Shown here in pieces: positions 1 to 64,000 of a DNA stretch of 64,000 bases. Within the stretch, counting starts at the first letter, position 1; every line of letters starts with the position of its first letter. The stretch comes from Bacteroidales bacterium (GTDB lineage Bacteria; Bacteroidota; Bacteroidia; Bacteroidales; WCHB1-69), in contig JBGUYY010000082.1 of assembly GCA_045222555.1 (NCBI GenBank), positions 19,094 to 83,093 of the forward strand, written 5' to 3'. Under the pieces are notes generated by a model. That model ran no database searches. It was not told the DNA's origin and was given only the letters and a program-made list of their open reading frames with translations. A program made the position numbers and the translations under genes.

Positions 1-317
1 CCATCATCGCCACCGCCCTCATCGACACCGGCTCCCGCATGGACGAGGTGATCTTCGAGGAGTTCAAGGGAACGGGCAACATGGAGCTCCAGCTCGACCG
101 CCGTCTCTCCAACAAACGCATCTATCCTGCTGTGGACATCGTTTCGTCGAGCACACGCCGCGACGACCTGCTGCAGGAGCCCGGCGCATTGCAGCGCGTA
201 TGGGTGCTTCGCAGCCACCTCGCCGACATGACCCCGCTAGAGGCCATGGAGTTTGTCAAGGACAAGATGCAGTTCACCAAAACCAACGAGGAATTCCTCG
301 CCAACATGAACGAATAA
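1..317 (+). CDS. rho: transcription termination factor Rho, C-terminal fragment (5' end outside window)
   Basis: The frame is open from the window edge. [35 protein letters not shown]...STRRDDLL matches the conserved Rho C-terminal region. Stop TAA at 315-317. Confidence 0.9.
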
Positions 318-329
318 TTATTGCTAAGA

Positions 330-932
330 ATGAAATCCTACGAAAAACAAGAAGTTTTCAAAGCAGAAGAAATCAACGAGCTCTCCGGCATCTACAAGTC
401 GATGCTCACCAACCTCCACGAAAATCCGTACCGCGAGGGACTGGTGAAGACACCCGAGCGTGCCGCCAAGGCCATGAAGTTCCTCACCCACGGTTACGAG
501 ATGGACCCGAAAGCCATCTTGGAAAGTGCGCTTTTCAAAGAGGACTACAGCCAAATTGTGGTCGTGAAGGACATTGAGATTTACTCGTTGTGCGAGCACC
601 ACCTGCTGCCGTTTTTCGGCAAGGCACATGTGGGCTACATCCCCAACGGCACCATCGTGGGACTCAGCAAGATACCCCGCGTAGTGGAGGCCTTTGCACG
701 GAGATTGCAACTGCAGGAGCGCCTCACCTCGCAGATCAAAAGCTGCCTGGAAGAGGTATTGCACCCGAAAGGAGTAGCCGTTGTCATTGAGGCCCAGCAC
801 CTTTGCATGTCGATGCGCGGCATCCAGAAGCAGAACTCAGTGACCACCACCTCCGAGTTCACCGGTGCGTTCCTCACGCAGTGGAACACCCGTCAGGAGT
901 TCATGCACCTGATTGGCGCCGACTTACACTAA
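330..932 (+). CDS. folE: GTP cyclohydrolase I
   Basis: [19 protein letters not shown] and SKIPR motifs. ATG at 330 is preferred over the TTG at 321. Confidence 0.9.
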
Positions 933-959
933 TACATTTACATTATAATAATAGGACAG

Positions 960-1964
960 ATGGCAAGCGAGAACTTCATTGATTTGGTCAACATATTCTG
1001 CCGCTCCGGAAATGGCGGGGCAGGCTCGGCGCACCTCGCCCGTACGGCACAGGATCCCAAGGCGGGTCCCGACGGCGGAGACGGCGGCAAGGGTGGCGAC
1101 ATCATCCTGCGCGGCAACCGCAACCTGTGGACGCTGCTGCACCTCCGCTACACCAAGCACATCTTCGCAGAAGACGGCGGCAACGGCTCCGCCAACCTCT
1201 GCTTCGGCAAGAATGGCAAGAACGCTGTCATCGAAGTGCCCCTCGGCACCATCGCCCGCAGTCAGGAAAGCGGCGAGCAACTTGGTGAAGTACTCGAAGA
1301 CGGGCAGGAAATCATCATCATGAAGGGCGGCCGCGGCGGACAAGGCAACGTGCATTTCAAAAGCGCCACCCGCCAAACCCCGCGATTCGCGCAACCCGGT
1401 GAAGAGGGCTACGAACAGTGGGTGACACTCGAACTCAAGGTGCTGGCCGATGTCGGACTCGTGGGCTTCCCCAACGCCGGCAAATCCACCCTCATCTCGG
1501 TACTATCCAACGCCAAACCCAAAATTGCCGACTATCCCTTCACCACGCTCAAGCCTAACCTCGGCATGGTGGCCTACCGCGACTACCAGTCGTTCGTCAT
1601 CGCCGACATCCCCGGCATCATCGAAGGAGCCTCAGAGGGCAAGGGCATCGGACTGCGCTTCCTGCGCCATATCGAGCGCAACTCCATCCTGCTCTTCCTC
1701 ATCCCCGTCATCAGCGAAGACATCAAAAAAGAGTACAATATATTATTTAATGAACTCCGCGCCTACAACCCTGAGCTGGTGGACAAGAAACGAATCATCG
1801 CCATCACCAAGTGCGACCTGATTGACGATGACGAGCTGAAACGCATCCAGAAAAAAGTCAAACTCCCCGACCCCACCCTCTTCATCTCTTCCATCTCCAA
1901 GAAAAACCTCACCCAGCTGAAAGACATCCTGTGGGAGAACCTGCAACAAGAAGACGAAGCATAA
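960..1964 (+). CDS. obg: GTPase Obg
   Basis: N-terminal Gly-rich Obg fold ([20 protein letters not shown]) followed by G1 motif GFPNAGKST. Confidence 0.95.
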
Positions 1965-2008
1965 TACTTTTCCATAAAACAATCCCCATCACCCAACCCT
2001 ACAAAACC

Positions 2009-3095
2009 ATGATCATTAGCGAAGAAATCAAGGATTTGTCAAAGAGACTCAGTGAGTTAAGGAGGTGTCTTTGACGTCGAAGGAAAGAAAAAATTTGTAG
2101 CTGAAAAAGAAGAAGTGACGCACCAGCAGGAGTTTTGGGACGATCCCAAAGCGGCAGAAAAACTGTTCAAGGAGATCAGTCTGGTGAAGTCATGGATTAC
2201 CGATTTTGAAAAAGCGGAGGAGAAGTACGAGGAGTGCGCGATGACCTTCGACTTTTTCAACGAGGGCGATGCCACCGAAGCAGAGGTTGAAGAGAGCCTT
2301 CAGGCCGCCACACAGGCCATCGAGAAATTAGAGTTCCGCAATATGATGCGCAACGAGGAGGACGTGCTGAATGTCATCCTGACCATCAATTCGGGCGCGG
2401 GTGGCACCGAGAGCTGCGACTGGGCAGAGATGCTGCTGCGCATGTACATGCGATGGGCAGAACGTAACAAGTACAGTGTCAAGCTGTTGGACCGTCAGGA
2501 AGGAGATGTTGCCGGCATCAAGTCGGCCACGATCGAATTAGACGGTCCTTACGGTTACGGCTATCTGAAAAGCGAGAGCGGCGTACACCGGTTGGTTCGT
2601 ATTTCGCCGTTCGACTCGGCGGCGAGAAGACACACTTCCTTTGCATCGGTTTTTGCATATCCTATTGTGAATGAAGATATTAATATAGAGATCAACCCTG
2701 CCGACCTCACGTGGGACACCTACCGCAGCAGCGGTCCTGGCGGACAGAACGTGAACAAGGTGGAGACGGCAGTGCGTTTGCACCACGCGCCATCGGGCAT
2801 CATCGTGGAGTGCCAGGAGACGCGCTTTCAGGCGCAGAACCGCGAGAAGGCCTTGCAGATGCTCAAATCGCAGCTGTATCAGATCGAGCTGGAGAAGAAG
2901 CGTGCGAAACTCAACGAGATCGAGAGCAGCAAAAAGCGCATCGAGTGGGGCTCGCAGATTCGCAGCTACGTGATGCAGCCCTATAAAATGGTAAAAGACC
3001 TCCGCACGCAATACGAAACTTCGAACGTAAACGCGGTGTTGGATGGCGATCTTGACGGCTTCATCAAGTCATTTTTAATGATGTCGGGGCAGTAA
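2009..3095 (+). CDS. prfB: peptide chain release factor 2, made by programmed +1 frameshift (join 2009..2071, 2073..3095)
   Basis: Frame 0 reads [21 protein letters not shown] and hits TGA at 2072-2074. The +1 frame from 2073 continues DVEGKKKF...[10 protein letters not shown] into the 2115..3095 ORF. It carries RF2 motifs SPF (RISPFDS) and GGQ (GPGGQNVN). Confidence 0.9.
2060..2075 (+). promoter_or_regulatory. prfB: prfB +1 frameshift site: SD-like AGGAGG, 3-nt spacer, CTT TGA C
   Basis: The sequence aggagg tgt ctt tga c matches the canonical RF2 autoregulatory frameshift cassette. Confidence 0.85.
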
Positions 3096-3342
3096 AATCA
3101 TCAACTTTTTGATTTTCTGCAAAATGCTGATTTTAAGAGATTTTTAAGAATTATTTTTTCTTAAAAAAACCTCTGAAACGCCCATTCTTCTATATACAAA
3201 AAAAGATAAAAATCAATAGCAAAAATAATTTTTTGTTCACTTTTTTTTGTTCACTTTTGCATCAAGAAAAATGGCGCGTGGATTTCTCATCAACGCCTTA
3301 ATAGATAAGATTTTATTATTTTAGATATTTGCAATCATTACC
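3096..3342. other. AT-rich dnaA-upstream intergenic region, candidate oriC/DUE (weak)
   Basis: 247-nt AT-rich spacer. Direct repeat TTTTTTGTTCAC at 3229-3240 and 3243-3254. Only 6/9 matches to the DnaA-box consensus (TTGTTCACT, CGTGGATTT). Confidence 0.3.
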
Positions 3343-4788
3343 ATGACCAACCAACCGACACCTGACCACCAGCTCGTATGGCAAAACTGCCTCAACTTCA
3401 TCCAAGACTGTGTATCCGACAACACCTTTAAGATGTGGTTCGCCCCCATCAAATCGGTGTCGTTACAAGGCAACTGTCTGACCGTAGCGTTGCCGAGTCA
3501 GGCCTGCTTTGAGTGGTTGGAGAAGAGCGCACAGAAAATCATCCGCACGGCCATACGCAAGGAGTTGGGAGAGAAGGCCCGTTTGAAATACCAGATCCCC
3601 ATGGCGAAGCCCGTCAACGAGAAACCCATCACGGTGACGGTACCCTCCAGTCCGGTGCTCAACGTGCAGAATCCGCCGAGAATGCCGCGCAACCCGTATG
3701 AGAACACCAGCGACGGCAATCCCAATCCCGACCTGCTGCCCGGCATCAAGGCGCTCAGCATCCCGAGCAACCTTGTGGATTCGCTGAACTTCGACAACTT
3801 CGTGGAGGGCAAATGCAACCAGTTCGCCTATCTTGCCGGACAGGCCATCGCCAGCGCGGCCCCCGGTTCCACCCCCTACAACCCCTTCTTCATCTACTCC
3901 GACACTGGTCTGGGCAAAACCCACCTCGCCCACGCTATCGGTCTGGAAATCAAGGCTAACTTCCCCGACAAGGTGGTGTTGTATGTCAGTTCCGACCTCT
4001 TCATGCAGCAGTTTTTGGAGGCGTGCCGCAGCAACAACCGCAACGACTTCATCTATTTTTACCAAAATGTAGATGTGCTCATCATTGACGACATCCAGTT
4101 CTTGGCCGACAAGGACAAGACCCAAGAGGCATTCTTCCATATTTTCAACTATTTACAGCAGAGAAAAAAGCAGATCATCATCACTGCTGACAAGTCGCCC
4201 GCCGACATCACCGGTTTTGAGACCCGCGTGCTGTACCGTCTGAAATGGAGCCTGGTGGCCGAGCTCACCCCGCCCGATTTCGAGACGCGTGTCGCCATCC
4301 TCAACAAGAAGCTGGAGAACCAGGGCATCGAGTTCCCGCCGGATGTCACCGAATACTTGGCTTTGCGCGTCACGGCCAACGTGCGCGAGCTGGAGGGTGC
4401 CATGATCACCATCCTCGCACAGTCGTCCATCAACCACCGCGAGATCACCATCGACCTTGCCAAGGAGATGATCGACAAATACGTGCGCAGCACGGCGCGC
4501 GAGATCTCCATCGAGTTCATCCAGCGTACCGTGGCCGACTACTTCAACATTGCGGTGGACACCATCAACACCTCCACCCGACGTCGCGAGGTGGCGCAAC
4601 CCCGTCAGATCTGCATGTATTTCGCCAAGAAATACACCAAGCTGCCGCTCAGCACCATCGGCAAGAATTGCGGCAACAAGGACCATGCCACTGTGCTGCA
4701 CGCCTGCCGTGTCATCGCCGACCTCTACGAGACCGACAAGAAGATGCGCGCCGACATCGACGAGATCGACAAAAAGATGAAGCTGTAG
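3343..4788 (+). CDS. dnaA: chromosomal replication initiator protein DnaA
   Basis: Walker A GLGKTHLAHAIG, IDDIQFL box, and C-terminal DNA-binding domain ending KDHATVLHACRVI. Confidence 0.95.
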   Translation: MTNQPTPDHQLVWQNCLNFIQDCVSDNTFKMWFAPIKSVSLQGNCLTVALPSQACFEWLEKSAQKIIRTAIRKELGEKARLKYQIPMAKPVNEKPITVTVPSSPVLNVQNPPRMPRNPYENTSDGNPNPDLLPGIKALSIPSNLVDSLNFDNFVEGKCNQFAYLAGQAIASAAPGSTPYNPFFIYSDTGLGKTHLAHAIGLEIKANFPDKVVLYVSSDLFMQQFLEACRSNNRNDFIYFYQNVDVLIIDDIQFLADKDKTQEAFFHIFNYLQQRKKQIIITADKSPADITGFETRVLYRLKWSLVAELTPPDFETRVAILNKKLENQGIEFPPDVTEYLALRVTANVRELEGAMITILAQSSINHREITIDLAKEMIDKYVRSTAREISIEFIQRTVADYFNIAVDTINTSTRRREVAQPRQICMYFAKKYTKLPLSTIGKNCGNKDHATVLHACRVIADLYETDKKMRADIDEIDKKMKL

Positions 4789-4832
4789 AGCACAAATCGC
4801 AGGTTTCTGCTTGTTCGTATCTGATTATTTCG

Positions 4833-4840
4833 TACTTTTG
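4833..4840 (+). promoter_or_regulatory. Bacteroidetes -7 promoter box TACTTTTG
   Basis: Matches TAnnTTTG, 27 nt upstream of ATG 4867. Confidence 0.55.
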
Positions 4841-4866
4841 CGGCTGCAAATCTAATTTTCATCATC

Positions 4867-5052
4867 ATGAAGCCGATTGCACCCCTGCCGCTGCTCCTCA
4901 CAGGTATCCTTCTGACCACCCTGGTCATGGAATCGTGCGCCCCCAAGATTCAAGGGGCACGGCCTCACCGCCGCGACCGCCACTGCGGCTGCGAGAACAT
5001 ACCTGCGACCACCGACACCACCACTTGTTTCATCGCCGAAAAAACATACTGA
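4867..5052 (+). CDS. small Cys-containing putative lipoprotein (61 aa)
   Basis: Signal peptide with a lipobox-like LVMESC. A promoter box lies upstream. Stop TGA 5050-5052 is 1 nt from the next ATG. No family recognised. Confidence 0.45.
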   Translation: MKPIAPLPLLLTGILLTTLVMESCAPKIQGARPHRRDRHCGCENIPATTDTTTCFIAEKTY

Positions 5053-5053
5053 C

Positions 5054-5947
5054 ATGAAACCCAACACCAAAAAATTCCTGCAGGAAGCTGAGAAATACCT
5101 GTTCGTCTTCATCGGTCTCGCCGTCTTCGCCTTCGGCTGGACCTTCTTCCTTATCCCCCACCAGATCACCGGCGGCGGCATCAGCGGTATCTCCGCCATC
5201 ATCTATTTCGCATGCGACAAGATCCCCGTCTCTGTTTCCGCTTTGGTGCTCAACCTCATCCTGATAGGCATCGCATGGAAAATCCTCGGGCGGCGGTTCT
5301 GCATCGACACGCTCATCTGCTCAGTGCTGCTCTCCCTGCTGCTGCAGGTCGGGCAGTCGCTGTACGACTTCCTTCTGAACTTTTACGGGCACCCCATCAT
5401 CCCCGATGACCCTTTCATGTGCGCCATGATCGGCGCCGCGCTGTCGGGACTCGGCATCGGCATCGCCCTCACCAATGGCGGCAATACTGGCGGCACCGAC
5501 ATCATCGTGCTGATGATTGCCAAATACCGGCGTGTCTCTTACGGCCGTACCAGCCTCTATCTCAACATCTTCATCGTTCTCTCATCCATCCTCACCACCC
5601 ACAATCCCGTACTGCTGGTATATAGCGCCGTGGTGCTGTTTGTCTATATCATCGTCTCCGACCTCGTCATCGATGGTTATCGGCAGACCTTCCAGTTCAT
5701 GGTCTTTTCGAAGAAAAACCACGAGATCGCAGAACGCATCAACAACGAGTTGCATCGTGGCGCCACCTTCCTGAAAGGAACGGGCAGCTACAACCACCAG
5801 GACACCGAGGTGCTGCTCATCGTCTCGCACCGCACCGACCGCGCCAACATCATCCGCATCATCAAAGAGATCGACAGCACCGCCTTCATCTCCATCTCGA
5901 AGGTGCAGAGCGTGTTTGGTAAGAATTTTGAGGAGATAAAACTTTGA
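5054..5947 (+). CDS. YitT family membrane protein (DUF161/DUF2179)
   Basis: Multi-TM N-terminus with GGGISGISAIIYF. The C-terminal soluble domain resembles DUF2179. Confidence 0.8.
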   Translation: MKPNTKKFLQEAEKYLFVFIGLAVFAFGWTFFLIPHQITGGGISGISAIIYFACDKIPVSVSALVLNLILIGIAWKILGRRFCIDTLICSVLLSLLLQVGQSLYDFLLNFYGHPIIPDDPFMCAMIGAALSGLGIGIALTNGGNTGGTDIIVLMIAKYRRVSYGRTSLYLNIFIVLSSILTTHNPVLLVYSAVVLFVYIIVSDLVIDGYRQTFQFMVFSKKNHEIAERINNELHRGATFLKGTGSYNHQDTEVLLIVSHRTDRANIIRIIKEIDSTAFISISKVQSVFGKNFEEIKL

Positions 5948-5980
5948 AAATGGAAAACTGAAAATTGAAAATTGAAAAAT
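5946..5980 (+). repeat. GA-rich heptamer array, 5 units (gaaaatg gaaaact gaaaatt gaaaatt gaaaaat)
   Basis: Starts inside stop codon TGA 5945-5947 and ends 7 nt before ATG 5988. Confidence 0.9.
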
Positions 5981-5987
5981 ATTAGAT

Positions 5988-7709
5988 ATGGATACCAACA
6001 TTATTGAAAGAGCGAAGGTCTGGTTATCGGACCAATACGATGAGGCCACCCGCAACGAGGTGCGCCGTCTGATGGAAAACGACCCTGCCGAGCTGACGGA
6101 GTCGTTCTACCGCACACTGGAGTTCGGCACGGGCGGTTTGCGCGGCATCATGGGGGTGGGTTCCAACCGCATGAACCGCTACACGGTGGGCGCTGCCACG
6201 CAGGGTCTCGCCAACTACCTGAAGAAGAGTCTTCCCAACACGGAGCTGAAGGTGGTGGTGGCGCACGACTCGCGCAACAACAGCCGCCACTTCGCCGAGG
6301 TGACCGCACAGGTCATGGCGGCCAACGGCATTGTATGCTACCTTTTTGAGGATTTGCGCCCCACGCCGGAGCTTTCGTTCGCCGTGCGGCACCTCGGCTG
6401 TCACGCCGGCGTGATGGTCACTGCCTCACACAACCCCAAAGAATACAACGGCTACAAAGTGTACTGGGGCGACGGCGGACAGATTGTGCCGCCGCACGAC
6501 AAAGGCATCATCAACGAGGTGAATGCTGTGACCTCGGTGGAGCAGATCCGCTGGACCGGTGGCGAGGAGCGCATCATATCCATCAGCCACGAGGTGGACG
6601 ATGAGTACCTGGCCCGCATCAAAGCGCTGACGCTGAATCCGGAGGCCATCGCACACCAGCACGACCTGCGTATCGTTTACACCCCGCTACACGGCACGGG
6701 CATCACCATGGTACCCAAGGCATTGGAGATGTACGGCTTCACCAACGTCACCGTGCTGGAGTCGCAGAAAACACCCGACGGCAACTTCCCGACTGTGGCC
6801 TCTCCCAACCCGGAGGAGCGCACCGCCATGGAGCTGGCCATGCGCAAGGCCGACGAGATACAGGCCGACCTGGTGCTGGCCACCGACCCCGATGCCGACC
6901 GTGTGGGCATTGCCGTGCGCGACGACCATGGACAGATGATCCTCCTGAACGGCAACATGACTGGCTCACTGTTAGTATATTACATCCTTTCACAGTGGAA
7001 AAACAGCGGCAAACTTACTGGCAAGGAGTTCACCGTAAAGACCATTGTGACCACCGAGCTCATTCGTGCGATCTCCACCTCCTTCGGCGTGGATTGTCCC
7101 GACGTGCTCACCGGCTTCAAATACATCGCCGAGCAGATTGCGAACACGCCCGACAAGCAGTTCATCGTGGGCGGTGAGGAGAGCTACGGCTATCTGGTGA
7201 GCGACTTCGTGCGCGACAAGGATGCAGTGTCGGCCTGCTGCATGATTGCCGAGATGGCGGCGGTACTGGCCGACAGTGGCAAGAGTATGTACCGCCAGCT
7301 GCAGGAGCTCTACCTCCAGTACGGTTTCTACAAAGAGTCGCTGCTCTCCATCACCCGCAAGGGACAGGCCGGTGCGGCCGAAATCCAGCAGATGATGGAC
7401 AACTTCCGCAACAATCCGCCGCGCGAAATCAACGGTTCGCCGGTGGCGAAAATGATGGACTACAAAAACCGTGTGGCCACCGACCTCAGCAGCGGCACAA
7501 CAGAGCCCATCACGCTCCCGAAGTCCGACGTGCTGCAGTTCTTCACCGAAGATGGCACCAAAATCACGGTACGGCCCTCTGGCACGGAGCCGAAGATCAA
7601 ATTTTACTTTGGTGTAAAAGAAAATCTTGCTGATTTACAATCATTTGAAAAGACATCACAACTTCTGGACGACAAAATCAGCCGAGTAAAAGAGTCATTA
7701 AAATTATAA
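5988..7709 (+). CDS. phospho-sugar mutase (phosphoglucomutase/phosphomannomutase family)
   Basis: Active-site motif TASHNPKEYNGYKVY and metal loop DPDADR. Confidence 0.85.
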   Translation: MDTNIIERAKVWLSDQYDEATRNEVRRLMENDPAELTESFYRTLEFGTGGLRGIMGVGSNRMNRYTVGAATQGLANYLKKSLPNTELKVVVAHDSRNNSRHFAEVTAQVMAANGIVCYLFEDLRPTPELSFAVRHLGCHAGVMVTASHNPKEYNGYKVYWGDGGQIVPPHDKGIINEVNAVTSVEQIRWTGGEERIISISHEVDDEYLARIKALTLNPEAIAHQHDLRIVYTPLHGTGITMVPKALEMYGFTNVTVLESQKTPDGNFPTVASPNPEERTAMELAMRKADEIQADLVLATDPDADRVGIAVRDDHGQMILLNGNMTGSLLVYYILSQWKNSGKLTGKEFTVKTIVTTELIRAISTSFGVDCPDVLTGFKYIAEQIANTPDKQFIVGGEESYGYLVSDFVRDKDAVSACCMIAEMAAVLADSGKSMYRQLQELYLQYGFYKESLLSITRKGQAGAAEIQQMMDNFRNNPPREINGSPVAKMMDYKNRVATDLSSGTTEPITLPKSDVLQFFTEDGTKITVRPSGTEPKIKFYFGVKENLADLQSFEKTSQLLDDKISRVKESLKL

Positions 7710-7758
7710 TAAATCTTAAAAATCCACTCCCTGCTACCTTTCTAACGAAAAATCATAG

Positions 7759-7766
7759 TAACTTTG
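7759..7766 (+). promoter_or_regulatory. -7 promoter box TAACTTTG
   Basis: TAnnTTTG, 34 nt upstream of ATG 7800. It lies inside the longer 7764 ORF and supports the 7800 start. Confidence 0.55.
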
Positions 7767-7799
7767 CCATCGTTAGTAGGGACTAAAACATTTACCATT

Positions 7800-8270
7800 A
7801 TGAAAGCAATGAAGCTCGCGATGCTGGTGGTTTTGGCAGTAATTTTCGCCGGATGCCAGCAAAAGATGAAAAAAGACGATGTGGAAAAAGGTGTCACCGA
7901 GATGTTCACCAGTTTCCAAAAGAATGGCATTGAAAAAACCCTTTCGGTATTTGCGGACGGCTACGACAAGATGTCGGACAACCAGAAGCAGGCGTTTCAG
8001 GATGCCTTTGCAGGAAAGGAGTTCCGCATTGCAAAGATTGAGGGCGACAAAGTGACCGCCGAGGTCTTTGTTTCCCCGTCGGAAGGCGGACAGCTCATTG
8101 TGAAGACCGTCATTTTCAAGGTCATCCAAGTGGATGGAAAAATCCGTGTCAAAGACATCATCAATGTGATCGACAATGGCGGGAAGGCCGCTTCCAGCGG
8201 TCCGGACGATGAAGTGCTTGCTGAGGAAGAGGACGATCTGGACAGTCCTTTGTCGGAAGAGCACGACTAA
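7800..8270 (+). CDS. putative lipoprotein with acidic C-terminal tail
   Basis: MKAMKLAMLVVLAVIFAGC is a signal peptide plus lipobox. The fold may be NTF2/DUF4878-like, which is a guess. Confidence 0.6.
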   Translation: MKAMKLAMLVVLAVIFAGCQQKMKKDDVEKGVTEMFTSFQKNGIEKTLSVFADGYDKMSDNQKQAFQDAFAGKEFRIAKIEGDKVTAEVFVSPSEGGQLIVKTVIFKVIQVDGKIRVKDIINVIDNGGKAASSGPDDEVLAEEEDDLDSPLSEEHD

Positions 8271-8284
8271 GCAGGGCATATATC

Positions 8285-8325
8285 AAAAAAACAGGGGCAT
8301 CCGTTGGATGCCCCTGTTTTTTTTT
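8285..8325. terminator. bidirectional intrinsic terminator
   Basis: Stem CAGGGGCATCC (8292-8302) pairs with GGATGCCCCTG (8306-8316). It is flanked by an A-run and a T-run and sits between convergent genes. Confidence 0.8.
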
Positions 8326-8339
8326 CGCAAAACAAGCGA

Positions 8340-8510
8340 CTACTCATCCAGTGCGATAGCACCAGTCGGGCATGCGCCAGCGCAAGCGCCACACTCGATG
8401 CATTCATCGGGATTGATTTTGTAGATGTCGCCTTCGGAAATAGCTCCGACAGGGCATTCGCCAGCACATGTACCACATGCTACGCAAGAATCAGAAATTT
8501 TGTAAGCCAT
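8340..8510 (-). CDS. 2x[4Fe-4S] ferredoxin (56 aa)
   Basis: CVACGTCAGECP and CIECGACAGACP cluster motifs. Start MAYKI is chosen because a -7 box lies inside the longer ORF. Confidence 0.85.
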   Translation of the reverse strand: MAYKISDSCVACGTCAGECPVGAISEGDIYKINPDECIECGACAGACPTGAIALDE

Positions 8511-8539
8511 AGTTTTATAATTTGATTGTTTTACGGCTG

Positions 8540-8547
8540 CAAAAATA
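8540..8547 (-). promoter_or_regulatory. -7 promoter box TATTTTTG (minus strand)
   Basis: 30 nt upstream of the ferredoxin ATG at 8510. Confidence 0.55.
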
Positions 8548-8631
8548 CTACATTTTTTAGAATTGGCGCATGGAGCCATCATTTTTTTCATGATAAAAGA
8601 ATCAACTTGCCACAGTTACGAAAAAAATCCG

Positions 8632-8639
8632 TACTTTTG
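8632..8639 (+). promoter_or_regulatory. -7 promoter box TACTTTTG
   Basis: 49 nt upstream of ATG 8688. Confidence 0.5.
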
Positions 8640-8687
8640 CGTCTTCAAACCCAAAGATCAAACACGAAAGAAGACCCATTTCAAGGT

Positions 8688-10076
8688 ATGGCAAAATCGG
8701 AAACGACGCGAATAAAATGCTGTAGCAAAAAGAATCTCTATAGCTGGGGAGTTCTCCTGATCACCGCCATTGTCTATCTGATTACGGTCTTCACCCCGAA
8801 CAAATTCTCCACGCCACACAGAGTTTTCGATTGGGACGTAAAATCCTATTACTCCTACCTCCCCGCCTACTACATCGACCATGACATCGGCATGACGAAA
8901 TGGGAGAACCAGTATCCGAATTTCAACAAATACTGGCCTGAATATGTGCGCGATGATAAATTTGTCATCAAGACCACCCTGGGCATCTCCATTTTTTATG
9001 CTCCTTTTTTCGCTGTGGCCAACTGTATCGCCGAACCTCTGGGTTATCCCGCAGACGGTTTTTCAAAGCCCTACGCACTGGCCATTCTGCTGAGCGGAGC
9101 AGTCTTTGCATGGCTAGGACTATTGGTTTTGCAACGATTTTTGTTGCGCTATTATCACGATAAAATAGTCGCCGCAACATTAGCCATCATAGGACTGACG
9201 ACAACCTTGTACTGGTACGCCACCTTCGAAGCGCCCATGTCGCACAGCTATAGTTTCTTCCTTTTTGCTGCATTCCTCTATCTGACAGACAGATGGTATG
9301 AAAAAGCATCCTGGTGGAAGGCCGTGTTGCTGGGACTCGTATTCGGCATGATTGTTCTGGTCAGACCCTCCAACGGTTTGGTAGTCCTCGTTTTTCTTTT
9401 ATTTGGAATTAAAAATTGGAAAGATATTCCGGCCAGAATCAAGCTGTATGGAAAGCACTGGTACCATTTCTTCATTGTCGTGGCCATGATTGGACTGGTG
9501 CTGCTGCCCCAATTGTTGTATTGGAAAGAGATCACAGGACAATGGATTTACTACTCGTATAGGGACGAGCGTTTCTTTTGGGATTCTCCTAAAATCATAG
9601 AGGTGCTGTTCGGCTTCCGAAAAGGACTATTTCTTTATACACCAGTCCTACTAGTTTCATTAGTTGGGTTGTATGCTTTGTGGAAAAAGCAGAGAGGACT
9701 GTTTTGGCCGCTGGTCATCTTTTTCGTCATCAATGTATACGTCATTTCCTCCTGGTGGTGCTGGTGGTACGGAGGAAGTTATGGAATGCGTTCTTTTGTA
9801 GAGAGTTATGCGTTTTTGGCCGTACCAGTCGCCGGGTTTATCGCTTGGATAGCAGAAAAACGCAATTTCATTCGCATTCCCGTATATGTCATTGTATTGT
9901 TTCTATCGTTTCGATCTGTCTTTCATACCATACAATATTACAAAGAAGTCATTCATTATGAAGGTATGACAAAAGAAGCCTATTTCCATACTTTATGGAA
10001 GACAAAACAGCCAGCAGATTATTGGGATTATATAGACTTCCCTGATTATGAACAAGCAAAGGAAGGAGATCGTTGA
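8688..10076 (+). CDS. polytopic membrane glycosyltransferase, ArnT/PMT_2 (GT39/GT83)-like
   Basis: About 12 hydrophobic segments. Size and topology are typical of lipid-linked-sugar transferases. It abuts a GT2 polyprenyl-phosphate glycosyltransferase-like gene. Confidence 0.5.
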   Translation: MAKSETTRIKCCSKKNLYSWGVLLITAIVYLITVFTPNKFSTPHRVFDWDVKSYYSYLPAYYIDHDIGMTKWENQYPNFNKYWPEYVRDDKFVIKTTLGISIFYAPFFAVANCIAEPLGYPADGFSKPYALAILLSGAVFAWLGLLVLQRFLLRYYHDKIVAATLAIIGLTTTLYWYATFEAPMSHSYSFFLFAAFLYLTDRWYEKASWWKAVLLGLVFGMIVLVRPSNGLVVLVFLLFGIKNWKDIPARIKLYGKHWYHFFIVVAMIGLVLLPQLLYWKEITGQWIYYSYRDERFFWDSPKIIEVLFGFRKGLFLYTPVLLVSLVGLYALWKKQRGLFWPLVIFFVINVYVISSWWCWWYGGSYGMRSFVESYAFLAVPVAGFIAWIAEKRNFIRIPVYVIVLFLSFRSVFHTIQYYKEVIHYEGMTKEAYFHTLWKTKQPADYWDYIDFPDYEQAKEGDR

Positions 10077-10077
10077 G

Positions 10078-11025
10078 ATGAGCAAGACAACTGTTGTAAT
10101 ACCTTGTTATAAAGTGGCTGCGCATATTGAGCAAGTGGTGAAAGAGCTGCCGGGATGTGTGGATGAGATTATTTTGGTGGATGATTGCTCGCCCGATGAC
10201 ACGGGGAAAGTGCTGGAGCAGCTGTCGCAACAAGATGACCGCATAGTCGTTGTCCGCAATGCCCGCAACATGGGGGTTGGCGGAGCGATGGTCGCTGGTT
10301 TTCAAGAGGCTTTGCGCCGAGGATGCGACATCGCCATCAAGCTGGATGGCGACGGGCAGATGGATAGCTCTCGCATTACTGAAATGGTGCAAGTACTTGA
10401 GAATAATGATTATGACTTCGTAAAAGGAAATCGTTTTTATGATAAATTCGCCTTGAGAAAAATGCCCCTCATCCGTAAAATCGGAAATTTTGGTATGAGT
10501 TTCTTGGTGAAAGTGAGTTCGGGATACTGGCAAATTTCCGACCCCACCAATGGATTTATCGCCATCAATAAAGAGACCCTTCAAAGACTGGATATGAGCT
10601 GGATTGCTCCCCGCTTCTTCTTCGAAAGTTCTTTGATTTGCGAGCTGTACTATACAGGGGCAAAAATCAAAGAAATCTCTATGCCAGCAATTTACGGAGA
10701 AGAAAAATCCAATCTGTCGGTGATGAAATCATTGCTGACATTTCCCCCGAAATTATGTTTGCGTTGGCTGCGCAGAATATGGTTGAGTTATTATGTGTAC
10801 GATTTCAATATCGGTTCTCTGTATTTTGCATCGGGAAGTCTTTTGTTTCTCTTCGGACTGATCTTCGGCATCATCCGATGGATACAATTCGCTTCCGCAG
10901 GCGTTGCGGCTCCATTGGGTACGATTATGATTGCCGTGCTCACCTTTATTTGCGGATTCCAGTTGCTGATAGCCGCCTTCCAGTATGATTTGACCGCCCG
11001 AAATCCTTTTCTGAAATCAAAGTGA
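10078..11025 (+). CDS. family 2 glycosyltransferase with C-terminal TM helices (ArnC/GtrB-like)
   Basis: VVIPCYK, VDDCSPDDT and DGDGQ (DxD) motifs, plus two C-terminal TM segments. Confidence 0.8.
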   Translation: MSKTTVVIPCYKVAAHIEQVVKELPGCVDEIILVDDCSPDDTGKVLEQLSQQDDRIVVVRNARNMGVGGAMVAGFQEALRRGCDIAIKLDGDGQMDSSRITEMVQVLENNDYDFVKGNRFYDKFALRKMPLIRKIGNFGMSFLVKVSSGYWQISDPTNGFIAINKETLQRLDMSWIAPRFFFESSLICELYYTGAKIKEISMPAIYGEEKSNLSVMKSLLTFPPKLCLRWLRRIWLSYYVYDFNIGSLYFASGSLLFLFGLIFGIIRWIQFASAGVAAPLGTIMIAVLTFICGFQLLIAAFQYDLTARNPFLKSK

Positions 11026-11033
11026 AATTTTCG

Positions 11034-11041
11034 TATATTTG
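11034..11041 (+). promoter_or_regulatory. -7 promoter box TATATTTG
   Basis: 27 nt upstream of ATG 11068. Confidence 0.55.
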
Positions 11042-11067
11042 CAACCCCTAAAAACGATTCTGCAATC

Positions 11068-11646
11068 ATGAAATTAAAACCTTTATTGGCCGTTCTCATT
11101 GTAGGGCTGTTTATGTCCTGCGGAAACAAAGACTTCAGCCACTCGTCAACCGATACCTCAGAGCTCACTGCCGCAAAAAAAACCACCGCAATGGAGAAAC
11201 CCTCCAAGGCCAAACAGAATTACAAAAAATACTACAATTCAAAATATGATTATCTCGTCAAGTATCCTGCCAATTTTGGAAAATATACAGAAGGTGACGA
11301 CGGAAGCGGCATGTCAGCCCATGCCAACGATGGCTCCATGCTAATAAGCACGTACGCATCGTACAATGTGCTTTTTACGGAAGATGACGATATTTATACC
11401 ATGATGGAGACGTATAAAGGATGGCACATTGACGATGGATGTACCATCACCTACCAATTTGCCAAAGGCAAATCGATTGTTTTGTCAGGATATACGAAAG
11501 GCGGACTCATTTTCTATGAAAAGACTGTTTTATACACAAGAGGCAATGACGAATACATTGCCACTGTATATTACGAATATCCCAAGTCTGAAAAGGCGGC
11601 TGGCAATGCTGCCATCGCCCTGATCGGAAATTTCCCCAATGAATGA
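11068..11646 (+). CDS. putative lipoprotein, unknown function
   Basis: MKLKPLLAVLIVGLFMSC is a signal peptide plus lipobox. Confidence 0.6.
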   Translation: MKLKPLLAVLIVGLFMSCGNKDFSHSSTDTSELTAAKKTTAMEKPSKAKQNYKKYYNSKYDYLVKYPANFGKYTEGDDGSGMSAHANDGSMLISTYASYNVLFTEDDDIYTMMETYKGWHIDDGCTITYQFAKGKSIVLSGYTKGGLIFYEKTVLYTRGNDEYIATVYYEYPKSEKAAGNAAIALIGNFPNE

Positions 11647-11682
11647 TAACTTTATAATTTCTAATACGAAACAAACCACCCT

Positions 11683-12732
11683 ATGAAAAAAATCCTCATT
11701 ACCGGCGGTGCCGGCTTCATCGGCTCCCATGTGGTCAGACTCTTCGTCAACCAATACCCGGATGTAGAAATCCACAACCTCGACAAGCTCACCTACGCAG
11801 GCAACCTTGAAAACCTGTCGGATATCGACCAAAAGCCGAACTATCGGTTCGTGAAAGGCGATATCGTGGATGCGGAGTTCATCAACCACCTGTTTGAGCA
11901 GGAGCAATACGATGGTGTCATCCACCTTGCCGCCGAGTCGCATGTGGACCGTTCCATCGCCAACCCCATGGAGTTCATCTTCACCAACGTGGTGGGAACA
12001 GTAAATCTGCTGAATGCCGCCAAGAACATCTGGAAAGACAACTACGAGGGCAAGCGTTTCTACCACATCTCCACCGACGAGGTATATGGTGCATTGGGCG
12101 ACACCGGTTCGTTCAAGGAGACCACCCCCTACTCGCCACACAGTCCGTACTCGGCCGCCAAAGCCAGCTCCGACCACTTTGTGCGCGCCTACCACGACAC
12201 CTACGGCCTGCCGACGGTCATCTCCAACTGCTCCAACAACTATGGTCCCAACCAGTTCCCGGAAAAACTTATCCCGCTGTTTATCAACAATATCAAGCAC
12301 AACAAGGCGCTGCCCGTCTACGGGAAAGGCATCAACGTGCGCGACTGGCTCTACGTGGTGGACCACGCCCGTGCCATCGACCTGATTTTCCACAAAGGAA
12401 GAACTGGCGAGACTTACAACATCGGCGGTAACAACGAGTGGCGCAACATCGACCTCATCAAGAAGCTGATTGAGATCATGGACCGCAAGTTAGGCCGTCC
12501 GGAAGGCACCTCTCTTCAGCTCATCACTTACGTCACCGACCGGGCAGGCCACGACCTGCGTTACGCCATCGATGCCAGCAAGTTGCGTGCCGAATTAGGA
12601 TGGGAGCCCACCATCAAGTTTGCGGAGGGCTTTGAAAAGACTGTTGACTGGTACCTGGCCAACGAGAAATGGCTCGACAATGTCACCTCGGGCAGCTACC
12701 AGGACTACTATCGGAAAATGTATGGAGAGTAA
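11683..12732 (+). CDS. rfbB: dTDP-glucose 4,6-dehydratase
   Basis: GGAGFIGS Rossmann motif, YSAAKASSD catalytic motif, and full-length RmlB-like sequence. Confidence 0.95.
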   Translation: MKKILITGGAGFIGSHVVRLFVNQYPDVEIHNLDKLTYAGNLENLSDIDQKPNYRFVKGDIVDAEFINHLFEQEQYDGVIHLAAESHVDRSIANPMEFIFTNVVGTVNLLNAAKNIWKDNYEGKRFYHISTDEVYGALGDTGSFKETTPYSPHSPYSAAKASSDHFVRAYHDTYGLPTVISNCSNNYGPNQFPEKLIPLFINNIKHNKALPVYGKGINVRDWLYVVDHARAIDLIFHKGRTGETYNIGGNNEWRNIDLIKKLIEIMDRKLGRPEGTSLQLITYVTDRAGHDLRYAIDASKLRAELGWEPTIKFAEGFEKTVDWYLANEKWLDNVTSGSYQDYYRKMYGE

Positions 12733-13801
12733 AGGGAGTCAGCTCTTTCAGTATCTCATTGCTGGTCCCTGCGCTGCGGAGAGCGAGCGGCAGGTGCTGG
12801 AGACCGCCGGGCGGCTGGCGCAGGTGGCGGGTGGATTTCCCTGTCCGGTCACCTATTTCCGGGCGGGGGTATGGAAGCCCCGCAGCAGCGGCGCCGATTT
12901 CAGCGGTGCCGGAGCGGAGGCGCTGCCCTGGTTGCAGGAGGTGAACCGCCGTTACGGTTTTGCAGCCTGTGTGGAAGTGGCGCGCCCGCAACACATCGAA
13001 AGCTGCCTGCAGCACGGCATCAACGCCTTCTGGATAGGTGCCCGCACAGCCGTCAACCCCTTCGCCGTGCAAGAGCTCGCCGACAGTCTGAAAGGCACTG
13101 GCAGCACCATCCTCGTCAAGAACCCCGCCATCCCCGACCTCAAGCTGTGGCTCGGCAACATCGAGCGGTTTGAAAAAGCCGGCGCGCAACAGGTCTTTGC
13201 CGTACATCGTGGCTTTGCGGTGGAACACGAGAATGCCCTGCGCAACGCCCCGCTGTGGGAAATCCCCATCGCCTTCAAGGTGGCGCGCCCCGACCTGCCG
13301 CTACTCTGCGACCCGTCGCACATCGCCGGACAGTCCGCCTACCTCCGCCAGATTGCCCAGATCGCCCTCGACTACGGCTTCAACGGACTGATGGTGGAAA
13401 CACACTGCCAGCCCGCCACCGCCCTGAGCGATGCCGAACAACAAATCACCCCAGAAGCACTGTCCGACATGCTTCGCAGCCTCGTGCTCAAAACCTCCGT
13501 CCACGACCCTGACCAGCTGCTGCGGCAACAACGCAACCTCATCCACAACATCGACACCCAAATCAGCCAACTGCTGGCGAAAAGAATGTCGCTGGTGGAA
13601 GAAATTGCCCGCATCAAAGCGGAGAATAACATCCCACTGGTGCAGCCCAGCCAATGGAACAGCGTGGTGAAGAATTACGAGCAGGCAGCATTGCAAGACA
13701 ATGAATATCAAGAATTTCTACAACAATTCCTCGAAATATTACACCAATATTCCCTGAAACGACAAGGTAGAGACGCGTCACACCACGTCCCCACAAAATA
13801 A
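12722..13801 (+). CDS. bifunctional 3-deoxy-7-phosphoheptulonate synthase / chorismate mutase type II
   Basis: N-terminal KDO8P-synthase-like DAHP synthase (AGPCAAES, YFRAGVWKPRSS, CDPSH). C-terminal chorismate-mutase helix region (RNLIHNIDTQISQLLAKRMSLVEEIARIK). ATG 12722 overlaps the rfbB end by 11 nt. Confidence 0.8.
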   Translation: MESKGSQLFQYLIAGPCAAESERQVLETAGRLAQVAGGFPCPVTYFRAGVWKPRSSGADFSGAGAEALPWLQEVNRRYGFAACVEVARPQHIESCLQHGINAFWIGARTAVNPFAVQELADSLKGTGSTILVKNPAIPDLKLWLGNIERFEKAGAQQVFAVHRGFAVEHENALRNAPLWEIPIAFKVARPDLPLLCDPSHIAGQSAYLRQIAQIALDYGFNGLMVETHCQPATALSDAEQQITPEALSDMLRSLVLKTSVHDPDQLLRQQRNLIHNIDTQISQLLAKRMSLVEEIARIKAENNIPLVQPSQWNSVVKNYEQAALQDNEYQEFLQQFLEILHQYSLKRQGRDASHHVPTK

Positions 13802-13811
13802 AACCAACATC

Positions 13812-14714
13812 ATGTCAGAACCACAGACAGAACATCGTGCCGGGTTTGTCAACCTGATTGGCAACCCCAACGTCGGCAAAAGCACCCTGATGAACCAGCT
13901 GGTCGGCGAGCGACTATCCATCATCACGGCAAAAGCACAGACCACCCGTCACCGCATCAAGGGCATCGTTGATGGTGACAACTACCAGATCATCTATTCC
14001 GACCTGCCCGGCATCCTCACGCCCTCCTACAAGATGCAGGAGATGATGATGAAATTCGTGACCCTTTCGCTGCAGGATGCGGATGTCATCCTCTACTTGG
14101 TGGAGTGCGGAGAAACCCGCTACGATGCCGAAATCATGGAGCATCTACAAAAAATTGAAATTCCTATTATTTTAGTAATCAATAAAATAGATAAATTCAC
14201 GACGGAGCAGGTGGCTGAAGCGGAGGCCTTTTGGAAAAACATTTTACCCAAGGCTGAGAGCGTGCTCATCTCGGCATTGCAGTCGAAAAACATCGACCAA
14301 CTGATTACCAAAATCACGGAAAAACTGCCCGTGCACGAGCCCTATTTCCCGAAAGACCAGCTCACCGACCGTCCGATGCGGTTTTTCGTTTCCGAAATCA
14401 TCCGCGAGAAAATTCTGCTCAACTACAAAAAGGAAATTCCTTACAGTGTGGAAGTTGTGGTGGATGAGTACAAAGAGACGGAGGGGTTGGTACGCATCAT
14501 GGCGACGCTGTATGTGGAGCGCGACACGCAAAAATCCATCATCATCGGCAAGGGCGGGCAGGCTATCAAGAAGCTCGGTACTGAGTCGCGGCTAGCCATC
14601 GAAGAGTTCATCGGAGAGCATGTCTTCTTGGACTTGTCGGTGAAGGTACTGAAGGACTGGCGCAACAACGAGAACATCATCAACCGGTTCGGGTATGGGA
14701 ACACGGAACGGTAA
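13812..14714 (+). CDS. era: GTPase Era
   Basis: GNPNVGKST G1 motif, NKID G4 motif, and C-terminal KH domain (GKGGQAIKKLG). Confidence 0.95.
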   Translation: MSEPQTEHRAGFVNLIGNPNVGKSTLMNQLVGERLSIITAKAQTTRHRIKGIVDGDNYQIIYSDLPGILTPSYKMQEMMMKFVTLSLQDADVILYLVECGETRYDAEIMEHLQKIEIPIILVINKIDKFTTEQVAEAEAFWKNILPKAESVLISALQSKNIDQLITKITEKLPVHEPYFPKDQLTDRPMRFFVSEIIREKILLNYKKEIPYSVEVVVDEYKETEGLVRIMATLYVERDTQKSIIIGKGGQAIKKLGTESRLAIEEFIGEHVFLDLSVKVLKDWRNNENIINRFGYGNTER

Positions 14715-14715
14715 G

Positions 14716-14757
14716 GGAAATTGAAAACTGAAAACTGAAAATTGAAAATTGAAAATT
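14716..14757 (+). repeat. GA-rich heptamer array, 6 units (ggaaatt gaaaact x2 gaaaatt x3)
   Basis: Begins 2 nt after the era stop TAA at 14712-14714. Confidence 0.9.
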
Positions 14758-14782
14758 AATAATTAAAAACCAATAATAGATC

Positions 14783-15655
14783 ATGAAAATCATTGATGGT
14801 AAGAAGATTGCCAATGAAGTGAAGAATGAGATTGCGAAGAAGGTACAGGAGCGGATGGCGGATGGCAGGCCGGTGCCGCATCTGGCCGCCGTGATTGTAG
14901 GCGATGACGGTGCCTCTAAGACCTATATCGGCAGTATCGAGCGGTCGTGCCGCGAGGTGGGTTTCACCTCCTCAATATACCAATACCCCGCCACTATCAC
15001 CGAGCGTGAGCTGCTGGATGCCATCGACTTTCTCAACCGCGACAATGAAATCGACGGCTATATCATCCAGCTGCCGCTGCCCAAGCACATCAGCACCGAG
15101 CAGGTGATTGCCCATGTGGACCCAAACAAGGATGTGGACTGTTTTCATCCGATGAACAACGGGAAGCTGTTTTTGGGCGAGGCCTGTTTCCTGCCGGCCA
15201 CTCCCTACGGCACCATTGAGTTGATGCGGCGTGCGGGCATCAGTGCGGCCGGAAAGCACTGTGTGGTGTTGGGACGCAGCAACATCGTGGGCAAGCCGCT
15301 GGCAATGCTGCTGGCAGAGAAAAGCGACACCGGCAACGCCACGGTGACCATCTGCCACAGCCGCACCCCCAACCTGAAGGAGGTGTGCGCCACTGCCGAC
15401 ATCCTGCTGGTGGCCATCGGGCAGCCGGAGATGATCACGGCAGAGTATGTCAAGGAGGGCGCGACCGTCATCGACATCGGCATCCACCGCATTCCCGACA
15501 ACAGCGAGAAGGGCTACCGCATCTGCGGTGACGTGAAATATGACGAGGTGGCGCCGAAGTGCGCGGCCATCACCCCCGTTCCGGGCGGCGTGGGACCGAT
15601 GACCATGACCTGTCTGATGCTGAACACCCTGCACGCCCGCGAAAGGAAAGAGTAG
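14783..15655 (+). CDS. folD: bifunctional methylenetetrahydrofolate dehydrogenase/cyclohydrolase
   Basis: Full-length FolD similarity, including VGRSNIVGKPLA and PVPGGVGPMT. Confidence 0.95.
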   Translation: MKIIDGKKIANEVKNEIAKKVQERMADGRPVPHLAAVIVGDDGASKTYIGSIERSCREVGFTSSIYQYPATITERELLDAIDFLNRDNEIDGYIIQLPLPKHISTEQVIAHVDPNKDVDCFHPMNNGKLFLGEACFLPATPYGTIELMRRAGISAAGKHCVVLGRSNIVGKPLAMLLAEKSDTGNATVTICHSRTPNLKEVCATADILLVAIGQPEMITAEYVKEGATVIDIGIHRIPDNSEKGYRICGDVKYDEVAPKCAAITPVPGGVGPMTMTCLMLNTLHARERKE

Positions 15656-15656
15656 T

Positions 15657-16058
15657 ATGGAAAGCGTACGTATTGACAAATGGCTCTGGACGGTACGGCT
15701 GTTCAAGACGCGCTCCATGGCCACCGATGCCTGCAACGCCGGCAAGGTGAAGATGAACGGCACCAACGTAAAGCCCTCGAAGAACATCAAGCCTGACGAG
15801 GTGTTCGAGGTGCATATCGGACAGCTGGTGAAGACCGTGAAAGTGCTGGACGCCCCGAAGAGCCGGGTGGGAGCGCCGCTGGTGCCGCAGTACTGCGAAG
15901 ACCTCACCCCACCAGAGGAGTACGAGCGCGTGCGGATGCTGAACATGCGCTTTGAGCGGCGCGACCGCGGTGAGGGCCGTCCCACCAAACGCGACCGCCG
16001 ACAGATCGACTTCATCAAGAACTTGTACGGGGAAGAGGAGTGGGGAAATGAAAATTGA
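15657..16058 (+). CDS. hslR: S4-domain RNA-binding heat-shock protein 15-like
   Basis: RIDKWLWTVRLFKTRSMATDACNAGKVKMNG S4 motif and a basic C-terminus. Confidence 0.8.
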   Translation: MESVRIDKWLWTVRLFKTRSMATDACNAGKVKMNGTNVKPSKNIKPDEVFEVHIGQLVKTVKVLDAPKSRVGAPLVPQYCEDLTPPEEYERVRMLNMRFERRDRGEGRPTKRDRRQIDFIKNLYGEEEWGNEN

Positions 16059-16091
16059 AAATTGAAAATTGAAAACTGAAAACTGAGAGGG
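16044..16091 (+). repeat. GA-rich heptamer array, about 6.5 units, overlapping the hslR 3' end and supplying its stop
   Basis: ggaaat gaaaatt x3 gaaaact x2 gagaggg. Stop TGA 16056-16058 is inside the second unit. Confidence 0.9.
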
Positions 16092-16101
16092 GGTAACCGT
16101 G

Positions 16102-17271
16102 TTACTTCCTCTTTTTCTTTAGCATTCGCGGATACTTGTCGTACCAATTATAGAAACAAAGTCCATACGTCCATTCAATGTAATCGGCAACGAAAAGGTG
16201 TGCTTTGATACTGACGCCAAGGATATGATTCCGTTTCGGTCCGAGTAGAAACTGCAATCCCACCCTTTCGTAAAAAGGCTGGTAGAAGCTGTAGTAGCGG
16301 CCGAGGTAAAAACCTGCAGAGGTGTGCAGCACCAGCCGCGAGAAGGTGACATCGAAAGCCGCAAAGACAGCGGGCAGGAAGCATTTCCCCTCTTTGCGAT
16401 CCTCTTCCGACAAATAGGTCAGCACCTCACGGTTATAGAAGAGGTCGAAGCCACCGCCGTAACGGAACTTCGGATGAGGCTGACGCAAATAACCGACCTC
16501 CAACGTGGTGGCAAAACAGTACGGCGGCCGGTCGGCTTTGGAAAGGGTGAATTCCGCCCGCGACTGCTTAGTACCCGGCGCCACAAAGAAATAGAGCCTG
16601 TTGATCGGGCGGAATTGCGTAATGGTGTCGATGGTGTGAATGGTTTCCAGCTGCTCATACAGTCGGCAACGCACCCCTGCCTTCACCGTCACCCCATTAA
16701 TGCCATAGTTGGGCAGCGAAAGCACCCCATTGGAGGAGTGTGAAAAGTCGCCAGCCAACAACAAATCCGTATGCTTCGACAAACGAGCGGTGATGCCCAT
16801 CGAGATATCCAAATGAACACTGGCATGCCCCCCCACAAAAACATTCTCAGGATTGGTATAGAAATTATACTTTTTGGTCCAGAAGTTGACGCCAGCGCCG
16901 AGCTTGTAGAAGAAAGTAAACTTGGGCTTCCGCACAAAATAACCATTGAGGAAACCGAAAACGGCGAACTTCTCGCCGATGCTCTCACGGTTGAAATGGC
17001 TGTACCTCACAGCCACGCCATAACTCGGATAATGGAACCATTGCTCCCACTCCTTGCTACCGTCCGTTTGCCGTCCAACGCACACATCCACCCCACACAA
17101 ATCGGTCTGCCACAGCCACGAAACCTCCTTGAAGTTGGGCAATACGCGTCCATAGCGAATGGAGGGTTCCACATACCACAGATTTTTTGTCTGCCCACAC
17201 AAAAAAGAAGTTTGCAGCAAAAGGACAAGCCCTATCAGCAGCCGCTGCCAAAGTGTCGCACCCCATCTCAT
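16102..17271 (-). CDS. acyloxyacyl hydrolase / lipid A deacylase (PagL)-like outer-membrane protein
   Basis: Signal peptide, alternating beta-strand pattern, and H..S.NG motif (HSSNGVLSLPNYGINGV) as in PagL-family proteins. ATG 17271 overlaps the lpxH stop (TGATG). Confidence 0.6.
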   Translation of the reverse strand: MRWGATLWQRLLIGLVLLLQTSFLCGQTKNLWYVEPSIRYGRVLPNFKEVSWLWQTDLCGVDVCVGRQTDGSKEWEQWFHYPSYGVAVRYSHFNRESIGEKFAVFGFLNGYFVRKPKFTFFYKLGAGVNFWTKKYNFYTNPENVFVGGHASVHLDISMGITARLSKHTDLLLAGDFSHSSNGVLSLPNYGINGVTVKAGVRCRLYEQLETIHTIDTITQFRPINRLYFFVAPGTKQSRAEFTLSKADRPPYCFATTLEVGYLRQPHPKFRYGGGFDLFYNREVLTYLSEEDRKEGKCFLPAVFAAFDVTFSRLVLHTSAGFYLGRYYSFYQPFYERVGLQFLLGPKRNHILGVSIKAHLFVADYIEWTYGLCFYNWYDKYPRMLKKKRK

Positions 17272-18095
17272 CACTTCACCTCCTCAGTGTCCGCCGACTT
17301 TTCCGGCAGAACGTCAGTGGGAAAGGCGAGCAGCTGCACCTCGCCATCCACCCACTGCAGGTAGGTGAAGTGCGTAAGCCAATCACCCGTATTATAATAG
17401 GTAATATTTTCTGTTACAGACACTTCCATAGGAAGATGACGGTGACCGTACACCACCACTTCGATAGGATGGCTAGTAACGCATTGACGGATGTGTTCCA
17501 AGGTGGCCTGCTCCTGCTTCCGGGCGCGCTCCTCATGCTTGGCTGACGTACCGCTGCTCTGCGCCCGGCTGCCACGCGAGCAGGCCCGTGCGATGGCGAA
17601 GGCCCAGCGAGGCGGCAACGCACCATATAGCGCAATGTGGGGACGGAAAGCGAACACTCTCTTGATGAACAAATACCCCTTGTCCTTCGGATCCAACCCA
17701 TCGCCATGCCCCACCAGACAAAGTTTTCCGTTAATCTCAAAAAGCTGTTCTTCCCGAAAAATCTTCATTCCCAACTCCTTCTCAAAATAATCCTTCACCC
17801 ACATGTCGTGATTGCCCGTAAAGAAATAAATCTCCGTTCCTTTCTTTCTCATTTCTAATAATTTAGAAAAGAAGAGATAATAACCTTTCGGCACCACATC
17901 TTTATATTCGAACCAAAAATCGAAAATATCGCCCAACAAAAACAGATGGTCGGCCTGCGGCGCAATCTTTTCGAGCCATTGCACCACACGCACTTCCCGT
18001 TCGCGGCTCGCTTCGGCATTAGGAGCACCAAAATGGAAGTCAGAGGCGAAGAAGGCGTTTCCGCTGATGACGATAGGAGAATTTGTGGAGGACAC
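17271..18095 (-). CDS. lpxH: UDP-2,3-diacylglucosamine diphosphatase
   Basis: Metallophosphoesterase motifs SDFHFG, GDIFDFW, GNHD and GHRH. The start is uncertain. GTG 18095 is preferred because ATG 18167 would sit 2 nt from the ligA ATG and would include the ligA promoter box. Confidence 0.75.
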   Translation of the reverse strand: MSSTNSPIVISGNAFFASDFHFGAPNAEASREREVRVVQWLEKIAPQADHLFLLGDIFDFWFEYKDVVPKGYYLFFSKLLEMRKKGTEIYFFTGNHDMWVKDYFEKELGMKIFREEQLFEINGKLCLVGHGDGLDPKDKGYLFIKRVFAFRPHIALYGALPPRWAFAIARACSRGSRAQSSGTSAKHEERARKQEQATLEHIRQCVTSHPIEVVVYGHRHLPMEVSVTENITYYNTGDWLTHFTYLQWVDGEVQLLAFPTDVLPEKSADTEEVK

Positions 18096-18130
18096 GTGTT
18101 CAGATTTTGACTTTGTTAACGAATGAATGA

Positions 18131-21308
<3,178 letters not shown>

Positions 21309-21312
<4 letters not shown>

Positions 21313-22871
21313 CCGAGATACAGATTTCCAACATCCGCATTCCCGTCACCGTTCCGCAGGAGCGGCTTCGCGACATGGTGCTTCAGAAATTCGCCATTGA
21401 AGAGGATAATGTTTTGGATTTCAAAATCTTGCGTGCGTCAGTAGATGCTCGAAAGAAGAGCGATGTGGTGTATGATTATCGGGTGCGATTATCCCTAAAA
21501 AGTGTTAATGATACGTTGCTGAAACATCTTGATGTGAAACTTTACGAGCCGCCCGCGCCAATGCAATATCCGAAATGGCCGCATCAGCTGCGTCCGGTGG
21601 TCGTGGGTTTCGGTCCCGCCGGGATGTTCGCAGCCCTCTACCTGGCCCGCTGCGGGGCGCGTCCTATTGTGGTGGAACGCGGCAGCTGCATTGAAGCGCG
21701 CAAGCAGGAGGTGCAGAAGTTCATGAAAGAGCGCGTGTTGGACCCCGACTCGAACGTGCAGTTCGGCGAGGGCGGCGCCGGCACCTTCTCCGACGGCAAG
21801 CTCACCACCAACCTGCACAACGAGCACATCGGCTTTGTGCTGGAGGAGTTCTACCGGCACGGCGCCACCGAGGATGTCACCTACGCCGCGCAGCCCCATG
21901 TGGGCACCGACTACTTGGAGAAGGTGGTGCGCAACATCCGCCAGGAAATCATCGAGCTGGGCGGCGAAGTCCACTTCAACACCTGCTTCACCGACTACAC
22001 CTCCCACCCCGACCATCATCTTACCATACTTTGTAACAACGATTTACAATTTGAAACCCAGCATCTTCTGCTCTGCCTGGGGCATTCAGCCCGCGACACC
22101 ATCCGCCATCTTTACCAAAAAGGATTGGAGATGGAGCCCAAGAGTTTCTCCATTGGCGTGCGGGTGGAACATTTGCAGAAGAAGGTGAACGCCATGCAAT
22201 ACGGCCGCTTCGCTTCCTGTCTGCCGCCGGCCTCTTACAAGGGGGCGGTACATCTGAAGGAGCGCGGCGTATATACATTCTGTATGTGTCCGGGCGGCAC
22301 CGTGATGGCCTCGGCGAGCGAGCCGAACACCATTGTCACCAACGGCATGAGCGAGAAGAGCCGCGACAAGGCCAACGCCAACAGCGCGCTGTTGGTGAGC
22401 GTGGAGCCTTCCGACTTCTACCGCGAGTCGCCGCTCGATGGCTTAGACTATCAGGAGGTTTTCGAGCGCAAGGCCTTCGAGGTGGCCCGCGACTACCGGG
22501 CTCCTGCCAACCTGATGCGCGAGTTTTTGGCCGGCAAGGTGGCCACTGCCCCTCGGAGTGTGAAGCCGTCGTACCCGCACGGCGTGGTGTTCTGCGACCT
22601 GAAGCGCTGTCTGCCCGACTATGTGGTGGCGGCCCTGCGCGAGGCGGTGCCGCAGTTCGACCGCCGACTGCGCGGCTTCAACGATCCAGATGCGGTGCTG
22701 ACGGGTGTGGAGACGCGCTCCTCCTCGCCGGTGCGGATTTTACGCAACGAGCTACGCCAAAGCAACATAGAAGGCATCTATCCTGTCGGGGAAGGGGCGG
22801 GCTACGCAGGGGGCATCACCTCCGCCGCCATCGACGGGCTGCGGACTGCTATTGCGATAGCTGGGGAGTAA
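21309..22871 (+). CDS. FAD-dependent protein (COG2509-like uncharacterised dehydrogenase)
   Basis: VVGFGPAGMFAAL Rossmann motif and typical ~520-aa architecture. ATGA overlap with the upstream gene. Confidence 0.65.
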
Positions 22872-22916
22872 AACATCCACTATCGTTAATTTAATATAAT
22901 CCATACTACTGAAAAC

Positions 22917-23576
22917 ATGGAGAATCCTACAGACAAACAGAAAGGGAAAGAAAAACCATTATTTAAACACAAAACCGCGCTTGTTTTGACAGTGTTAACC
23001 GTGGTTTTATGGGTGACTTTCGCCACTGTTAGGTTGCTTTTGCCAAAGTTCACGCATTTGGCATATATGGGCGACGGTTGGCTGCTCATAGCGGCCACAA
23101 TACTCACTTCCGTGACATGTGCTTGTTGGTTTCATATACTTTCTAAACCATGGCATCCTATTGGGAAGGTTGTGTTATGGATAGTCTATCCCGTGCTTAC
23201 ACTCTTTTGGTTATTTTGCATTTTGTTTGGATATGGGTATTTGGAACGGGATATTCTGACAGACAGATCCATAAAAGCCACAAATGATGAACATTACGTG
23301 CTTCATCGCAACTTTGATGGCACTGTCAACCTTACTTCATTATACCACCGACAAGGTTTTCTCGAAAAGGAGGTCTGTTGGCTCGACTTCTACTCCCCCT
23401 ACACTTCAAAGGAGACTCTTCAGGTTTATGAAGATTTAGATGTCATTGTTTTCGAATACTTTGATGATTATTCAAAGCAAGGCCAAAAAGACCTGTATCA
23501 TTTCAATGGAGATTTGTATGAAGGGGCGGCGCGGGATTCTGTTTTATGCCTGCTCCCTCCTTCTAAATCAGAATAA
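22917..23576 (+). CDS. hypothetical membrane protein (3 TM plus ~110-aa soluble C-terminal domain)
   Basis: ORF with three clear hydrophobic segments in the AT-rich island. No family recognised. Confidence 0.5.
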   Translation: MENPTDKQKGKEKPLFKHKTALVLTVLTVVLWVTFATVRLLLPKFTHLAYMGDGWLLIAATILTSVTCACWFHILSKPWHPIGKVVLWIVYPVLTLFWLFCILFGYGYLERDILTDRSIKATNDEHYVLHRNFDGTVNLTSLYHRQGFLEKEVCWLDFYSPYTSKETLQVYEDLDVIVFEYFDDYSKQGQKDLYHFNGDLYEGAARDSVLCLLPPSKSE

Positions 23577-23597
23577 AATATCGTAGGAGTAAGATAC

Positions 23598-24374
23598 TTA
23601 ATTCTCCTCCAGCACTTTCCATAAATCATCATCAAAATATCCGTTGTTATCAGATTCTATAGAACAAGCGCAGTCCGCTTTTACGGGATGCGACGGATAG
23701 ACCGTATGATAGAGTACGACACGGCTTTCAAGGGGCATTCCTTCCAGAGGGTCCTTGTCACCCGTGAGGCGCATTCCCAGCACCAAGGCGGGGTCGTGCA
23801 ACGGCGCTCTCCAGCCATCGAAAATACAAATGCGGGTGTGATAACGGAAATGCATTCCCAAGATGCGTTCCGTCATCGGATTTTTGGTGGCATATTCTTC
23901 ATTCTGAATCTTTTTGGCGGCACTGGAGAACAACAATGCCGACACAATGGCACCCACCACACATAAGGTAACGCCGCTAAAATACCAGATTCTGACAACG
24001 TTACGGACAGGATGCACCACATTCTTCCAAATCAACAAGAAAAGAAACCATATTGGCACAGGGAACAGCAATATTCCCCATTCCAAGAAAAGCAACCAAT
24101 AGGCGTAAACACCGGTACTAATGCCGCAAATCAGCGCATTAACCTGCCAAAAGCGAGTGCGTTCAATCCACGTGAAGGTGATAATGTTAATGAAACAGAT
24201 GATTTGCAATATCATTGCCCAGGGGACAAAGACACAAAAACCACCATTAATTGTGACATTAATCAATATGGAAACAACAATGAGAATTGCATTCACAATA
24301 GGGAACTTACGGTCCCATTTCTTCTGATCGCCAAGCTGCTGAAAGAAAAGACGGATATTTTTCATGGAAATCAT
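23598..24374 (-). CDS. hypothetical membrane protein (~5 TM plus ~110-aa soluble C-terminal domain)
   Basis: Start moved to MISMKNIRLFF because the longer ORF runs into repeat copy A. No family recognised. Confidence 0.5.
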   Translation of the reverse strand: MISMKNIRLFFQQLGDQKKWDRKFPIVNAILIVVSILINVTINGGFCVFVPWAMILQIICFINIITFTWIERTRFWQVNALICGISTGVYAYWLLFLEWGILLFPVPIWFLFLLIWKNVVHPVRNVVRIWYFSGVTLCVVGAIVSALLFSSAAKKIQNEEYATKNPMTERILGMHFRYHTRICIFDGWRAPLHDPALVLGMRLTGDKDPLEGMPLESRVVLYHTVYPSHPVKADCACSIESDNNGYFDDDLWKVLEEN

Positions 24375-24484
24375 TGATGAACTACCTTGGGAATAACGGA
24401 TGACATAAACGGAATATTGCAAGGAGTATTTGACTTTTGAATCAATAGTGCTAAGAGGCCGAATCAGACATGGGTGATTTCGTG

Positions 24485-24606
24485 ACGCGCTCCCAGAGGG
24501 AGAAATTTTCAATAACTCCGCATGCAATGTGGGGTGCGGACAAGGCCATCCATATCATAGCGTGCAGGAAGCACGCGCTTACATTCATCCATTGAGAACG
24601 CGTGCC
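24485..24606 (+). repeat. 122-nt structured repeat, copy A
   Basis: 113/122 identical and ungapped to 26089..26210, same orientation. Three hairpins at 24490-24502, 24516-24534 and 24560-24576. Confidence 0.9.
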
Positions 24607-24650
24607 CGTTCGCCCTAAATAAAAAAAATTAGACTTTAAGACATCACAAG

Positions 24651-24684
24651 TTTAACGTACTCGAAATATCAAGTAATAAAAACT
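24651..24684 (-). repeat. 34-nt post-stop box, copy 1 (tttaacgtactcgaaatatcaagtaataaaaact on +)
   Basis: 32/34 identical to 25043..25076. Abuts the stop codon of the 24683..24997 gene. Confidence 0.85.
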
Positions 24685-24997
24685 ATTTCTCCCTGCAAGT
24701 GGTGTTATAGTGTAGGCGGAGTCCTACTTCAGGATGGTCAACCCCGACAGAGTCGTAATAGTTGAGCGATTCGCAGTCGTCAGACTGGAGAAGCGTGTCA
24801 TAAATGTATGTCTTGGGTTGGACTACTATGTCAGATTTATCATAGTAACCCCCTCCTGAAGCGAGCCATGCTGCCGAGTCCACTACTTCGTTGGCGATAC
24901 CGCTTGCACATTCACAAAGATGCTCTTTCTTGCAGCCCGTGACCATAATGGCCAGTGCGACAGTGACAAAATACAATGGAATTAGAATTTTTTTCAT
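24683..24997 (-). CDS. small putative lipoprotein (104 aa)
   Basis: MKKILIPLYFVTVALAIMVTGC is a signal peptide plus lipobox. Five further Cys residues. Confidence 0.55.
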   Translation of the reverse strand: MKKILIPLYFVTVALAIMVTGCKKEHLCECASGIANEVVDSAAWLASGGGYYDKSDIVVQPKTYIYDTLLQSDDCESLNYYDSVGVDHPEVGLRLHYNTTCREK

Positions 24998-25016
24998 GTG
25001 GTAAGGATTTATATTA

Positions 25017-25041
25017 ACTTTTCAATTCTCAGTTTTCAGTG
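25017..25041 (-). repeat. GA-rich heptamer array, 3 units, minus orientation (gaaaact gagaatt gaaaagt)
   Basis: Reverse complement of acttttcaattctcagttttcagtg. Lies downstream of the minus-strand OMP gene and 34-nt box copy 2. Confidence 0.7.
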
Positions 25042-25042
25042 T

Positions 25043-25076
25043 TTTAACGTACTCGAAATATCAGGTCATAAAAACT
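25043..25076 (-). repeat. 34-nt post-stop box, copy 2
   Basis: tttaacgtactcgaaatatcaggtcataaaaact, 21 nt below the stop of the 25097..25684 gene. Confidence 0.85.
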
Positions 25077-25096
25077 GTTGGTGACGGTGAAATCAG

Positions 25097-25684
25097 CTAA
25101 AACCGGTGGGTATAGCCGACATTCAGCATGATGTTGTAGCGGGGAATATCGTGGCTCCAATTGTACGAGTTGTCATGGTATACATGCTCGAACCCTTCAA
25201 TGATTGCTCCGTGTAAACCAATTTCAATTTGGTCGTTTGAGGTGATGGGAATATAACCTCCTAAGCCGATTGTACCTCCCACATGGAGTATTTCTTTGGC
25301 ATTGGCAGCGGTGGGGGTGTTAAGGGCGATGCCAAACAGCGCGCCACCTCGCACATAGAAATGATGAACGTGAAACTCCATTTCACAAGGGAATTGCAGG
25401 CTATTTATGCCCATTTCACCTTGATTGCCGAAAAAGCCTTCGTAACGTATGCCTGCCAGCACTCTCCACAAGTGATGAAAATCGTAGCTCATGCCCACCC
25501 CCAGACCGAAACCGGGAGTAACCCCCTCCTGAAAGATAGGATAACGGCAGAATCCGCCGCCCACTTGAGCCGTAATACCATATTGCTTTTGAAAACCAGA
25601 CTCTTCAGAAGTCTGTGCCATCGTGGAGACTGCACAGCCCAAAATGATGATGAGGATGAAGGATTTGATTTTTAAGCTATTCAT
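25097..25684 (-). CDS. small outer-membrane beta-barrel protein (porin-family/OmpW-like)
   Basis: Signal peptide MNSLKIKSFILIIILGCAVSTMAQ, Gly/aromatic alternating strands, and C-terminal ...GYTHRF ending in Phe. Confidence 0.6.
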   Translation of the reverse strand: MNSLKIKSFILIIILGCAVSTMAQTSEESGFQKQYGITAQVGGGFCRYPIFQEGVTPGFGLGVGMSYDFHHLWRVLAGIRYEGFFGNQGEMGINSLQFPCEMEFHVHHFYVRGGALFGIALNTPTAANAKEILHVGGTIGLGGYIPITSNDQIEIGLHGAIIEGFEHVYHDNSYNWSHDIPRYNIMLNVGYTHRF

Positions 25685-25797
25685 AGTATAAGTACTCTTT
25701 AATTTTCGAATCATGGGGACTTCTATTTTTACTATTTTCTCGCCAACTCCCCAGACCTTGCGAAGTCCGTTAGACAAAGACTGAAAAGTTGACGCTG

Positions 25798-25805
25798 CAA
25801 AGTTA
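25798..25805 (-). promoter_or_regulatory. -7 promoter box TAACTTTG (minus strand)
   Basis: About 110 nt upstream of ATG 25684, or about 80 nt upstream of the alternative ATG 25714. Confidence 0.45.
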
Positions 25806-26088
25806 CATATTATTTTCTCATTTCCAACAATTTAGCTATATTTTTTTGAAATTTATCGGGGGGGGTAATATATTGGTATTCAGTGTGTTATAAAATTCAA
25901 TTCATACCCAATCGTTTGATCTGTTCGTATCTGATGAGGTTGTAAACCAGTCCGGAGAAGATGATGTAGACCGCATTTAGGAGAAAGCCCACTAACGTAC
26001 CCCTCCCCTACCCTCCCCAACTTCCCAATAACCGTCCGAAAGCAACGCAGCGACAAGAAATTGCCGCTGATTTTTGTTCAGCTCTTTA

Positions 26089-26210
26089 ACGCGCTCCCGG
26101 AGGGAGCAAGTTTCAATAACCCCACATGCAATGTGGGGTACGGGCAAGGCCATCCATATCATAGCGTGCAGGAAGCACGCGCTTTCATTCATTCATTGAG
26201 AACGCGTGCC
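26089..26210 (+). repeat. 122-nt structured repeat, copy B
   Basis: See copy A. Hairpins CTCCC-GGA-GGGAG (26094-26106), CCCCACAT-GCA-ATGTGGGG (26120-26138) and GCGTGC-AGGAA-GCACGC (26164-26180). Confidence 0.9.
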
Positions 26211-26243
26211 TTTGGCACGATTATTGCCAAGGTCGACACTTGC

Positions 26244-27461
26244 CTACTGCTCCCAAAACTTCATCCAGGCCTTTTCTTCGTCTGTAAGAGGCTCTTTTTC
26301 GGGCTTGTACGCTGGATTGGGAACATACCAACTGGCACCGGAGAAATATTCTTGCAACCGCTTTTCATCAAACACATATCCGTGATATGCCAATGGGAAG
26401 TGCTGTAGAATGTATTTTTCATTCGTTGAAATAGAGGTAGTATCACCTCCCCCGTATGAAATATAACCAGTAAAATAATGAGGATTCAGTTTCTGATATT
26501 CCCACTGAAAGGCTTTCATCCATTGTCCAACCTCTTCGTTATTTTTCCAGAACCACGTAATCAATTGTGGTCTGCGAATAAACAGCTCGCCATCTGGGTG
26601 GAAGTTCTCGCGATGAAAGCTAATGCCTCCCTTTTGGATGTGAAAAAAACTACGTTGTTGTTCATCATATGAATCCAATACGGTGTAGTTTTTATTGCCT
26701 ATACCATTAATGGTCCAGTCGTCGTTGTCTTTAAAGAAGGTGGGAGCTATCGCAAACGACTCACAATCACCCAAATTAATATTCAACGTGAAATCGTCAA
26801 TCTGGTGGTTTGCCCAGCGATTGGCAGCGGTCAGAATATAGTCGAACCAGTAGTAGTCACCAACATACATGGACAATTCATAATTGTAAGTGTGCTGGAT
26901 AACATTCAGTCCTTTATTGAAATGGGCTTTGAAATGATACACATAGTGGAAAGGACACTCCAAGCCTGGATAATTACGAAGCGTATCTTTGCACTGCTGA
27001 GAAGTCAGCGACTGAATTTTCCCATTTTGAAAATAGGGATGAGAGAAGTCAGTACCTTTATTTTTTTTATTATCAGAAAAATAAAAGGGAATACCATCGG
27101 CAGTGGTAAGATAGGGGACATGAGCAATATCATAAGAAAGAATGTCCCCATTCATCATTACCACAAAATCATGTATGTAAGGTTGTTGGGGAAAATTAAA
27201 AAGATAGTTCCCATTATAGGGGGCTGGCGCCTCGAAGCCCACCAGCAGATCCTTTGCGTCCACGGGATTGAAAAACTCGTAATAAACCGTCACCTCCAGA
27301 TGGCGGCCGACACGGTTGATAGTCAAAATTTCCTTCTGAACACGGATGTCACTCTCGTTAATCGGAATGAGCTGGTTCCCAACGGCACGGAATGAGGCAT
27401 CATTGGCGGAAAGCAAGGTCAACGCCAAAAGGAAAAGAAAGAAACAGAACGACTTTTTCAT
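26244..27461 (-). CDS. secreted protein with C-terminal YARHG domain (N-terminal part DUF4424-like)
   Basis: Signal peptide. The C-terminal LAYHGYVFDEKRLQEYFSGASWYVPNP fits the YARHG consensus (ARHGY.F....L..YF....WY.P). Confidence 0.6.
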   Translation of the reverse strand: MKKSFCFFLFLLALTLLSANDASFRAVGNQLIPINESDIRVQKEILTINRVGRHLEVTVYYEFFNPVDAKDLLVGFEAPAPYNGNYLFNFPQQPYIHDFVVMMNGDILSYDIAHVPYLTTADGIPFYFSDNKKNKGTDFSHPYFQNGKIQSLTSQQCKDTLRNYPGLECPFHYVYHFKAHFNKGLNVIQHTYNYELSMYVGDYYWFDYILTAANRWANHQIDDFTLNINLGDCESFAIAPTFFKDNDDWTINGIGNKNYTVLDSYDEQQRSFFHIQKGGISFHRENFHPDGELFIRRPQLITWFWKNNEEVGQWMKAFQWEYQKLNPHYFTGYISYGGGDTTSISTNEKYILQHFPLAYHGYVFDEKRLQEYFSGASWYVPNPAYKPEKEPLTDEEKAWMKFWEQ

Positions 27462-27510
27462 GATGCAAAATGTTTATGGATGATAAACGAAATGGAATGG
27501 GAAAAAATTG

Positions 27511-27518
27511 TACTTTTG
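27511..27518 (+). promoter_or_regulatory. -7 promoter box TACTTTTG
   Basis: 23 nt upstream of ATG 27541. Confidence 0.6.
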
Positions 27519-27540
27519 CACGCTAAATTGAGCTGTCAAA

Positions 27541-28773
27541 ATGAGCAAGACCTTCTCCATCCATACTCTGGGCTGCAAGCTGAACTTCAGCGAGTCGTCG
27601 GAGATTGCCCGGCGGCTGCAGGAACGCGGCTTTGCCCTCTCCGAACAGCCCGAGACCATCATCGTGAACAGCTGCGCGGTGACCGCCACCGCCGAAAAGA
27701 AGGTGCGCAACCTGACCTCCCATCTGCACAAGCTGTCACCCGACGCACAGATTGTGGTGCTCGGCTGCTACGCCGCCCTGCGGTCGGAAGAGATCCTTCG
27801 ATGGCCCGGTGTGGCCGCCACTTTCGGCAACGAGGACAAGATGAATGTGGTGCCGTTCCTGTGCGGCGAACCGCTATCCACCAACCTCCGCTTCTCGGCC
27901 GCCTTCTCGTCGAACGACCGCACCCGCTCGTTCCTGAAAATACAGGACGGCTGCGACTACCACTGCACCTACTGCACCGTATGGAAAGCCCGTGGCGAGA
28001 GCCGCAGCGACAGCATCCCCAACGTGCTGGCGCAGATCGACCGCATCGTCGAGATGGGCATCAAAGAGGTGAACCTCACCGGAGTGAACCTCGGCGACTT
28101 CGGCCGGAAAGACGGGAGCAGTTTCTACGAGTTGCTCCGCGCCATCGAGAAGCGGCACTACCCGCTGCGTTTCCGCATCTCCTCCATCGAGCCCAACCTG
28201 CTGACCGATGAAATCATCGCGTTGGCGGCGCAGTCGAAGGTCATCATGCCGCATTTCCACATCCCGCTGCAGTCGGCGTGCAACCGCGTGCTGGGTGAAA
28301 TGCACCGCCGCTACACACGGGAACTGTATGCCGAAAAGGTGCAACGCATCCGCCAGATGATTCCCGACGCCTGCATCGCCATGGATATCATCGCGGGCTT
28401 CCCCGGCGAGACCGATGAGGAATTTACTGACGGACTGCAATTTCTGGAAGACTTGAACATCAGCTACTGCCATGTTTTCACCTACTCGAAACGTCCCGGC
28501 ACACCGGCAGCCGCCATGTCGCAGCAGGTGCCGCCACCCGTGAAAAGAGAGCGCACCAACCAGCTGCTCGAACTGTCGGAACGCAAGAAGATCGCCTTCT
28601 ACCGCCAACATATCGGCGAAAAACGCCCCGTGCTCATCGAGTCGGAAAAGAAAGGCAACCTCATGTTCGGCTTTACCGACAATTATATCAAACTGCAAAT
28701 CCCCTACGACATCAGTAAAGAAAATTCTATTCAAATTATTGAAATTCAAGAAGATAATCTTTCTTTTAAATAA
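27541..28773 (+). CDS. mtaB: tRNA t6A37 methylthiotransferase MtaB (radical SAM, MiaB-like)
   Basis: N-terminal UPF0004 domain (TLGCKLNFSES), radical SAM CDYHCTYC motif and C-terminal TRAM-like region. Confidence 0.85.
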   Translation: MSKTFSIHTLGCKLNFSESSEIARRLQERGFALSEQPETIIVNSCAVTATAEKKVRNLTSHLHKLSPDAQIVVLGCYAALRSEEILRWPGVAATFGNEDKMNVVPFLCGEPLSTNLRFSAAFSSNDRTRSFLKIQDGCDYHCTYCTVWKARGESRSDSIPNVLAQIDRIVEMGIKEVNLTGVNLGDFGRKDGSSFYELLRAIEKRHYPLRFRISSIEPNLLTDEIIALAAQSKVIMPHFHIPLQSACNRVLGEMHRRYTRELYAEKVQRIRQMIPDACIAMDIIAGFPGETDEEFTDGLQFLEDLNISYCHVFTYSKRPGTPAAAMSQQVPPPVKRERTNQLLELSERKKIAFYRQHIGEKRPVLIESEKKGNLMFGFTDNYIKLQIPYDISKENSIQIIEIQEDNLSFK

Positions 28774-28831
28774 AAAACAACTGTAACAAAAGCCGCATTA
28801 TTTCGTAATAGTCACGAATAATCATACGACA

Positions 28832-30730
28832 ATGCCTATCCGACTCTATATCAATCGTTTTCTTAAATCTCTCAAAATCGTGAGCAGCGCCTGGGTGCTG
28901 TTGGTGGACGCGTTGTGCATCTTCGGAGCCACACTCTTTGCCATGCTGCTCCGCTCCGACTTCCTCGTTTACAGCAAAGCCGTCTTCAGCACGAGGGAAT
29001 ACATCCTCATACCGCTGATGTTCACCATATTACGCATCCTTTTCTTCCTAATCTTCAAAACCTACAAGAGCATCGTCCGCTACACCAACACCACCGACAT
29101 TTTCCGCATTTTATTAGCAAATCTCGCCGGTTCAGTTGCACTGGTTGTCATCAACTTGATTTCGTATGGCATCAAAGGCAGCTATATCGTGCCCACTGCC
29201 GTTGTGGTGATGGAGTTCACCATTACCACCCTCATCCTCATATTTTACAGATTGACATTCAAGGTTTTATACTTGGAAACCATCAATCCTGTACGCAAAA
29301 AACGTGATGTGGTGATTGTGGGAGCAGGCGCTTCGGGAGTCATTACCAAGCGCGCCCTCGACCGCGACATTCGCACCAAATACAACGTGCTGGCCTTCTT
29401 TGACCGCGATCCTAAAAAAATCGACAAAAAAATAGAGAATGTCAATGTTTATGATGCCAACGAACTCGCCTCGTTTTTGGAGCATCACAACATCAACTTC
29501 CTGATTGTGGCCATCCAGAAGATGCCGCCGGCCCAGCTGAACGAAATCACCGAAATCGGTCTGCAGCACAATGCCAAGGTGTTGGTGGTGCCGCCCGTGA
29601 AAAGATGGATCAACGGCGAGCTGAGTTTCAAGCAGATCAAGAAAGTGAAGATTGAAGATTTGCTGGAACGCGGAGAGATTATGCTCGACACCGAACTGAT
29701 TACCAGAGATTTGTGTGGAAAAGTGATTCTGATCACCGGTGCCGCCGGTTCCATCGGCAGCGAGATCGTACGCCAGGTGATGAAATACCAGTACAAACGG
29801 CTGATTTTGGTGGACAATGCTGAAACACCGGTCTTCTACCTTCATAATGAGTGTTATGCCACCAATGGCATGCGCAATATCGACATTGAGATTGCTGATA
29901 TCCGCGACAAGGTGAAGATGGAAGAGATCATCTCGCGTGAACGGCCGGACCTCATCTACCATGCTGCGGCCTATAAGCATGTGCCCATCATGGAGGAGAA
30001 TGCCAACGAAGCAGTAAAAAACAACGTGCAGGGCACCAAGCTGCTGGCCGACCTTGCCGTGCAATACGGGGTGAAAAAGTTCGTGATGGTCTCCACCGAC
30101 AAGGCCGTCAACCCCACCAATGTGATGGGCTGCACCAAGCGCATCGCAGAGATTTACGTGCAGTCGCTGAACTTCCATCAGGACACCACCAAGTTCATCA
30201 CCACCCGTTTCGGCAACGTGCTGGGCACCAACGGATCTGTCATTCCCATCTTCAAACAGCAAATCGAGAGCGGCGGCCCTGTCACCGTCACCGACCGCGA
30301 AATCACCCGTTTCTTCATGACCATTCCTGAGGCATGCCAATTAGTGATCAACGCTGGCGCCATGGGCAATGGTGGCGAGATTTTCATCTTCGACATGGGA
30401 CAGCCCGTGCGTATCTATGACCTCGCCGTCAAGATGATCCGCCTTTCCGGCCTCACCCTCGGCAAGGATATCCAGATCTCCTTCACAGGCCTCCGTCCGG
30501 GCGAGAAACTTTACGAAGAGCTTCTGGCCAACAAAGAGAACACCACCGAGACCCCCAACCCCAAGATTATGATCGCCAAGGTACGTACCTACAACTACGA
30601 AGAGGTCTCTAAGGAAATCGACCAACTCATCGCCCTCAAATACGAATCTCCCTTCGTCATCGTGAAGAAGATGAAAGAGATTGTGCCGGAGTACATCAGC
30701 AAGAACTCCGAATTCGAGGTACTCAATTAG
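28832..30730 (+). CDS. membrane-anchored nucleotide-sugar 4,6-dehydratase (CapD/PglF/WbpM family)
   Basis: Four N-terminal TM segments, two Rossmann motifs (VGAGASG and TGAAGSIGSE), and the YKH catalytic region. Confidence 0.85.
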   Translation: MPIRLYINRFLKSLKIVSSAWVLLVDALCIFGATLFAMLLRSDFLVYSKAVFSTREYILIPLMFTILRILFFLIFKTYKSIVRYTNTTDIFRILLANLAGSVALVVINLISYGIKGSYIVPTAVVVMEFTITTLILIFYRLTFKVLYLETINPVRKKRDVVIVGAGASGVITKRALDRDIRTKYNVLAFFDRDPKKIDKKIENVNVYDANELASFLEHHNINFLIVAIQKMPPAQLNEITEIGLQHNAKVLVVPPVKRWINGELSFKQIKKVKIEDLLERGEIMLDTELITRDLCGKVILITGAAGSIGSEIVRQVMKYQYKRLILVDNAETPVFYLHNECYATNGMRNIDIEIADIRDKVKMEEIISRERPDLIYHAAAYKHVPIMEENANEAVKNNVQGTKLLADLAVQYGVKKFVMVSTDKAVNPTNVMGCTKRIAEIYVQSLNFHQDTTKFITTRFGNVLGTNGSVIPIFKQQIESGGPVTVTDREITRFFMTIPEACQLVINAGAMGNGGEIFIFDMGQPVRIYDLAVKMIRLSGLTLGKDIQISFTGLRPGEKLYEELLANKENTTETPNPKIMIAKVRTYNYEEVSKEIDQLIALKYESPFVIVKKMKEIVPEYISKNSEFEVLN

Positions 30731-30848
30731 TAAATTGAAAATTGAGAATTGAGAATTGAAAACTGAAAACTGAGAATTGAAAATTGGAAGTTGAGAGTTA
30801 GAAGTTAGAAGTTACAGGTTAAAAGTTCGAAACTCAAAGATTACAGCT
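30731..30848 (+). repeat. GA-rich heptamer array, about 17 units, degenerating 5' to 3'
   Basis: taaatt gaaaatt gagaatt x2 gaaaact x2 gagaatt gaaaatt ggaagtt gagagtt agaagtt x2 acaggtt aaaagtt cgaaact caaagat tacagct. Starts 1 nt after stop TAG 30728-30730. Confidence 0.9.
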
Positions 30849-30850
30849 AC

Positions 30851-30889
30851 AAAAAAAACAGCCCGGCAATTTCTTGTCGGGCTGTTTTG
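30851..30889. terminator. bidirectional intrinsic terminator
   Basis: A8 run, stem CAGCCCGGCAA / TTGTCGGGCTG (30859-30884) with loop TTTC, then a T-run. Lies between convergent genes. Confidence 0.8.
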
Positions 30890-30907
30890 TATGGGGAATC
30901 GGTGCTG

Positions 30908-32005
30908 TTATTTTTCAGCAGCGGGTTCTTCAAACGTGAATTTATCTTCATTGTCGCACATCATCTTATTAAGCTTGTTGTACTTGAAGATCATGTAGCA
31001 CTCATAACCCAGATAAACAATCCAGCCAATCAGATAGAAAGCCATCACGATGGTGTGAGGTCTGAGGTAGTAGAAGAGGCCAGTATTGCCGAAATAGGTG
31101 CCGAAGCCAAGCAGACCGAGGCTATTAGCAGCCACATCCATGTCGGCGGCTCCCACGAGGGTGAAGAGCCACACGTTGAGGCAGAGTGTCAAACCACCGA
31201 TGAAGAGCGGCATGATCATCTTGGCGAAGATCATAGAGCCCCACCAGAGGGAGATGGACTCCATGTGGTTGGAATCTTTCGCGTCGGTGATGATGGATTT
31301 GTCGCGAAGCACATACTTGGTCTCGGAGATAAGGTTGGAGAACAGGGCGCAGGGTTTGAAGAGATTATAGATGGGTATGAACCATGAGATAATGTTCATG
31401 ATATCTTTGCTCTTGAACCACGGGGCAACACGACGGACATTTCTGGTATTGAGCATCATCCAGAAGCCGAAGCAGATCATCTTAATAACCAATAAGATAG
31501 AAGTGATAATAATCACCACATTGAAACCACCGAGTGAGGGAGAAGCCTCTTTCACTGCAGCATCATGCTTGTCGGCCCACGGTTTCAAGCCAGCTTTTGC
31601 AAAACGAACAGTGTCCTTATAAAGACTGACTTCGGTATTCAGACGGGTGATATTTTCACCATAGTCATTCAGGTGAGTGGTATCGCTGTAGTATTTGTTC
31701 TTGAGAGAGTCGTCCTCCGGATTTTCAGCCAGCGACTGACGAACTTTTTCAGCGGACACCTTCGTATCCTCGAACAACTTCGTATAGCCTTCCAAACTGT
31801 TTTGCTTCTTGCCAAGGGCTTCTTCCGAATATTTCACGGAATCCATCCAGTAAGAATAGGTGGGCATAATTGAGTCCTGCAAATAGACGTTTTTCTTGTC
31901 ATAAGAGCCCAACTGTACTGCTGAAACGATTACCATGCACAAGATAACGAGATTCAGAATCATGGAAATCACACCCCAAAGAGCATTGTTTGTAAATTTC
32001 TTCAT
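30908..32005 (-). CDS. membrane protein with DUF4328-like C-terminal domain
   Basis: N-terminal TM and coiled-coil-like region, then a polytopic part with WFIPIYNLFKP, the signature I associate with DUF4328. Confidence 0.55.
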   Translation of the reverse strand: MKKFTNNALWGVISMILNLVILCMVIVSAVQLGSYDKKNVYLQDSIMPTYSYWMDSVKYSEEALGKKQNSLEGYTKLFEDTKVSAEKVRQSLAENPEDDSLKNKYYSDTTHLNDYGENITRLNTEVSLYKDTVRFAKAGLKPWADKHDAAVKEASPSLGGFNVVIIITSILLVIKMICFGFWMMLNTRNVRRVAPWFKSKDIMNIISWFIPIYNLFKPCALFSNLISETKYVLRDKSIITDAKDSNHMESISLWWGSMIFAKMIMPLFIGGLTLCLNVWLFTLVGAADMDVAANSLGLLGFGTYFGNTGLFYYLRPHTIVMAFYLIGWIVYLGYECYMIFKYNKLNKMMCDNEDKFTFEEPAAEK

Positions 32006-32077
32006 ACTAAAAATGTTTTATATAACATTGATATTTAATTAATTACAATTAAAAAAGGTCATACCTTTTACAAGTTG

Positions 32078-32085
32078 CAAATTTA
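32078..32085 (-). promoter_or_regulatory. -7 promoter box TAAATTTG (minus strand)
   Basis: 73 nt upstream of ATG 32005. Confidence 0.5.
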
Positions 32086-32145
32086 CATGTTTTTTTGATT
32101 GATGCTACAAAAAACAAAAAAAACTTATCAATGTATTTGCGCAGC

Positions 32146-33129
32146 TCACGAAGGGTTGACTCGAACGACGAAGAAACGCATGACAAATTCGAGCAAAAGG
32201 AAGAGAATGGCGAGCAAAAGGAAGGGCAGAAAATGGTCGTTGGCCCAGCTCACCACGCTTTTCTCCTCGCGCTTGGTGGTCTCAAGTTTGTCGATTTCGC
32301 TGTACACCTCGCGCAGTTTTTTCTCGTTGCCAGCCGAAAAATACCTGCCGCCTGTACTGCCGGCGATTTCCTTCAGCAATGCCTCGTCGAGCACGGTCTT
32401 GCTTTGCACTACGCCGTGTCCAGGCACCCTGATGCCAGCCATCCGGCCGTTGGTGCCGCAGCTGATGGTATATACTTTAATATTGTATTCCTTCGCCATG
32501 GTGGCAGCGGTACGCGGGTCGATAAATCCGGCATTGTTCACACCATCGGAGAGCAGGATCACCACCTTGCTCTTCGCCTTGCTGTCTTTCAAGTGACTGA
32601 CAGCCAATCCGAGGCCATCGCCGATGGCGGTACCGTCCACCAGCGGCTCGCGCTTCACGCTCTTGAGAAGCTCAAGAAAATAGGCATGGTCTGTAGTAGG
32701 CGGACTGAGGGTGTAGGCCTCGCCGGCATACAGCACCAATCCCACATTATCGTTCTCGCGCTTTTGCACAAACTCGGCAGCGATCTGCTTGCAAGCCTCC
32801 AGACGTGTAGGCTTGAAGTCCATCATATCCATACTTCCCGACACATCGAGCGCCATGATGACATCGATCCCCTCCTTGATGGTCTTGCCATTGACCTGGC
32901 TGTCGGAAGTCTGTGGCCGCGCGATGGCCAGCACAAGAAAGACAATGGCGAGGCAGCGGAAGATGACCGGGAAATGACGCAGATAGTAGCGAAAGGTGCG
33001 CTGCCCCAGCGGAGCCGTCGTGCTGACGACCATCGTCGAGTGCTGTCTCCGCTGTTTCCAGATGTACCAAGCCACATAGAGCGGGATCACCAGCATCAGC
33101 CACAGCAGATGCGGATTTGCGAACTTCAT
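32146..33129 (-). CDS. batA: VWA-domain aerotolerance protein BatA-like
   Basis: MKFANP... N-terminus typical of BatA, two TM segments, and a VWA MIDAS motif (DVSGSM). The alternative upstream ATG 33168 would add 13 aa. Confidence 0.75.
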   Translation of the reverse strand: MKFANPHLLWLMLVIPLYVAWYIWKQRRQHSTMVVSTTAPLGQRTFRYYLRHFPVIFRCLAIVFLVLAIARPQTSDSQVNGKTIKEGIDVIMALDVSGSMDMMDFKPTRLEACKQIAAEFVQKRENDNVGLVLYAGEAYTLSPPTTDHAYFLELLKSVKREPLVDGTAIGDGLGLAVSHLKDSKAKSKVVILLSDGVNNAGFIDPRTAATMAKEYNIKVYTISCGTNGRMAGIRVPGHGVVQSKTVLDEALLKEIAGSTGGRYFSAGNEKKLREVYSEIDKLETTKREEKSVVSWANDHFLPFLLLAILFLLLEFVMRFFVVRVNPS

Positions 33130-33180
33130 CTCACCTAACGAACTGAAAAATCCTTCAAACACATTCATCTTGCTTCCTCC

Positions 33181-34161
33181 TTATTTTCGTTGTGCGGCCT
33201 GCTGTGCCCTGCGCTGTTGCTCCTGCTGGTCGGTGTCACGCACAAATCGGGTCACATTATCCATTTGCAAAGCGTTATCCTCCATCGGGGGCTGCCGACG
33301 GGCGTATTTCACCAAATCGGAAAGCTGCAGGAACGAGAGAATTTCCAATCGTTGCTGCTCCGTCACCTCCAGCGATGCCAAGGCTGTCATAATCTCATCG
33401 GTCACCATCTCCATGGCATTCACATCCCATTGGTCGTCGAGATAGGTACGCAGAATAACGCTCAGCTCCGAGTAATGTTCTTTAGCCATCCCCTTCTGGC
33501 ACAGCTCTTTGGCCTTCAGTTCGCGGATATGTCCTAAAGCGATTGCGCCAGAGCTCTGTCGGCGTATCTCGCGCTGTCGGATGGCCCGTTTTTTCTTCAG
33601 TTGGGGTAACCAAACTGTGAAGAACACCACAATGAGGGCGATCAATGCGAGGAGATGTCCCGTCAGCAGCATCCACAGCCACAGGCGGCTACGGGCTTTC
33701 GTCACCTGCTCCAAGCCGCCCAGCGGCAGCTTGATGTCGCGAGCAGCTGCTGCGGTGTCCACGAACACAGGGAGGGTGTCCACGAAGAAGAACAGCGTAT
33801 CGGTGCAAGCCACGAGGGCGGTGTCGGCCCAGACCTGTACGGGAGCGATGACCGCGCGGCCCGTATCAAAGGCCGTTACGATGAAGTCCTGCCGGTAAGT
33901 GACCTTCCCCGACTTTTCGGTTCGATGCAGTTCGGAAACATCCAGCACCTCGCAGTTCATCATCCGCCACTCCTCCTTCGACTGGAAAGAGAGGGCTGAT
34001 TTGCCGGCTGTTTGTGCCGTAAGCTGCAGCCGCAGGTGGTCGCCGACAAGGATATGCAAAGAGTCGAACCGTGCCGTCACGGTCACTGCTTCCTGCTGGG
34101 CAGCACAGGGCAACGCCACCCATAACAGCATGATCCATAAGAGATTTCTGAGTTTCAGCAT
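33181..34161 (-). CDS. membrane protein, BatD-like N-terminal domain plus DUF4381-like C-terminal region
   Basis: Signal peptide, a beta-rich ectodomain, a central TM, and a C-terminal region ending LSDLVKYARRQP as in DUF4381 proteins that precede batA. Confidence 0.5.
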   Translation of the reverse strand: MLKLRNLLWIMLLWVALPCAAQQEAVTVTARFDSLHILVGDHLRLQLTAQTAGKSALSFQSKEEWRMMNCEVLDVSELHRTEKSGKVTYRQDFIVTAFDTGRAVIAPVQVWADTALVACTDTLFFFVDTLPVFVDTAAAARDIKLPLGGLEQVTKARSRLWLWMLLTGHLLALIALIVVFFTVWLPQLKKKRAIRQREIRRQSSGAIALGHIRELKAKELCQKGMAKEHYSELSVILRTYLDDQWDVNAMEMVTDEIMTALASLEVTEQQRLEILSFLQLSDLVKYARRQPPMEDNALQMDNVTRFVRDTDQQEQQRRAQQAAQRK

Positions 34162-34175
34162 GGCTAATGCAGCAA

Positions 34176-34520
34176 TTACGGTTTAGGTTGGCGGACGTAG
34201 TGCGGCATATCAGCAGGCAGCTCCATTGAAAGCTCAATATAACCTCCAAACTGCTGCTGGTCGTCGTACCACGGCATCTGATAAATCATTTTCTTCAGCC
34301 CGTTTTTTTCTATGGTATAGACATTTACATTGTGGTTTTGGAGCAGCCCCAGCAGTTTGGAGCGGGCCGGTTCGGGGTGGCAATCGAGCAGAGAGCGCCC
34401 CACCAGCGACTGTCCGTCCTTGGTGAAGGTGGCTATCGATTTATCATTCATTTCCAATATTTTACCCTCCTTATCGCAGATGGTGACAGAGATGGGTACG
34501 TGCTGAAAGTAGTTCAACAT
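34176..34520 (-). CDS. stand-alone PAS domain protein (114 aa)
   Basis: The pattern VTICDKEGKILEMNDKSIATFTKDGQSLVGRSLLDCHPE is typical of a PAS fold. Confidence 0.6.
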   Translation of the reverse strand: MLNYFQHVPISVTICDKEGKILEMNDKSIATFTKDGQSLVGRSLLDCHPEPARSKLLGLLQNHNVNVYTIEKNGLKKMIYQMPWYDDQQQFGGYIELSMELPADMPHYVRQPKP

Positions 34521-34524
34521 GGCA

Positions 34525-37500
34525 TTATGGTTTAGTATTCAATTCTACATTTTCATTCAAAACAGCCTCTTTCTCCTTCTGTTTCTTGCGCTTGCGTTCT
34601 TTTTTCTGCTTGGCTTCCTTATCTTTTTTATTACGGGTGAAAGAAGCAATCAAATCTTTTCTATTATTAAAATCCTGCTTGTAAATCAAAGCGATGCCCT
34701 GTGCGTAAGGATTGTTGCGGGTGGCATTTCGAAGTTCATCCTGATTGGTGACATTGAAGACCTTGAGTCGCCATGTGCCGAGGGCGTTCAGCTTCTGTTC
34801 CACACTAAAGTCACCGACGAACTGGTTGCTGAAGTTGCTCGACTTGTCATCCTTATAGCCGACGTAGGTCTCGATGACGGTGCGGTCGTTGAAGAGGGAG
34901 GTGGAGGCCCCGACAGCATATTCAGCGGCCTTGTCGGCGGTAGCGTTCTGGTAGTTGAAATTCACATCCACATATTTCAACTGATTGGATATGAAGTTAC
35001 TGACGGTGGAGGTCAGCACGCCGATACCCGCATTTTCCAGATTAATATTAGCGATGGATGATTGGGGGGAGGCAAATTTTCCAAGCATCACCAGTGAGAA
35101 GAACTGTTCGGTTTTTTTCTGCAAATTGTTAGTATCTATCGTGCTGTAGAAGAGGTTCTTCATGTCGGCGGTGGCGTTGGGAAGATCGAAGGAGAAGTCA
35201 ATAGCAGCGGGGTCGTTGAGGTTTCCGTTGAATTTGAGGTACGCCTTGACGGGCATTCTGCGCACGTTAGTGGATTCAGAGCTGAAGAGGTCAGCGAGTG
35301 ATGCCACTGTAGAGTAGCCGGCACGCACGTTGATATTGATGTCGTTGAGGGGGCCGGGGAACGACACCACGCCGCCAGGCAGAAGTTCAAACTTCTTGTT
35401 CAGCAGCTGTGCAAAAGTCATATTGAAAGAGCCCGACTGCAGTATCACATCTCCCAAGATGTTAATCTTGTCCTTTTTGGTGTTATAGGTAAAATGCAGC
35501 TGACCTTCACCCTTGGTTTTGATTTTTCCGCCGAATGCCGATAGGTCGAGGTCGAGTTTGATGTCAGCGGCTGGGGTGACATTAAAGATGAAGTCGAAGT
35601 CCATCTCCATCGAGCTGGCGGGCTGCTCCTCCTCCTCAACAGGCCGTTGTACATCCTCAGCCACTACAAAGGTAATCACATCCGACGAGTAGGCCTTGTC
35701 GGCGAAGCTGATGGGCAGGCAAAACACCGTACCGCTCTCTGTGCTGAGGTCATCCCCATGGAATGACAACTTGTTCATATCCCCTTCAATCGTGATATTA
35801 CCCGACACAAAACCATCGCCGTAGAAAGGCGCATCCGCCTGTTGCTTGGTGTTCAGCACAAAGATTTTCTGGGTGGAAATATCCAATTGAAGATTGAAGT
35901 CATTGAAATTGCGATGATTGACATATCCATCCATCGTAGCCTTATTGCCAAACTGGTCGGTCAGTTCCATCTTGTCGAAAGTGAATCCGCTTTTAGTAAA
36001 CTTCACCGGCTGATGATGAATGTAATAATATGTATTAAGTGGTGCTATGCCGATTTCCGCCTCACGCACATCCGCCAACCCCTCAAAATACATGGAGTCT
36101 TTATTGAAGACGAAATCGATTTTACCAGAAGCATTGCCTTCAAACTTATGACTGAAGGAAGAAAGCATCGGCTCCAAGAAACCCAACGGCAACGTGTCGA
36201 TGTCGGCAGTCACCTTCAGCTGTTTCAAATCAGAATCGAAAATACCATTCAAACGGGTATTCACCCCTTTTTGCTTCAGGAAGTCTTCATTATACCTATA
36301 GTTATATACTGTTGCACTATCGGGGAAGCACTCGGCATCAATCAAACCTCCACGGAAACGGATATTCTTGTCGGAAGGCAGGATAGCGTTGGCATACAGG
36401 TGCCCAAACTGCTCCTCGTTGAACTCGAAATCGCGGATGATAGCCGTGCCGAACAGCACGTTGTTGCCTCTAAACTCCGACATCTGCACGTTGGCCGAGA
36501 GTGCACCACCCAACCGCATCTTGTCGGTCTTGATGAACTGGTTCAACACCGAAACGTCCAAATTGTCGATGGTGGCCACCAGACTGTCGCTTGACTTGCC
36601 CACATGGCCATTAACCTTCAGCTTACTTTCCTTAGAGGTCAATATCAAATTGTCAATATGCACATCGCCTTTCCTGACCGTCACCAGATGGTCTTTGTTG
36701 AACGAGAAGGGGAATTCTTTGAAATAGACCTCTGACTCATCCACCCGAGTTACGATGGATCCGTCGTCAGCAAAATCCACCACACCTGCCAGCAACGACC
36801 TATGCGCTGAGATCACAGCGGGATTCTTCCAGTTAAGACGGTAACGCAAAGTCTGCGGTCCCATGTTGGCATTCAAGTCAATATTTTCAAATGAGAAATT
36901 ACCCTTTTCACCAATCACCAAAGAACGCACAGAAGCGTTGATACCCAGATTCTTCACATCTTCTTGATAAGAAGAAATCTGAGCATTGTTCACCACAATA
37001 TTGCCAATGCGGATACCTGGAGAGAAGAACTGCAGCTGGTCATCGGAATGCGACTCGTTGGTTTTCACCGACAAAGTAGTGTTGTTGTCCACCTGTATCT
37101 TGGGCACAAACATGTCGAGGATGGGAGCGATGTTGTATGCATCCACCCTCAACGCCAGCGAATGGTCAAGGTCGTCGCAGTAGTGGAATTCCGTGGCGGT
37201 TTTCCGCTCCGCAAACAGATTGCCGCAGTAAGTATAGACTAAGTTCAGCAGCGCTTTCGGCACATCGGCAAGGTCGTAAGTGGTCGTCATCGACACATTC
37301 ACAAGATTGGAAGAGAGGCGCATCAGCTGGTGACCATCGGCAGCAAGGCTCACGAAACGGAGACGGTCGAAGTCCAAAGATTTTCCATCCTGAGCATATA
37401 ACAGACTATCAATAAACACATTACCATTCAATGTACTCAAGGTGTTACCAGCAATATCGCAGGAGAGGTTGCTAGCGGAAAGGGTCACTTCGGGATGGCA

Positions 37501-39189
37501 CTGCACATAGCGCACCAGCTTGTCGAAACCATCGGTTACGGTGCTGTCCATCAACGGCAGATGAGCAAACAACGAACTGGCATTCAACTTGTTGATATTT
37601 CCTTCTGCATGGTATTCATTCTCCTTTCCAGAGAAATCCATCGTACCGTTAAGAGCCAGATTGCAGTTGGGGTCGCGCAGCGAGACCACGGCATCGAGTT
37701 GTTTGCCCGTGTATTTTCCTTTGGCCTTGAGGTTGCGCAGCGGATAGCCCTTGACTGAAACATGGGCGATGTCAGCATCCACATCGGCAGAAACGGTCTC
37801 GCCCAGCCGGCTGAGGTCGCCCACTGTACCTTTCGCGCTGACGGTGCCCGTAACGCCGCCAATCATCGTCACCTTGGGCAGCAGCTTCCTGACTGCCAGC
37901 TGGTTGGCCGCCACTTTCACGGAGTAGTCCAATCCGTCATCGGCCTCGTGGCAGCGGGTGGAGAATTGTGCATCCACATCGCCAGCATCGGTAAGCAGCG
38001 AGGCATCCACATCAAATTGGTCGGAAATCACCCCGCCATATTCCACATCCAGGGTCACCACGCCGAGCGAGGCCACCTGCTCAGGAATCGGAATCGACTT
38101 GCCACCCGGCAGCTTGAACTGCTGGATCTCGTTCAAATCCACCGTACTCTGCACCAACTTGGCACGGATATCGGCATTGAAGAAATCGGTCAGGTTGACA
38201 ATCTTCACATCTCCCACCAAATGCGTATTATCCGCAAATTTCGCATCCAAATCCTTAACATCCAAATGGTTGATAGGACCTTTCACACTGGCAGAAAAGA
38301 CCAGCGTGTTGTCCATCCCCTTCGTTTTGGGAGCAAAGTAACGGATGTCGCGCATGTCGAGCGTGGAAGTTTTCGCCAACACGTTGAATTTGATCTTATT
38401 CAGAAAATCGCTATAGTCTTTCCAACTTCCATATTCGAAGGCAAAATCCAAAAACACACGGCTTGTCGGGGTGGCCAACGTAGCTTTTTTAATTTCCAAC
38501 CCTTTCGGACCGATGTGGAATTTCCCGGACAGGTTGCGGAGGATGAACCCTGTATATTGCGTAAAGGCCAGATGCTCAATGTCGGCAGAGATATCAGAGC
38601 CCACAATGGTAAATTTATCGAGGCGGGCATCAATATTTTTCAGTTCAAAATATCCGAAATCAATATCCCCTTTGTCCTTCGTGCTGCATGTAAGGTCATT
38701 ATGATAAATGAAATAGGCATTTTTCAAGATGATGAAAGAAGCGGTCATCTCGAAGGGTTTGGGATTTTTTTTCTTTTTTTGGAAATTTTTAGCCCAGATG
38801 GAGATGTTGACCGCATCATCGCCTTTGTATTTGCGGATATTCACCCGGATTTTGTCAGACTCAATATCAGAAAAACCGAGGGTAAACGGAGAGAATTTCA
38901 GATTGGTGATACGGCTTTCCAGTTCGCCTGCAGCGATCATAGAGTTGTCGTGATGGTCGCGGATGACGAGGTCTTCCACGGTCAGTTTGAGTGTAGGGCT
39001 GAGGTAGATATGGCCGATGGTGATGCGGGAGTTCCACTTTTCGGAGAGGGTTTCCGCCACGACCCCGACCACTTTTTCCTGAATGGGCGGCACAAAAAGC
39101 AATCCTACCAGCAGAAGGTCGAGGGCAATAAAACATCCCAAGACAATCAGCGTGATTTTTATGATTTTTTTCGTAATTTTGCGTGCCAA
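34525..39189 (-). CDS. tamB: translocation/assembly module protein TamB (AsmA-like, DUF490 C-terminus)
   Basis: 1554 aa with an N-terminal TM anchor, a long beta-rich body and a basic C-terminal tail. It is divergent from tsaD. The start is apparently TTG. Confidence 0.8.
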   Translation of the reverse strand: MARKITKKIIKITLIVLGCFIALDLLLVGLLFVPPIQEKVVGVVAETLSEKWNSRITIGHIYLSPTLKLTVEDLVIRDHHDNSMIAAGELESRITNLKFSPFTLGFSDIESDKIRVNIRKYKGDDAVNISIWAKNFQKKKKNPKPFEMTASFIILKNAYFIYHNDLTCSTKDKGDIDFGYFELKNIDARLDKFTIVGSDISADIEHLAFTQYTGFILRNLSGKFHIGPKGLEIKKATLATPTSRVFLDFAFEYGSWKDYSDFLNKIKFNVLAKTSTLDMRDIRYFAPKTKGMDNTLVFSASVKGPINHLDVKDLDAKFADNTHLVGDVKIVNLTDFFNADIRAKLVQSTVDLNEIQQFKLPGGKSIPIPEQVASLGVVTLDVEYGGVISDQFDVDASLLTDAGDVDAQFSTRCHEADDGLDYSVKVAANQLAVRKLLPKVTMIGGVTGTVSAKGTVGDLSRLGETVSADVDADIAHVSVKGYPLRNLKAKGKYTGKQLDAVVSLRDPNCNLALNGTMDFSGKENEYHAEGNINKLNASSLFAHLPLMDSTVTDGFDKLVRYVQCHPEVTLSASNLSCDIAGNTLSTLNGNVFIDSLLYAQDGKSLDFDRLRFVSLAADGHQLMRLSSNLVNVSMTTTYDLADVPKALLNLVYTYCGNLFAERKTATEFHYCDDLDHSLALRVDAYNIAPILDMFVPKIQVDNNTTLSVKTNESHSDDQLQFFSPGIRIGNIVVNNAQISSYQEDVKNLGINASVRSLVIGEKGNFSFENIDLNANMGPQTLRYRLNWKNPAVISAHRSLLAGVVDFADDGSIVTRVDESEVYFKEFPFSFNKDHLVTVRKGDVHIDNLILTSKESKLKVNGHVGKSSDSLVATIDNLDVSVLNQFIKTDKMRLGGALSANVQMSEFRGNNVLFGTAIIRDFEFNEEQFGHLYANAILPSDKNIRFRGGLIDAECFPDSATVYNYRYNEDFLKQKGVNTRLNGIFDSDLKQLKVTADIDTLPLGFLEPMLSSFSHKFEGNASGKIDFVFNKDSMYFEGLADVREAEIGIAPLNTYYYIHHQPVKFTKSGFTFDKMELTDQFGNKATMDGYVNHRNFNDFNLQLDISTQKIFVLNTKQQADAPFYGDGFVSGNITIEGDMNKLSFHGDDLSTESGTVFCLPISFADKAYSSDVITFVVAEDVQRPVEEEEQPASSMEMDFDFIFNVTPAADIKLDLDLSAFGGKIKTKGEGQLHFTYNTKKDKINILGDVILQSGSFNMTFAQLLNKKFELLPGGVVSFPGPLNDININVRAGYSTVASLADLFSSESTNVRRMPVKAYLKFNGNLNDPAAIDFSFDLPNATADMKNLFYSTIDTNNLQKKTEQFFSLVMLGKFASPQSSIANINLENAGIGVLTSTVSNFISNQLKYVDVNFNYQNATADKAAEYAVGASTSLFNDRTVIETYVGYKDDKSSNFSNQFVGDFSVEQKLNALGTWRLKVFNVTNQDELRNATRNNPYAQGIALIYKQDFNNRKDLIASFTRNKKDKEAKQKKERKRKKQKEKEAVLNENVELNTKP

Positions 39190-39201
39190 AATTCAGCGAT
39201 T

Positions 39202-40251
39202 ATGTCGGTTTACATTCTTGGTGTAGAATCCTCCTGTGATGACACTTCCGCAGCGGTGGTGGAGGGCACTTCGATATTGTCGAATGTCATTGCCTCTCAG
39301 CGAGTTCATGCCGAATACGGAGGGGTTGTCCCCGAGCTCGCATCGCGTGCTCACCAGCAGAATATCATCCCAGTTGTGGACACTGCACTTAAGCGTGCAA
39401 AGATACACAAAAATCAAATATCTGCGATAGCTTATACAAATGGTCCCGGACTTTTAGGTTCATTGCTCGTAGGAAGTTCATTTTCTAAGGCGATGGCTTT
39501 CAGTTTGGGGGTTCCGCTCATCGAGGTGGACCACCTTCAGGCGCATGTCTTGGCTAATTTTTTGGAGAAAAAAGACGAAGTGAAGGAAAAACCCGAATTT
39601 CCGTTCCTATGTCTGACCGTCTCGGGCGGGCACACGCTCCTGTTGAAGGTGAACGACTATTTCGACATGGAAATCATCGGGCGGACGATTGACGATGCGG
39701 CGGGTGAGGCCTTCGACAAGGCGGCGAAAATCCTCGGGCTCCCCTACCCCGGCGGTCCCGTCATCGACAAGCTGGCACAGACTGGCGACCCGAAGCGGTT
39801 CAGCTTCGCCATCGCCCACCTCCCCGGCCTCGACTACAGCTTCAGCGGTCTCAAGACCTCCTTCCTCTACTTTGTGCGCGACCGCCTCAAGGAAGATGAG
39901 CATTTCATCGAAAATAACCTCGCCGACCTGGCCGCCTCCATGCAATATGCCATCATCAAATCGTTGAGCAACAAGGTGGAAAAGGCCGTCAAGGAGCTGC
40001 GTTGCCGCGACCTCGTCATCGCCGGCGGCGTGTCGGCCAACAGCGGCCTCAAAGCCGCCATGCAACGCATCGCCGACAAATACCACCGCCGCCTCTTCGT
40101 GCCCACCATCGACCTCACCACCGACAATGCCGCCATGATCGCCGTATGCGGCTACTTCAAATACTTGCAGAACGACTTCTCCACCATCCATGCCGCCCCC
40201 TACTCCACCGCAGGCCTCACCCTCAAAACACTTACCGAACTTCCCAAATAA
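39202..40251 (+). CDS. tsaD: tRNA N6-adenosine threonylcarbamoyltransferase
   Basis: MSVYILGVESSCDDTSAAV, GGVVPELASRAH and VSGGHT motifs. The upstream part of the 829-aa ORF is antisense to tamB. Confidence 0.95.
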   Translation: MSVYILGVESSCDDTSAAVVEGTSILSNVIASQRVHAEYGGVVPELASRAHQQNIIPVVDTALKRAKIHKNQISAIAYTNGPGLLGSLLVGSSFSKAMAFSLGVPLIEVDHLQAHVLANFLEKKDEVKEKPEFPFLCLTVSGGHTLLLKVNDYFDMEIIGRTIDDAAGEAFDKAAKILGLPYPGGPVIDKLAQTGDPKRFSFAIAHLPGLDYSFSGLKTSFLYFVRDRLKEDEHFIENNLADLAASMQYAIIKSLSNKVEKAVKELRCRDLVIAGGVSANSGLKAAMQRIADKYHRRLFVPTIDLTTDNAAMIAVCGYFKYLQNDFSTIHAAPYSTAGLTLKTLTELPK

Positions 40252-40277
40252 TTCTCACCTCTCAATTTTCAATTCCC
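40252..40277 (-). repeat. GA-rich heptamer array, about 3.7 units, minus orientation
   Basis: The reverse complement reads gggaatt gaaaatt gagaggt gagaa. It fills the tsaD-holA spacer. Confidence 0.65.
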
Positions 40278-41270
40278 ATGAAGAGCACCTACCAAGAAAT
40301 CCTCAAAAAGCTGCAACAAAAGCAGTTCGCCAATGTATATTTTCTTGCTGGCGAAGAGCCGCTGTTCATCGACAAAATCTCCGACTACATCGAAGAGAAC
40401 GTGATGGACGAAGCCGACCGCGACTTCAACCAGTCGGTGTACTATGCCAAAGAGACTAACCCCGCGGAAGTCATCGCACAGGCCCGTGAGTTCCCCTTCG
40501 GCGTAGACAAAAGAGTGGTGATCGTGAAAGAGGCCAAAGAGTGGCGTTCCCTCGACCTCATCATGGCCTACTGCGCCAACCCCACCACTACCACCATCCT
40601 CGTCATCTGCTACAAATACGGCAAAATGCCATCCAACAAAGCGCTTGACGATGCTGTAACCTTCAACTCTGAAAAAGTGAAAGATTGGAAGCTCGGCGAA
40701 TGGGTGGAAGCCTGCGCCAAGGAACATTCTTTCATGATTTCCAAAGATTCAGCTAACCTCATCGCAGAACATATCGGCAACGACTTATCGCGCATCGACA
40801 ATGAGTTCACCAAACTGCGCATCACCTATCCCGAAGGCACTACCATCACCCCTGAAATCATCGACCGACATATCGGCATCAGCAACCAGTACAATCTGAG
40901 CGCCCTGCGCGACGCCCTCTGCGAACGCAACGAGACCAAGGCCTTCACCATCGTCAATGCTTTCTGCCAGAACCTGAAAGCCAACCCGTTGCAGGCCGCC
41001 ATCGGTAGTCTGTACTACCTCTACAGCGGAATGCTCAAGTACCAGCTCGCCCCCACCAAAAATCTGGAAGAGCAACGCCTCTGCTTCGGCCCGCGCCGCT
41101 CGGAGGCACAGCTGCGCCGCGATGTGGCCATCACCTCCGGCTTCTCCAAACAAGCCCTCGTGCGCAACCTTGCTTTGTTGCGCGAATTTGATGTAAAATC
41201 GAAAGGTGTGGACTGCAATACTTCCGAAGAAGAATTATATAAGGAATTGATTTACAAACTTTTACATTAA
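40278..41270 (+). CDS. holA: DNA polymerase III subunit delta
   Basis: N-terminal YFLAGEEPLFIDKISDYI, with length and helix-rich C-terminus typical of HolA. Confidence 0.85.
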   Translation: MKSTYQEILKKLQQKQFANVYFLAGEEPLFIDKISDYIEENVMDEADRDFNQSVYYAKETNPAEVIAQAREFPFGVDKRVVIVKEAKEWRSLDLIMAYCANPTTTTILVICYKYGKMPSNKALDDAVTFNSEKVKDWKLGEWVEACAKEHSFMISKDSANLIAEHIGNDLSRIDNEFTKLRITYPEGTTITPEIIDRHIGISNQYNLSALRDALCERNETKAFTIVNAFCQNLKANPLQAAIGSLYYLYSGMLKYQLAPTKNLEEQRLCFGPRRSEAQLRRDVAITSGFSKQALVRNLALLREFDVKSKGVDCNTSEEELYKELIYKLLH

Positions 41271-41276
41271 TATTAT

Positions 41277-41681
41277 ATGAATATAGAAAGCAAAGCCGAG
41301 CATATTGAAGCCAGCAGCCAGAAGGTGTATGAAATGCTGTGCGACTGCCGAAACTTCGAGCAGATGGCCACGCAGCAGCAGATTCAGAACTGGCATGCCG
41401 AAGAGGACTTCTGCGAGTTTGAAGTGAGCGGCATCGCCCAAATCACCCTGCGCATTCAGGAGAAGCAGCCTTACAGCCGCATCACCTACACGGTAGGCAA
41501 CGACAAGGGAATTTCCGCCTCCTGCACCTTTGACCTCACAGGTGACGAGACAAGCTGCGACCTCGCCCTCGCCATGCAGCTGGACATCCCCGTTTTCCTT
41601 GCCCCCATGGTCAAGGCACCCATGCAAAAATTTGCCGATACCCTCACCAACGCCATCAAGATGGCGGCCACCAAAAAATAA
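41277..41681 (+). CDS. SRPBCC/START-like small protein (tentative)
   Basis: 134-aa ORF in an operon position between holA and lptB. The family assignment is only a guess. Confidence 0.45.
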   Translation: MNIESKAEHIEASSQKVYEMLCDCRNFEQMATQQQIQNWHAEEDFCEFEVSGIAQITLRIQEKQPYSRITYTVGNDKGISASCTFDLTGDETSCDLALAMQLDIPVFLAPMVKAPMQKFADTLTNAIKMAATKK

Positions 41682-41684
41682 GCC

Positions 41685-42434
41685 ATGGAAGAAACCACCC
41701 ACATCATCCGAACGGAAAAGTTAGTGAAGAAATACCACTCCCGCACCGTGGTCAACGAGGCGAGCCTCAACGTGCGGCAGGGAGAGATTGTAGGACTGCT
41801 CGGCCCTAACGGGGCTGGCAAGACCACCTCATTTTACATGATTGTCGGACTCATCCGGCCGCTGTCAGGTCATATTTTCCTTGATAATGATGACATTACC
41901 AATATGGCCATGTACAAGCGCGCCCAGTTGGGCATCTCATACCTTCCGCAAGAGGCCTCCGTGTTTCGCGACATGACCGTTGAGAAGAACATCCTGTCCA
42001 TCTTGCAGTTCAGCGGTCGCAGCCGTGCCGAACAAAAGGAGCGGATGGAGAGCCTGCTGACGGAGTTCAACCTGCACAAGGTGAGGAAGAACCTCGGCAA
42101 GAATCTCTCCGGCGGGGAGCGACGCCGTACCGAGATTGCCCGCTGTCTGGCCGCCGACCCGAAGTTCATCCTCCTCGATGAGCCCTTCGCCGGTGTGGAC
42201 CCTATCGCCGTGGAAGACATCCAGGAGATTGTGGCCAAACTGAAGACCAAGAACATCGGCATCCTCATCACCGACCACAACGTGCACGAGACGCTCGCCA
42301 TCACCGACCGCGCCTATATCCTGCACGAAGGCACAGTGCTACGTACCGGCACCGCCCAGGAGCTCGCCGACGACGAATTTGTACGGAAAGTCTATCTCGG
42401 AAAGAACTTCGAGCTTCGCAAAACCGACCGGTAA
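41685..42434 (+). CDS. lptB: LPS export ABC transporter ATP-binding protein
   Basis: Walker [10 protein letters not shown], signature LSGGERRR and Walker [12 protein letters not shown], with LptB-like length. Confidence 0.9.
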
Positions 42435-42458
42435 CCATTTTATTAGCAGTCAATTACC

Positions 42459-44162
42459 ATGACAAACTCCCAACCTAAAAACAAAGGCATCCGTTTTCTC
42501 TATCGGTTCGGCCTTGCCCTACTGTCTGGCATCCTGTTGTGGCTCTCGTGGCCGCCGCACGGCCTCGCCTTCCTCAGCTTTTTTGCCTTCGTGCCCCTGC
42601 TGATGGTGAGCCAGTCATTGGCGGAAGAGGATGCCCGTCTGCCCTTCCTGAAAGGCATGGGCTACTCGTACCTCACCTTTGTCGTTTGGAACATTCTCAC
42701 CACCTGGTGGGTAAAGAACAGCACCATTGAGGGCTGTATCGCCATGGTGGTGCTCAACTCGCTGTTCATGTCGATGGTATTTGGTGGCTGGCAGCGTTTT
42801 CGCAAACTGCGGTTGTCCTTCTGGGTGGACGCCCTCTGTTTCACCGCGTTCTGGTGCGCATGGGAGTTCCTCCACCTCAACTGGGACCTCACCTGGCCGT
42901 GGCTCAACCTCGGCAACGTATTCTCTTCCTGCACCGAATTTGTGCAGTGGTACGAAATTACGGGTGCTTTCGGGGGTACGATTTGGATTTTAGTGGCTAA
43001 CTTCCTGATAGTAGCCTTATTGCAATCGGTACGCCAAGCCGGCAAACGGCGCATCATTGTGGGTAGTGTGCTGCTGGGCTGGCTGATTGTGCCGGCCGCC
43101 GTATCGCTTATCCGTTTCTACACCTATTCCATGCCCACCGAACAGAACCGCCGCTCCATAGAAGCTGTTGTCGTTCAACAAAATACCGACCCGTGGGTAG
43201 AGGAATATGCCATGTCGAATAAAGAACATGCGGCCCGTATCTTGGAGGTGGCACGTCCCCTCATCACCGATAAAACCGACGTGGTGGTATGTTCCGAATC
43301 AGCCCTTGCCAACACGATGAAATACGATGTTTTTATAAACGGACAAGGACGCAGCAGCGAGATATACAACGGTCTCGACCTTTTCGACACCACTATTCTC
43401 ACCCATCCCGACCTTAACTTCATCTTCGGCACCTCCACTGTACAATATTATCCTAACAAAGCCACGGAGACTGCCCGTCTGGCACCCGGTATTGGCCGAC
43501 TGTACTACGACTACTACAACACTTCGGCCTGCTACAACCGCTTCGGGGTGACAGGCACCTACTCCAAGAGCAAATTAGTGCCCGGGGTGGAGAAAATGCC
43601 TTACCCGAAAGTGTTTGGATTTTTGGAAGAATTGGCCATCGACCTGGGTGGAATTTCAGGTTCATTAGGCGAAGACAGTGTGCAACGTGCCTTCCTGATG
43701 CCTGATTGCCAGGTACGTATCGGGGTTCCCATCTGCTACGAGTCGGCGTACGGTGAGCATTTCGGGGAGTTTGTGCGCAACGGTGCGGAGGTGATGGCGG
43801 TCATCACCAACGATGCGTGGTGGGGTGAAACGCCCGGCCACACGCAGCACTTCCTGATGTCGAAGCTGCGCGCAGTGGAAACGCGCCGCAGCATCATGCG
43901 GGCGGCCAACACCGGCACCTCAGCGTTCATCGACGAGCGCGGCACCGCACACCAAACCACACAGTACGGAGTGCGCACCGCCATCCGCCAGAACGTATTT
44001 CTCAATGATCAACTGACTTTCTACACCCGCCACGGCGACTATTTAGCGCGGTTCTTCACCTTCATAGCAGGTGCGATGCTCCTGTTCGGCATCACCCTCG
44101 GCATCGGTCGGAAAGTGCGCAGGCATAAGGCTTCCCGACAGGACGTCACTTCAGCGTCTTGA
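42459..44162 (+). CDS. lnt: apolipoprotein N-acyltransferase
   Basis: Polytopic N-terminus followed by a CN-hydrolase domain (ICYESAYGE, NDAWWG). Confidence 0.85.
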   Translation: MTNSQPKNKGIRFLYRFGLALLSGILLWLSWPPHGLAFLSFFAFVPLLMVSQSLAEEDARLPFLKGMGYSYLTFVVWNILTTWWVKNSTIEGCIAMVVLNSLFMSMVFGGWQRFRKLRLSFWVDALCFTAFWCAWEFLHLNWDLTWPWLNLGNVFSSCTEFVQWYEITGAFGGTIWILVANFLIVALLQSVRQAGKRRIIVGSVLLGWLIVPAAVSLIRFYTYSMPTEQNRRSIEAVVVQQNTDPWVEEYAMSNKEHAARILEVARPLITDKTDVVVCSESALANTMKYDVFINGQGRSSEIYNGLDLFDTTILTHPDLNFIFGTSTVQYYPNKATETARLAPGIGRLYYDYYNTSACYNRFGVTGTYSKSKLVPGVEKMPYPKVFGFLEELAIDLGGISGSLGEDSVQRAFLMPDCQVRIGVPICYESAYGEHFGEFVRNGAEVMAVITNDAWWGETPGHTQHFLMSKLRAVETRRSIMRAANTGTSAFIDERGTAHQTTQYGVRTAIRQNVFLNDQLTFYTRHGDYLARFFTFIAGAMLLFGITLGIGRKVRRHKASRQDVTSAS

Positions 44163-44625
44163 CCGCCTTCGGAGTCCACTTCTCGAAGAAATCCTCCACT
44201 TTTTTCGCATTATATCCCTGTCCTTCTTCCAAATAAGAGGAATCTTGGATGTGGATAACATTCCCCTTTTCATCCAAAATCACCAACACCGGAAAACCGA
44301 AGCGAGCCGGGTTGGAAAGCATCTTCATCGCCTCCGGATTTTTGTTGGCCTTAGAATAATTCACATGGATATAGATAAAATTTTCTTTAACTATCTGATT
44401 AATAGTATCATTTGTAGTGATAAAATCCGAAAAGCGGATGCACCACGGGCACCAGTTGCCACCCACCTGACACACCACATACTTGCCATCCTTGGAGGCC
44501 TCGGAAACGGCATTCTGAATCTGTGCCACAGCGTCAACCTTCTCATCATAGAGAGCTTTCTTTTCTTGGGAGAAAGAAGAATAACTTACTAATAAACAGA
44601 TAGTTAATATTAAAAATCTTTTCAT
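44146..44625 (-). CDS. secreted thioredoxin-fold protein
   Basis: Signal peptide and WCPWC active-site motif. The 3' end overlaps the lnt 3' end by 17 nt. Confidence 0.7.
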   Translation of the reverse strand: MKRFLILTICLLVSYSSFSQEKKALYDEKVDAVAQIQNAVSEASKDGKYVVCQVGGNWCPWCIRFSDFITTNDTINQIVKENFIYIHVNYSKANKNPEAMKMLSNPARFGFPVLVILDEKGNVIHIQDSSYLEEGQGYNAKKVEDFFEKWTPKAVKTLK

Positions 44626-44631
44626 AATGAT

Positions 44632-45819
44632 TTATTTTTCAACATATACCAGCAATCCCTTCAGGTAACTTCCTTCGGGGTGGAAAATATCAACGGGGTG
44701 GTCGGGGCCTGCCTCGAGGTGGCGCAGCACCCGGATGCGCTTGCCCTCCATGGCGGCGGCCGAAAAGACGATGGTCTGGAAGTCGTCGTGCGACACGGCC
44801 TGCGAGCAGGAGAAGGTGAACAGGAAACCGCCCGGCTTCACCTTCTGCATCGCCTTGCGATTGAGGTTGCGATACCCCTTCACGCCCTGCTCTTTCACCT
44901 TGTGGTGCTTGGCGAAAGCGGGTGGGTCGAGCACAATCACATCGTAGCTCTGGTCGGGCGTATGCTCGAAAAAGTCAAACACATTCTCAGCGTATGAGGT
45001 GTGTTTGGCGAGATATTCTTGGCCCAATTCCGCAATGTTGCGCTCCACAAACTCGATGGCCTTTTTGGAGATATCCACCGAATCGACATGCACCGCGCCA
45101 TTGGCCAGGGCGTATGCCGAGAAACCGCCAGTATAGCAGAACAGGTTGAGCACCTTCCGGCCTGCTGAATACTCCCCTACCAGCTTACGGCTCTCTCGCT
45201 GGTCGAGGAAGAATCCAGTTTTCTGTCCATTCACAATGTCAATATAATATGGGATGCCATTCTCGCGCACCAGCACATCGTCGAAACTGCCGTACAGGCA
45301 CTCATCCACCGGCTCGAAACCAGCCACTTCGGGCAGCGTCGCCACACTCTTGTCGTAGATGGAATGCACCTTGTCGCCGAACAGGTCGATGAAAATCTTA
45401 ACCAGCAGGTCGCGCAGCAGGTACATACCGTAGGAGTGGAACTGCAACACGATGTTGCCATCGAACCAGTCCACAATCAGTCCAGGCAGGTAGTCGCCCT
45501 CGCCGTTGATGAGGCGGCAGCAGGTGGTGCGGGGATTGTCCATCAGTCCCAACTGCCGGCGCAGCATCACCGCTTGGCGCACCTTCTCACGCCAGAATGC
45601 CTCATCGGGTTCCACCTCCTCGAAGCTGAAAATCTTGACGCAGGTGGAGCTGTTGTGGTAATGCCCCACCGCCATGAATTGGCCATCGTAGTTATAAACA
45701 GCCACCACATCGCCATCGGCCAACATCTTGTCCTTCTTGGCTATCGCACCGGAAAACACCCATGGGTGGAAGCGTTGCAGCGACTTCTCTTTCCCTTTTT
45801 GCAGGATTATTTTTTTCAT
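44632..45819 (-). CDS. rlmI: 23S rRNA m5C1962 methyltransferase RlmI-like (class I SAM MTase with PUA)
   Basis: N-terminal LQRFHPWVFSGAI, SAM motif LNLFCYTGGFS, and DPPAF. Confidence 0.85.
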   Translation of the reverse strand: MKKIILQKGKEKSLQRFHPWVFSGAIAKKDKMLADGDVVAVYNYDGQFMAVGHYHNSSTCVKIFSFEEVEPDEAFWREKVRQAVMLRRQLGLMDNPRTTCCRLINGEGDYLPGLIVDWFDGNIVLQFHSYGMYLLRDLLVKIFIDLFGDKVHSIYDKSVATLPEVAGFEPVDECLYGSFDDVLVRENGIPYYIDIVNGQKTGFFLDQRESRKLVGEYSAGRKVLNLFCYTGGFSAYALANGAVHVDSVDISKKAIEFVERNIAELGQEYLAKHTSYAENVFDFFEHTPDQSYDVIVLDPPAFAKHHKVKEQGVKGYRNLNRKAMQKVKPGGFLFTFSCSQAVSHDDFQTIVFSAAAMEGKRIRVLRHLEAGPDHPVDIFHPEGSYLKGLLVYVEK

Positions 45820-45843
45820 TATTGAAAATTTTTCTAATAAAAA

Positions 45844-46905
45844 CTACTCGTCATCCTCTTCCAACTGCTTATGTTTCGCATAGTTGCGCCATTTTTCCAC
45901 CACCTCAGCCATATCAGCGGGAAGTTCCGAATCGAACAGCATGTACTTCCCGGTCACGGGGTGTACGAAACCCAACGACTTGGCGTGAAGGGCCTGCCGC
46001 GGAAGGGTTTTGAAACAGTTGTTGATGAACTGCTTGTATTTGGTGAAGGTGGTGCCTTTCAGGATCTCGTTGCCGCCATAGGTTTCGTCGTTGAAGAGCG
46101 GGTGTCCGATATGCTTCATGTGCACGCGGATCTGATGGGTGCGGCCGGTCTCGAGCTGGCATTCCACCATGGTGACGTAGCCAAAGCGCTCCACCACCTT
46201 GTAGTGGGTGACAGCGTGCTTGCCCTGCTCGCTGCCTTCGGGGAAGACAGTCATCACAAGGCGGTTTTTGGGATCACGGCCCACGTTGCCGACAACCGTT
46301 CCCTCATCATCGGGAAAGTCGCCCCACACGAGGGCACGGTACCGCCGTTCGATACTGTGTTCGAAGAAGTTGGCGGCCAGTTTCATCTGGGCGATTTCCG
46401 ACTTGGCCACAATCATGATGCCAGAGGTGTTCTTGTCGATGCGGTGCACCAGTAGCGGTTTCACCTCCTCGCCGGTGGCTGTCTTCTGGCCTTGGAAGTG
46501 CCACAGCAGCGCATTGACGAGCGTGCCCGTGAAGTTGCCCACGGCGGGATGCACCACCATGCCGGCCGGCTTGTTGATGACAATGACATCCTCATCCTCA
46601 TAGACAATATCCAACGGAATATCCTCCGCAATGAGTTCAAACACATGGACGGGACGGGGCAGCAGGATGCTGATGACATCGCGGGGATGCACGCGGTAAT
46701 TCGACTTGACGGGCTTGTCGTTCACCAGGATACAGTCGGCCTTGGCCGCCTGCTGGATGCGGTTGCGCGAGGTGTGCGCCATCAGGTTGGTGAGGTAGCG
46801 GTCGAGCCGGACGATTTCCGTGCCCGGATCCACCACAAAGCGAAAATGTTCGAACAATTCCTCTTTCTCGCCGCTGGTCTCCTCTAAAATTTCATCATTT
46901 TCCAT
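45844..46905 (-). CDS. rluD: RluA-family 23S rRNA pseudouridine synthase RluD
   Basis: S4 domain followed by HRIDKNTSG (catalytic Asp) and GRTHQIRVH motifs. Confidence 0.9.
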   Translation of the reverse strand: MENDEILEETSGEKEELFEHFRFVVDPGTEIVRLDRYLTNLMAHTSRNRIQQAAKADCILVNDKPVKSNYRVHPRDVISILLPRPVHVFELIAEDIPLDIVYEDEDVIVINKPAGMVVHPAVGNFTGTLVNALLWHFQGQKTATGEEVKPLLVHRIDKNTSGIMIVAKSEIAQMKLAANFFEHSIERRYRALVWGDFPDDEGTVVGNVGRDPKNRLVMTVFPEGSEQGKHAVTHYKVVERFGYVTMVECQLETGRTHQIRVHMKHIGHPLFNDETYGGNEILKGTTFTKYKQFINNCFKTLPRQALHAKSLGFVHPVTGKYMLFDSELPADMAEVVEKWRNYAKHKQLEEDDE

Positions 46906-46923
46906 ACTTCAAAAATAAGCGGG

Positions 46924-46931
46924 CAAAGATA
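46924..46931 (-). promoter_or_regulatory. -7 promoter box TATCTTTG (minus strand)
   Basis: 19 nt upstream of the rluD ATG at 46905. Confidence 0.6.
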
Positions 46932-46954
46932 CAAAAATGTTGGCAATAAATTTG

Positions 46955-46962
46955 TACTTTTG
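46955..46962 (+). promoter_or_regulatory. -7 promoter box TACTTTTG
   Basis: 19 nt upstream of ATG 46981. It contains the TTG that opens the longer ORF. Confidence 0.6.
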
Positions 46963-46980
46963 CACTCCAAAACCGCAACC

Positions 46981-47472
46981 ATGAACGGAGACCCGAAATT
47001 ATACCAGCTTTTAGAGGAACTGAACATCCCTTTTGAATATTTGGAGCATCCCGCCGCCCCCACCATTGAGATTGCCAAGCAATATTGGGCGGGGCATGAT
47101 GCCAAGCACTGCAAAAACCTCTTTTTCCGCAACCACAAAGGCAACCAGCACTACTTGGTGTGCCTCGACTGCGACCGTGTGATGGACATCCACGACATCG
47201 AGAAAAAACTGCATCAGGGCAAGTTGAGTTTTGCTTCAGAGCAGCGGCTGATGAAATATTTAGGGGTAACGCCCGGATCGGTCACGCCGTTCGGTCTCAT
47301 CAACGACGTGGAGCATCATGTTATCGTATTCTTAGACAGCAACTTGCTACAAGCCGAGAAGGTCAGCTTCCACCCGTGCATCAACACCGCATCGCTGATC
47401 ATCCGCCGCGAAGACCTGGTGCGTTTCATCGAGCACCAAGGCAACCGCTACGAGTGGATGGAGGTGTATTAG
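46981..47472 (+). CDS. YbaK/prolyl-tRNA synthetase-associated (ProX-like) deacylase domain protein
   Basis: LEHPAAPTIE...HCKNLFFRN...GVTPGSVTPFG pattern typical of the YbaK/ProX family. Confidence 0.8.
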   Translation: MNGDPKLYQLLEELNIPFEYLEHPAAPTIEIAKQYWAGHDAKHCKNLFFRNHKGNQHYLVCLDCDRVMDIHDIEKKLHQGKLSFASEQRLMKYLGVTPGSVTPFGLINDVEHHVIVFLDSNLLQAEKVSFHPCINTASLIIRREDLVRFIEHQGNRYEWMEVY

Positions 47473-47481
47473 AAGTGAGAC

Positions 47482-50400
47482 TCATCCCCACTTCACGAGG
47501 GAGAGATCCATGTCGTGCGGCAACAGCGGGTGCTGCGGGATGAGGCGTAACGCCCAGTTCCATACACCCGCCACCTTGGCATCCAACGGACACACAAAGC
47601 GAGCCACCCCGTTCTGGTAACTGTCGAGCTTGAAGGCGTATTTGCTGAAAAGCCGCATGCGTCCCTCTTTGCTGCGGGTGAACACGATCTCCAACTTCAC
47701 CTCTTCGGGCTGTAACGTGCCCAGCTCCACCTCGGCATAGATCTCGCGGGTGAAACCAAGATAGAAGGTGCTGTCGGGGTCGGAAGGCAGATTGTTTTGC
47801 AGGAAACGCACGTTGCCCCAGGCCGAAAGCACACGGTTCTTCCACTGCACCAGCTCCTTCAGCTTCTCGCCACCATCAGCGGTCAGCATCTCGCTGCGCT
47901 GCTGCAACTTGCTGTAAAATTGCTGGTAATAGTCATCGAGCTGGCGCTTCATAGTGAAATGGGGCGAAATCTTCGCAAAGCAGTTCTTCATCATGCCGGT
48001 CCACTCCAACGGGATGCCTTCGGTGCGACAGTAGAAGGCGGGCGCAATCTGCTCCTCGAAGATGGCATAGATGTTGGCGGCATCGAGTTCGTCCTGGCGA
48101 TGCACATCGGCATAGGTAATCTGCTCATCTACAGCCCAACCCGCACCCTGCACATAACCTTCTGCCCACCAGCCGTCCAACACGCTGAAGTTGAGCACAC
48201 CGTTCATCACGGCCTTCTCGCCGCTGGTGCCGCTGGCCTCCAACGGACGCGTCGGCGTGTTGAGCCACACATCGCAGCCCGAAATCAACTTCTTGGCCAG
48301 CACCATGTCGTAATTCTCCACAAAGATAATCTTGCCAATATATTCCGGTCGTCTCGAGAAGTCGATGATGCGCTTGATGAGGTCCTGACCGGCCTTGTCG
48401 TGCGGGTGAGCCTTGCCAGCGAAGATGAACTGCATCGGATGCTGCGGATTGTTGAGCAGCGCATACAGTCTCTCCTCGTTGGTGAAGAGCAGATGGGCGC
48501 GCTTGTAGGTGGCGAAACGGCGGGCGAACCCCACGGTAAGCACATCGTCGCGGATGGCCTTCACGGTCTTCATGATCAACGCAGGCGGGTCGTTGCGGCG
48601 ACGCATCTGGCTCTCTACCAGTTCCTTAACACTCTTTATCAGTTCTTTGCGCAACTCCTCCTTGAGATTCCAAATGTCCTTGTCGGAGGCTTCGTAAATC
48701 TTACTCCACAGCTCTTCGTTGGAGATGTCTTTCTTGAAATCCTTAGCCAGCAACTGCTGGTGGAACTGCTGCCAACGTTTGTGCGCCCAGGTGGGATAAT
48801 GCACGCCGTTGGTGACATAGCCGATGTGCAGCTCGTCGGAGAAACGGCCGTCGTACAAATACTCGAACATGTCGCGGGTGACGCGGCCATGGATGCAACT
48901 CACGCCATTGACCTCCTGACAGAAACGGCAGGCAAGAATGCTCATCGAGAACTTCTCCTCGGCATTGGAGGCGCGCTTGCGACCCAGTCCCATAAACTGC
49001 TGCCAGCTGATGTTGAACAGGTCGGGAAAGCGCGAGAAATAAACGCGCATCATATCCTCGCTGAAGGCGTCGTGGCCGGCGGGAACGGGCGTGTGGGTGG
49101 TGAACAGCGAGGAGGCTTTCACCAGCTCCATGGCCTCGGGGAACGAAAGATGCTCGCGCTCCATCAGCATACGGGTACGTTCCAGCGAAAGGAAGGAGGC
49201 GTGGCCCTCGTTGAGATGGAAAATCTCAGGTTTCTCCCCTACCATATCCAGCAGACGAACACCGCCAATACCTAACAGAAACTCCTGTTTGAGACGGTTT
49301 TCCCAATCGCCACCGTACAGGTTGGCGGTAATTTTGCGGTCGTCGGGATTATTTTTATCTAAATCTGTATCAAGAAGATATAATCTAATTCTTCCCACGT
49401 CAACACGCCAGATTCTGGCATAGAGCTGACGGCCGGGCAGCGCCATCGCTACGGTCATCCAGTTACCCTCGGCATCGCGCACAGGATGGATGGGCAGCTT
49501 GGAGAAACTCTGCTGCGGGTAGAGGTTGATCTGCTCGCCGTTCGGCGAAATCTGCTGCACGAAATAACCGCAGCGGTACAACAAACCCACCGCCACCATG
49601 TTCACATTGCAATCGCTGGCCTCCTTAAGGTAATCACCCGCCAGCATTCCCAAACCACCCGAATAGATCTTCAGCTCGTTGCTGATGCCGAACTCCATGC
49701 TGAAATAGGCCACCTTCTTTTCAGACCTTGTACAAGGTTCGTTCATATAATTCTGAAAATCAGCATAAACCCTATCCAACTTCTGTACAAACTGCGCATT
49801 GCGGCTGAACTTTTGCAGCACATCCAGCGGCAGCATCTGCAACATGTGAACGGGATTCTGGTTGTACTCGGCCCAGCATCCGGGACCGGCAATCTCCTCG
49901 AACAATTCACGAGCCTCATAATTCCAGCTCCACCACAAATTGTTGGCCAAAGCCTCCAGCTTCACCAGATTATCGGGAAGGTTGGATTTGATGGTGACAC
50001 GCTTCCACTTGGGCTGCTCGCTCTGTTCGGGTTCGGTATTGATGGCAAAATGTGACATTTTATCTTTATAAAATTCAAATCTTAAAGCACTCTTTTCCAA
50101 TGCTTTATCATAAACATTTTCATAATTTTCATATAAATTACTCCACAAAGCCTTGGCAGCGATGGCACGGGCATCGGCAGAAGCCTGCTCTTTCGCTTTG
50201 GCGTCCAAAATGGAGAAATGCAGGACGGCATCCACCATCTGGCGGCACACCTCCTCTTCGTTGGTATCGGTGCGATGGCATACGGTAACGCCCTGCTGCT
50301 GAGCAAAATTGGTCTTCACCCACGCCCCGAAGCCTGCCAACGAGGTGGTAACGGTGGGGATGCCGAACGCCACACTTTCCAGCGGGGTATACCCCCACGG

Positions 50401-51714
50401 CTCGTAATACGACGGAAACAGGGTCATGTCGAAGCCGATGAGCGTGTCGTAATATGAGAGGTTGAACACGCCGTCGCGACCATCGAGATATACCGGCACG
50501 AAAATCACCTTCACCTTGGAAACGGGGGCATTGTCCACATTCAGACGGTTCAATTCTTTGATAATCGGGTCGTTATAGGGGTCGTGAAGCGGATGAGTGG
50601 AGTAGTCGCGCAGGGCGGCATGGCTGTCGTCGTCGATGGAGGCATGCTCTTCCATGCGTTTGATGAGTTCGGTACGGAGGCCGCTGGTGCCGGCAGGCAC
50701 CATGATGAAGGCGACGATTTCGCGCTGCGGGTGCTGTTCTTCCAGTTCGGCCATCGTCCTGACAAACAGATCGATACCTTTGTTGTGGAACTCATAGCGA
50801 CCGCTGTTGAGCAGCAGCAGAGCATCGTTGCTGATAGGTTGTTGAAGTAGGCAGGAGGCCACCTGCAACAGTTTGGCGCGGGCGGCGGCACGTTTCTGAA
50901 CGTACTCCTCCCCTTTCGGCACAAAGTCGTTCTCGAAACCGTTGATGGTGATGACATCGGCGGGCTTCTCAAAGAAGGCGGCGCACTCCTGGTCGGTGAT
51001 CTCGCTCACGGTGCTGTAGGCATCGGCATGGCTGGCCGACAGCGACTCCAACGAAAATTTCGACTGCACCCCAAAGCGGTTTGCGGTGCCTTGCGGGTCG
51101 TACTGCTGAAGGTCGCCGTAGAGCGGCAGACCGTTGCCCGCGATGCAGCGCCCCAGCACCGTGGCGTGGGTGGTGAACACGGTGGCCACCTGCGGACAGG
51201 CGGACTTGAGGTACAAGATACCGCCACCCGTCATCCACTCATGGAAGTGAGCCACAATATGATCCATGGCGGAGCAATGGTACTGGTAGAAACTCTCAAT
51301 CACCTTGCCGGCGGCATAGCCGAACAGCAGCGGCTCCACATAGTCCCACTGGCCGCTGATGGAATCCAGCTTGTAGTTGAGCCAGAAGTCGGTGAGAATT
51401 TCATTTTTCTTTTCAAAGAAAGGCGTAAAATCCACCAGCACAACGATGGGGCTCCCCGCCACACGCCAGCGCCCCACACGGATGCGCAGTCCGGAGCGCA
51501 CGGCCGCCTCGCGCCAAGAGCGGTACAGATCCGGCGACTCCTCAAAATCGCAGTTACCACCCGACTCGTGCGAAATGTCGGGGCCTATGCAAATATAATT
51601 GTTATGGAAATGGTTGACGGCAGTGAGTGCCTTGGTGGATAGAACTGTGTAAATACCACCTACTTTGTTACAAATTTCCCAGCTGGTTTCAAATACGTAA
51701 TCGGCCTTTTTCAT
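47482..51714 (-). CDS. fusion protein: N-terminal GT3 glycogen synthase plus C-terminal GT35 alpha-glucan phosphorylase
   Basis: The N-terminus FETSWEICNKVGGIYTV is the hallmark of eukaryote-type GT3 glycogen synthase. From about aa 590, YFSMEFG...YSGGLGMLAGDYLKEASD and EASGTSGEKAVMNG (PLP Lys) match alpha-glucan phosphorylase. ATG 51714 is preferred over the TTG at 51723. Confidence 0.85.
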   Translation of the reverse strand: MKKADYVFETSWEICNKVGGIYTVLSTKALTAVNHFHNNYICIGPDISHESGGNCDFEESPDLYRSWREAAVRSGLRIRVGRWRVAGSPIVVLVDFTPFFEKKNEILTDFWLNYKLDSISGQWDYVEPLLFGYAAGKVIESFYQYHCSAMDHIVAHFHEWMTGGGILYLKSACPQVATVFTTHATVLGRCIAGNGLPLYGDLQQYDPQGTANRFGVQSKFSLESLSASHADAYSTVSEITDQECAAFFEKPADVITINGFENDFVPKGEEYVQKRAAARAKLLQVASCLLQQPISNDALLLLNSGRYEFHNKGIDLFVRTMAELEEQHPQREIVAFIMVPAGTSGLRTELIKRMEEHASIDDDSHAALRDYSTHPLHDPYNDPIIKELNRLNVDNAPVSKVKVIFVPVYLDGRDGVFNLSYYDTLIGFDMTLFPSYYEPWGYTPLESVAFGIPTVTTSLAGFGAWVKTNFAQQQGVTVCHRTDTNEEEVCRQMVDAVLHFSILDAKAKEQASADARAIAAKALWSNLYENYENVYDKALEKSALRFEFYKDKMSHFAINTEPEQSEQPKWKRVTIKSNLPDNLVKLEALANNLWWSWNYEARELFEEIAGPGCWAEYNQNPVHMLQMLPLDVLQKFSRNAQFVQKLDRVYADFQNYMNEPCTRSEKKVAYFSMEFGISNELKIYSGGLGMLAGDYLKEASDCNVNMVAVGLLYRCGYFVQQISPNGEQINLYPQQSFSKLPIHPVRDAEGNWMTVAMALPGRQLYARIWRVDVGRIRLYLLDTDLDKNNPDDRKITANLYGGDWENRLKQEFLLGIGGVRLLDMVGEKPEIFHLNEGHASFLSLERTRMLMEREHLSFPEAMELVKASSLFTTHTPVPAGHDAFSEDMMRVYFSRFPDLFNISWQQFMGLGRKRASNAEEKFSMSILACRFCQEVNGVSCIHGRVTRDMFEYLYDGRFSDELHIGYVTNGVHYPTWAHKRWQQFHQQLLAKDFKKDISNEELWSKIYEASDKDIWNLKEELRKELIKSVKELVESQMRRRNDPPALIMKTVKAIRDDVLTVGFARRFATYKRAHLLFTNEERLYALLNNPQHPMQFIFAGKAHPHDKAGQDLIKRIIDFSRRPEYIGKIIFVENYDMVLAKKLISGCDVWLNTPTRPLEASGTSGEKAVMNGVLNFSVLDGWWAEGYVQGAGWAVDEQITYADVHRQDELDAANIYAIFEEQIAPAFYCRTEGIPLEWTGMMKNCFAKISPHFTMKRQLDDYYQQFYSKLQQRSEMLTADGGEKLKELVQWKNRVLSAWGNVRFLQNNLPSDPDSTFYLGFTREIYAEVELGTLQPEEVKLEIVFTRSKEGRMRLFSKYAFKLDSYQNGVARFVCPLDAKVAGVWNWALRLIPQHPLLPHDMDLSLVKWG

Positions 51715-51733
51715 AGAATGCAAAATGAAGCGG

Positions 51734-51741
51734 CAAATTTA
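51734..51741 (-). promoter_or_regulatory. -7 promoter box TAAATTTG (minus strand)
   Basis: 20 nt upstream of ATG 51714. Confidence 0.6.
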
Positions 51742-51742
51742 C

Positions 51743-51827
51743 GAAAAATTTGAAAATTGAGAATTGGGAGATTTGAAGATTTGAAAGATTTGAGGATTTG
51801 AAGATTTGAGGATTGGGGGGATGGGGA
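51743..51827 (+). repeat. GA-rich array, mostly 8-nt period (gaagattt gaaagattt gaggattt ...), plus orientation between two minus-strand genes
   Basis: gaaaaatt tgaaaatt gagaatt gggagattt gaagattt gaaagattt gaggattt gaagattt gaggatt gggggg... It abuts the GT4 stop at 51828-51830 and the promoter box at 51734-51741. Confidence 0.85.
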
Positions 51828-52991
51828 TTAGAGGGCGATGATTTGGGCGAGTTGCTCGTTGACGCGTTCCCAGTTGTAGTTGGAGCGCACGAACTGGTAG
51901 CCGTTTTCAGAAATCCTGCCGTACATCTCAGGGTTTTCGAGCAAAGCCTTCACAGCCTCGGCGAACCCTGTGGTGGTGTTGCAGATGAGGATTTCCTTGC
52001 CATTCTCAATACCCTTGAGGGGCTTGCCTGCGAGGGTGGAGGTGACGCAGGGAAGTTTCATCGACATGGCCTCTAACAGCTTGTTTTGCAGACCAGTACC
52101 AAGGTGCATGGGGGCAATGAACACCCTTGACTGCGCATAGTAGCTGGCCATGCTGTCCACCCAGCCGGTCACGATGACTCGGCGGCTCTGGAGGGCCCTG
52201 ACGGCGGGAGAGGGCGAAGCACCGCAGAGGGCAACGGTAAGGTCAGGATAATCCTGCCAAAGCAGCGGCATCACCTCACGCACCAGATACTGAGCGGCCT
52301 CCACATTGGGAGCATAGCTCATATTTCCTGCAAAAATCAGATCATAATTTTTCTCACAATCCTGATAGCGATAGTAGTCGAAATCCACGCCATTGGCCAC
52401 CACATGAATCAGGTTGCTCTGCTCGTGCGGAATAAGGTCGCGGTCCACCTCCGTGATGATCACCTTTTCATCAAACAGCGAGAAGACCTGCTCCTCATAG
52501 CGGCAGAGGCGGCGGTATTCGGCATTGAAAAACCAGCGTTTCCAGAAGGGAGCTTTTTCAGCGCGACGTTGCATTCCTTTCGATAGAACATCTTGATAAT
52601 CAATCGTTTTACGAATATTGAAATGCGTCACATATTCCGCCACCCGTATCAGTTGGCAGAAGATGCGGTCGGGCTGCACGCGGGCTACCAGTTCGTTGAC
52701 AAGTTGCTGCGCCTTGCGACTGTAGAAATAGCCGCACTGGAGGGGAAGTCCCGTGAAAAGAGCGCGGGCGGTATTCCACAGCCGGCTTGCCCAAGTCAGT
52801 TTCACCACATGCAGTTCTTTACAGAACGGCCGAATCTTCGCCATCGACTCCTCTGTGGGAAACTTTTCACACAAAGTCACCACATAGAGTTCGTGATAGC
52901 GCGACAAAACCCGCAGCTGATGGTATGCGCGGAGCTTATCACCCTTCTCGAGAGGGTACGGGAAACGGGGTAAAACGACTAAAACTTTCAT
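51828..52991 (-). CDS. family 4 (GT-B, GT1-Pfam) glycosyltransferase
   Basis: C-terminal E..G....LLEAMSMKLPCVTS motif and ~390-aa GT-B size. Confidence 0.8.
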   Translation of the reverse strand: MKVLVVLPRFPYPLEKGDKLRAYHQLRVLSRYHELYVVTLCEKFPTEESMAKIRPFCKELHVVKLTWASRLWNTARALFTGLPLQCGYFYSRKAQQLVNELVARVQPDRIFCQLIRVAEYVTHFNIRKTIDYQDVLSKGMQRRAEKAPFWKRWFFNAEYRRLCRYEEQVFSLFDEKVIITEVDRDLIPHEQSNLIHVVANGVDFDYYRYQDCEKNYDLIFAGNMSYAPNVEAAQYLVREVMPLLWQDYPDLTVALCGASPSPAVRALQSRRVIVTGWVDSMASYYAQSRVFIAPMHLGTGLQNKLLEAMSMKLPCVTSTLAGKPLKGIENGKEILICNTTTGFAEAVKALLENPEMYGRISENGYQFVRSNYNWERVNEQLAQIIAL

Positions 52992-53008
52992 CGCAAGAAA
53001 TGAGGTTG

Positions 53009-53016
53009 CAAAAATA
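53009..53016 (-). promoter_or_regulatory. -7 promoter box TATTTTTG (minus strand)
   Basis: 18 nt upstream of ATG 52991. Confidence 0.6.
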
Positions 53017-53095
53017 CACGATTTTTTTAGAATAAAGGCAACATTTTTTCAGTGTTTTTGTAAGGATTAGCAAACTCTATATAAAAAATAAGTAG

Positions 53096-53103
53096 TATTT
53101 TTG
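53096..53103 (+). promoter_or_regulatory. -7 promoter box TATTTTTG
   Basis: 106 nt upstream of ATG 53209. Confidence 0.45.
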
Positions 53104-53208
53104 CAGCGATGATTTTTTAATTGGATATATTGTAATTTATTGTGTATATTTTTTGAAAAATCATTTTATAAATAATTGATAATCAATAATAAAAATAAAA
53201 ATAAATCA

Positions 53209-56200
53209 ATGAGAAAGACACTTACAGCCCTCCTCATCATTTTGGCAACCTGCATCAGCAGCGCATTCGGACAGTGCACCGTCAGTATTTCAGGCCCCAC
53301 TGGAATTGTTTGCACCGGTGACCAAGTCACACTGACCGCATCAATAAATGGTGCTGATCCAGGCAGCTGCGCCTCATCCGTCAACATCAGCAACACGACC
53401 ACCACGGTCACCTGTGGGCAGTCGATTTGCTTCTATGATTCAGGCGGTCCGAGCGGAAACTATAGCACCAGTGAGAGTTACATCCACACTTTCACCTCCA
53501 GCAACGGCTCACCCGTCACCATCACCTTCCTGTCGGCCACTGGCGAGACCTGCTGCGACTACATCTACGTCTACGATGGAGCAGGAACCGGCGGCACTCA
53601 GCTGCATTACGGTTTGCTGAGCACCGTGAACGGCAACGTGACCTACACCTCCACGGGCAACAGTCTTACTGTGAAATTCACCTCCGACGGAAGTGTGTGT
53701 TACGACGGATGGCAGGCCATTATTTCCTGCGACGCCTGCACCAACTACACCTACAACTGGAGTAACGGCATGACCGGTCAGACCATCACGGTATCCCCCA
53801 CTTCCCAAACCACCTATACGGTCACCGCCAACTCTGAGGGCTGCTGCAACTCCACTGCCTCTGTCACCATCAACCCCACCAACTGCGTGAACAACTGCAA
53901 CGGTTTTGAGACCACCGCCGACCGCGCGGAATGGACTTTCGTGAACGGTTCGCAGACCAACCAGTGGGTGATGAACACCGCCGTGAACAACGGTGGACAA
54001 TACGCAATGTACGTCACCAATGCTCCCACCTCCACCACTCCCGTCAACTCCTACACCAACACCAGCACCTACGTTTGGGCCTACAAAGACATCGAATTCC
54101 CGGAATGCGACGACAACTTCACCCTGAGTTTCGACTGGATGGCCTATGGCGAGAGCTGCTGCGACTATATGTACGTCTACATCGGCGCACCGGCCACAGT
54201 AACAGCTGGTTCCGCCACCGCCCCGACAGGCGCGACCCAATTCAACAACCCCACCACCTCCTCTGTGAAATTCAACCTTGCCAGCACCTGGCAGCATTTT
54301 GAGACTCAGCTCAGCAGTGCAACCTATTCGGGCCAGATCATGCGCCTATACTTCATGTGGCACAACGACGGTTCGGTACAGACCCAGCCGCCGGCGGCCG
54401 TTGACAACGTCTGCATCCAGTCGTGCGAGCCTTGTAACCAGCCCGTGGTGAATGTCACCCCTGAGTCGGCAGTACTCTGCCAAGGTGAGAGCGTCACGTT
54501 CAACGCCACCGTTACGGGCGGCAGCGGTCACGGCTACACCTACGAGTGGACTCCGGCCACCGGCTTGAGTTCCACCAACACGGCCACCACCACCGCCACG
54601 CCGACCGCTACCACCACCTACTCGCTGCGCGTTACCGACAGCGAGGATTGTGCCAAGACGGTGCGCATCCCCGTGGAGATCTCAGGCACCACCATCGAGA
54701 TTACACAGTCGCCGGCCGTCTATTGCCGCGGCACCGACCCCGTGACCCTTAACGCTGTGCTGAATGTGAGCGGTAGCTGCAGCAACTACACCTATGCCTG
54801 GAGCAACGGTCCTACCGGCACCGTGTCAACAGACGTTCCCCAGCAGAACACCACCTATACCGTCACCGCCACACCAGTCGGCGGCGACTGCTGCACCCTG
54901 ACCGCCACCCACACCGTTGAAGTGGGGGACTGCAACCAGGACTGCAACGATTTTGAGACCCCGACAGGTCGTGCCGAATGGACGCTTGTGAACGGTTCGC
55001 AGACCAACCAATGGGTGACGGGCACTGGCACCAACAACGGCGGCCAGTACGCCCTGTACGTGTCGAACTCCCCCACAGCGGCAACCCCGCCCAACTCCTA
55101 TACCAACACTGCTTCCACCGTATGGGCTTACAAGGAGATTGAGTTCCCAGAATGTGATGAAGACTTTGTGCTGAGTTTCGACTGGAAATGCGGCGGTGAA
55201 AGCTCCTGCGACTACATGTCCGTATTCATCGGAGAAGAGGCAACCGTAACAGCGGGCAGCACCACTCAGCCTACTGGTTCCACCCGTATCACGAATCCCG
55301 ACGCCACCTCTTCCTCTTATACCAACTACTTCAACACTTACGGCAACTATAACGACCAATGGCATCACACCGAGGTCATCCTTGACCACGAAACCTATTC
55401 CGGATTGTATATGACGCTTTATTTCATGTGGCATAATGACGGTTCTGTACAGAACTACAGTCCGGCAGCTGTGGACAACGTATGTATCCAAGCTTGTATT
55501 CCGTGTGATCAGCCTGTAGTGACCGTCACTCCGGCCAGTGTCATCCTGTGCCAGGGCGAAAGTGTTGACTTCACGGCATCCGCCACGGGCGGCAGCGGCG
55601 GCGGCTACACCTTCACATGGTCGCCCGCTGGTTCTCTCAACACTACCAACGGCCCCACTGTGACCGCCACCCCTGAGGAGACCACTGTGTATAGAGTACG
55701 AGTGACAGACGGAGAGGGCTGCGCCAAGACCGTGCGTGTGACCGCTGAAGTGTCGGGTACTCGTCTTAACGTGCAGGCCACGCCCGCCGGCTTCTGCGCC
55801 GGCAGCACCGAGCCTGTCACCATCACCGCCAACTTGCAGGTGGAAGGTTCCTGCAGTGGCTACACCTACGCTTGGAACACGGGAGCTGTCGGCACAACCA
55901 TCAACGACAACCCCACCATCTCCACCACCTACACCGTGACCGCAACGCCCACCGACCCCGCCTGCTGCGAACTTATTGCCAGTGTCACCGTGGCTGTGAT
56001 GGACTGCGCCGCTGAAGGCTGTCCGAGCGTCGCTCCGGCAGAGCTGGGAACCAACAATGTAGATATCAACATTGACTGTTCATCGCAGCCAGAGGTCACC
56101 CTCAGCGCCAACGTCATGGCCACTGCCGTGGAGGCCGACGACTACTTTGTATTCTCCATCCCCTACAACCCGCCTTACGGCTACACGGATGGCACACGAA

Positions 56201-57945
56201 TCTTTGCCAACGCTACCGACGACACATGGAGTAGTGTGGTAAACCTGCCCTTCACCTTCTGCTATTACGGCAACACCTACACTCAGATTGTGGCAGGCGC
56301 CAACTCAGTGGCTACCTTCAACACCAGCGTGGCCGGCAACAGCTGCGCTTGGTCGTACGACGAATCTATTCCGGATGCCAACCTCTTCCCCAACACCATC
56401 TTCGCCTGCTACCGTGACATCTACCCCTCCACCAGCGATTATATAGCATCCACGGGCGACGGCGGCATTTTTGAGGGTGTTTTAGGAGAATATCCTTGCA
56501 GAAGCTACGTGTTAAGTTTCAACAACATCAAGCTCTTCTCCTGCACCGAAATCAGAACCTTCACCTCCATGATTGTATTGTATGAAGGTACTAATGTTAT
56601 TGATATCTATTTACGTGATGCACCGACCTGCACCTCTTGGAACGATGGTAACGGTGTGATCGGTCTCCAGAATGCTGACTGCTCGCGCGGTATCACACCT
56701 CCCGGCCGCAACACTGGTCCGTGGACGGCACACGAAGAGGCATGGCGTTTCATGCCGACCGGCCAGCCCAGCTATACCGTCACCTGGTACCTGGGCACCG
56801 ACACGTCGGCCAACGGTACCATACTCGGATATGGCGACCTGCTGACCGTGACTCCCACAGAGAGCAACGACTACACGGCTCGCTTGCAGTACACGGCCTG
56901 CAACGGCGACTACTTTGACATTGTCAACCGTTGCCATGTGACCGTCAATAACGCCACCCCGATTCTGACAGTCGTTGCTTCAAAAGACACCCTCTGTCCG
57001 AACGAGGAGGTGACCATTGAAGCCTTCACCGAGACACCGATTTCATACGTATGGAACACTGGTGACACGGTTTCACAATTCACCCTCATTCCGGAAGAAG
57101 TGGTCTCCACTTACACGGTAACGGTGACCTACGAGAATGGTTGTACCAGAAGCGACAGCATCACCGTATATGCCGTAGCCTCCATTGATCCGCCCACCTT
57201 CACATTGGATCCGAACGAGGATTGTGCAGGAAGCCGCTTTGTCATCACAGCCAATGATTACGCCTACTATTACTGGAGCAATGGCGCCACCAGCCAGTCC
57301 ATCACCGTATATCCCCAGGCCACTACCACCTACTCGCTGACCGTATCCGACGAGGTGGGTTGTCAGTCCAGCGGACAGACAACGGTCACCGTGCACCCCT
57401 ATCCTACTGCAGCCTTCGCGCCCGAACAGTTCCTCACCTACCTTGAGGATGGTGTCGCCGATGTGCGCTTCATTGACTTCTCGGAAGGTGCCGTCAACTG
57501 GCTGTACGACTTCGGCGACCAATGGTCCAACTCCAACACCTCCATTGAACAAAATCCTATCCACACCTATACCCACTCTGGCATTTATACTGTAACACAG
57601 TGGGTGACTTCCGACTTCGGCTGTTCAGACTCTGTAACGCATCAGGTTTCGATACAAAAACCCTTCTACTTCTACGTTCCCAACGCCTTCACACCCGATG
57701 GCGACGGCATCAACGAAGTATGGCTGCCGCAAGGCGAGGGTGTGGACGAAAGCAACTATGTGTGTATGGTATTCGACCGCAACGGACGAATGATTTTCAA
57801 GACCAACTCGCTGACACAAGGCTGGGATGGTAGAGACCAACGCGGCAAAGCAGTACCCTGTGCCAGCTATGTCTATGTCATCCAGACCAGCACCATGGAT
57901 GCCACTCCAAAAGAATACACCGGCACCGTCACTGTTGTACGTTAA
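53209..57945 (+). CDS. giant Cys-rich secreted protein with T9SS type-B (gliding-motility CHU_C) C-terminal sorting domain
   Basis: Signal peptide MRKTLTALLIILATCISSAFGQ. A CUB-like module (ICFYDSGGPSGNYS...CCDYIYVYDG). Tandem modules of about 350 aa. A PKD-like domain (YDFGD...HTYTHSGIYTV). C-terminal VPNAFTPDGDGINE...WDGRD...YVYVI. Confidence 0.8.
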   Translation: MRKTLTALLIILATCISSAFGQCTVSISGPTGIVCTGDQVTLTASINGADPGSCASSVNISNTTTTVTCGQSICFYDSGGPSGNYSTSESYIHTFTSSNGSPVTITFLSATGETCCDYIYVYDGAGTGGTQLHYGLLSTVNGNVTYTSTGNSLTVKFTSDGSVCYDGWQAIISCDACTNYTYNWSNGMTGQTITVSPTSQTTYTVTANSEGCCNSTASVTINPTNCVNNCNGFETTADRAEWTFVNGSQTNQWVMNTAVNNGGQYAMYVTNAPTSTTPVNSYTNTSTYVWAYKDIEFPECDDNFTLSFDWMAYGESCCDYMYVYIGAPATVTAGSATAPTGATQFNNPTTSSVKFNLASTWQHFETQLSSATYSGQIMRLYFMWHNDGSVQTQPPAAVDNVCIQSCEPCNQPVVNVTPESAVLCQGESVTFNATVTGGSGHGYTYEWTPATGLSSTNTATTTATPTATTTYSLRVTDSEDCAKTVRIPVEISGTTIEITQSPAVYCRGTDPVTLNAVLNVSGSCSNYTYAWSNGPTGTVSTDVPQQNTTYTVTATPVGGDCCTLTATHTVEVGDCNQDCNDFETPTGRAEWTLVNGSQTNQWVTGTGTNNGGQYALYVSNSPTAATPPNSYTNTASTVWAYKEIEFPECDEDFVLSFDWKCGGESSCDYMSVFIGEEATVTAGSTTQPTGSTRITNPDATSSSYTNYFNTYGNYNDQWHHTEVILDHETYSGLYMTLYFMWHNDGSVQNYSPAAVDNVCIQACIPCDQPVVTVTPASVILCQGESVDFTASATGGSGGGYTFTWSPAGSLNTTNGPTVTATPEETTVYRVRVTDGEGCAKTVRVTAEVSGTRLNVQATPAGFCAGSTEPVTITANLQVEGSCSGYTYAWNTGAVGTTINDNPTISTTYTVTATPTDPACCELIASVTVAVMDCAAEGCPSVAPAELGTNNVDINIDCSSQPEVTLSANVMATAVEADDYFVFSIPYNPPYGYTDGTRIFANATDDTWSSVVNLPFTFCYYGNTYTQIVAGANSVATFNTSVAGNSCAWSYDESIPDANLFPNTIFACYRDIYPSTSDYIASTGDGGIFEGVLGEYPCRSYVLSFNNIKLFSCTEIRTFTSMIVLYEGTNVIDIYLRDAPTCTSWNDGNGVIGLQNADCSRGITPPGRNTGPWTAHEEAWRFMPTGQPSYTVTWYLGTDTSANGTILGYGDLLTVTPTESNDYTARLQYTACNGDYFDIVNRCHVTVNNATPILTVVASKDTLCPNEEVTIEAFTETPISYVWNTGDTVSQFTLIPEEVVSTYTVTVTYENGCTRSDSITVYAVASIDPPTFTLDPNEDCAGSRFVITANDYAYYYWSNGATSQSITVYPQATTTYSLTVSDEVGCQSSGQTTVTVHPYPTAAFAPEQFLTYLEDGVADVRFIDFSEGAVNWLYDFGDQWSNSNTSIEQNPIHTYTHSGIYTVTQWVTSDFGCSDSVTHQVSIQKPFYFYVPNAFTPDGDGINEVWLPQGEGVDESNYVCMVFDRNGRMIFKTNSLTQGWDGRDQRGKAVPCASYVYVIQTSTMDATPKEYTGTVTVVR
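53737..56005 (+). repeat. intragenic tandem duplication: module 1 53737-54777, module 2 54778-55851, partial module 3 55852 to about 56005
   Basis: Each module starts C(T/S)(N/G)YTY(N/A)W(S/N).G. Modules 1 and 2 also contain C(N)(G/D)FET...RAEWT.VNGSQTNQWV, FPECD, CDYM.V(Y/F)IG, LYFMWHNDGSVQ, AAVDNVCIQ.C.PC.QPVV and LCQGESV.F.A..TGGSG.GYT(Y/F).W.P. Confidence 0.85.
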
Positions 57946-57969
57946 CATCCTACCCCTACTGCCCTCACT

Positions 57970-59757
57970 ATGAAAAACATCCGCAACTTCTGTATCATCG
58001 CACACATTGACCACGGGAAAAGCACATTAGCAGACCGAATGCTCCAGTTCACCGGCACGGTGAACGACCGCGACTTCCAAGACCAAGTTTTGGACGACAT
58101 GGCGCTGGAGCGCGAGCGTGGCATCACCATCAAGAGCCACGCCATCCAAATGGATTACCAATACAAAGGGGAGCACTATGTGCTGAACCTGATTGACACC
58201 CCCGGTCACGTGGACTTCTCCTACGAAGTGTCGCGTTCCATCGCAGCGTGCGAAGGCGCCCTGCTGTTGGTGGATGCCACACAGGGTGTTCAGGCCCAGA
58301 CGATTTCCAACCTTTATTTAGCCATCGACAATAATTTGGAAATCATACCTGTGCTCAACAAGATGGATATGCCCGCCGCCATGCCGGCAGAGGTGAAAGA
58401 CCAGATTATTGACCTGATTGGGTGTGACGAGTCGGAAATTATCGAGACCAGCGGTAAGACCGGACTGGGTGTGGAGGAACTGTTGGCCGCCATCATCGAG
58501 CGCATCCCCGCCCCAAAAGGCGACCCCGACGCTCCCCTGCAGGCCCTCATCTTCGACTCCGTATTCAACTCATACAGAGGCATCATCTCCTACTTCCGAA
58601 TCTTCAACGGCACCATGCACACGGGCGACAAGCTCAAGTTCTTGTCCACCGGCAAGGAGTACGATGCCGATGAGATTGGCGTGCTACGCATGACGCAGGA
58701 ACCTCGCCAGGTGATGAAGGCCGGCGATGTGGGCTACATCATTTCCGGCATCAAGACCTCGAAGGAGGTGCGTGTGGGCGACACCGTCACGCAGGTGGAA
58801 CGTCCCTGTACGGAAGCGGTGGCCGGATTCCAGGAGGTGAAACCCATGCTCTTCGCCGGTGTTTACCCCACCGATGCCGACCAGTATGAGGAGCTGCGCG
58901 CCTCGTTAGAGAAACTCCAGCTCAACGACGCCTCCCTCACCTTCGTGCCCGAATCGTCGGCTGCCCTCGGCTTCGGTTTCCGCTGCGGCTTCCTCGGACT
59001 GCTGCACATGGAGATTGTGCAGGAACGCCTCGACCGCGAGTTCAACATGGACGTGATTGCCACCGTACCCAACGTCTCCTACAACCTTTACACCACCAAA
59101 GGCGAACTCATCGAAGTTCACAATCCTTCTGGCATGCCTGCCCCCACCATGATCGACCACGTGGAGGAACCCTATATCCGGGCACAGATCATCAGCAAGG
59201 ATGACTTCATCGGCCCCATCATCAAGCTATGTCTTGACAAGCGTGGCACGCTGCTCAACCAAGTCTATATCGCCTCCAACCGTGTGGAGCTGACCTTCGA
59301 CCTGCCGTTAGGTGAAATCGTTTTCGATTTTTACGACAAATTGAAGAGCATCTCGAAAGGGTACGCCTCTTTCGACTATCATATTTCCAGCTACAAGCCC
59401 GCACATCTGGTGAAACTGGATATTCTGCTGAACGGCGATTCGGTGGATGCCCTCTCCTCGCTGACCCATGTGGACAATGCTTATCCTTTTGGGCGAAAGA
59501 TTTGCGAAAAGCTGAAGGAACTCATCCCGAGACAGCAGTTCGACATCGCCATCCAGGCGGCCATCGGCTCCAAGATCATCGCAAGAGAAACGGTGAAGCA
59601 GGTGCGCAAGGATGTGACTGCCAAGTGTTACGGCGGCGATATCACCCGTAAGCGCAAACTGTTGGAAAAACAGAAACAGGGCAAGAAGCGCATGCGCCAA
59701 ATCGGCAACGTGGAAGTGCCGCAGTCGGCCTTCCTCGCCGTGCTGAAATTGGACTAA
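57970..59757 (+). CDS. lepA: translation elongation factor 4
   Basis: [26 protein letters not shown] and NKMD motifs, plus the conserved LepA C-terminal domain. Confidence 0.95.
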
Positions 59758-59792
59758 GGGAATTGAAAACTGAGATTTGAAAATTGAAAAGT
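59758..59792 (+). repeat. GA-rich heptamer array, 5 units (gggaatt gaaaact gagattt gaaaatt gaaaagt)
   Basis: Starts immediately after the lepA stop TAA 59755-59757 and runs into the terminator stem. Confidence 0.9.
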
Positions 59793-59822
59793 AGAGATGC
59801 AATGAATTGCATCTCTTTTTTT
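59793..59822. terminator. intrinsic terminator after lepA
   Basis: Stem AGAGATGCAA (59793-59802) pairs with TTGCATCTCT (59807-59816), loop TGAA, then T6. Confidence 0.8.
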
Positions 59823-59827
59823 GATCA

Positions 59828-62647
59828 TCATCTTCCACAGACAGAACGGTAGTCGCACCATTCGCAGTGGGCTGCATCCTCTGCCTGTTCAAATTTTGCA
59901 TGGCGATCCATAATACGGCGAAACAGCTTGCACAATTCTGCCTCGTACTCTTCCAGCAGCTCGGTGGTAATCGGCAGCGGCTCTTTTCCCCGTCCACTCG
60001 CTTTCGCCTGCATAGGGCCGTGCAGAATTTCACCCCCTGACATCAGCGACTGGAAACTCACCAACGCACAGGTAATATCCTCCGGTTTCACATCCCTGGT
60101 CTTCCAATACAGATAGGCGTATGTCAGCAACTGCAGCAGCTGGTGATACTCCGGATTGGAAAACAACATCTCCATCCCCGGATAGGTCAGGTCGTAGATA
60201 CGCCCTGTCTTGTAGTCGAGGATGGCCGTCTTGTTCTCCCGTTTCTCCACCAAATCCGCAAAACCCTTCATCTTGAAATTCCATTCATCAACAGGAAATT
60301 CATATTCAAGCCGCAACTCGGGAGCCACCACCTTGACAGGCTGCACCGGGTCGGACAGTTCCTCCAGCCACACCTCCAGAAATCTTTTCAGCTGACGCTT
60401 CACCACCTCCACGGCGATGAACAACTTCCCGCGCGAAAGGTCCTGACCATTCACGGCATCATTTTTCCAAAAATATTCCTGTAGAAAAGCAGGCTTGTTC
60501 TGAATAAGTGACTGGTAATTTTGGATGATGGCACCACATTGTGAGGGTTCAGCCATAATATCCTTCGCCACCTGTTCCATCACCTTGTGAACGACATTGC
60601 CCACCACATTCTGCTCAATATTTTCGTCGATAGCCATCGGCACTTCCACATTAGCCAACTTTGTCAAATAAAACTGAAGCGGGCAGTTGATAAAGATGGA
60701 GAGCGTACTGACAGAAAAATCCATTTTCAGCAGTTTGTCAATGTCGGACTGCGTTTTGCTGATGGCGATATGATGGCTGTCCAAACTAAGCTTAGGCTGC
60801 ACAGAAACCTGCCGCCGGTCAACGGAAATCCTATCAGTAAGATGCTGATGCTTGATCTCATATTCCAACTGTCGTACAAAACGGCTTTCCTCGTTGGCGG
60901 AAGTGGAGGTGTCGGTATTATATATTATATGTATAGAAGATGCACGTTGCAGGAGGCGGAAGAAATGATAGGCGTATGCGGTGTCCTGATGCTCATAAGT
61001 AGGAAGTCCGAAATGCTTCTTGACGACAAAAAGCAGCATCGAGTCGGTGGATTTACCAGCGGGCAGCGTGCCCTCATTCACAGAAAGCATGATGATATTG
61101 TCGAAGTCTAACATTCTGGTTTCCAGAATACCCATCACCTGAAGACCTTTGTTGGGATTGCTGACGAAAGGAAGTCCCAATGTGCCGACCTGCTCGTTGA
61201 TAAAGGTGGTAAGGGTACGAAAATCAAGGGTAAAATCCTGAAATCCCTCTGCCAGTTCATCCACTTTTTGCAACTCCTGAACCAACAATCTCAGCACTTC
61301 TCTGTCAATACTTTCTTTCTCATTATCAAATTTTTGTATAATTTCTTGGAGGAAAGTGATAATGGCCGACAGGAAGTCGCGTCCCTCCTTGGCAAGATCG
61401 GGGAAGTTGAAGGGCAGCACCTCTCCGAGTTCTTCCAGCGTAAGAAAAACCTTGTTGAGTTGTACAACGCCATCGATGGCAGCTTGGGCGGGTTGCTCGG
61501 TGGGGAATACCGTGCGAGCCAATACCGGATTACCAAGCAGAGCGAGAACATCCTTATGGTAATAGCCGCTGCCGGACTGGGGTCGGCCATTTTCATCAAC
61601 ATGGTTGAGGCGGCGGTAGTTTTGTGCTGCGGTCATCAGGTCGTGGAAGAGGTGGAAGGCGTGGGTATGGCGGGCGGGGTAACGCATGGTGATATTGCAA
61701 TTCTCCTGTCCATACGCATGGATGAACGGCATCAGCAGCGATTCGTCAGCCAACACCACGGCAGTGTGTTCGAGCTGTTCGGTTGTCATCGCGTTGAGCA
61801 CCTGCACGGCGGCATACACCTGCCCCATGGCCTGTGAAGCGCCGGTAATGACCACCTTCTTGGGAATCTCGCGATAGCTGTCGCCAACTTGCTCTATTTT
61901 AGCAATCTGAGTGGCAGAAGCCACCTCCTGTACCATGCTGTGGATGCCCAGTTTGTCGTTATCGTAATAGAATTTATCAAGGTCGAAAAAGAAATCCACC
62001 TGTGTGCGTTGGCGGAATGCCCGTACCAGCTGTTGCTCGGTGGGAGCGAGGGCCAACAAGCCAGCAAAGATCACACGGCCATAAGCGAAATCCTTCAGAT
62101 AATGTTCGGCATTTTCTGCTACATCTCTGTAAATCATACCATTATAACCCAACTGCTGTTCCATAAGATGATCACGGAAACGCAAATACAAATCATTGAG
62201 GTGCTGGTAGAAATCCAGATATCTGCGCTGGTTTTCCGACAGTTGTTCCTGACCAAAAAAATCCAGCTCTTTCAAATCGGCAAGGTTGGAGAAAATGAGG
62301 CGGGCGTCGCCGCTATACTGGTCAATTTCGTCAATATCCTTCAGAAAAGTGCGCGACCAGTTCATGAAAGTGAGGAACGAATCATCGTTGCGGAAATCGC
62401 ATTGCTGATACACGCGGAAAAGCTCTATAAGTTGGCGGGAGGTATCGGCCAAGGTAAGGGGCGAAAGGCTCTGCACCAGTTCGTCCATGGTGACGATGGT
62501 GGGAGCGAAGACGGGATGCTGGATGCGGTTCACCATCTCCAGCAGGAGGTGCTGCCGTGCCCGCTGGTTAGGCAATACCACCATAATTTTCTGATTATCA
62601 GAAATATTATCTATTATTTTTTGAGATAAATATGCGATAAAACTCAT
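59828..62647 (-). CDS. PD-(D/E)XK nuclease family protein, AddB-like with C-terminal Cys cluster
   Basis: About 940 aa. The C-terminal nuclease region ends ...AAHCEWCDYRSVCGR, like the AddB iron-sulfur/nuclease domain. ATG 62647 is chosen because the TTG at 62671 lies inside the -7 box. Confidence 0.65.
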   Translation of the reverse strand: MSFIAYLSQKIIDNISDNQKIMVVLPNQRARQHLLLEMVNRIQHPVFAPTIVTMDELVQSLSPLTLADTSRQLIELFRVYQQCDFRNDDSFLTFMNWSRTFLKDIDEIDQYSGDARLIFSNLADLKELDFFGQEQLSENQRRYLDFYQHLNDLYLRFRDHLMEQQLGYNGMIYRDVAENAEHYLKDFAYGRVIFAGLLALAPTEQQLVRAFRQRTQVDFFFDLDKFYYDNDKLGIHSMVQEVASATQIAKIEQVGDSYREIPKKVVITGASQAMGQVYAAVQVLNAMTTEQLEHTAVVLADESLLMPFIHAYGQENCNITMRYPARHTHAFHLFHDLMTAAQNYRRLNHVDENGRPQSGSGYYHKDVLALLGNPVLARTVFPTEQPAQAAIDGVVQLNKVFLTLEELGEVLPFNFPDLAKEGRDFLSAIITFLQEIIQKFDNEKESIDREVLRLLVQELQKVDELAEGFQDFTLDFRTLTTFINEQVGTLGLPFVSNPNKGLQVMGILETRMLDFDNIIMLSVNEGTLPAGKSTDSMLLFVVKKHFGLPTYEHQDTAYAYHFFRLLQRASSIHIIYNTDTSTSANEESRFVRQLEYEIKHQHLTDRISVDRRQVSVQPKLSLDSHHIAISKTQSDIDKLLKMDFSVSTLSIFINCPLQFYLTKLANVEVPMAIDENIEQNVVGNVVHKVMEQVAKDIMAEPSQCGAIIQNYQSLIQNKPAFLQEYFWKNDAVNGQDLSRGKLFIAVEVVKRQLKRFLEVWLEELSDPVQPVKVVAPELRLEYEFPVDEWNFKMKGFADLVEKRENKTAILDYKTGRIYDLTYPGMEMLFSNPEYHQLLQLLTYAYLYWKTRDVKPEDITCALVSFQSLMSGGEILHGPMQAKASGRGKEPLPITTELLEEYEAELCKLFRRIMDRHAKFEQAEDAAHCEWCDYRSVCGR

Positions 62648-62668
62648 ACGAAGATTCAATTCAGTCAG

Positions 62669-62676
62669 CAAAGATA
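62669..62676 (-). promoter_or_regulatory. -7 promoter box TATCTTTG (minus strand)
   Basis: 22 nt upstream of ATG 62647. Confidence 0.6.
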
Positions 62677-62760
62677 CGACTAATTTTTCATTTCAAAAAA
62701 TTAAGCCTAAAATTTAATTCACAATACACAGATAACAACCCATATTCAGCGAGTTTTTTG

Positions 62761-62768
62761 TAATTTTG
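62761..62768 (+). promoter_or_regulatory. -7 promoter box TAATTTTG
   Basis: 68 nt upstream of the sufE ATG at 62836. Confidence 0.5.
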
Positions 62769-62835
62769 CATTCCCGAGCCAAATGATAAAACCTTACCTT
62801 AAAATATTTATTATCAATAATTTATATAAACAATA

Positions 62836-63249
62836 ATGAGCAGTATTGCAGAAGCCGAAAACGAAATCATCGAAGAGTTCGAGTTGTTCGATGACTGGAT
62901 GGACAAATACAATTATATTATAGAACTGGGGAAAAGTCTGCCCCTCATCGATCCGCAATACAAAGACGACGCGCACCTGATTCCCGGCTGCCAGTCGCAG
63001 GTGTGGCTCCATGCGGAGATGAGTGATGGAAAACTGATGTTCCGCGCCGACAGCGATGCCATCATCACGAAGGGCATCATCAACCTGCTCATCCGGGTGC
63101 TGTCGGGACACACTCCACAGGAGATTCTGGACTGCGATCTCGCCTATATCGACAAAATCGGCATCAAAGAGCACCTCTCCCCCACCCGCTCCAACGGTCT
63201 TGTGTCGATGATTCAGCAGATCAGAGGGTATGCGAAGGGGAATTTGTAG
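62836..63249 (+). CDS. sufE: SufE-like cysteine desulfuration protein
   Basis: IPGCQSQVWL active-site Cys motif and typical ~137-aa length. Confidence 0.85.
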   Translation: MSSIAEAENEIIEEFELFDDWMDKYNYIIELGKSLPLIDPQYKDDAHLIPGCQSQVWLHAEMSDGKLMFRADSDAIITKGIINLLIRVLSGHTPQEILDCDLAYIDKIGIKEHLSPTRSNGLVSMIQQIRGYAKGNL

Positions 63250-63293
63250 ATTGGAGAGATTTGAGAGATTTGAAAGATTTAAGAGATTTGAGA
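63249..63293 (+). repeat. GA-rich array with 9-nt period, 5 units (gattggaga gatttgaga gatttgaaa gatttaaga gatttgaga)
   Basis: Starts on the last base of the sufE stop TAG 63247-63249 and ends 7 nt before ATG 63301. It occupies essentially the whole spacer. Confidence 0.9.
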
Positions 63294-63300
63294 GAGTAGC

Positions 63301-64000
63301 ATGATTGCGATTAACAACCTTTCGGTAAATTTCACGGGCGACTATTTATTTAAGAATGTGTCGTTTGTGGTGGGCGACCACGACCGTATCGGGCTGGTGG
63401 GAAAGAACGGTGCCGGCAAATCAACTTTGCTGAAGATTTTGCACCGCATACAAGCGCCCGAGTCGGGTGAAATTACCGTAACGGCAGGCCACCGCACCGG
63501 CTACCTTCCACAGGAACTACATGGTCAATACAACACCACCATCTGGGACGAGACACTGACCGCCTTTGTGGAACAGCGCGAACTGGAGAACCGCATCCAG
63601 CGCATCACCCAAGAGCTTTCCGAACGAACAGACTATGAATCTGAACGATACACCCATCTCGCCCAACAGTTATCCGATCTCAACGACCGGTTTCACCAGA
63701 TTGGCGGCACCACCATGGAAGGAGATGCCGAAAAGGTACTTGTAGGACTGGGATTTCGCAAGACGGATTTCTCCCGCCCGATGAAAGAGTTCAGCAACGG
63801 CTGGCAGATGCGTGTCTCGTTGGCCAAGATCCTGTTGCAGCAGCCCGAAATCATCCTGCTTGACGAGCCCACCAACCACCTTGACATCGAATCCATACAA
63901 TGGCTGGAGGATTATCTGGCCAACTACAGCGGCGCGCTCATCCTCGTGTCGCACGACCGCGCTTTTCTTGACCGCGTCACCAACCGCACCATCGAAATCA
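63301..64000 (+). CDS. ABC-F family ATPase (N-terminal part, 3' end outside window)
   Basis: My own translation gives MIAINNLSVNFTGDYLF...GKNGAGKSTLLKIL...FSNGWQMRVSLAKILLQQPEIILLDEPTNHLD. It is absent from the ORF track because no stop is reached. Confidence 0.85.
   Translation, partial: MIAINNLSVNFTGDYLFKNVSFVVGDHDRIGLVGKNGAGKSTLLKILHRIQAPESGEITVTAGHRTGYLPQELHGQYNTTIWDETLTAFVEQRELENRIQRITQELSERTDYESERYTHLAQQLSDLNDRFHQIGGTTMEGDAEKVLVGLGFRKTDFSRPMKEFSNGWQMRVSLAKILLQQPEIILLDEPTNHLDIESIQWLEDYLANYSGALILVSHDRAFLDRVTNRTIEI

Follow-up and report, generated by a model that had tools for sequence, protein, structure and literature searches.

The window analysed here, a 64,000-nt stretch of DNA, has nine intergenic sites at which one related unit (GAAAAYT, GARGATTT or GAGAGATTT) is repeated head to tail in arrays. 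This raises the question of what these arrays are and why they lie where genes end.

Nine arrays of one unit family

A pattern of three consecutive GAAAAYT units, allowing up to 3 mismatches, gave 24 matches at 7 sites, compared to 0.03 expected from shuffles. Tandem Repeats Finder (TRF) recovered 7 of the 9 arrays, with a period of 7 at 5944-5978, 14718-14769, 16049-16086, 30732-30831 and 59761-59790, a period of 8 at 51745-51814 and a period of 9 at 63248-63295. The two that TRF did not find, 25017-25041 and 40252-40277, are short and under its threshold, and are credible solely as weak members. Comparison with independent assemblies of related lineages shows that the arrays are real, form a single family and are resized by slippage. 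The proposal of the earlier note that all nine are related is supported by the swapping of 7-mer and 8/9-mer units at the same orthologous site, and the arrays are, as it also stated, spacer-less, non-coding and distinct from CRISPR.

Five GAAAAYT units (5946-5980, plus strand) fill the spacer between a yitT-like gene (5054-5947) and a phosphoglucomutase-family gene (5988-7709), and the TGA of the first unit is the stop codon of the yitT-like gene; at this junction the spacer of the outgroup L135 is 15 nt long, and the stop is a TAA that comes one codon earlier. Six to seven units (14716-14769, plus strand) lie in sense orientation between era (stop 14712-14714) and folD (start 14783), where the same-species contig L131 has just 2-3 GAAAGTT units and L135 one ACTGAAAAT alone. 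The array at 16044-16091 (5-6 units, plus strand) contains the hsp15 stop codon (16056-16058) in a convergent spacer shared with a PagL-like gene (16102-17274, minus strand). The Hsp15 protein terminates with EEEWGNEN in the window versus EED or EDE in array-free relatives, and L131 has 2 units at this site. The weak array at 25017-25041 (3 units, minus strand) is sense to minus-strand genes, 55 nt past the stop at 25097 and 19 nt ahead of the start at 24997, and fits the 3-unit pattern if 2-3 mismatches are allowed. The other weak array, 40252-40277 (2-3 units, reading GGGAATT GAAAATT GAGAGGT on the minus strand), occupies the entire 26-nt spacer from the tsaD stop (40251) to the holA start (40278), antisense to both neighbours, and gave no match to the 3-unit pattern at up to 3 mismatches.

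The longest array (30731-30848, plus strand, about 17 units) begins at the first base beyond the TAG stop of a polysaccharide-biosynthesis gene (28832-30730) and its units degenerate toward the 3' end; as RNA, its folding energy is the same as that of shuffles (z = -0.01). At 51743-51827 (plus strand), about 10 units change from 7-mers into 8-mers (GAAGATTT); the array is antisense to the minus-strand genes on either side and directly abuts the stop of a glycosyltransferase gene (51828-52991). Across 10 related assemblies, this spacer measures 75-107 nt and holds either 7-mers or 8/9-mers. Five units (59758-59792, plus strand) lie between the lepA stop (TAA, 59755-59757) and a terminator, a number found in most related lineages, with about 8 in L002. 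Five units of the 9-mer AGATTTGAG (63249-63293, plus strand) fill the spacer that separates the sufE stop from the ABC-F start. The sufE TAG overlaps the first unit, the spacer measures 27, 36, 45, 63 or 81 nt depending on the lineage, and SufE is 137 or 139 aa long, as set by the terminating TAG or array TGA.

As proposed earlier, two arrays lead to terminator hairpins. Between 30731-30848 and a convergent gene (30908-32005), a GC hairpin at 30859-30884 (-25.9 kcal/mol), flanked upstream by an A8 run and downstream by a T-run, resembles a bidirectional terminator; a simple terminator scan did not report it. Downstream of lepA, the 10-bp hairpin at 59793-59816 scored as a bidirectional intrinsic terminator (z about -3 on each strand), and on the minus strand the antisense array constitutes its T-rich tail. 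This arrangement, together with the GC hairpins flanked by inverted array pairs in other phyla, would suit arrays acting as extended A-rich/U-rich arms that make adjacent hairpins bidirectional terminators. Such an accessory role is nevertheless quite improbable, given that a hairpin adjoins just 2 of the 9 arrays, that the hairpin at 30859 has A and T runs of its own, and that most arrays lie within probable operons, directly upstream of start codons.

Placement relative to gene ends

With gene ends set by homology, 8 of the 9 arrays contain a stop codon or lie within 3 nt of one, compared to the 3.6-4.2 predicted by uniform placement in their own spacers (P about 0.0004-0.0025). The adjacency to stop codons put forward in the earlier note is hence above chance, with 25017-25041 as the exception that it had named. 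The minus orientation that it gave for 25017-25041 and 40252-40277 holds for the strand but required correction relative to the flanking genes: 7 arrays, 25017-25041 included, are sense, and 40252-40277 and 51743-51827 are antisense. Among the spacers of the window (hand curation included), 3 of the 5 convergent and 6 of the roughly 24 co-directional ones hold an array, and none of the 5-6 divergent (promoter) ones does. Six of the nine finish at most 25 nt upstream from a start codon; the extent of the arrays is restricted to the DNA running from a stop codon to the next functional element, be it a start codon, a terminator or a promoter. The neighbours, among them era, folD, hsp15, lepA, sufE, tsaD and holA, are mutually unrelated housekeeping genes. 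The arrays matched no Rfam family, and their RNA is unstructured (MFE about 0, z of at least 0).

The A-tract units and the occurrence of both orientations would suit a duplex-level role, as curved DNA or an insulator, or as an array to which a nucleoid-associated protein binds. We regard this as very improbable. Considering the helical repeat, 7-bp phasing should turn successive A-tracts by about 240 degrees, and curvature would cancel every 21 bp, which makes the curved-DNA role once suggested for these arrays unlikely; in addition, unit length is unconserved (7, 8 or 9) and promoter-containing divergent spacers are avoided.

On the purine-rich strand, a TGA-bearing unit of 7 or 8 nt needs at most three copies to put a stop into each of the three frames. 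Arrays might then be kept as a fail-safe after the gene, trapping read-through or frameshifted ribosomes. This proposal draws on the TGA found every 7-8 nt on the sense strand, on array TGAs acting as stops where the original stop was lost, on the 8 of 9 arrays at stops and on the 40 of 48 units in relatives that have a stop on at least one strand, compared to 55-73% expected. By contrast, the 9-mer arrays provide a stop in one frame only, one or two extra stops would suffice in place of 5-17 units, and composition-matched shuffles leave only a weak excess of units with a stop. The Xanthomonas GGGAATC repeats have the same placement (PMC4692102), and that unit, as we read it, contains no stop triplet. 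Built-in stops are not the whole explanation, because antisense arrays without sense-strand stops (40252-40277 and 51743-51827 in the window, and those of L142, L145 and L154) are also flush with stops. Taken together, these points leave a fail-safe function improbable.

Related assemblies and an outgroup

The same junctions hold arrays in independent metagenome assemblies of related lineages, drawn from ENA, NCBI, JGI and Logan. Over 11.3 kb that include two arrays, one contig matches the window at 100% identity, and another (L130/L132) terminates within the 16044 array, indicating that the repeats disturb assembly. Because more than 10 independent assemblies have arrays at the same sites, the assembly artefact that the earlier note had kept in view is virtually excluded.

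At about 97% nt identity, arrays differ by whole units (6 versus 2-3 at era/folD, 5 versus 2 at hsp15), in line with the suspicion that these tracts are slippage-prone, and the unit type changes at one site between lineages whose lepA genes are 98-99% identical. Arrays persist at the same junctions in lineages whose lepA genes differ by about 8% at synonymous sites. Along the 16 kb over which the outgroup L135 is syntenic, at about 75% nt identity, it has no arrays, its spacers are short and its stop codons are ordinary; in the window, array TGAs now serve as stop codons (yitT-like gene, hsp15, sufE alleles). After ung, an array with unrelated units is found in 7 of 9 related lineages and none in the other 2; the array is dispensable there. 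Array density ranges from 0 to about 1 per 10 kb in FolD-selected relatives, is 0.9 per 10 kb in the window and reaches 3.8 per 10 kb in loci chosen for already having one array.

Unit-number polymorphism between and within species-level lineages is also what contingency (phase-variation) tracts would display, gain or loss of units switching or tuning expression of the adjacent gene. This role, which had been envisaged before, is most unlikely: the arrays are short, lie outside ORFs and promoter spacers and have housekeeping neighbours, and contigs with identical lepA (L001/L004; L003/L008/L010) share identical array lengths, with no sign of hypermutation. Rehm et al. concluded likewise for their repeats (PMC4692102).

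Slippage or function

Arrays could instead be transcribed, unstructured, multivalent single-strand platforms, serving either as ribosome or S1 landing pads that set downstream-cistron translation in the Shine-Dalgarno-poor Bacteroidota or as binding arrays for a lineage-specific RNA-binding protein controlling mRNA stability or translational coupling. The proximity of 6 arrays to start codons, the lack of RNA structure, the modest sense bias and the retention of arrays at junctions across lineages are compatible with such platforms, a single unit family in each genome is what co-evolution with a reader protein could produce, and like proposals have been made for TAACTGA (PMC4679880) and STRR repeats. 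However, 3 arrays face terminators or convergent genes and have no downstream cistron, 2 are antisense, and at a given site the number of units, and even their type, changes freely. The outgroup lacks arrays, as do some lineages at the ung site, with no obvious compensation, and the flanking genes share no functional theme. An RNA-level role is thus possible but doubtful.

The explanation that we favour, with some reserve, is that the arrays are lineage-specific simple sequence repeats of the heptanucleotide class, most likely near-neutral slippage filler. The comparisons above show that they arose in the genus of the window after the split from the array-free relative, and that they persist at the same junctions while gaining or losing whole units and drifting between 7, 8 and 9 nt at one site, the behaviour expected of replication slippage. 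Ectopic copying between arrays may be an additional process. Since 7- or 8-nt units with a TGA carry stops in all frames, an array can lie against a gene end, or run past it, and cost the gene only a few residues, an array TGA becoming the stop. A 7-nt duplication would be tolerated only in the DNA between a stop and the next element, and arrays would grow again while the rest of the unconstrained spacer DNA is lost by deletion; both effects together would produce stop-hugging, modest sense bias and spacer filling. If so, the arrays themselves would have little or no sequence-specific function. Given their position, they are probably transcribed, as A-rich RNA without structure that makes intercistronic spacers and 3' UTRs longer.

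Near-neutral slippage is favoured by arrays far above chance, whole-unit polymorphism, unit switches, the array-free outgroup, the use of array TGAs as stops, the empty divergent spacers, unstructured RNA without an Rfam match, unrelated housekeeping neighbours and dispensability at the ung site. In viral contigs, composition-matched permuted heptamers form arrays nearly as often (56 vs 31 and 32), and published relatives behave alike, with no function found for them (PMC4692102, PMC4679880). Against it, independent slippage explains neither the single unit family of nearly all arrays in one genome nor its difference between related genomes. Recurrence after ung with complete unit turnover could reflect selection for an array there, and the persistence at junctions across the lepA divergence also counts against slippage alone. 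The sense bias (55:29 sense to antisense in genomes, 30:19 in viral contigs) is modest and has no proven cause.

Comparison with known repeat classes

The earlier note knew of no described element class of this kind. That statement was mistaken: comparison with published repeats places the arrays in a class of heptamer repeats known from other bacteria, and they are not a novel type of element. Rehm et al. (2015, PLoS One) described heptameric repeats between aligned ORFs, rare between divergent ORFs, of which the Xanthomonas GGGAATC and Nostoc GGGGAYT repeats, on the coding strand, lie beside stop codons or overlap them and differ from one relative to another (PMC4692102). Like the window arrays, these are head-to-tail heptamers at many loci per genome between co-oriented ORFs, with a unit made of a purine run then Y-T, neighbours from all functional classes, inverted pairs, and the same gene pairs in related species despite extensive length and sequence variation (PMC4692102). 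Theirs are G-rich and G-quadruplex-forming with four units preferred (PMC4692102), whereas the units of the window, whose host is an uncultured member of the Bacteroidota, are A-rich, cannot form G4, contain TGA and drift to 8 and 9 nt.

MacGregor (2015, Front Microbiol) reported TAACTGA heptamer arrays in Beggiatoaceae, Cyanobacteria and some Bacteroidetes, which are likewise intergenic and show 7-nt indels between strains; that paper also argues for forward-strand stops in all three frames, limiting overlap with CDS ends (PMC4679880). The unit is one base from AAACTGA (= GAAAACT), a Planctomycetaceae array (L017) mixes GAGAACT, GAAAACT and GATAACT (= TAACTGA) units, and a Parabeggiatoa contig has GAAAACT arrays; the exact unit TAACTGA is absent from the window. 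In the type genome, TAACTGA arrays differ in being mostly just upstream of start codons and not stop-anchored, and horizontal spread of a regulatory network was proposed (PMC4679880). The permuted-unit controls speak against any need to explain the recurrence across phyla in this way.

The cyanobacterial STRR are also 7-bp tandem units, intergenic, often intercistronic and lineage-specific, for which roles in transcript stability or translational coupling have been suggested. They were reportedly first described by Mazel et al. in 1990. They differ in their units (e.g. CCCCAGT), some of which can form hairpins, and were described in heterocystous cyanobacteria. Among the 5-11 nt prokaryotic SSRs of Mrazek, Guo and Shah (2007), as cited in PMC4679880, heptanucleotide units are the most abundant, occurrence is sporadic from genome to genome and polymerase slippage was proposed. 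The window and its relatives share this genome-level propensity; these SSRs are a statistical category, not a defined element, and the account as cited is silent on stop-codon placement. Archaeal Borg repeats are similarly fast-evolving and genome-specific, with coding-strand A-bias and intergenic unit lengths mostly not divisible by three, and slippage with A-rich seeds was proposed for them; they differ in having locus-unique units of about 18-36 nt, not one family per genome, many of them inside ORFs (PMC9879509). Finally, slipped-strand mispairing also alters copy number at the phase-variable SSR loci of Haemophilus, Neisseria and Moraxella; those tracts are long and hypermutable and lie within the ORFs of surface or restriction-modification genes or in their promoter spacers, whereas the window arrays are short, follow stop codons and lie beside housekeeping genes.

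Repeat arrays at nine intergenic sites of the window

One unit family is found in head-to-tail arrays at nine intergenic sites within 64 kb, and at a tenth site just past the window, between the ABC-F and enolase genes. When the window was searched for three consecutive GAAAAYT units with at most 3 mismatches, 24 matches were obtained at seven sites, compared to 0.03 expected from dinucleotide-preserving shuffles. Tandem Repeats Finder recovered seven of the nine arrays that the earlier note had listed, with a period of 7, 8 or 9 and 4-9 copies of contiguous units without spacers, and detected no further intergenic tandem array of comparable score in the window. Arrays of period 7 were located at 5944-5978 (site 5946, between a yitT-like gene and a gene of the phosphoglucomutase family), 14718-14769 (site 14716, between era and folD), 16049-16086 (site 16044, between hsp15 and a PagL-like gene), 30732-30831 (site 30731, between a polysaccharide-biosynthesis gene and a DUF4328 gene) and 59761-59790 (site 59758, between lepA and the gene of a PD-(D/E)XK protein). 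The period was 8 at 51745-51814 (site 51743, between a glycosyltransferase gene and a glycogen synthase/phosphorylase fusion gene) and 9 at 63248-63295 (site 63249, between sufE and the ABC-F gene). The arrays at 25017-25041, between two hypothetical genes, and at 40252-40277, between tsaD and holA, are weak members of the family; on the minus strand, no more than two or three units can be recognised in each. The fusion gene next to site 51743 (47482-51723) encodes a 1,410-aa glycogen synthase/alpha-glucan phosphorylase, and 53176-57945 encodes a PKD-repeat protein of ~1,580 aa with a CHU_C (T9SS-type) C-terminal domain. The CHU_C protein supports an origin in Bacteroidota; the related contigs stem from metagenome assemblies, and the sample names suggest a Bacteroidales member of the rumen or gut.

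The statement of the earlier note that these arrays are not CRISPR was borne out: their contiguous units of 7-9 nt differ from 24-48-nt repeats with unique spacers, and no cas gene is present among the annotated neighbours. No conserved sequences flanking the arrays were visible on inspection of the window and of the related loci, which counts against a larger mobile element. Nor are the arrays an assembly artefact, since the same junctions carry arrays in independent assemblies. At least 21 contigs, taken from independent assemblies of ENA, NCBI and JGI, encode a LepA protein identical to that of the window. A Logan contig (SRR25030101) that is 100% identical to the window over 11.3 kb, arrays included, ends inside the hsp15 array at about position 16078 of the window, indicating that these repeats break short-read assemblies.

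Placement of the arrays relative to genes

The gene map of the window was built from crude ORF calls corrected by hand with the help of Pfam and NCBIfam and of the gene calls of related contigs; a greedy ORF caller had mis-called several window genes, and the cross-phylum statistics still contain that noise. On this map, the neighbours of the arrays are mutually unrelated, mostly housekeeping genes. Arrays occupy 6 of about 24 co-directional spacers (sites 5946, 14716, 25017, 40252, 51743 and 63249), 3 of 5 convergent spacers (16044, 30731 and 59758) and none of the 5-6 divergent spacers of the window, although these numbers are small. Relative to the flanking genes, seven arrays are in sense orientation, with the purine-rich strand on the coding strand, and two (40252 and 51743) are antisense. 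The proximity to stop codons described in the earlier note was confirmed, as in eight of the nine cases the array begins no more than 3 nt from a stop codon or includes one, whereas 3.6-4.2 would be expected under uniform placement of each array within its own spacer (P about 0.0004-0.0025). At the other end, four sense arrays stop 5-25 nt 5' of a start codon and three face terminators or convergent genes, the two others being antisense. The arrays are restricted to the DNA that separates a stop codon from whichever functional element comes next. A phase-variable contingency locus was rejected on these grounds, because the arrays follow stop codons and have era, folD, hsp15, lepA, sufE, tsaD and holA as neighbours.

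Two arrays had been described as running into terminator hairpins. At lepA, the array indeed abuts a 10-bp hairpin that scores as a terminator on both strands and, on the minus strand, the antisense array constitutes the T-rich tail of this terminator. After the longest array (site 30731), there is a GC hairpin whose arms consist of A and T. It should be noted that the loop of the lepA terminator (59793-59816) is inverted between lineages (GCAATGAATTGC versus GCAATTCATTGC) when the window is compared with L001-L010, while the stem is kept. Folded as RNA, the arrays themselves are unstructured, with minimum free energies of 0 to -13 kcal/mol and z scores between -0.6 and +1.3, and they match no Rfam family at gathering thresholds; a structured non-coding RNA or a REP-type palindromic element was therefore rejected. 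Since they lie between a stop codon and either a terminator or the following start, the arrays are predicted to be transcribed. A role at the RNA level, either as landing pads for ribosomes in a phylum poor in Shine-Dalgarno sequences or as multivalent platforms to which proteins would bind, is in our opinion unlikely, and fail-safe termination, a use as terminator arms, contingency switching and roles at the DNA level are each less likely than this. Curved DNA would be excluded on helical phasing alone. The window showed no enrichment in DnaA boxes (16 matches with at most 1 mismatch versus 12.8 expected), and dnaA itself lies at 3343-4788 without a DnaA-box cluster. Elsewhere in the window, prfB carries a programmed +1 frameshift site (2040-2085) with a Shine-Dalgarno-like element on its 5' side (AGGAGGTGTCTTTGAC; CTTTGA at 2069). 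Bacteroidota otherwise rarely use Shine-Dalgarno sequences.

Arrays change length and unit type among close relatives

Exact-protein look-ups with FolD and Era returned only contigs of the same strain or species, and the 632-aa ORF located 5' of the longest array had no exact-protein record; LepA alone gave loci from other lineages. These are ten loci of 21.8 kb (L001-L010), syntenic with positions 48-64 kb of the window and representing about six further lineages. Their lepA genes are 92% identical to that of the window at the nucleotide level and 94.4-100% identical among themselves, every difference being synonymous. All ten bear arrays at three shared junctions, resized by whole units. The spacer between sufE and the ABC-F gene measures 27, 36, 45, 63 (the window) or 81 nt, in exact steps of 9; the 3' region of lepA contains 5 units in most lineages and about 8 in one of them (L002); the spacer between the glycosyltransferase and glycogen synthase genes varies from 75 to 107 nt. 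Copy number also varies within the species, as a contig with about 97% identity to the window (L131) carries 2-3 units between era and folD compared to 6 in the window, and 2 units compared to 5 in the hsp15 array. The copy-number polymorphism that had been suggested as a check is thus seen, in whole units, both between lineages and within the species. Together with the arrays of the identical contig, the differences in unit number of L131 indicate that the arrays are real and prone to slippage. They are not hypermutable, however, since contigs with identical lepA genes have identical array lengths.

The unit itself is replaced at fixed sites. Both at the glycosyltransferase-glycogen synthase junction and at the ABC-F-enolase junction, either 7-mers (GAAAAYT) or 8/9-mers (GAAGATTT, AAGATTTGA) occupy the same position, in lineages whose lepA genes are 98-99% identical. 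Such switching at one position shows that the 7-, 8- and 9-nt units belong to one evolving family, in agreement with the single family proposed earlier. The divergent spacer on the 5' side of sufE (62672-62835; about 14700-14830 in L001-L010) is free of arrays and shows good conservation among the lineages. Within it lie a -7 promoter motif of the Bacteroidota type, TAATTTTG, which fits TAnnTTTG, and in the relatives an AT-rich stretch of period 11.

Arrays arose at gene ends and their TGA codons serve as stops

A metagenome scan with FolD identified a syntenic outgroup locus (L135), about 75% identical to the window at the nucleotide level over 16 kb, in which none of the orthologous junctions carries an array. 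Between the yitT-like and phosphoglucomutase genes, the outgroup has a 15-nt spacer after an EEIK-TAA end, whereas the window reads EEIKL-TGA, this TGA being the first repeat unit. The outgroup hsp15 ends in EED-TGA; the window has TGG at this codon and is read on to a TGA of the array (EEEWGNEN*). Between era and folD, a 42-nt spacer with a single ACTGAAAAT in the outgroup corresponds to an array of 6-7 units in the window. In addition, some sufE alleles have lost their TAG stop and use an array TGA two codons later, resulting in a protein of 139 instead of 137 aa. These comparisons indicate that the arrays arose at gene ends in the genus of the window and that their built-in stops can take over termination. 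An array-free outgroup, about seven lineages in which the arrays have been resized, and the capture of array TGAs as stops form a series that shows directly how arrays originate at the ends of genes and reshape both C-termini and the spacers of operons. A practical consequence is that short-read contigs break at such arrays and that calls of stops and starts are displaced in the annotation of metagenome-assembled genomes.

Arrays in more distant relatives, other phyla and viruses

Loci chosen through FolD, independently of repeats, yielded a sample of 48 arrays. Rumen-type relatives (63-65% FolD identity) carry about one array of period 7 or 8 per 10 kb, with units such as TGAAACT, TGAGACT, TGAACCT, TAGCAGT, TAAACCTC and more; the density is 0.3 per 10 kb in more distant marine relatives, and two loci, L135 and L136, have no array of these periods. 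Of the 48 arrays, about half directly abut a stop codon, which in many cases stands in register as the first unit, and antisense arrays without sense-strand stops were also found flush with stops. Selection for stop-containing units was not retained as evidence: such units account for 40 of 48, compared to 55% of k-mers sampled from the flanks but 73% of unit shuffles, so that the effect is weak. The units tend to consist of one purine block and one pyrimidine block. Among 47 units of period 7 or 8 from these loci (L133-L212), whose lineages are not independent, the mean number of purine/pyrimidine transitions per unit was 2.89, versus 3.72 in shuffled units and 3.38 in flank-sampled k-mers (P about 0.01).

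The ung gene, 90-95% identical among the six lineages compared, is directly followed by an array in seven of the nine lineages that carry it, each time with a completely different unit. The two others have no array and, in one of these, ung overlaps the next gene through ATGA. By this comparison, the post-stop position is a persistent hot spot with turnover of the unit sequence, and the array can be dispensed with. In four loci of rumen-type relatives (L140, L141, L146 and L156), the variable arrays are followed, about 60-100 nt past the stop of ung, by a conserved hairpin-like motif, CCTTGA..GCCCC-N4-GGGGC, possibly a terminator or a small repetitive element.

In a scan of 185,579 species genomes for three TGAAAAY units, the matches listed came from more than 10 phyla, among them Acidobacteriota, Planctomycetota, many Bacteroidales, Cyanobacteriota, Parabeggiatoa and Patescibacteria, and included genomes of 60-74% GC. 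Based on crude ORF calls, the listed matches between co-directional genes showed a modest sense bias (50:23, or 55:29 under a second rule). A strong adjacency to stops was limited to the listed sense arrays, of which 15 of 50 and 6 of 18 lay within 3 nt of a stop codon, compared to 6.0 and 0.6 expected, and the listed matches showed no clear depletion from divergent spacers. Adjacency to start codons is unreliable in these cross-phylum data because the ORF caller counts the TTG inside the unit as a start. On viral contigs, 56 stretches bore GAAAAYT arrays, versus 31 and 32 for two composition-matched permuted units. GAAAAYT as a special, horizontally spread unit was rejected, given that permuted A-rich heptamers form arrays there about half as often; hence there is nothing special about the unit, and horizontal transfer is not needed to account for its spread across phyla. 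Two IMG/VR contigs carry several arrays in one orientation within 8-14 kb, five on the minus strand in L254 and four on the plus strand in L232, indicating that array-rich genomes include phages or prophages. In Thermoanaerobaculia and other phyla, GAAAAYT arrays also occur as inverted pairs around a 19-90-nt, often GC-rich spacer. The 151 arrays listed comprise nine pairs of convergent type (L015, L037, L038, L075, L088 and L106 among the loci) and four of divergent type (L018, L021 and L058 among the loci). Inverted pairs of this sort might fold into very long hairpins or act as extended bidirectional terminators.

Origin of the arrays

The reading that we cautiously favour is that the arrays are near-neutral slippage filler past stop codons. 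Products of slippage would survive only where a 7-nt duplication is harmless, chiefly just past a stop codon. Arrays would then re-expand while other unconstrained spacer DNA is lost, and would finally abut constrained sequence at either end, the stops on the sense strand allowing them to overrun gene ends. Near-neutral slippage accounts poorly for the dominance of one unit family in each genome, for antisense arrays that have no stop on the sense strand and yet can abut stop codons, and for the recurrence of arrays at the same junctions.

The stop-anchored placement, the single unit family per genome and the recurrence at the same junctions with complete turnover of the unit could reflect an undescribed active process, which we hold to be quite improbable. 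One form of it would be a repeat generation coupled to the 3' ends of genes, in which template switching, seeded at the stop-codon context, would copy units from existing arrays. In the other, a lineage-specific protein binding single-stranded nucleic acids would co-evolve with the heptamer, the arrays being multivalent platforms on operon mRNAs. If true, either form would provide a common explanation for the STRR, GGGAATC and TAACTGA repeats and for the Bacteroidota arrays of the window.

Comparison with known heptamer repeat families

The earlier note knew of no described class to which the arrays could belong, a statement that does not stand, as three bodies of earlier work describe such heptamer repeats. 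The STRR heptamers of cyanobacteria, reportedly first described in 1990, and the heptanucleotide class of long SSRs represent earlier accounts of this kind of repeat. Families of heptamer repeats were recognised decades ago, and none of them is known to have an established function.

The heptameric repeats GGGAATC of Xanthomonas and GGGGA(C/T)T of Nostoc lie between aligned ORFs, are under-represented between divergent ORFs, are mostly transcribed and have neighbours from all functional classes; they are found at the same gene pairs in related species with extensive variation in length and sequence, and no function was found (Rehm et al. 2015, PMC4692102). The window arrays match this placement, after stops and between co-oriented genes and not in divergent promoter spacers. 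By contrast, the Xanthomonas and Nostoc repeats are G-rich whereas the window arrays are A-rich and unable to form G-quadruplexes. Membership of the G-quadruplex subclass was thus rejected, because the units have single G residues instead of at least 4 G-tracts of at least 3 G; two G-runs occur only at the 3' end of 51743-51827. That A-rich arrays share the placement of G-rich ones indicates that the repeat class, not G-quadruplex structure, determines the placement.

Intergenic arrays of the heptamer TAACTGA, with 7-nt indels between strains and stops in every frame of the forward strand, have been described in Beggiatoaceae, Cyanobacteria and Bacteroidetes, and translational regulation was proposed (MacGregor 2015, PMC4679880). 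Similarly, the 7- and 8-mers of the window give stops in all three forward frames and none in reverse, the three-frame stops being due to TGAAAAY at period 7, whereas the 9-mer gives a stop in one frame only. The window unit AAACTGA is one base away from TAACTGA, but the window units are AAACTGA, AAATTGA and GAATTGA. Strict membership of the TAACTGA family was therefore rejected. TAACTGA units alongside GAAAACT were found only in another genome, a Planctomycetaceae locus (L017) whose array mixes GAGAACT, GAAAACT and GATAACT (TAACTGA in another register). The published units GGGAATC and GGGGAYT have the same shape, a purine block followed by a pyrimidine block, as the units of the FolD-selected relatives. 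Taken together, the window arrays display every testable defining feature of the heptanucleotide class of intergenic SSR families and are an A-rich extension of this known class in uncultured Bacteroidota, not a new kind of element.
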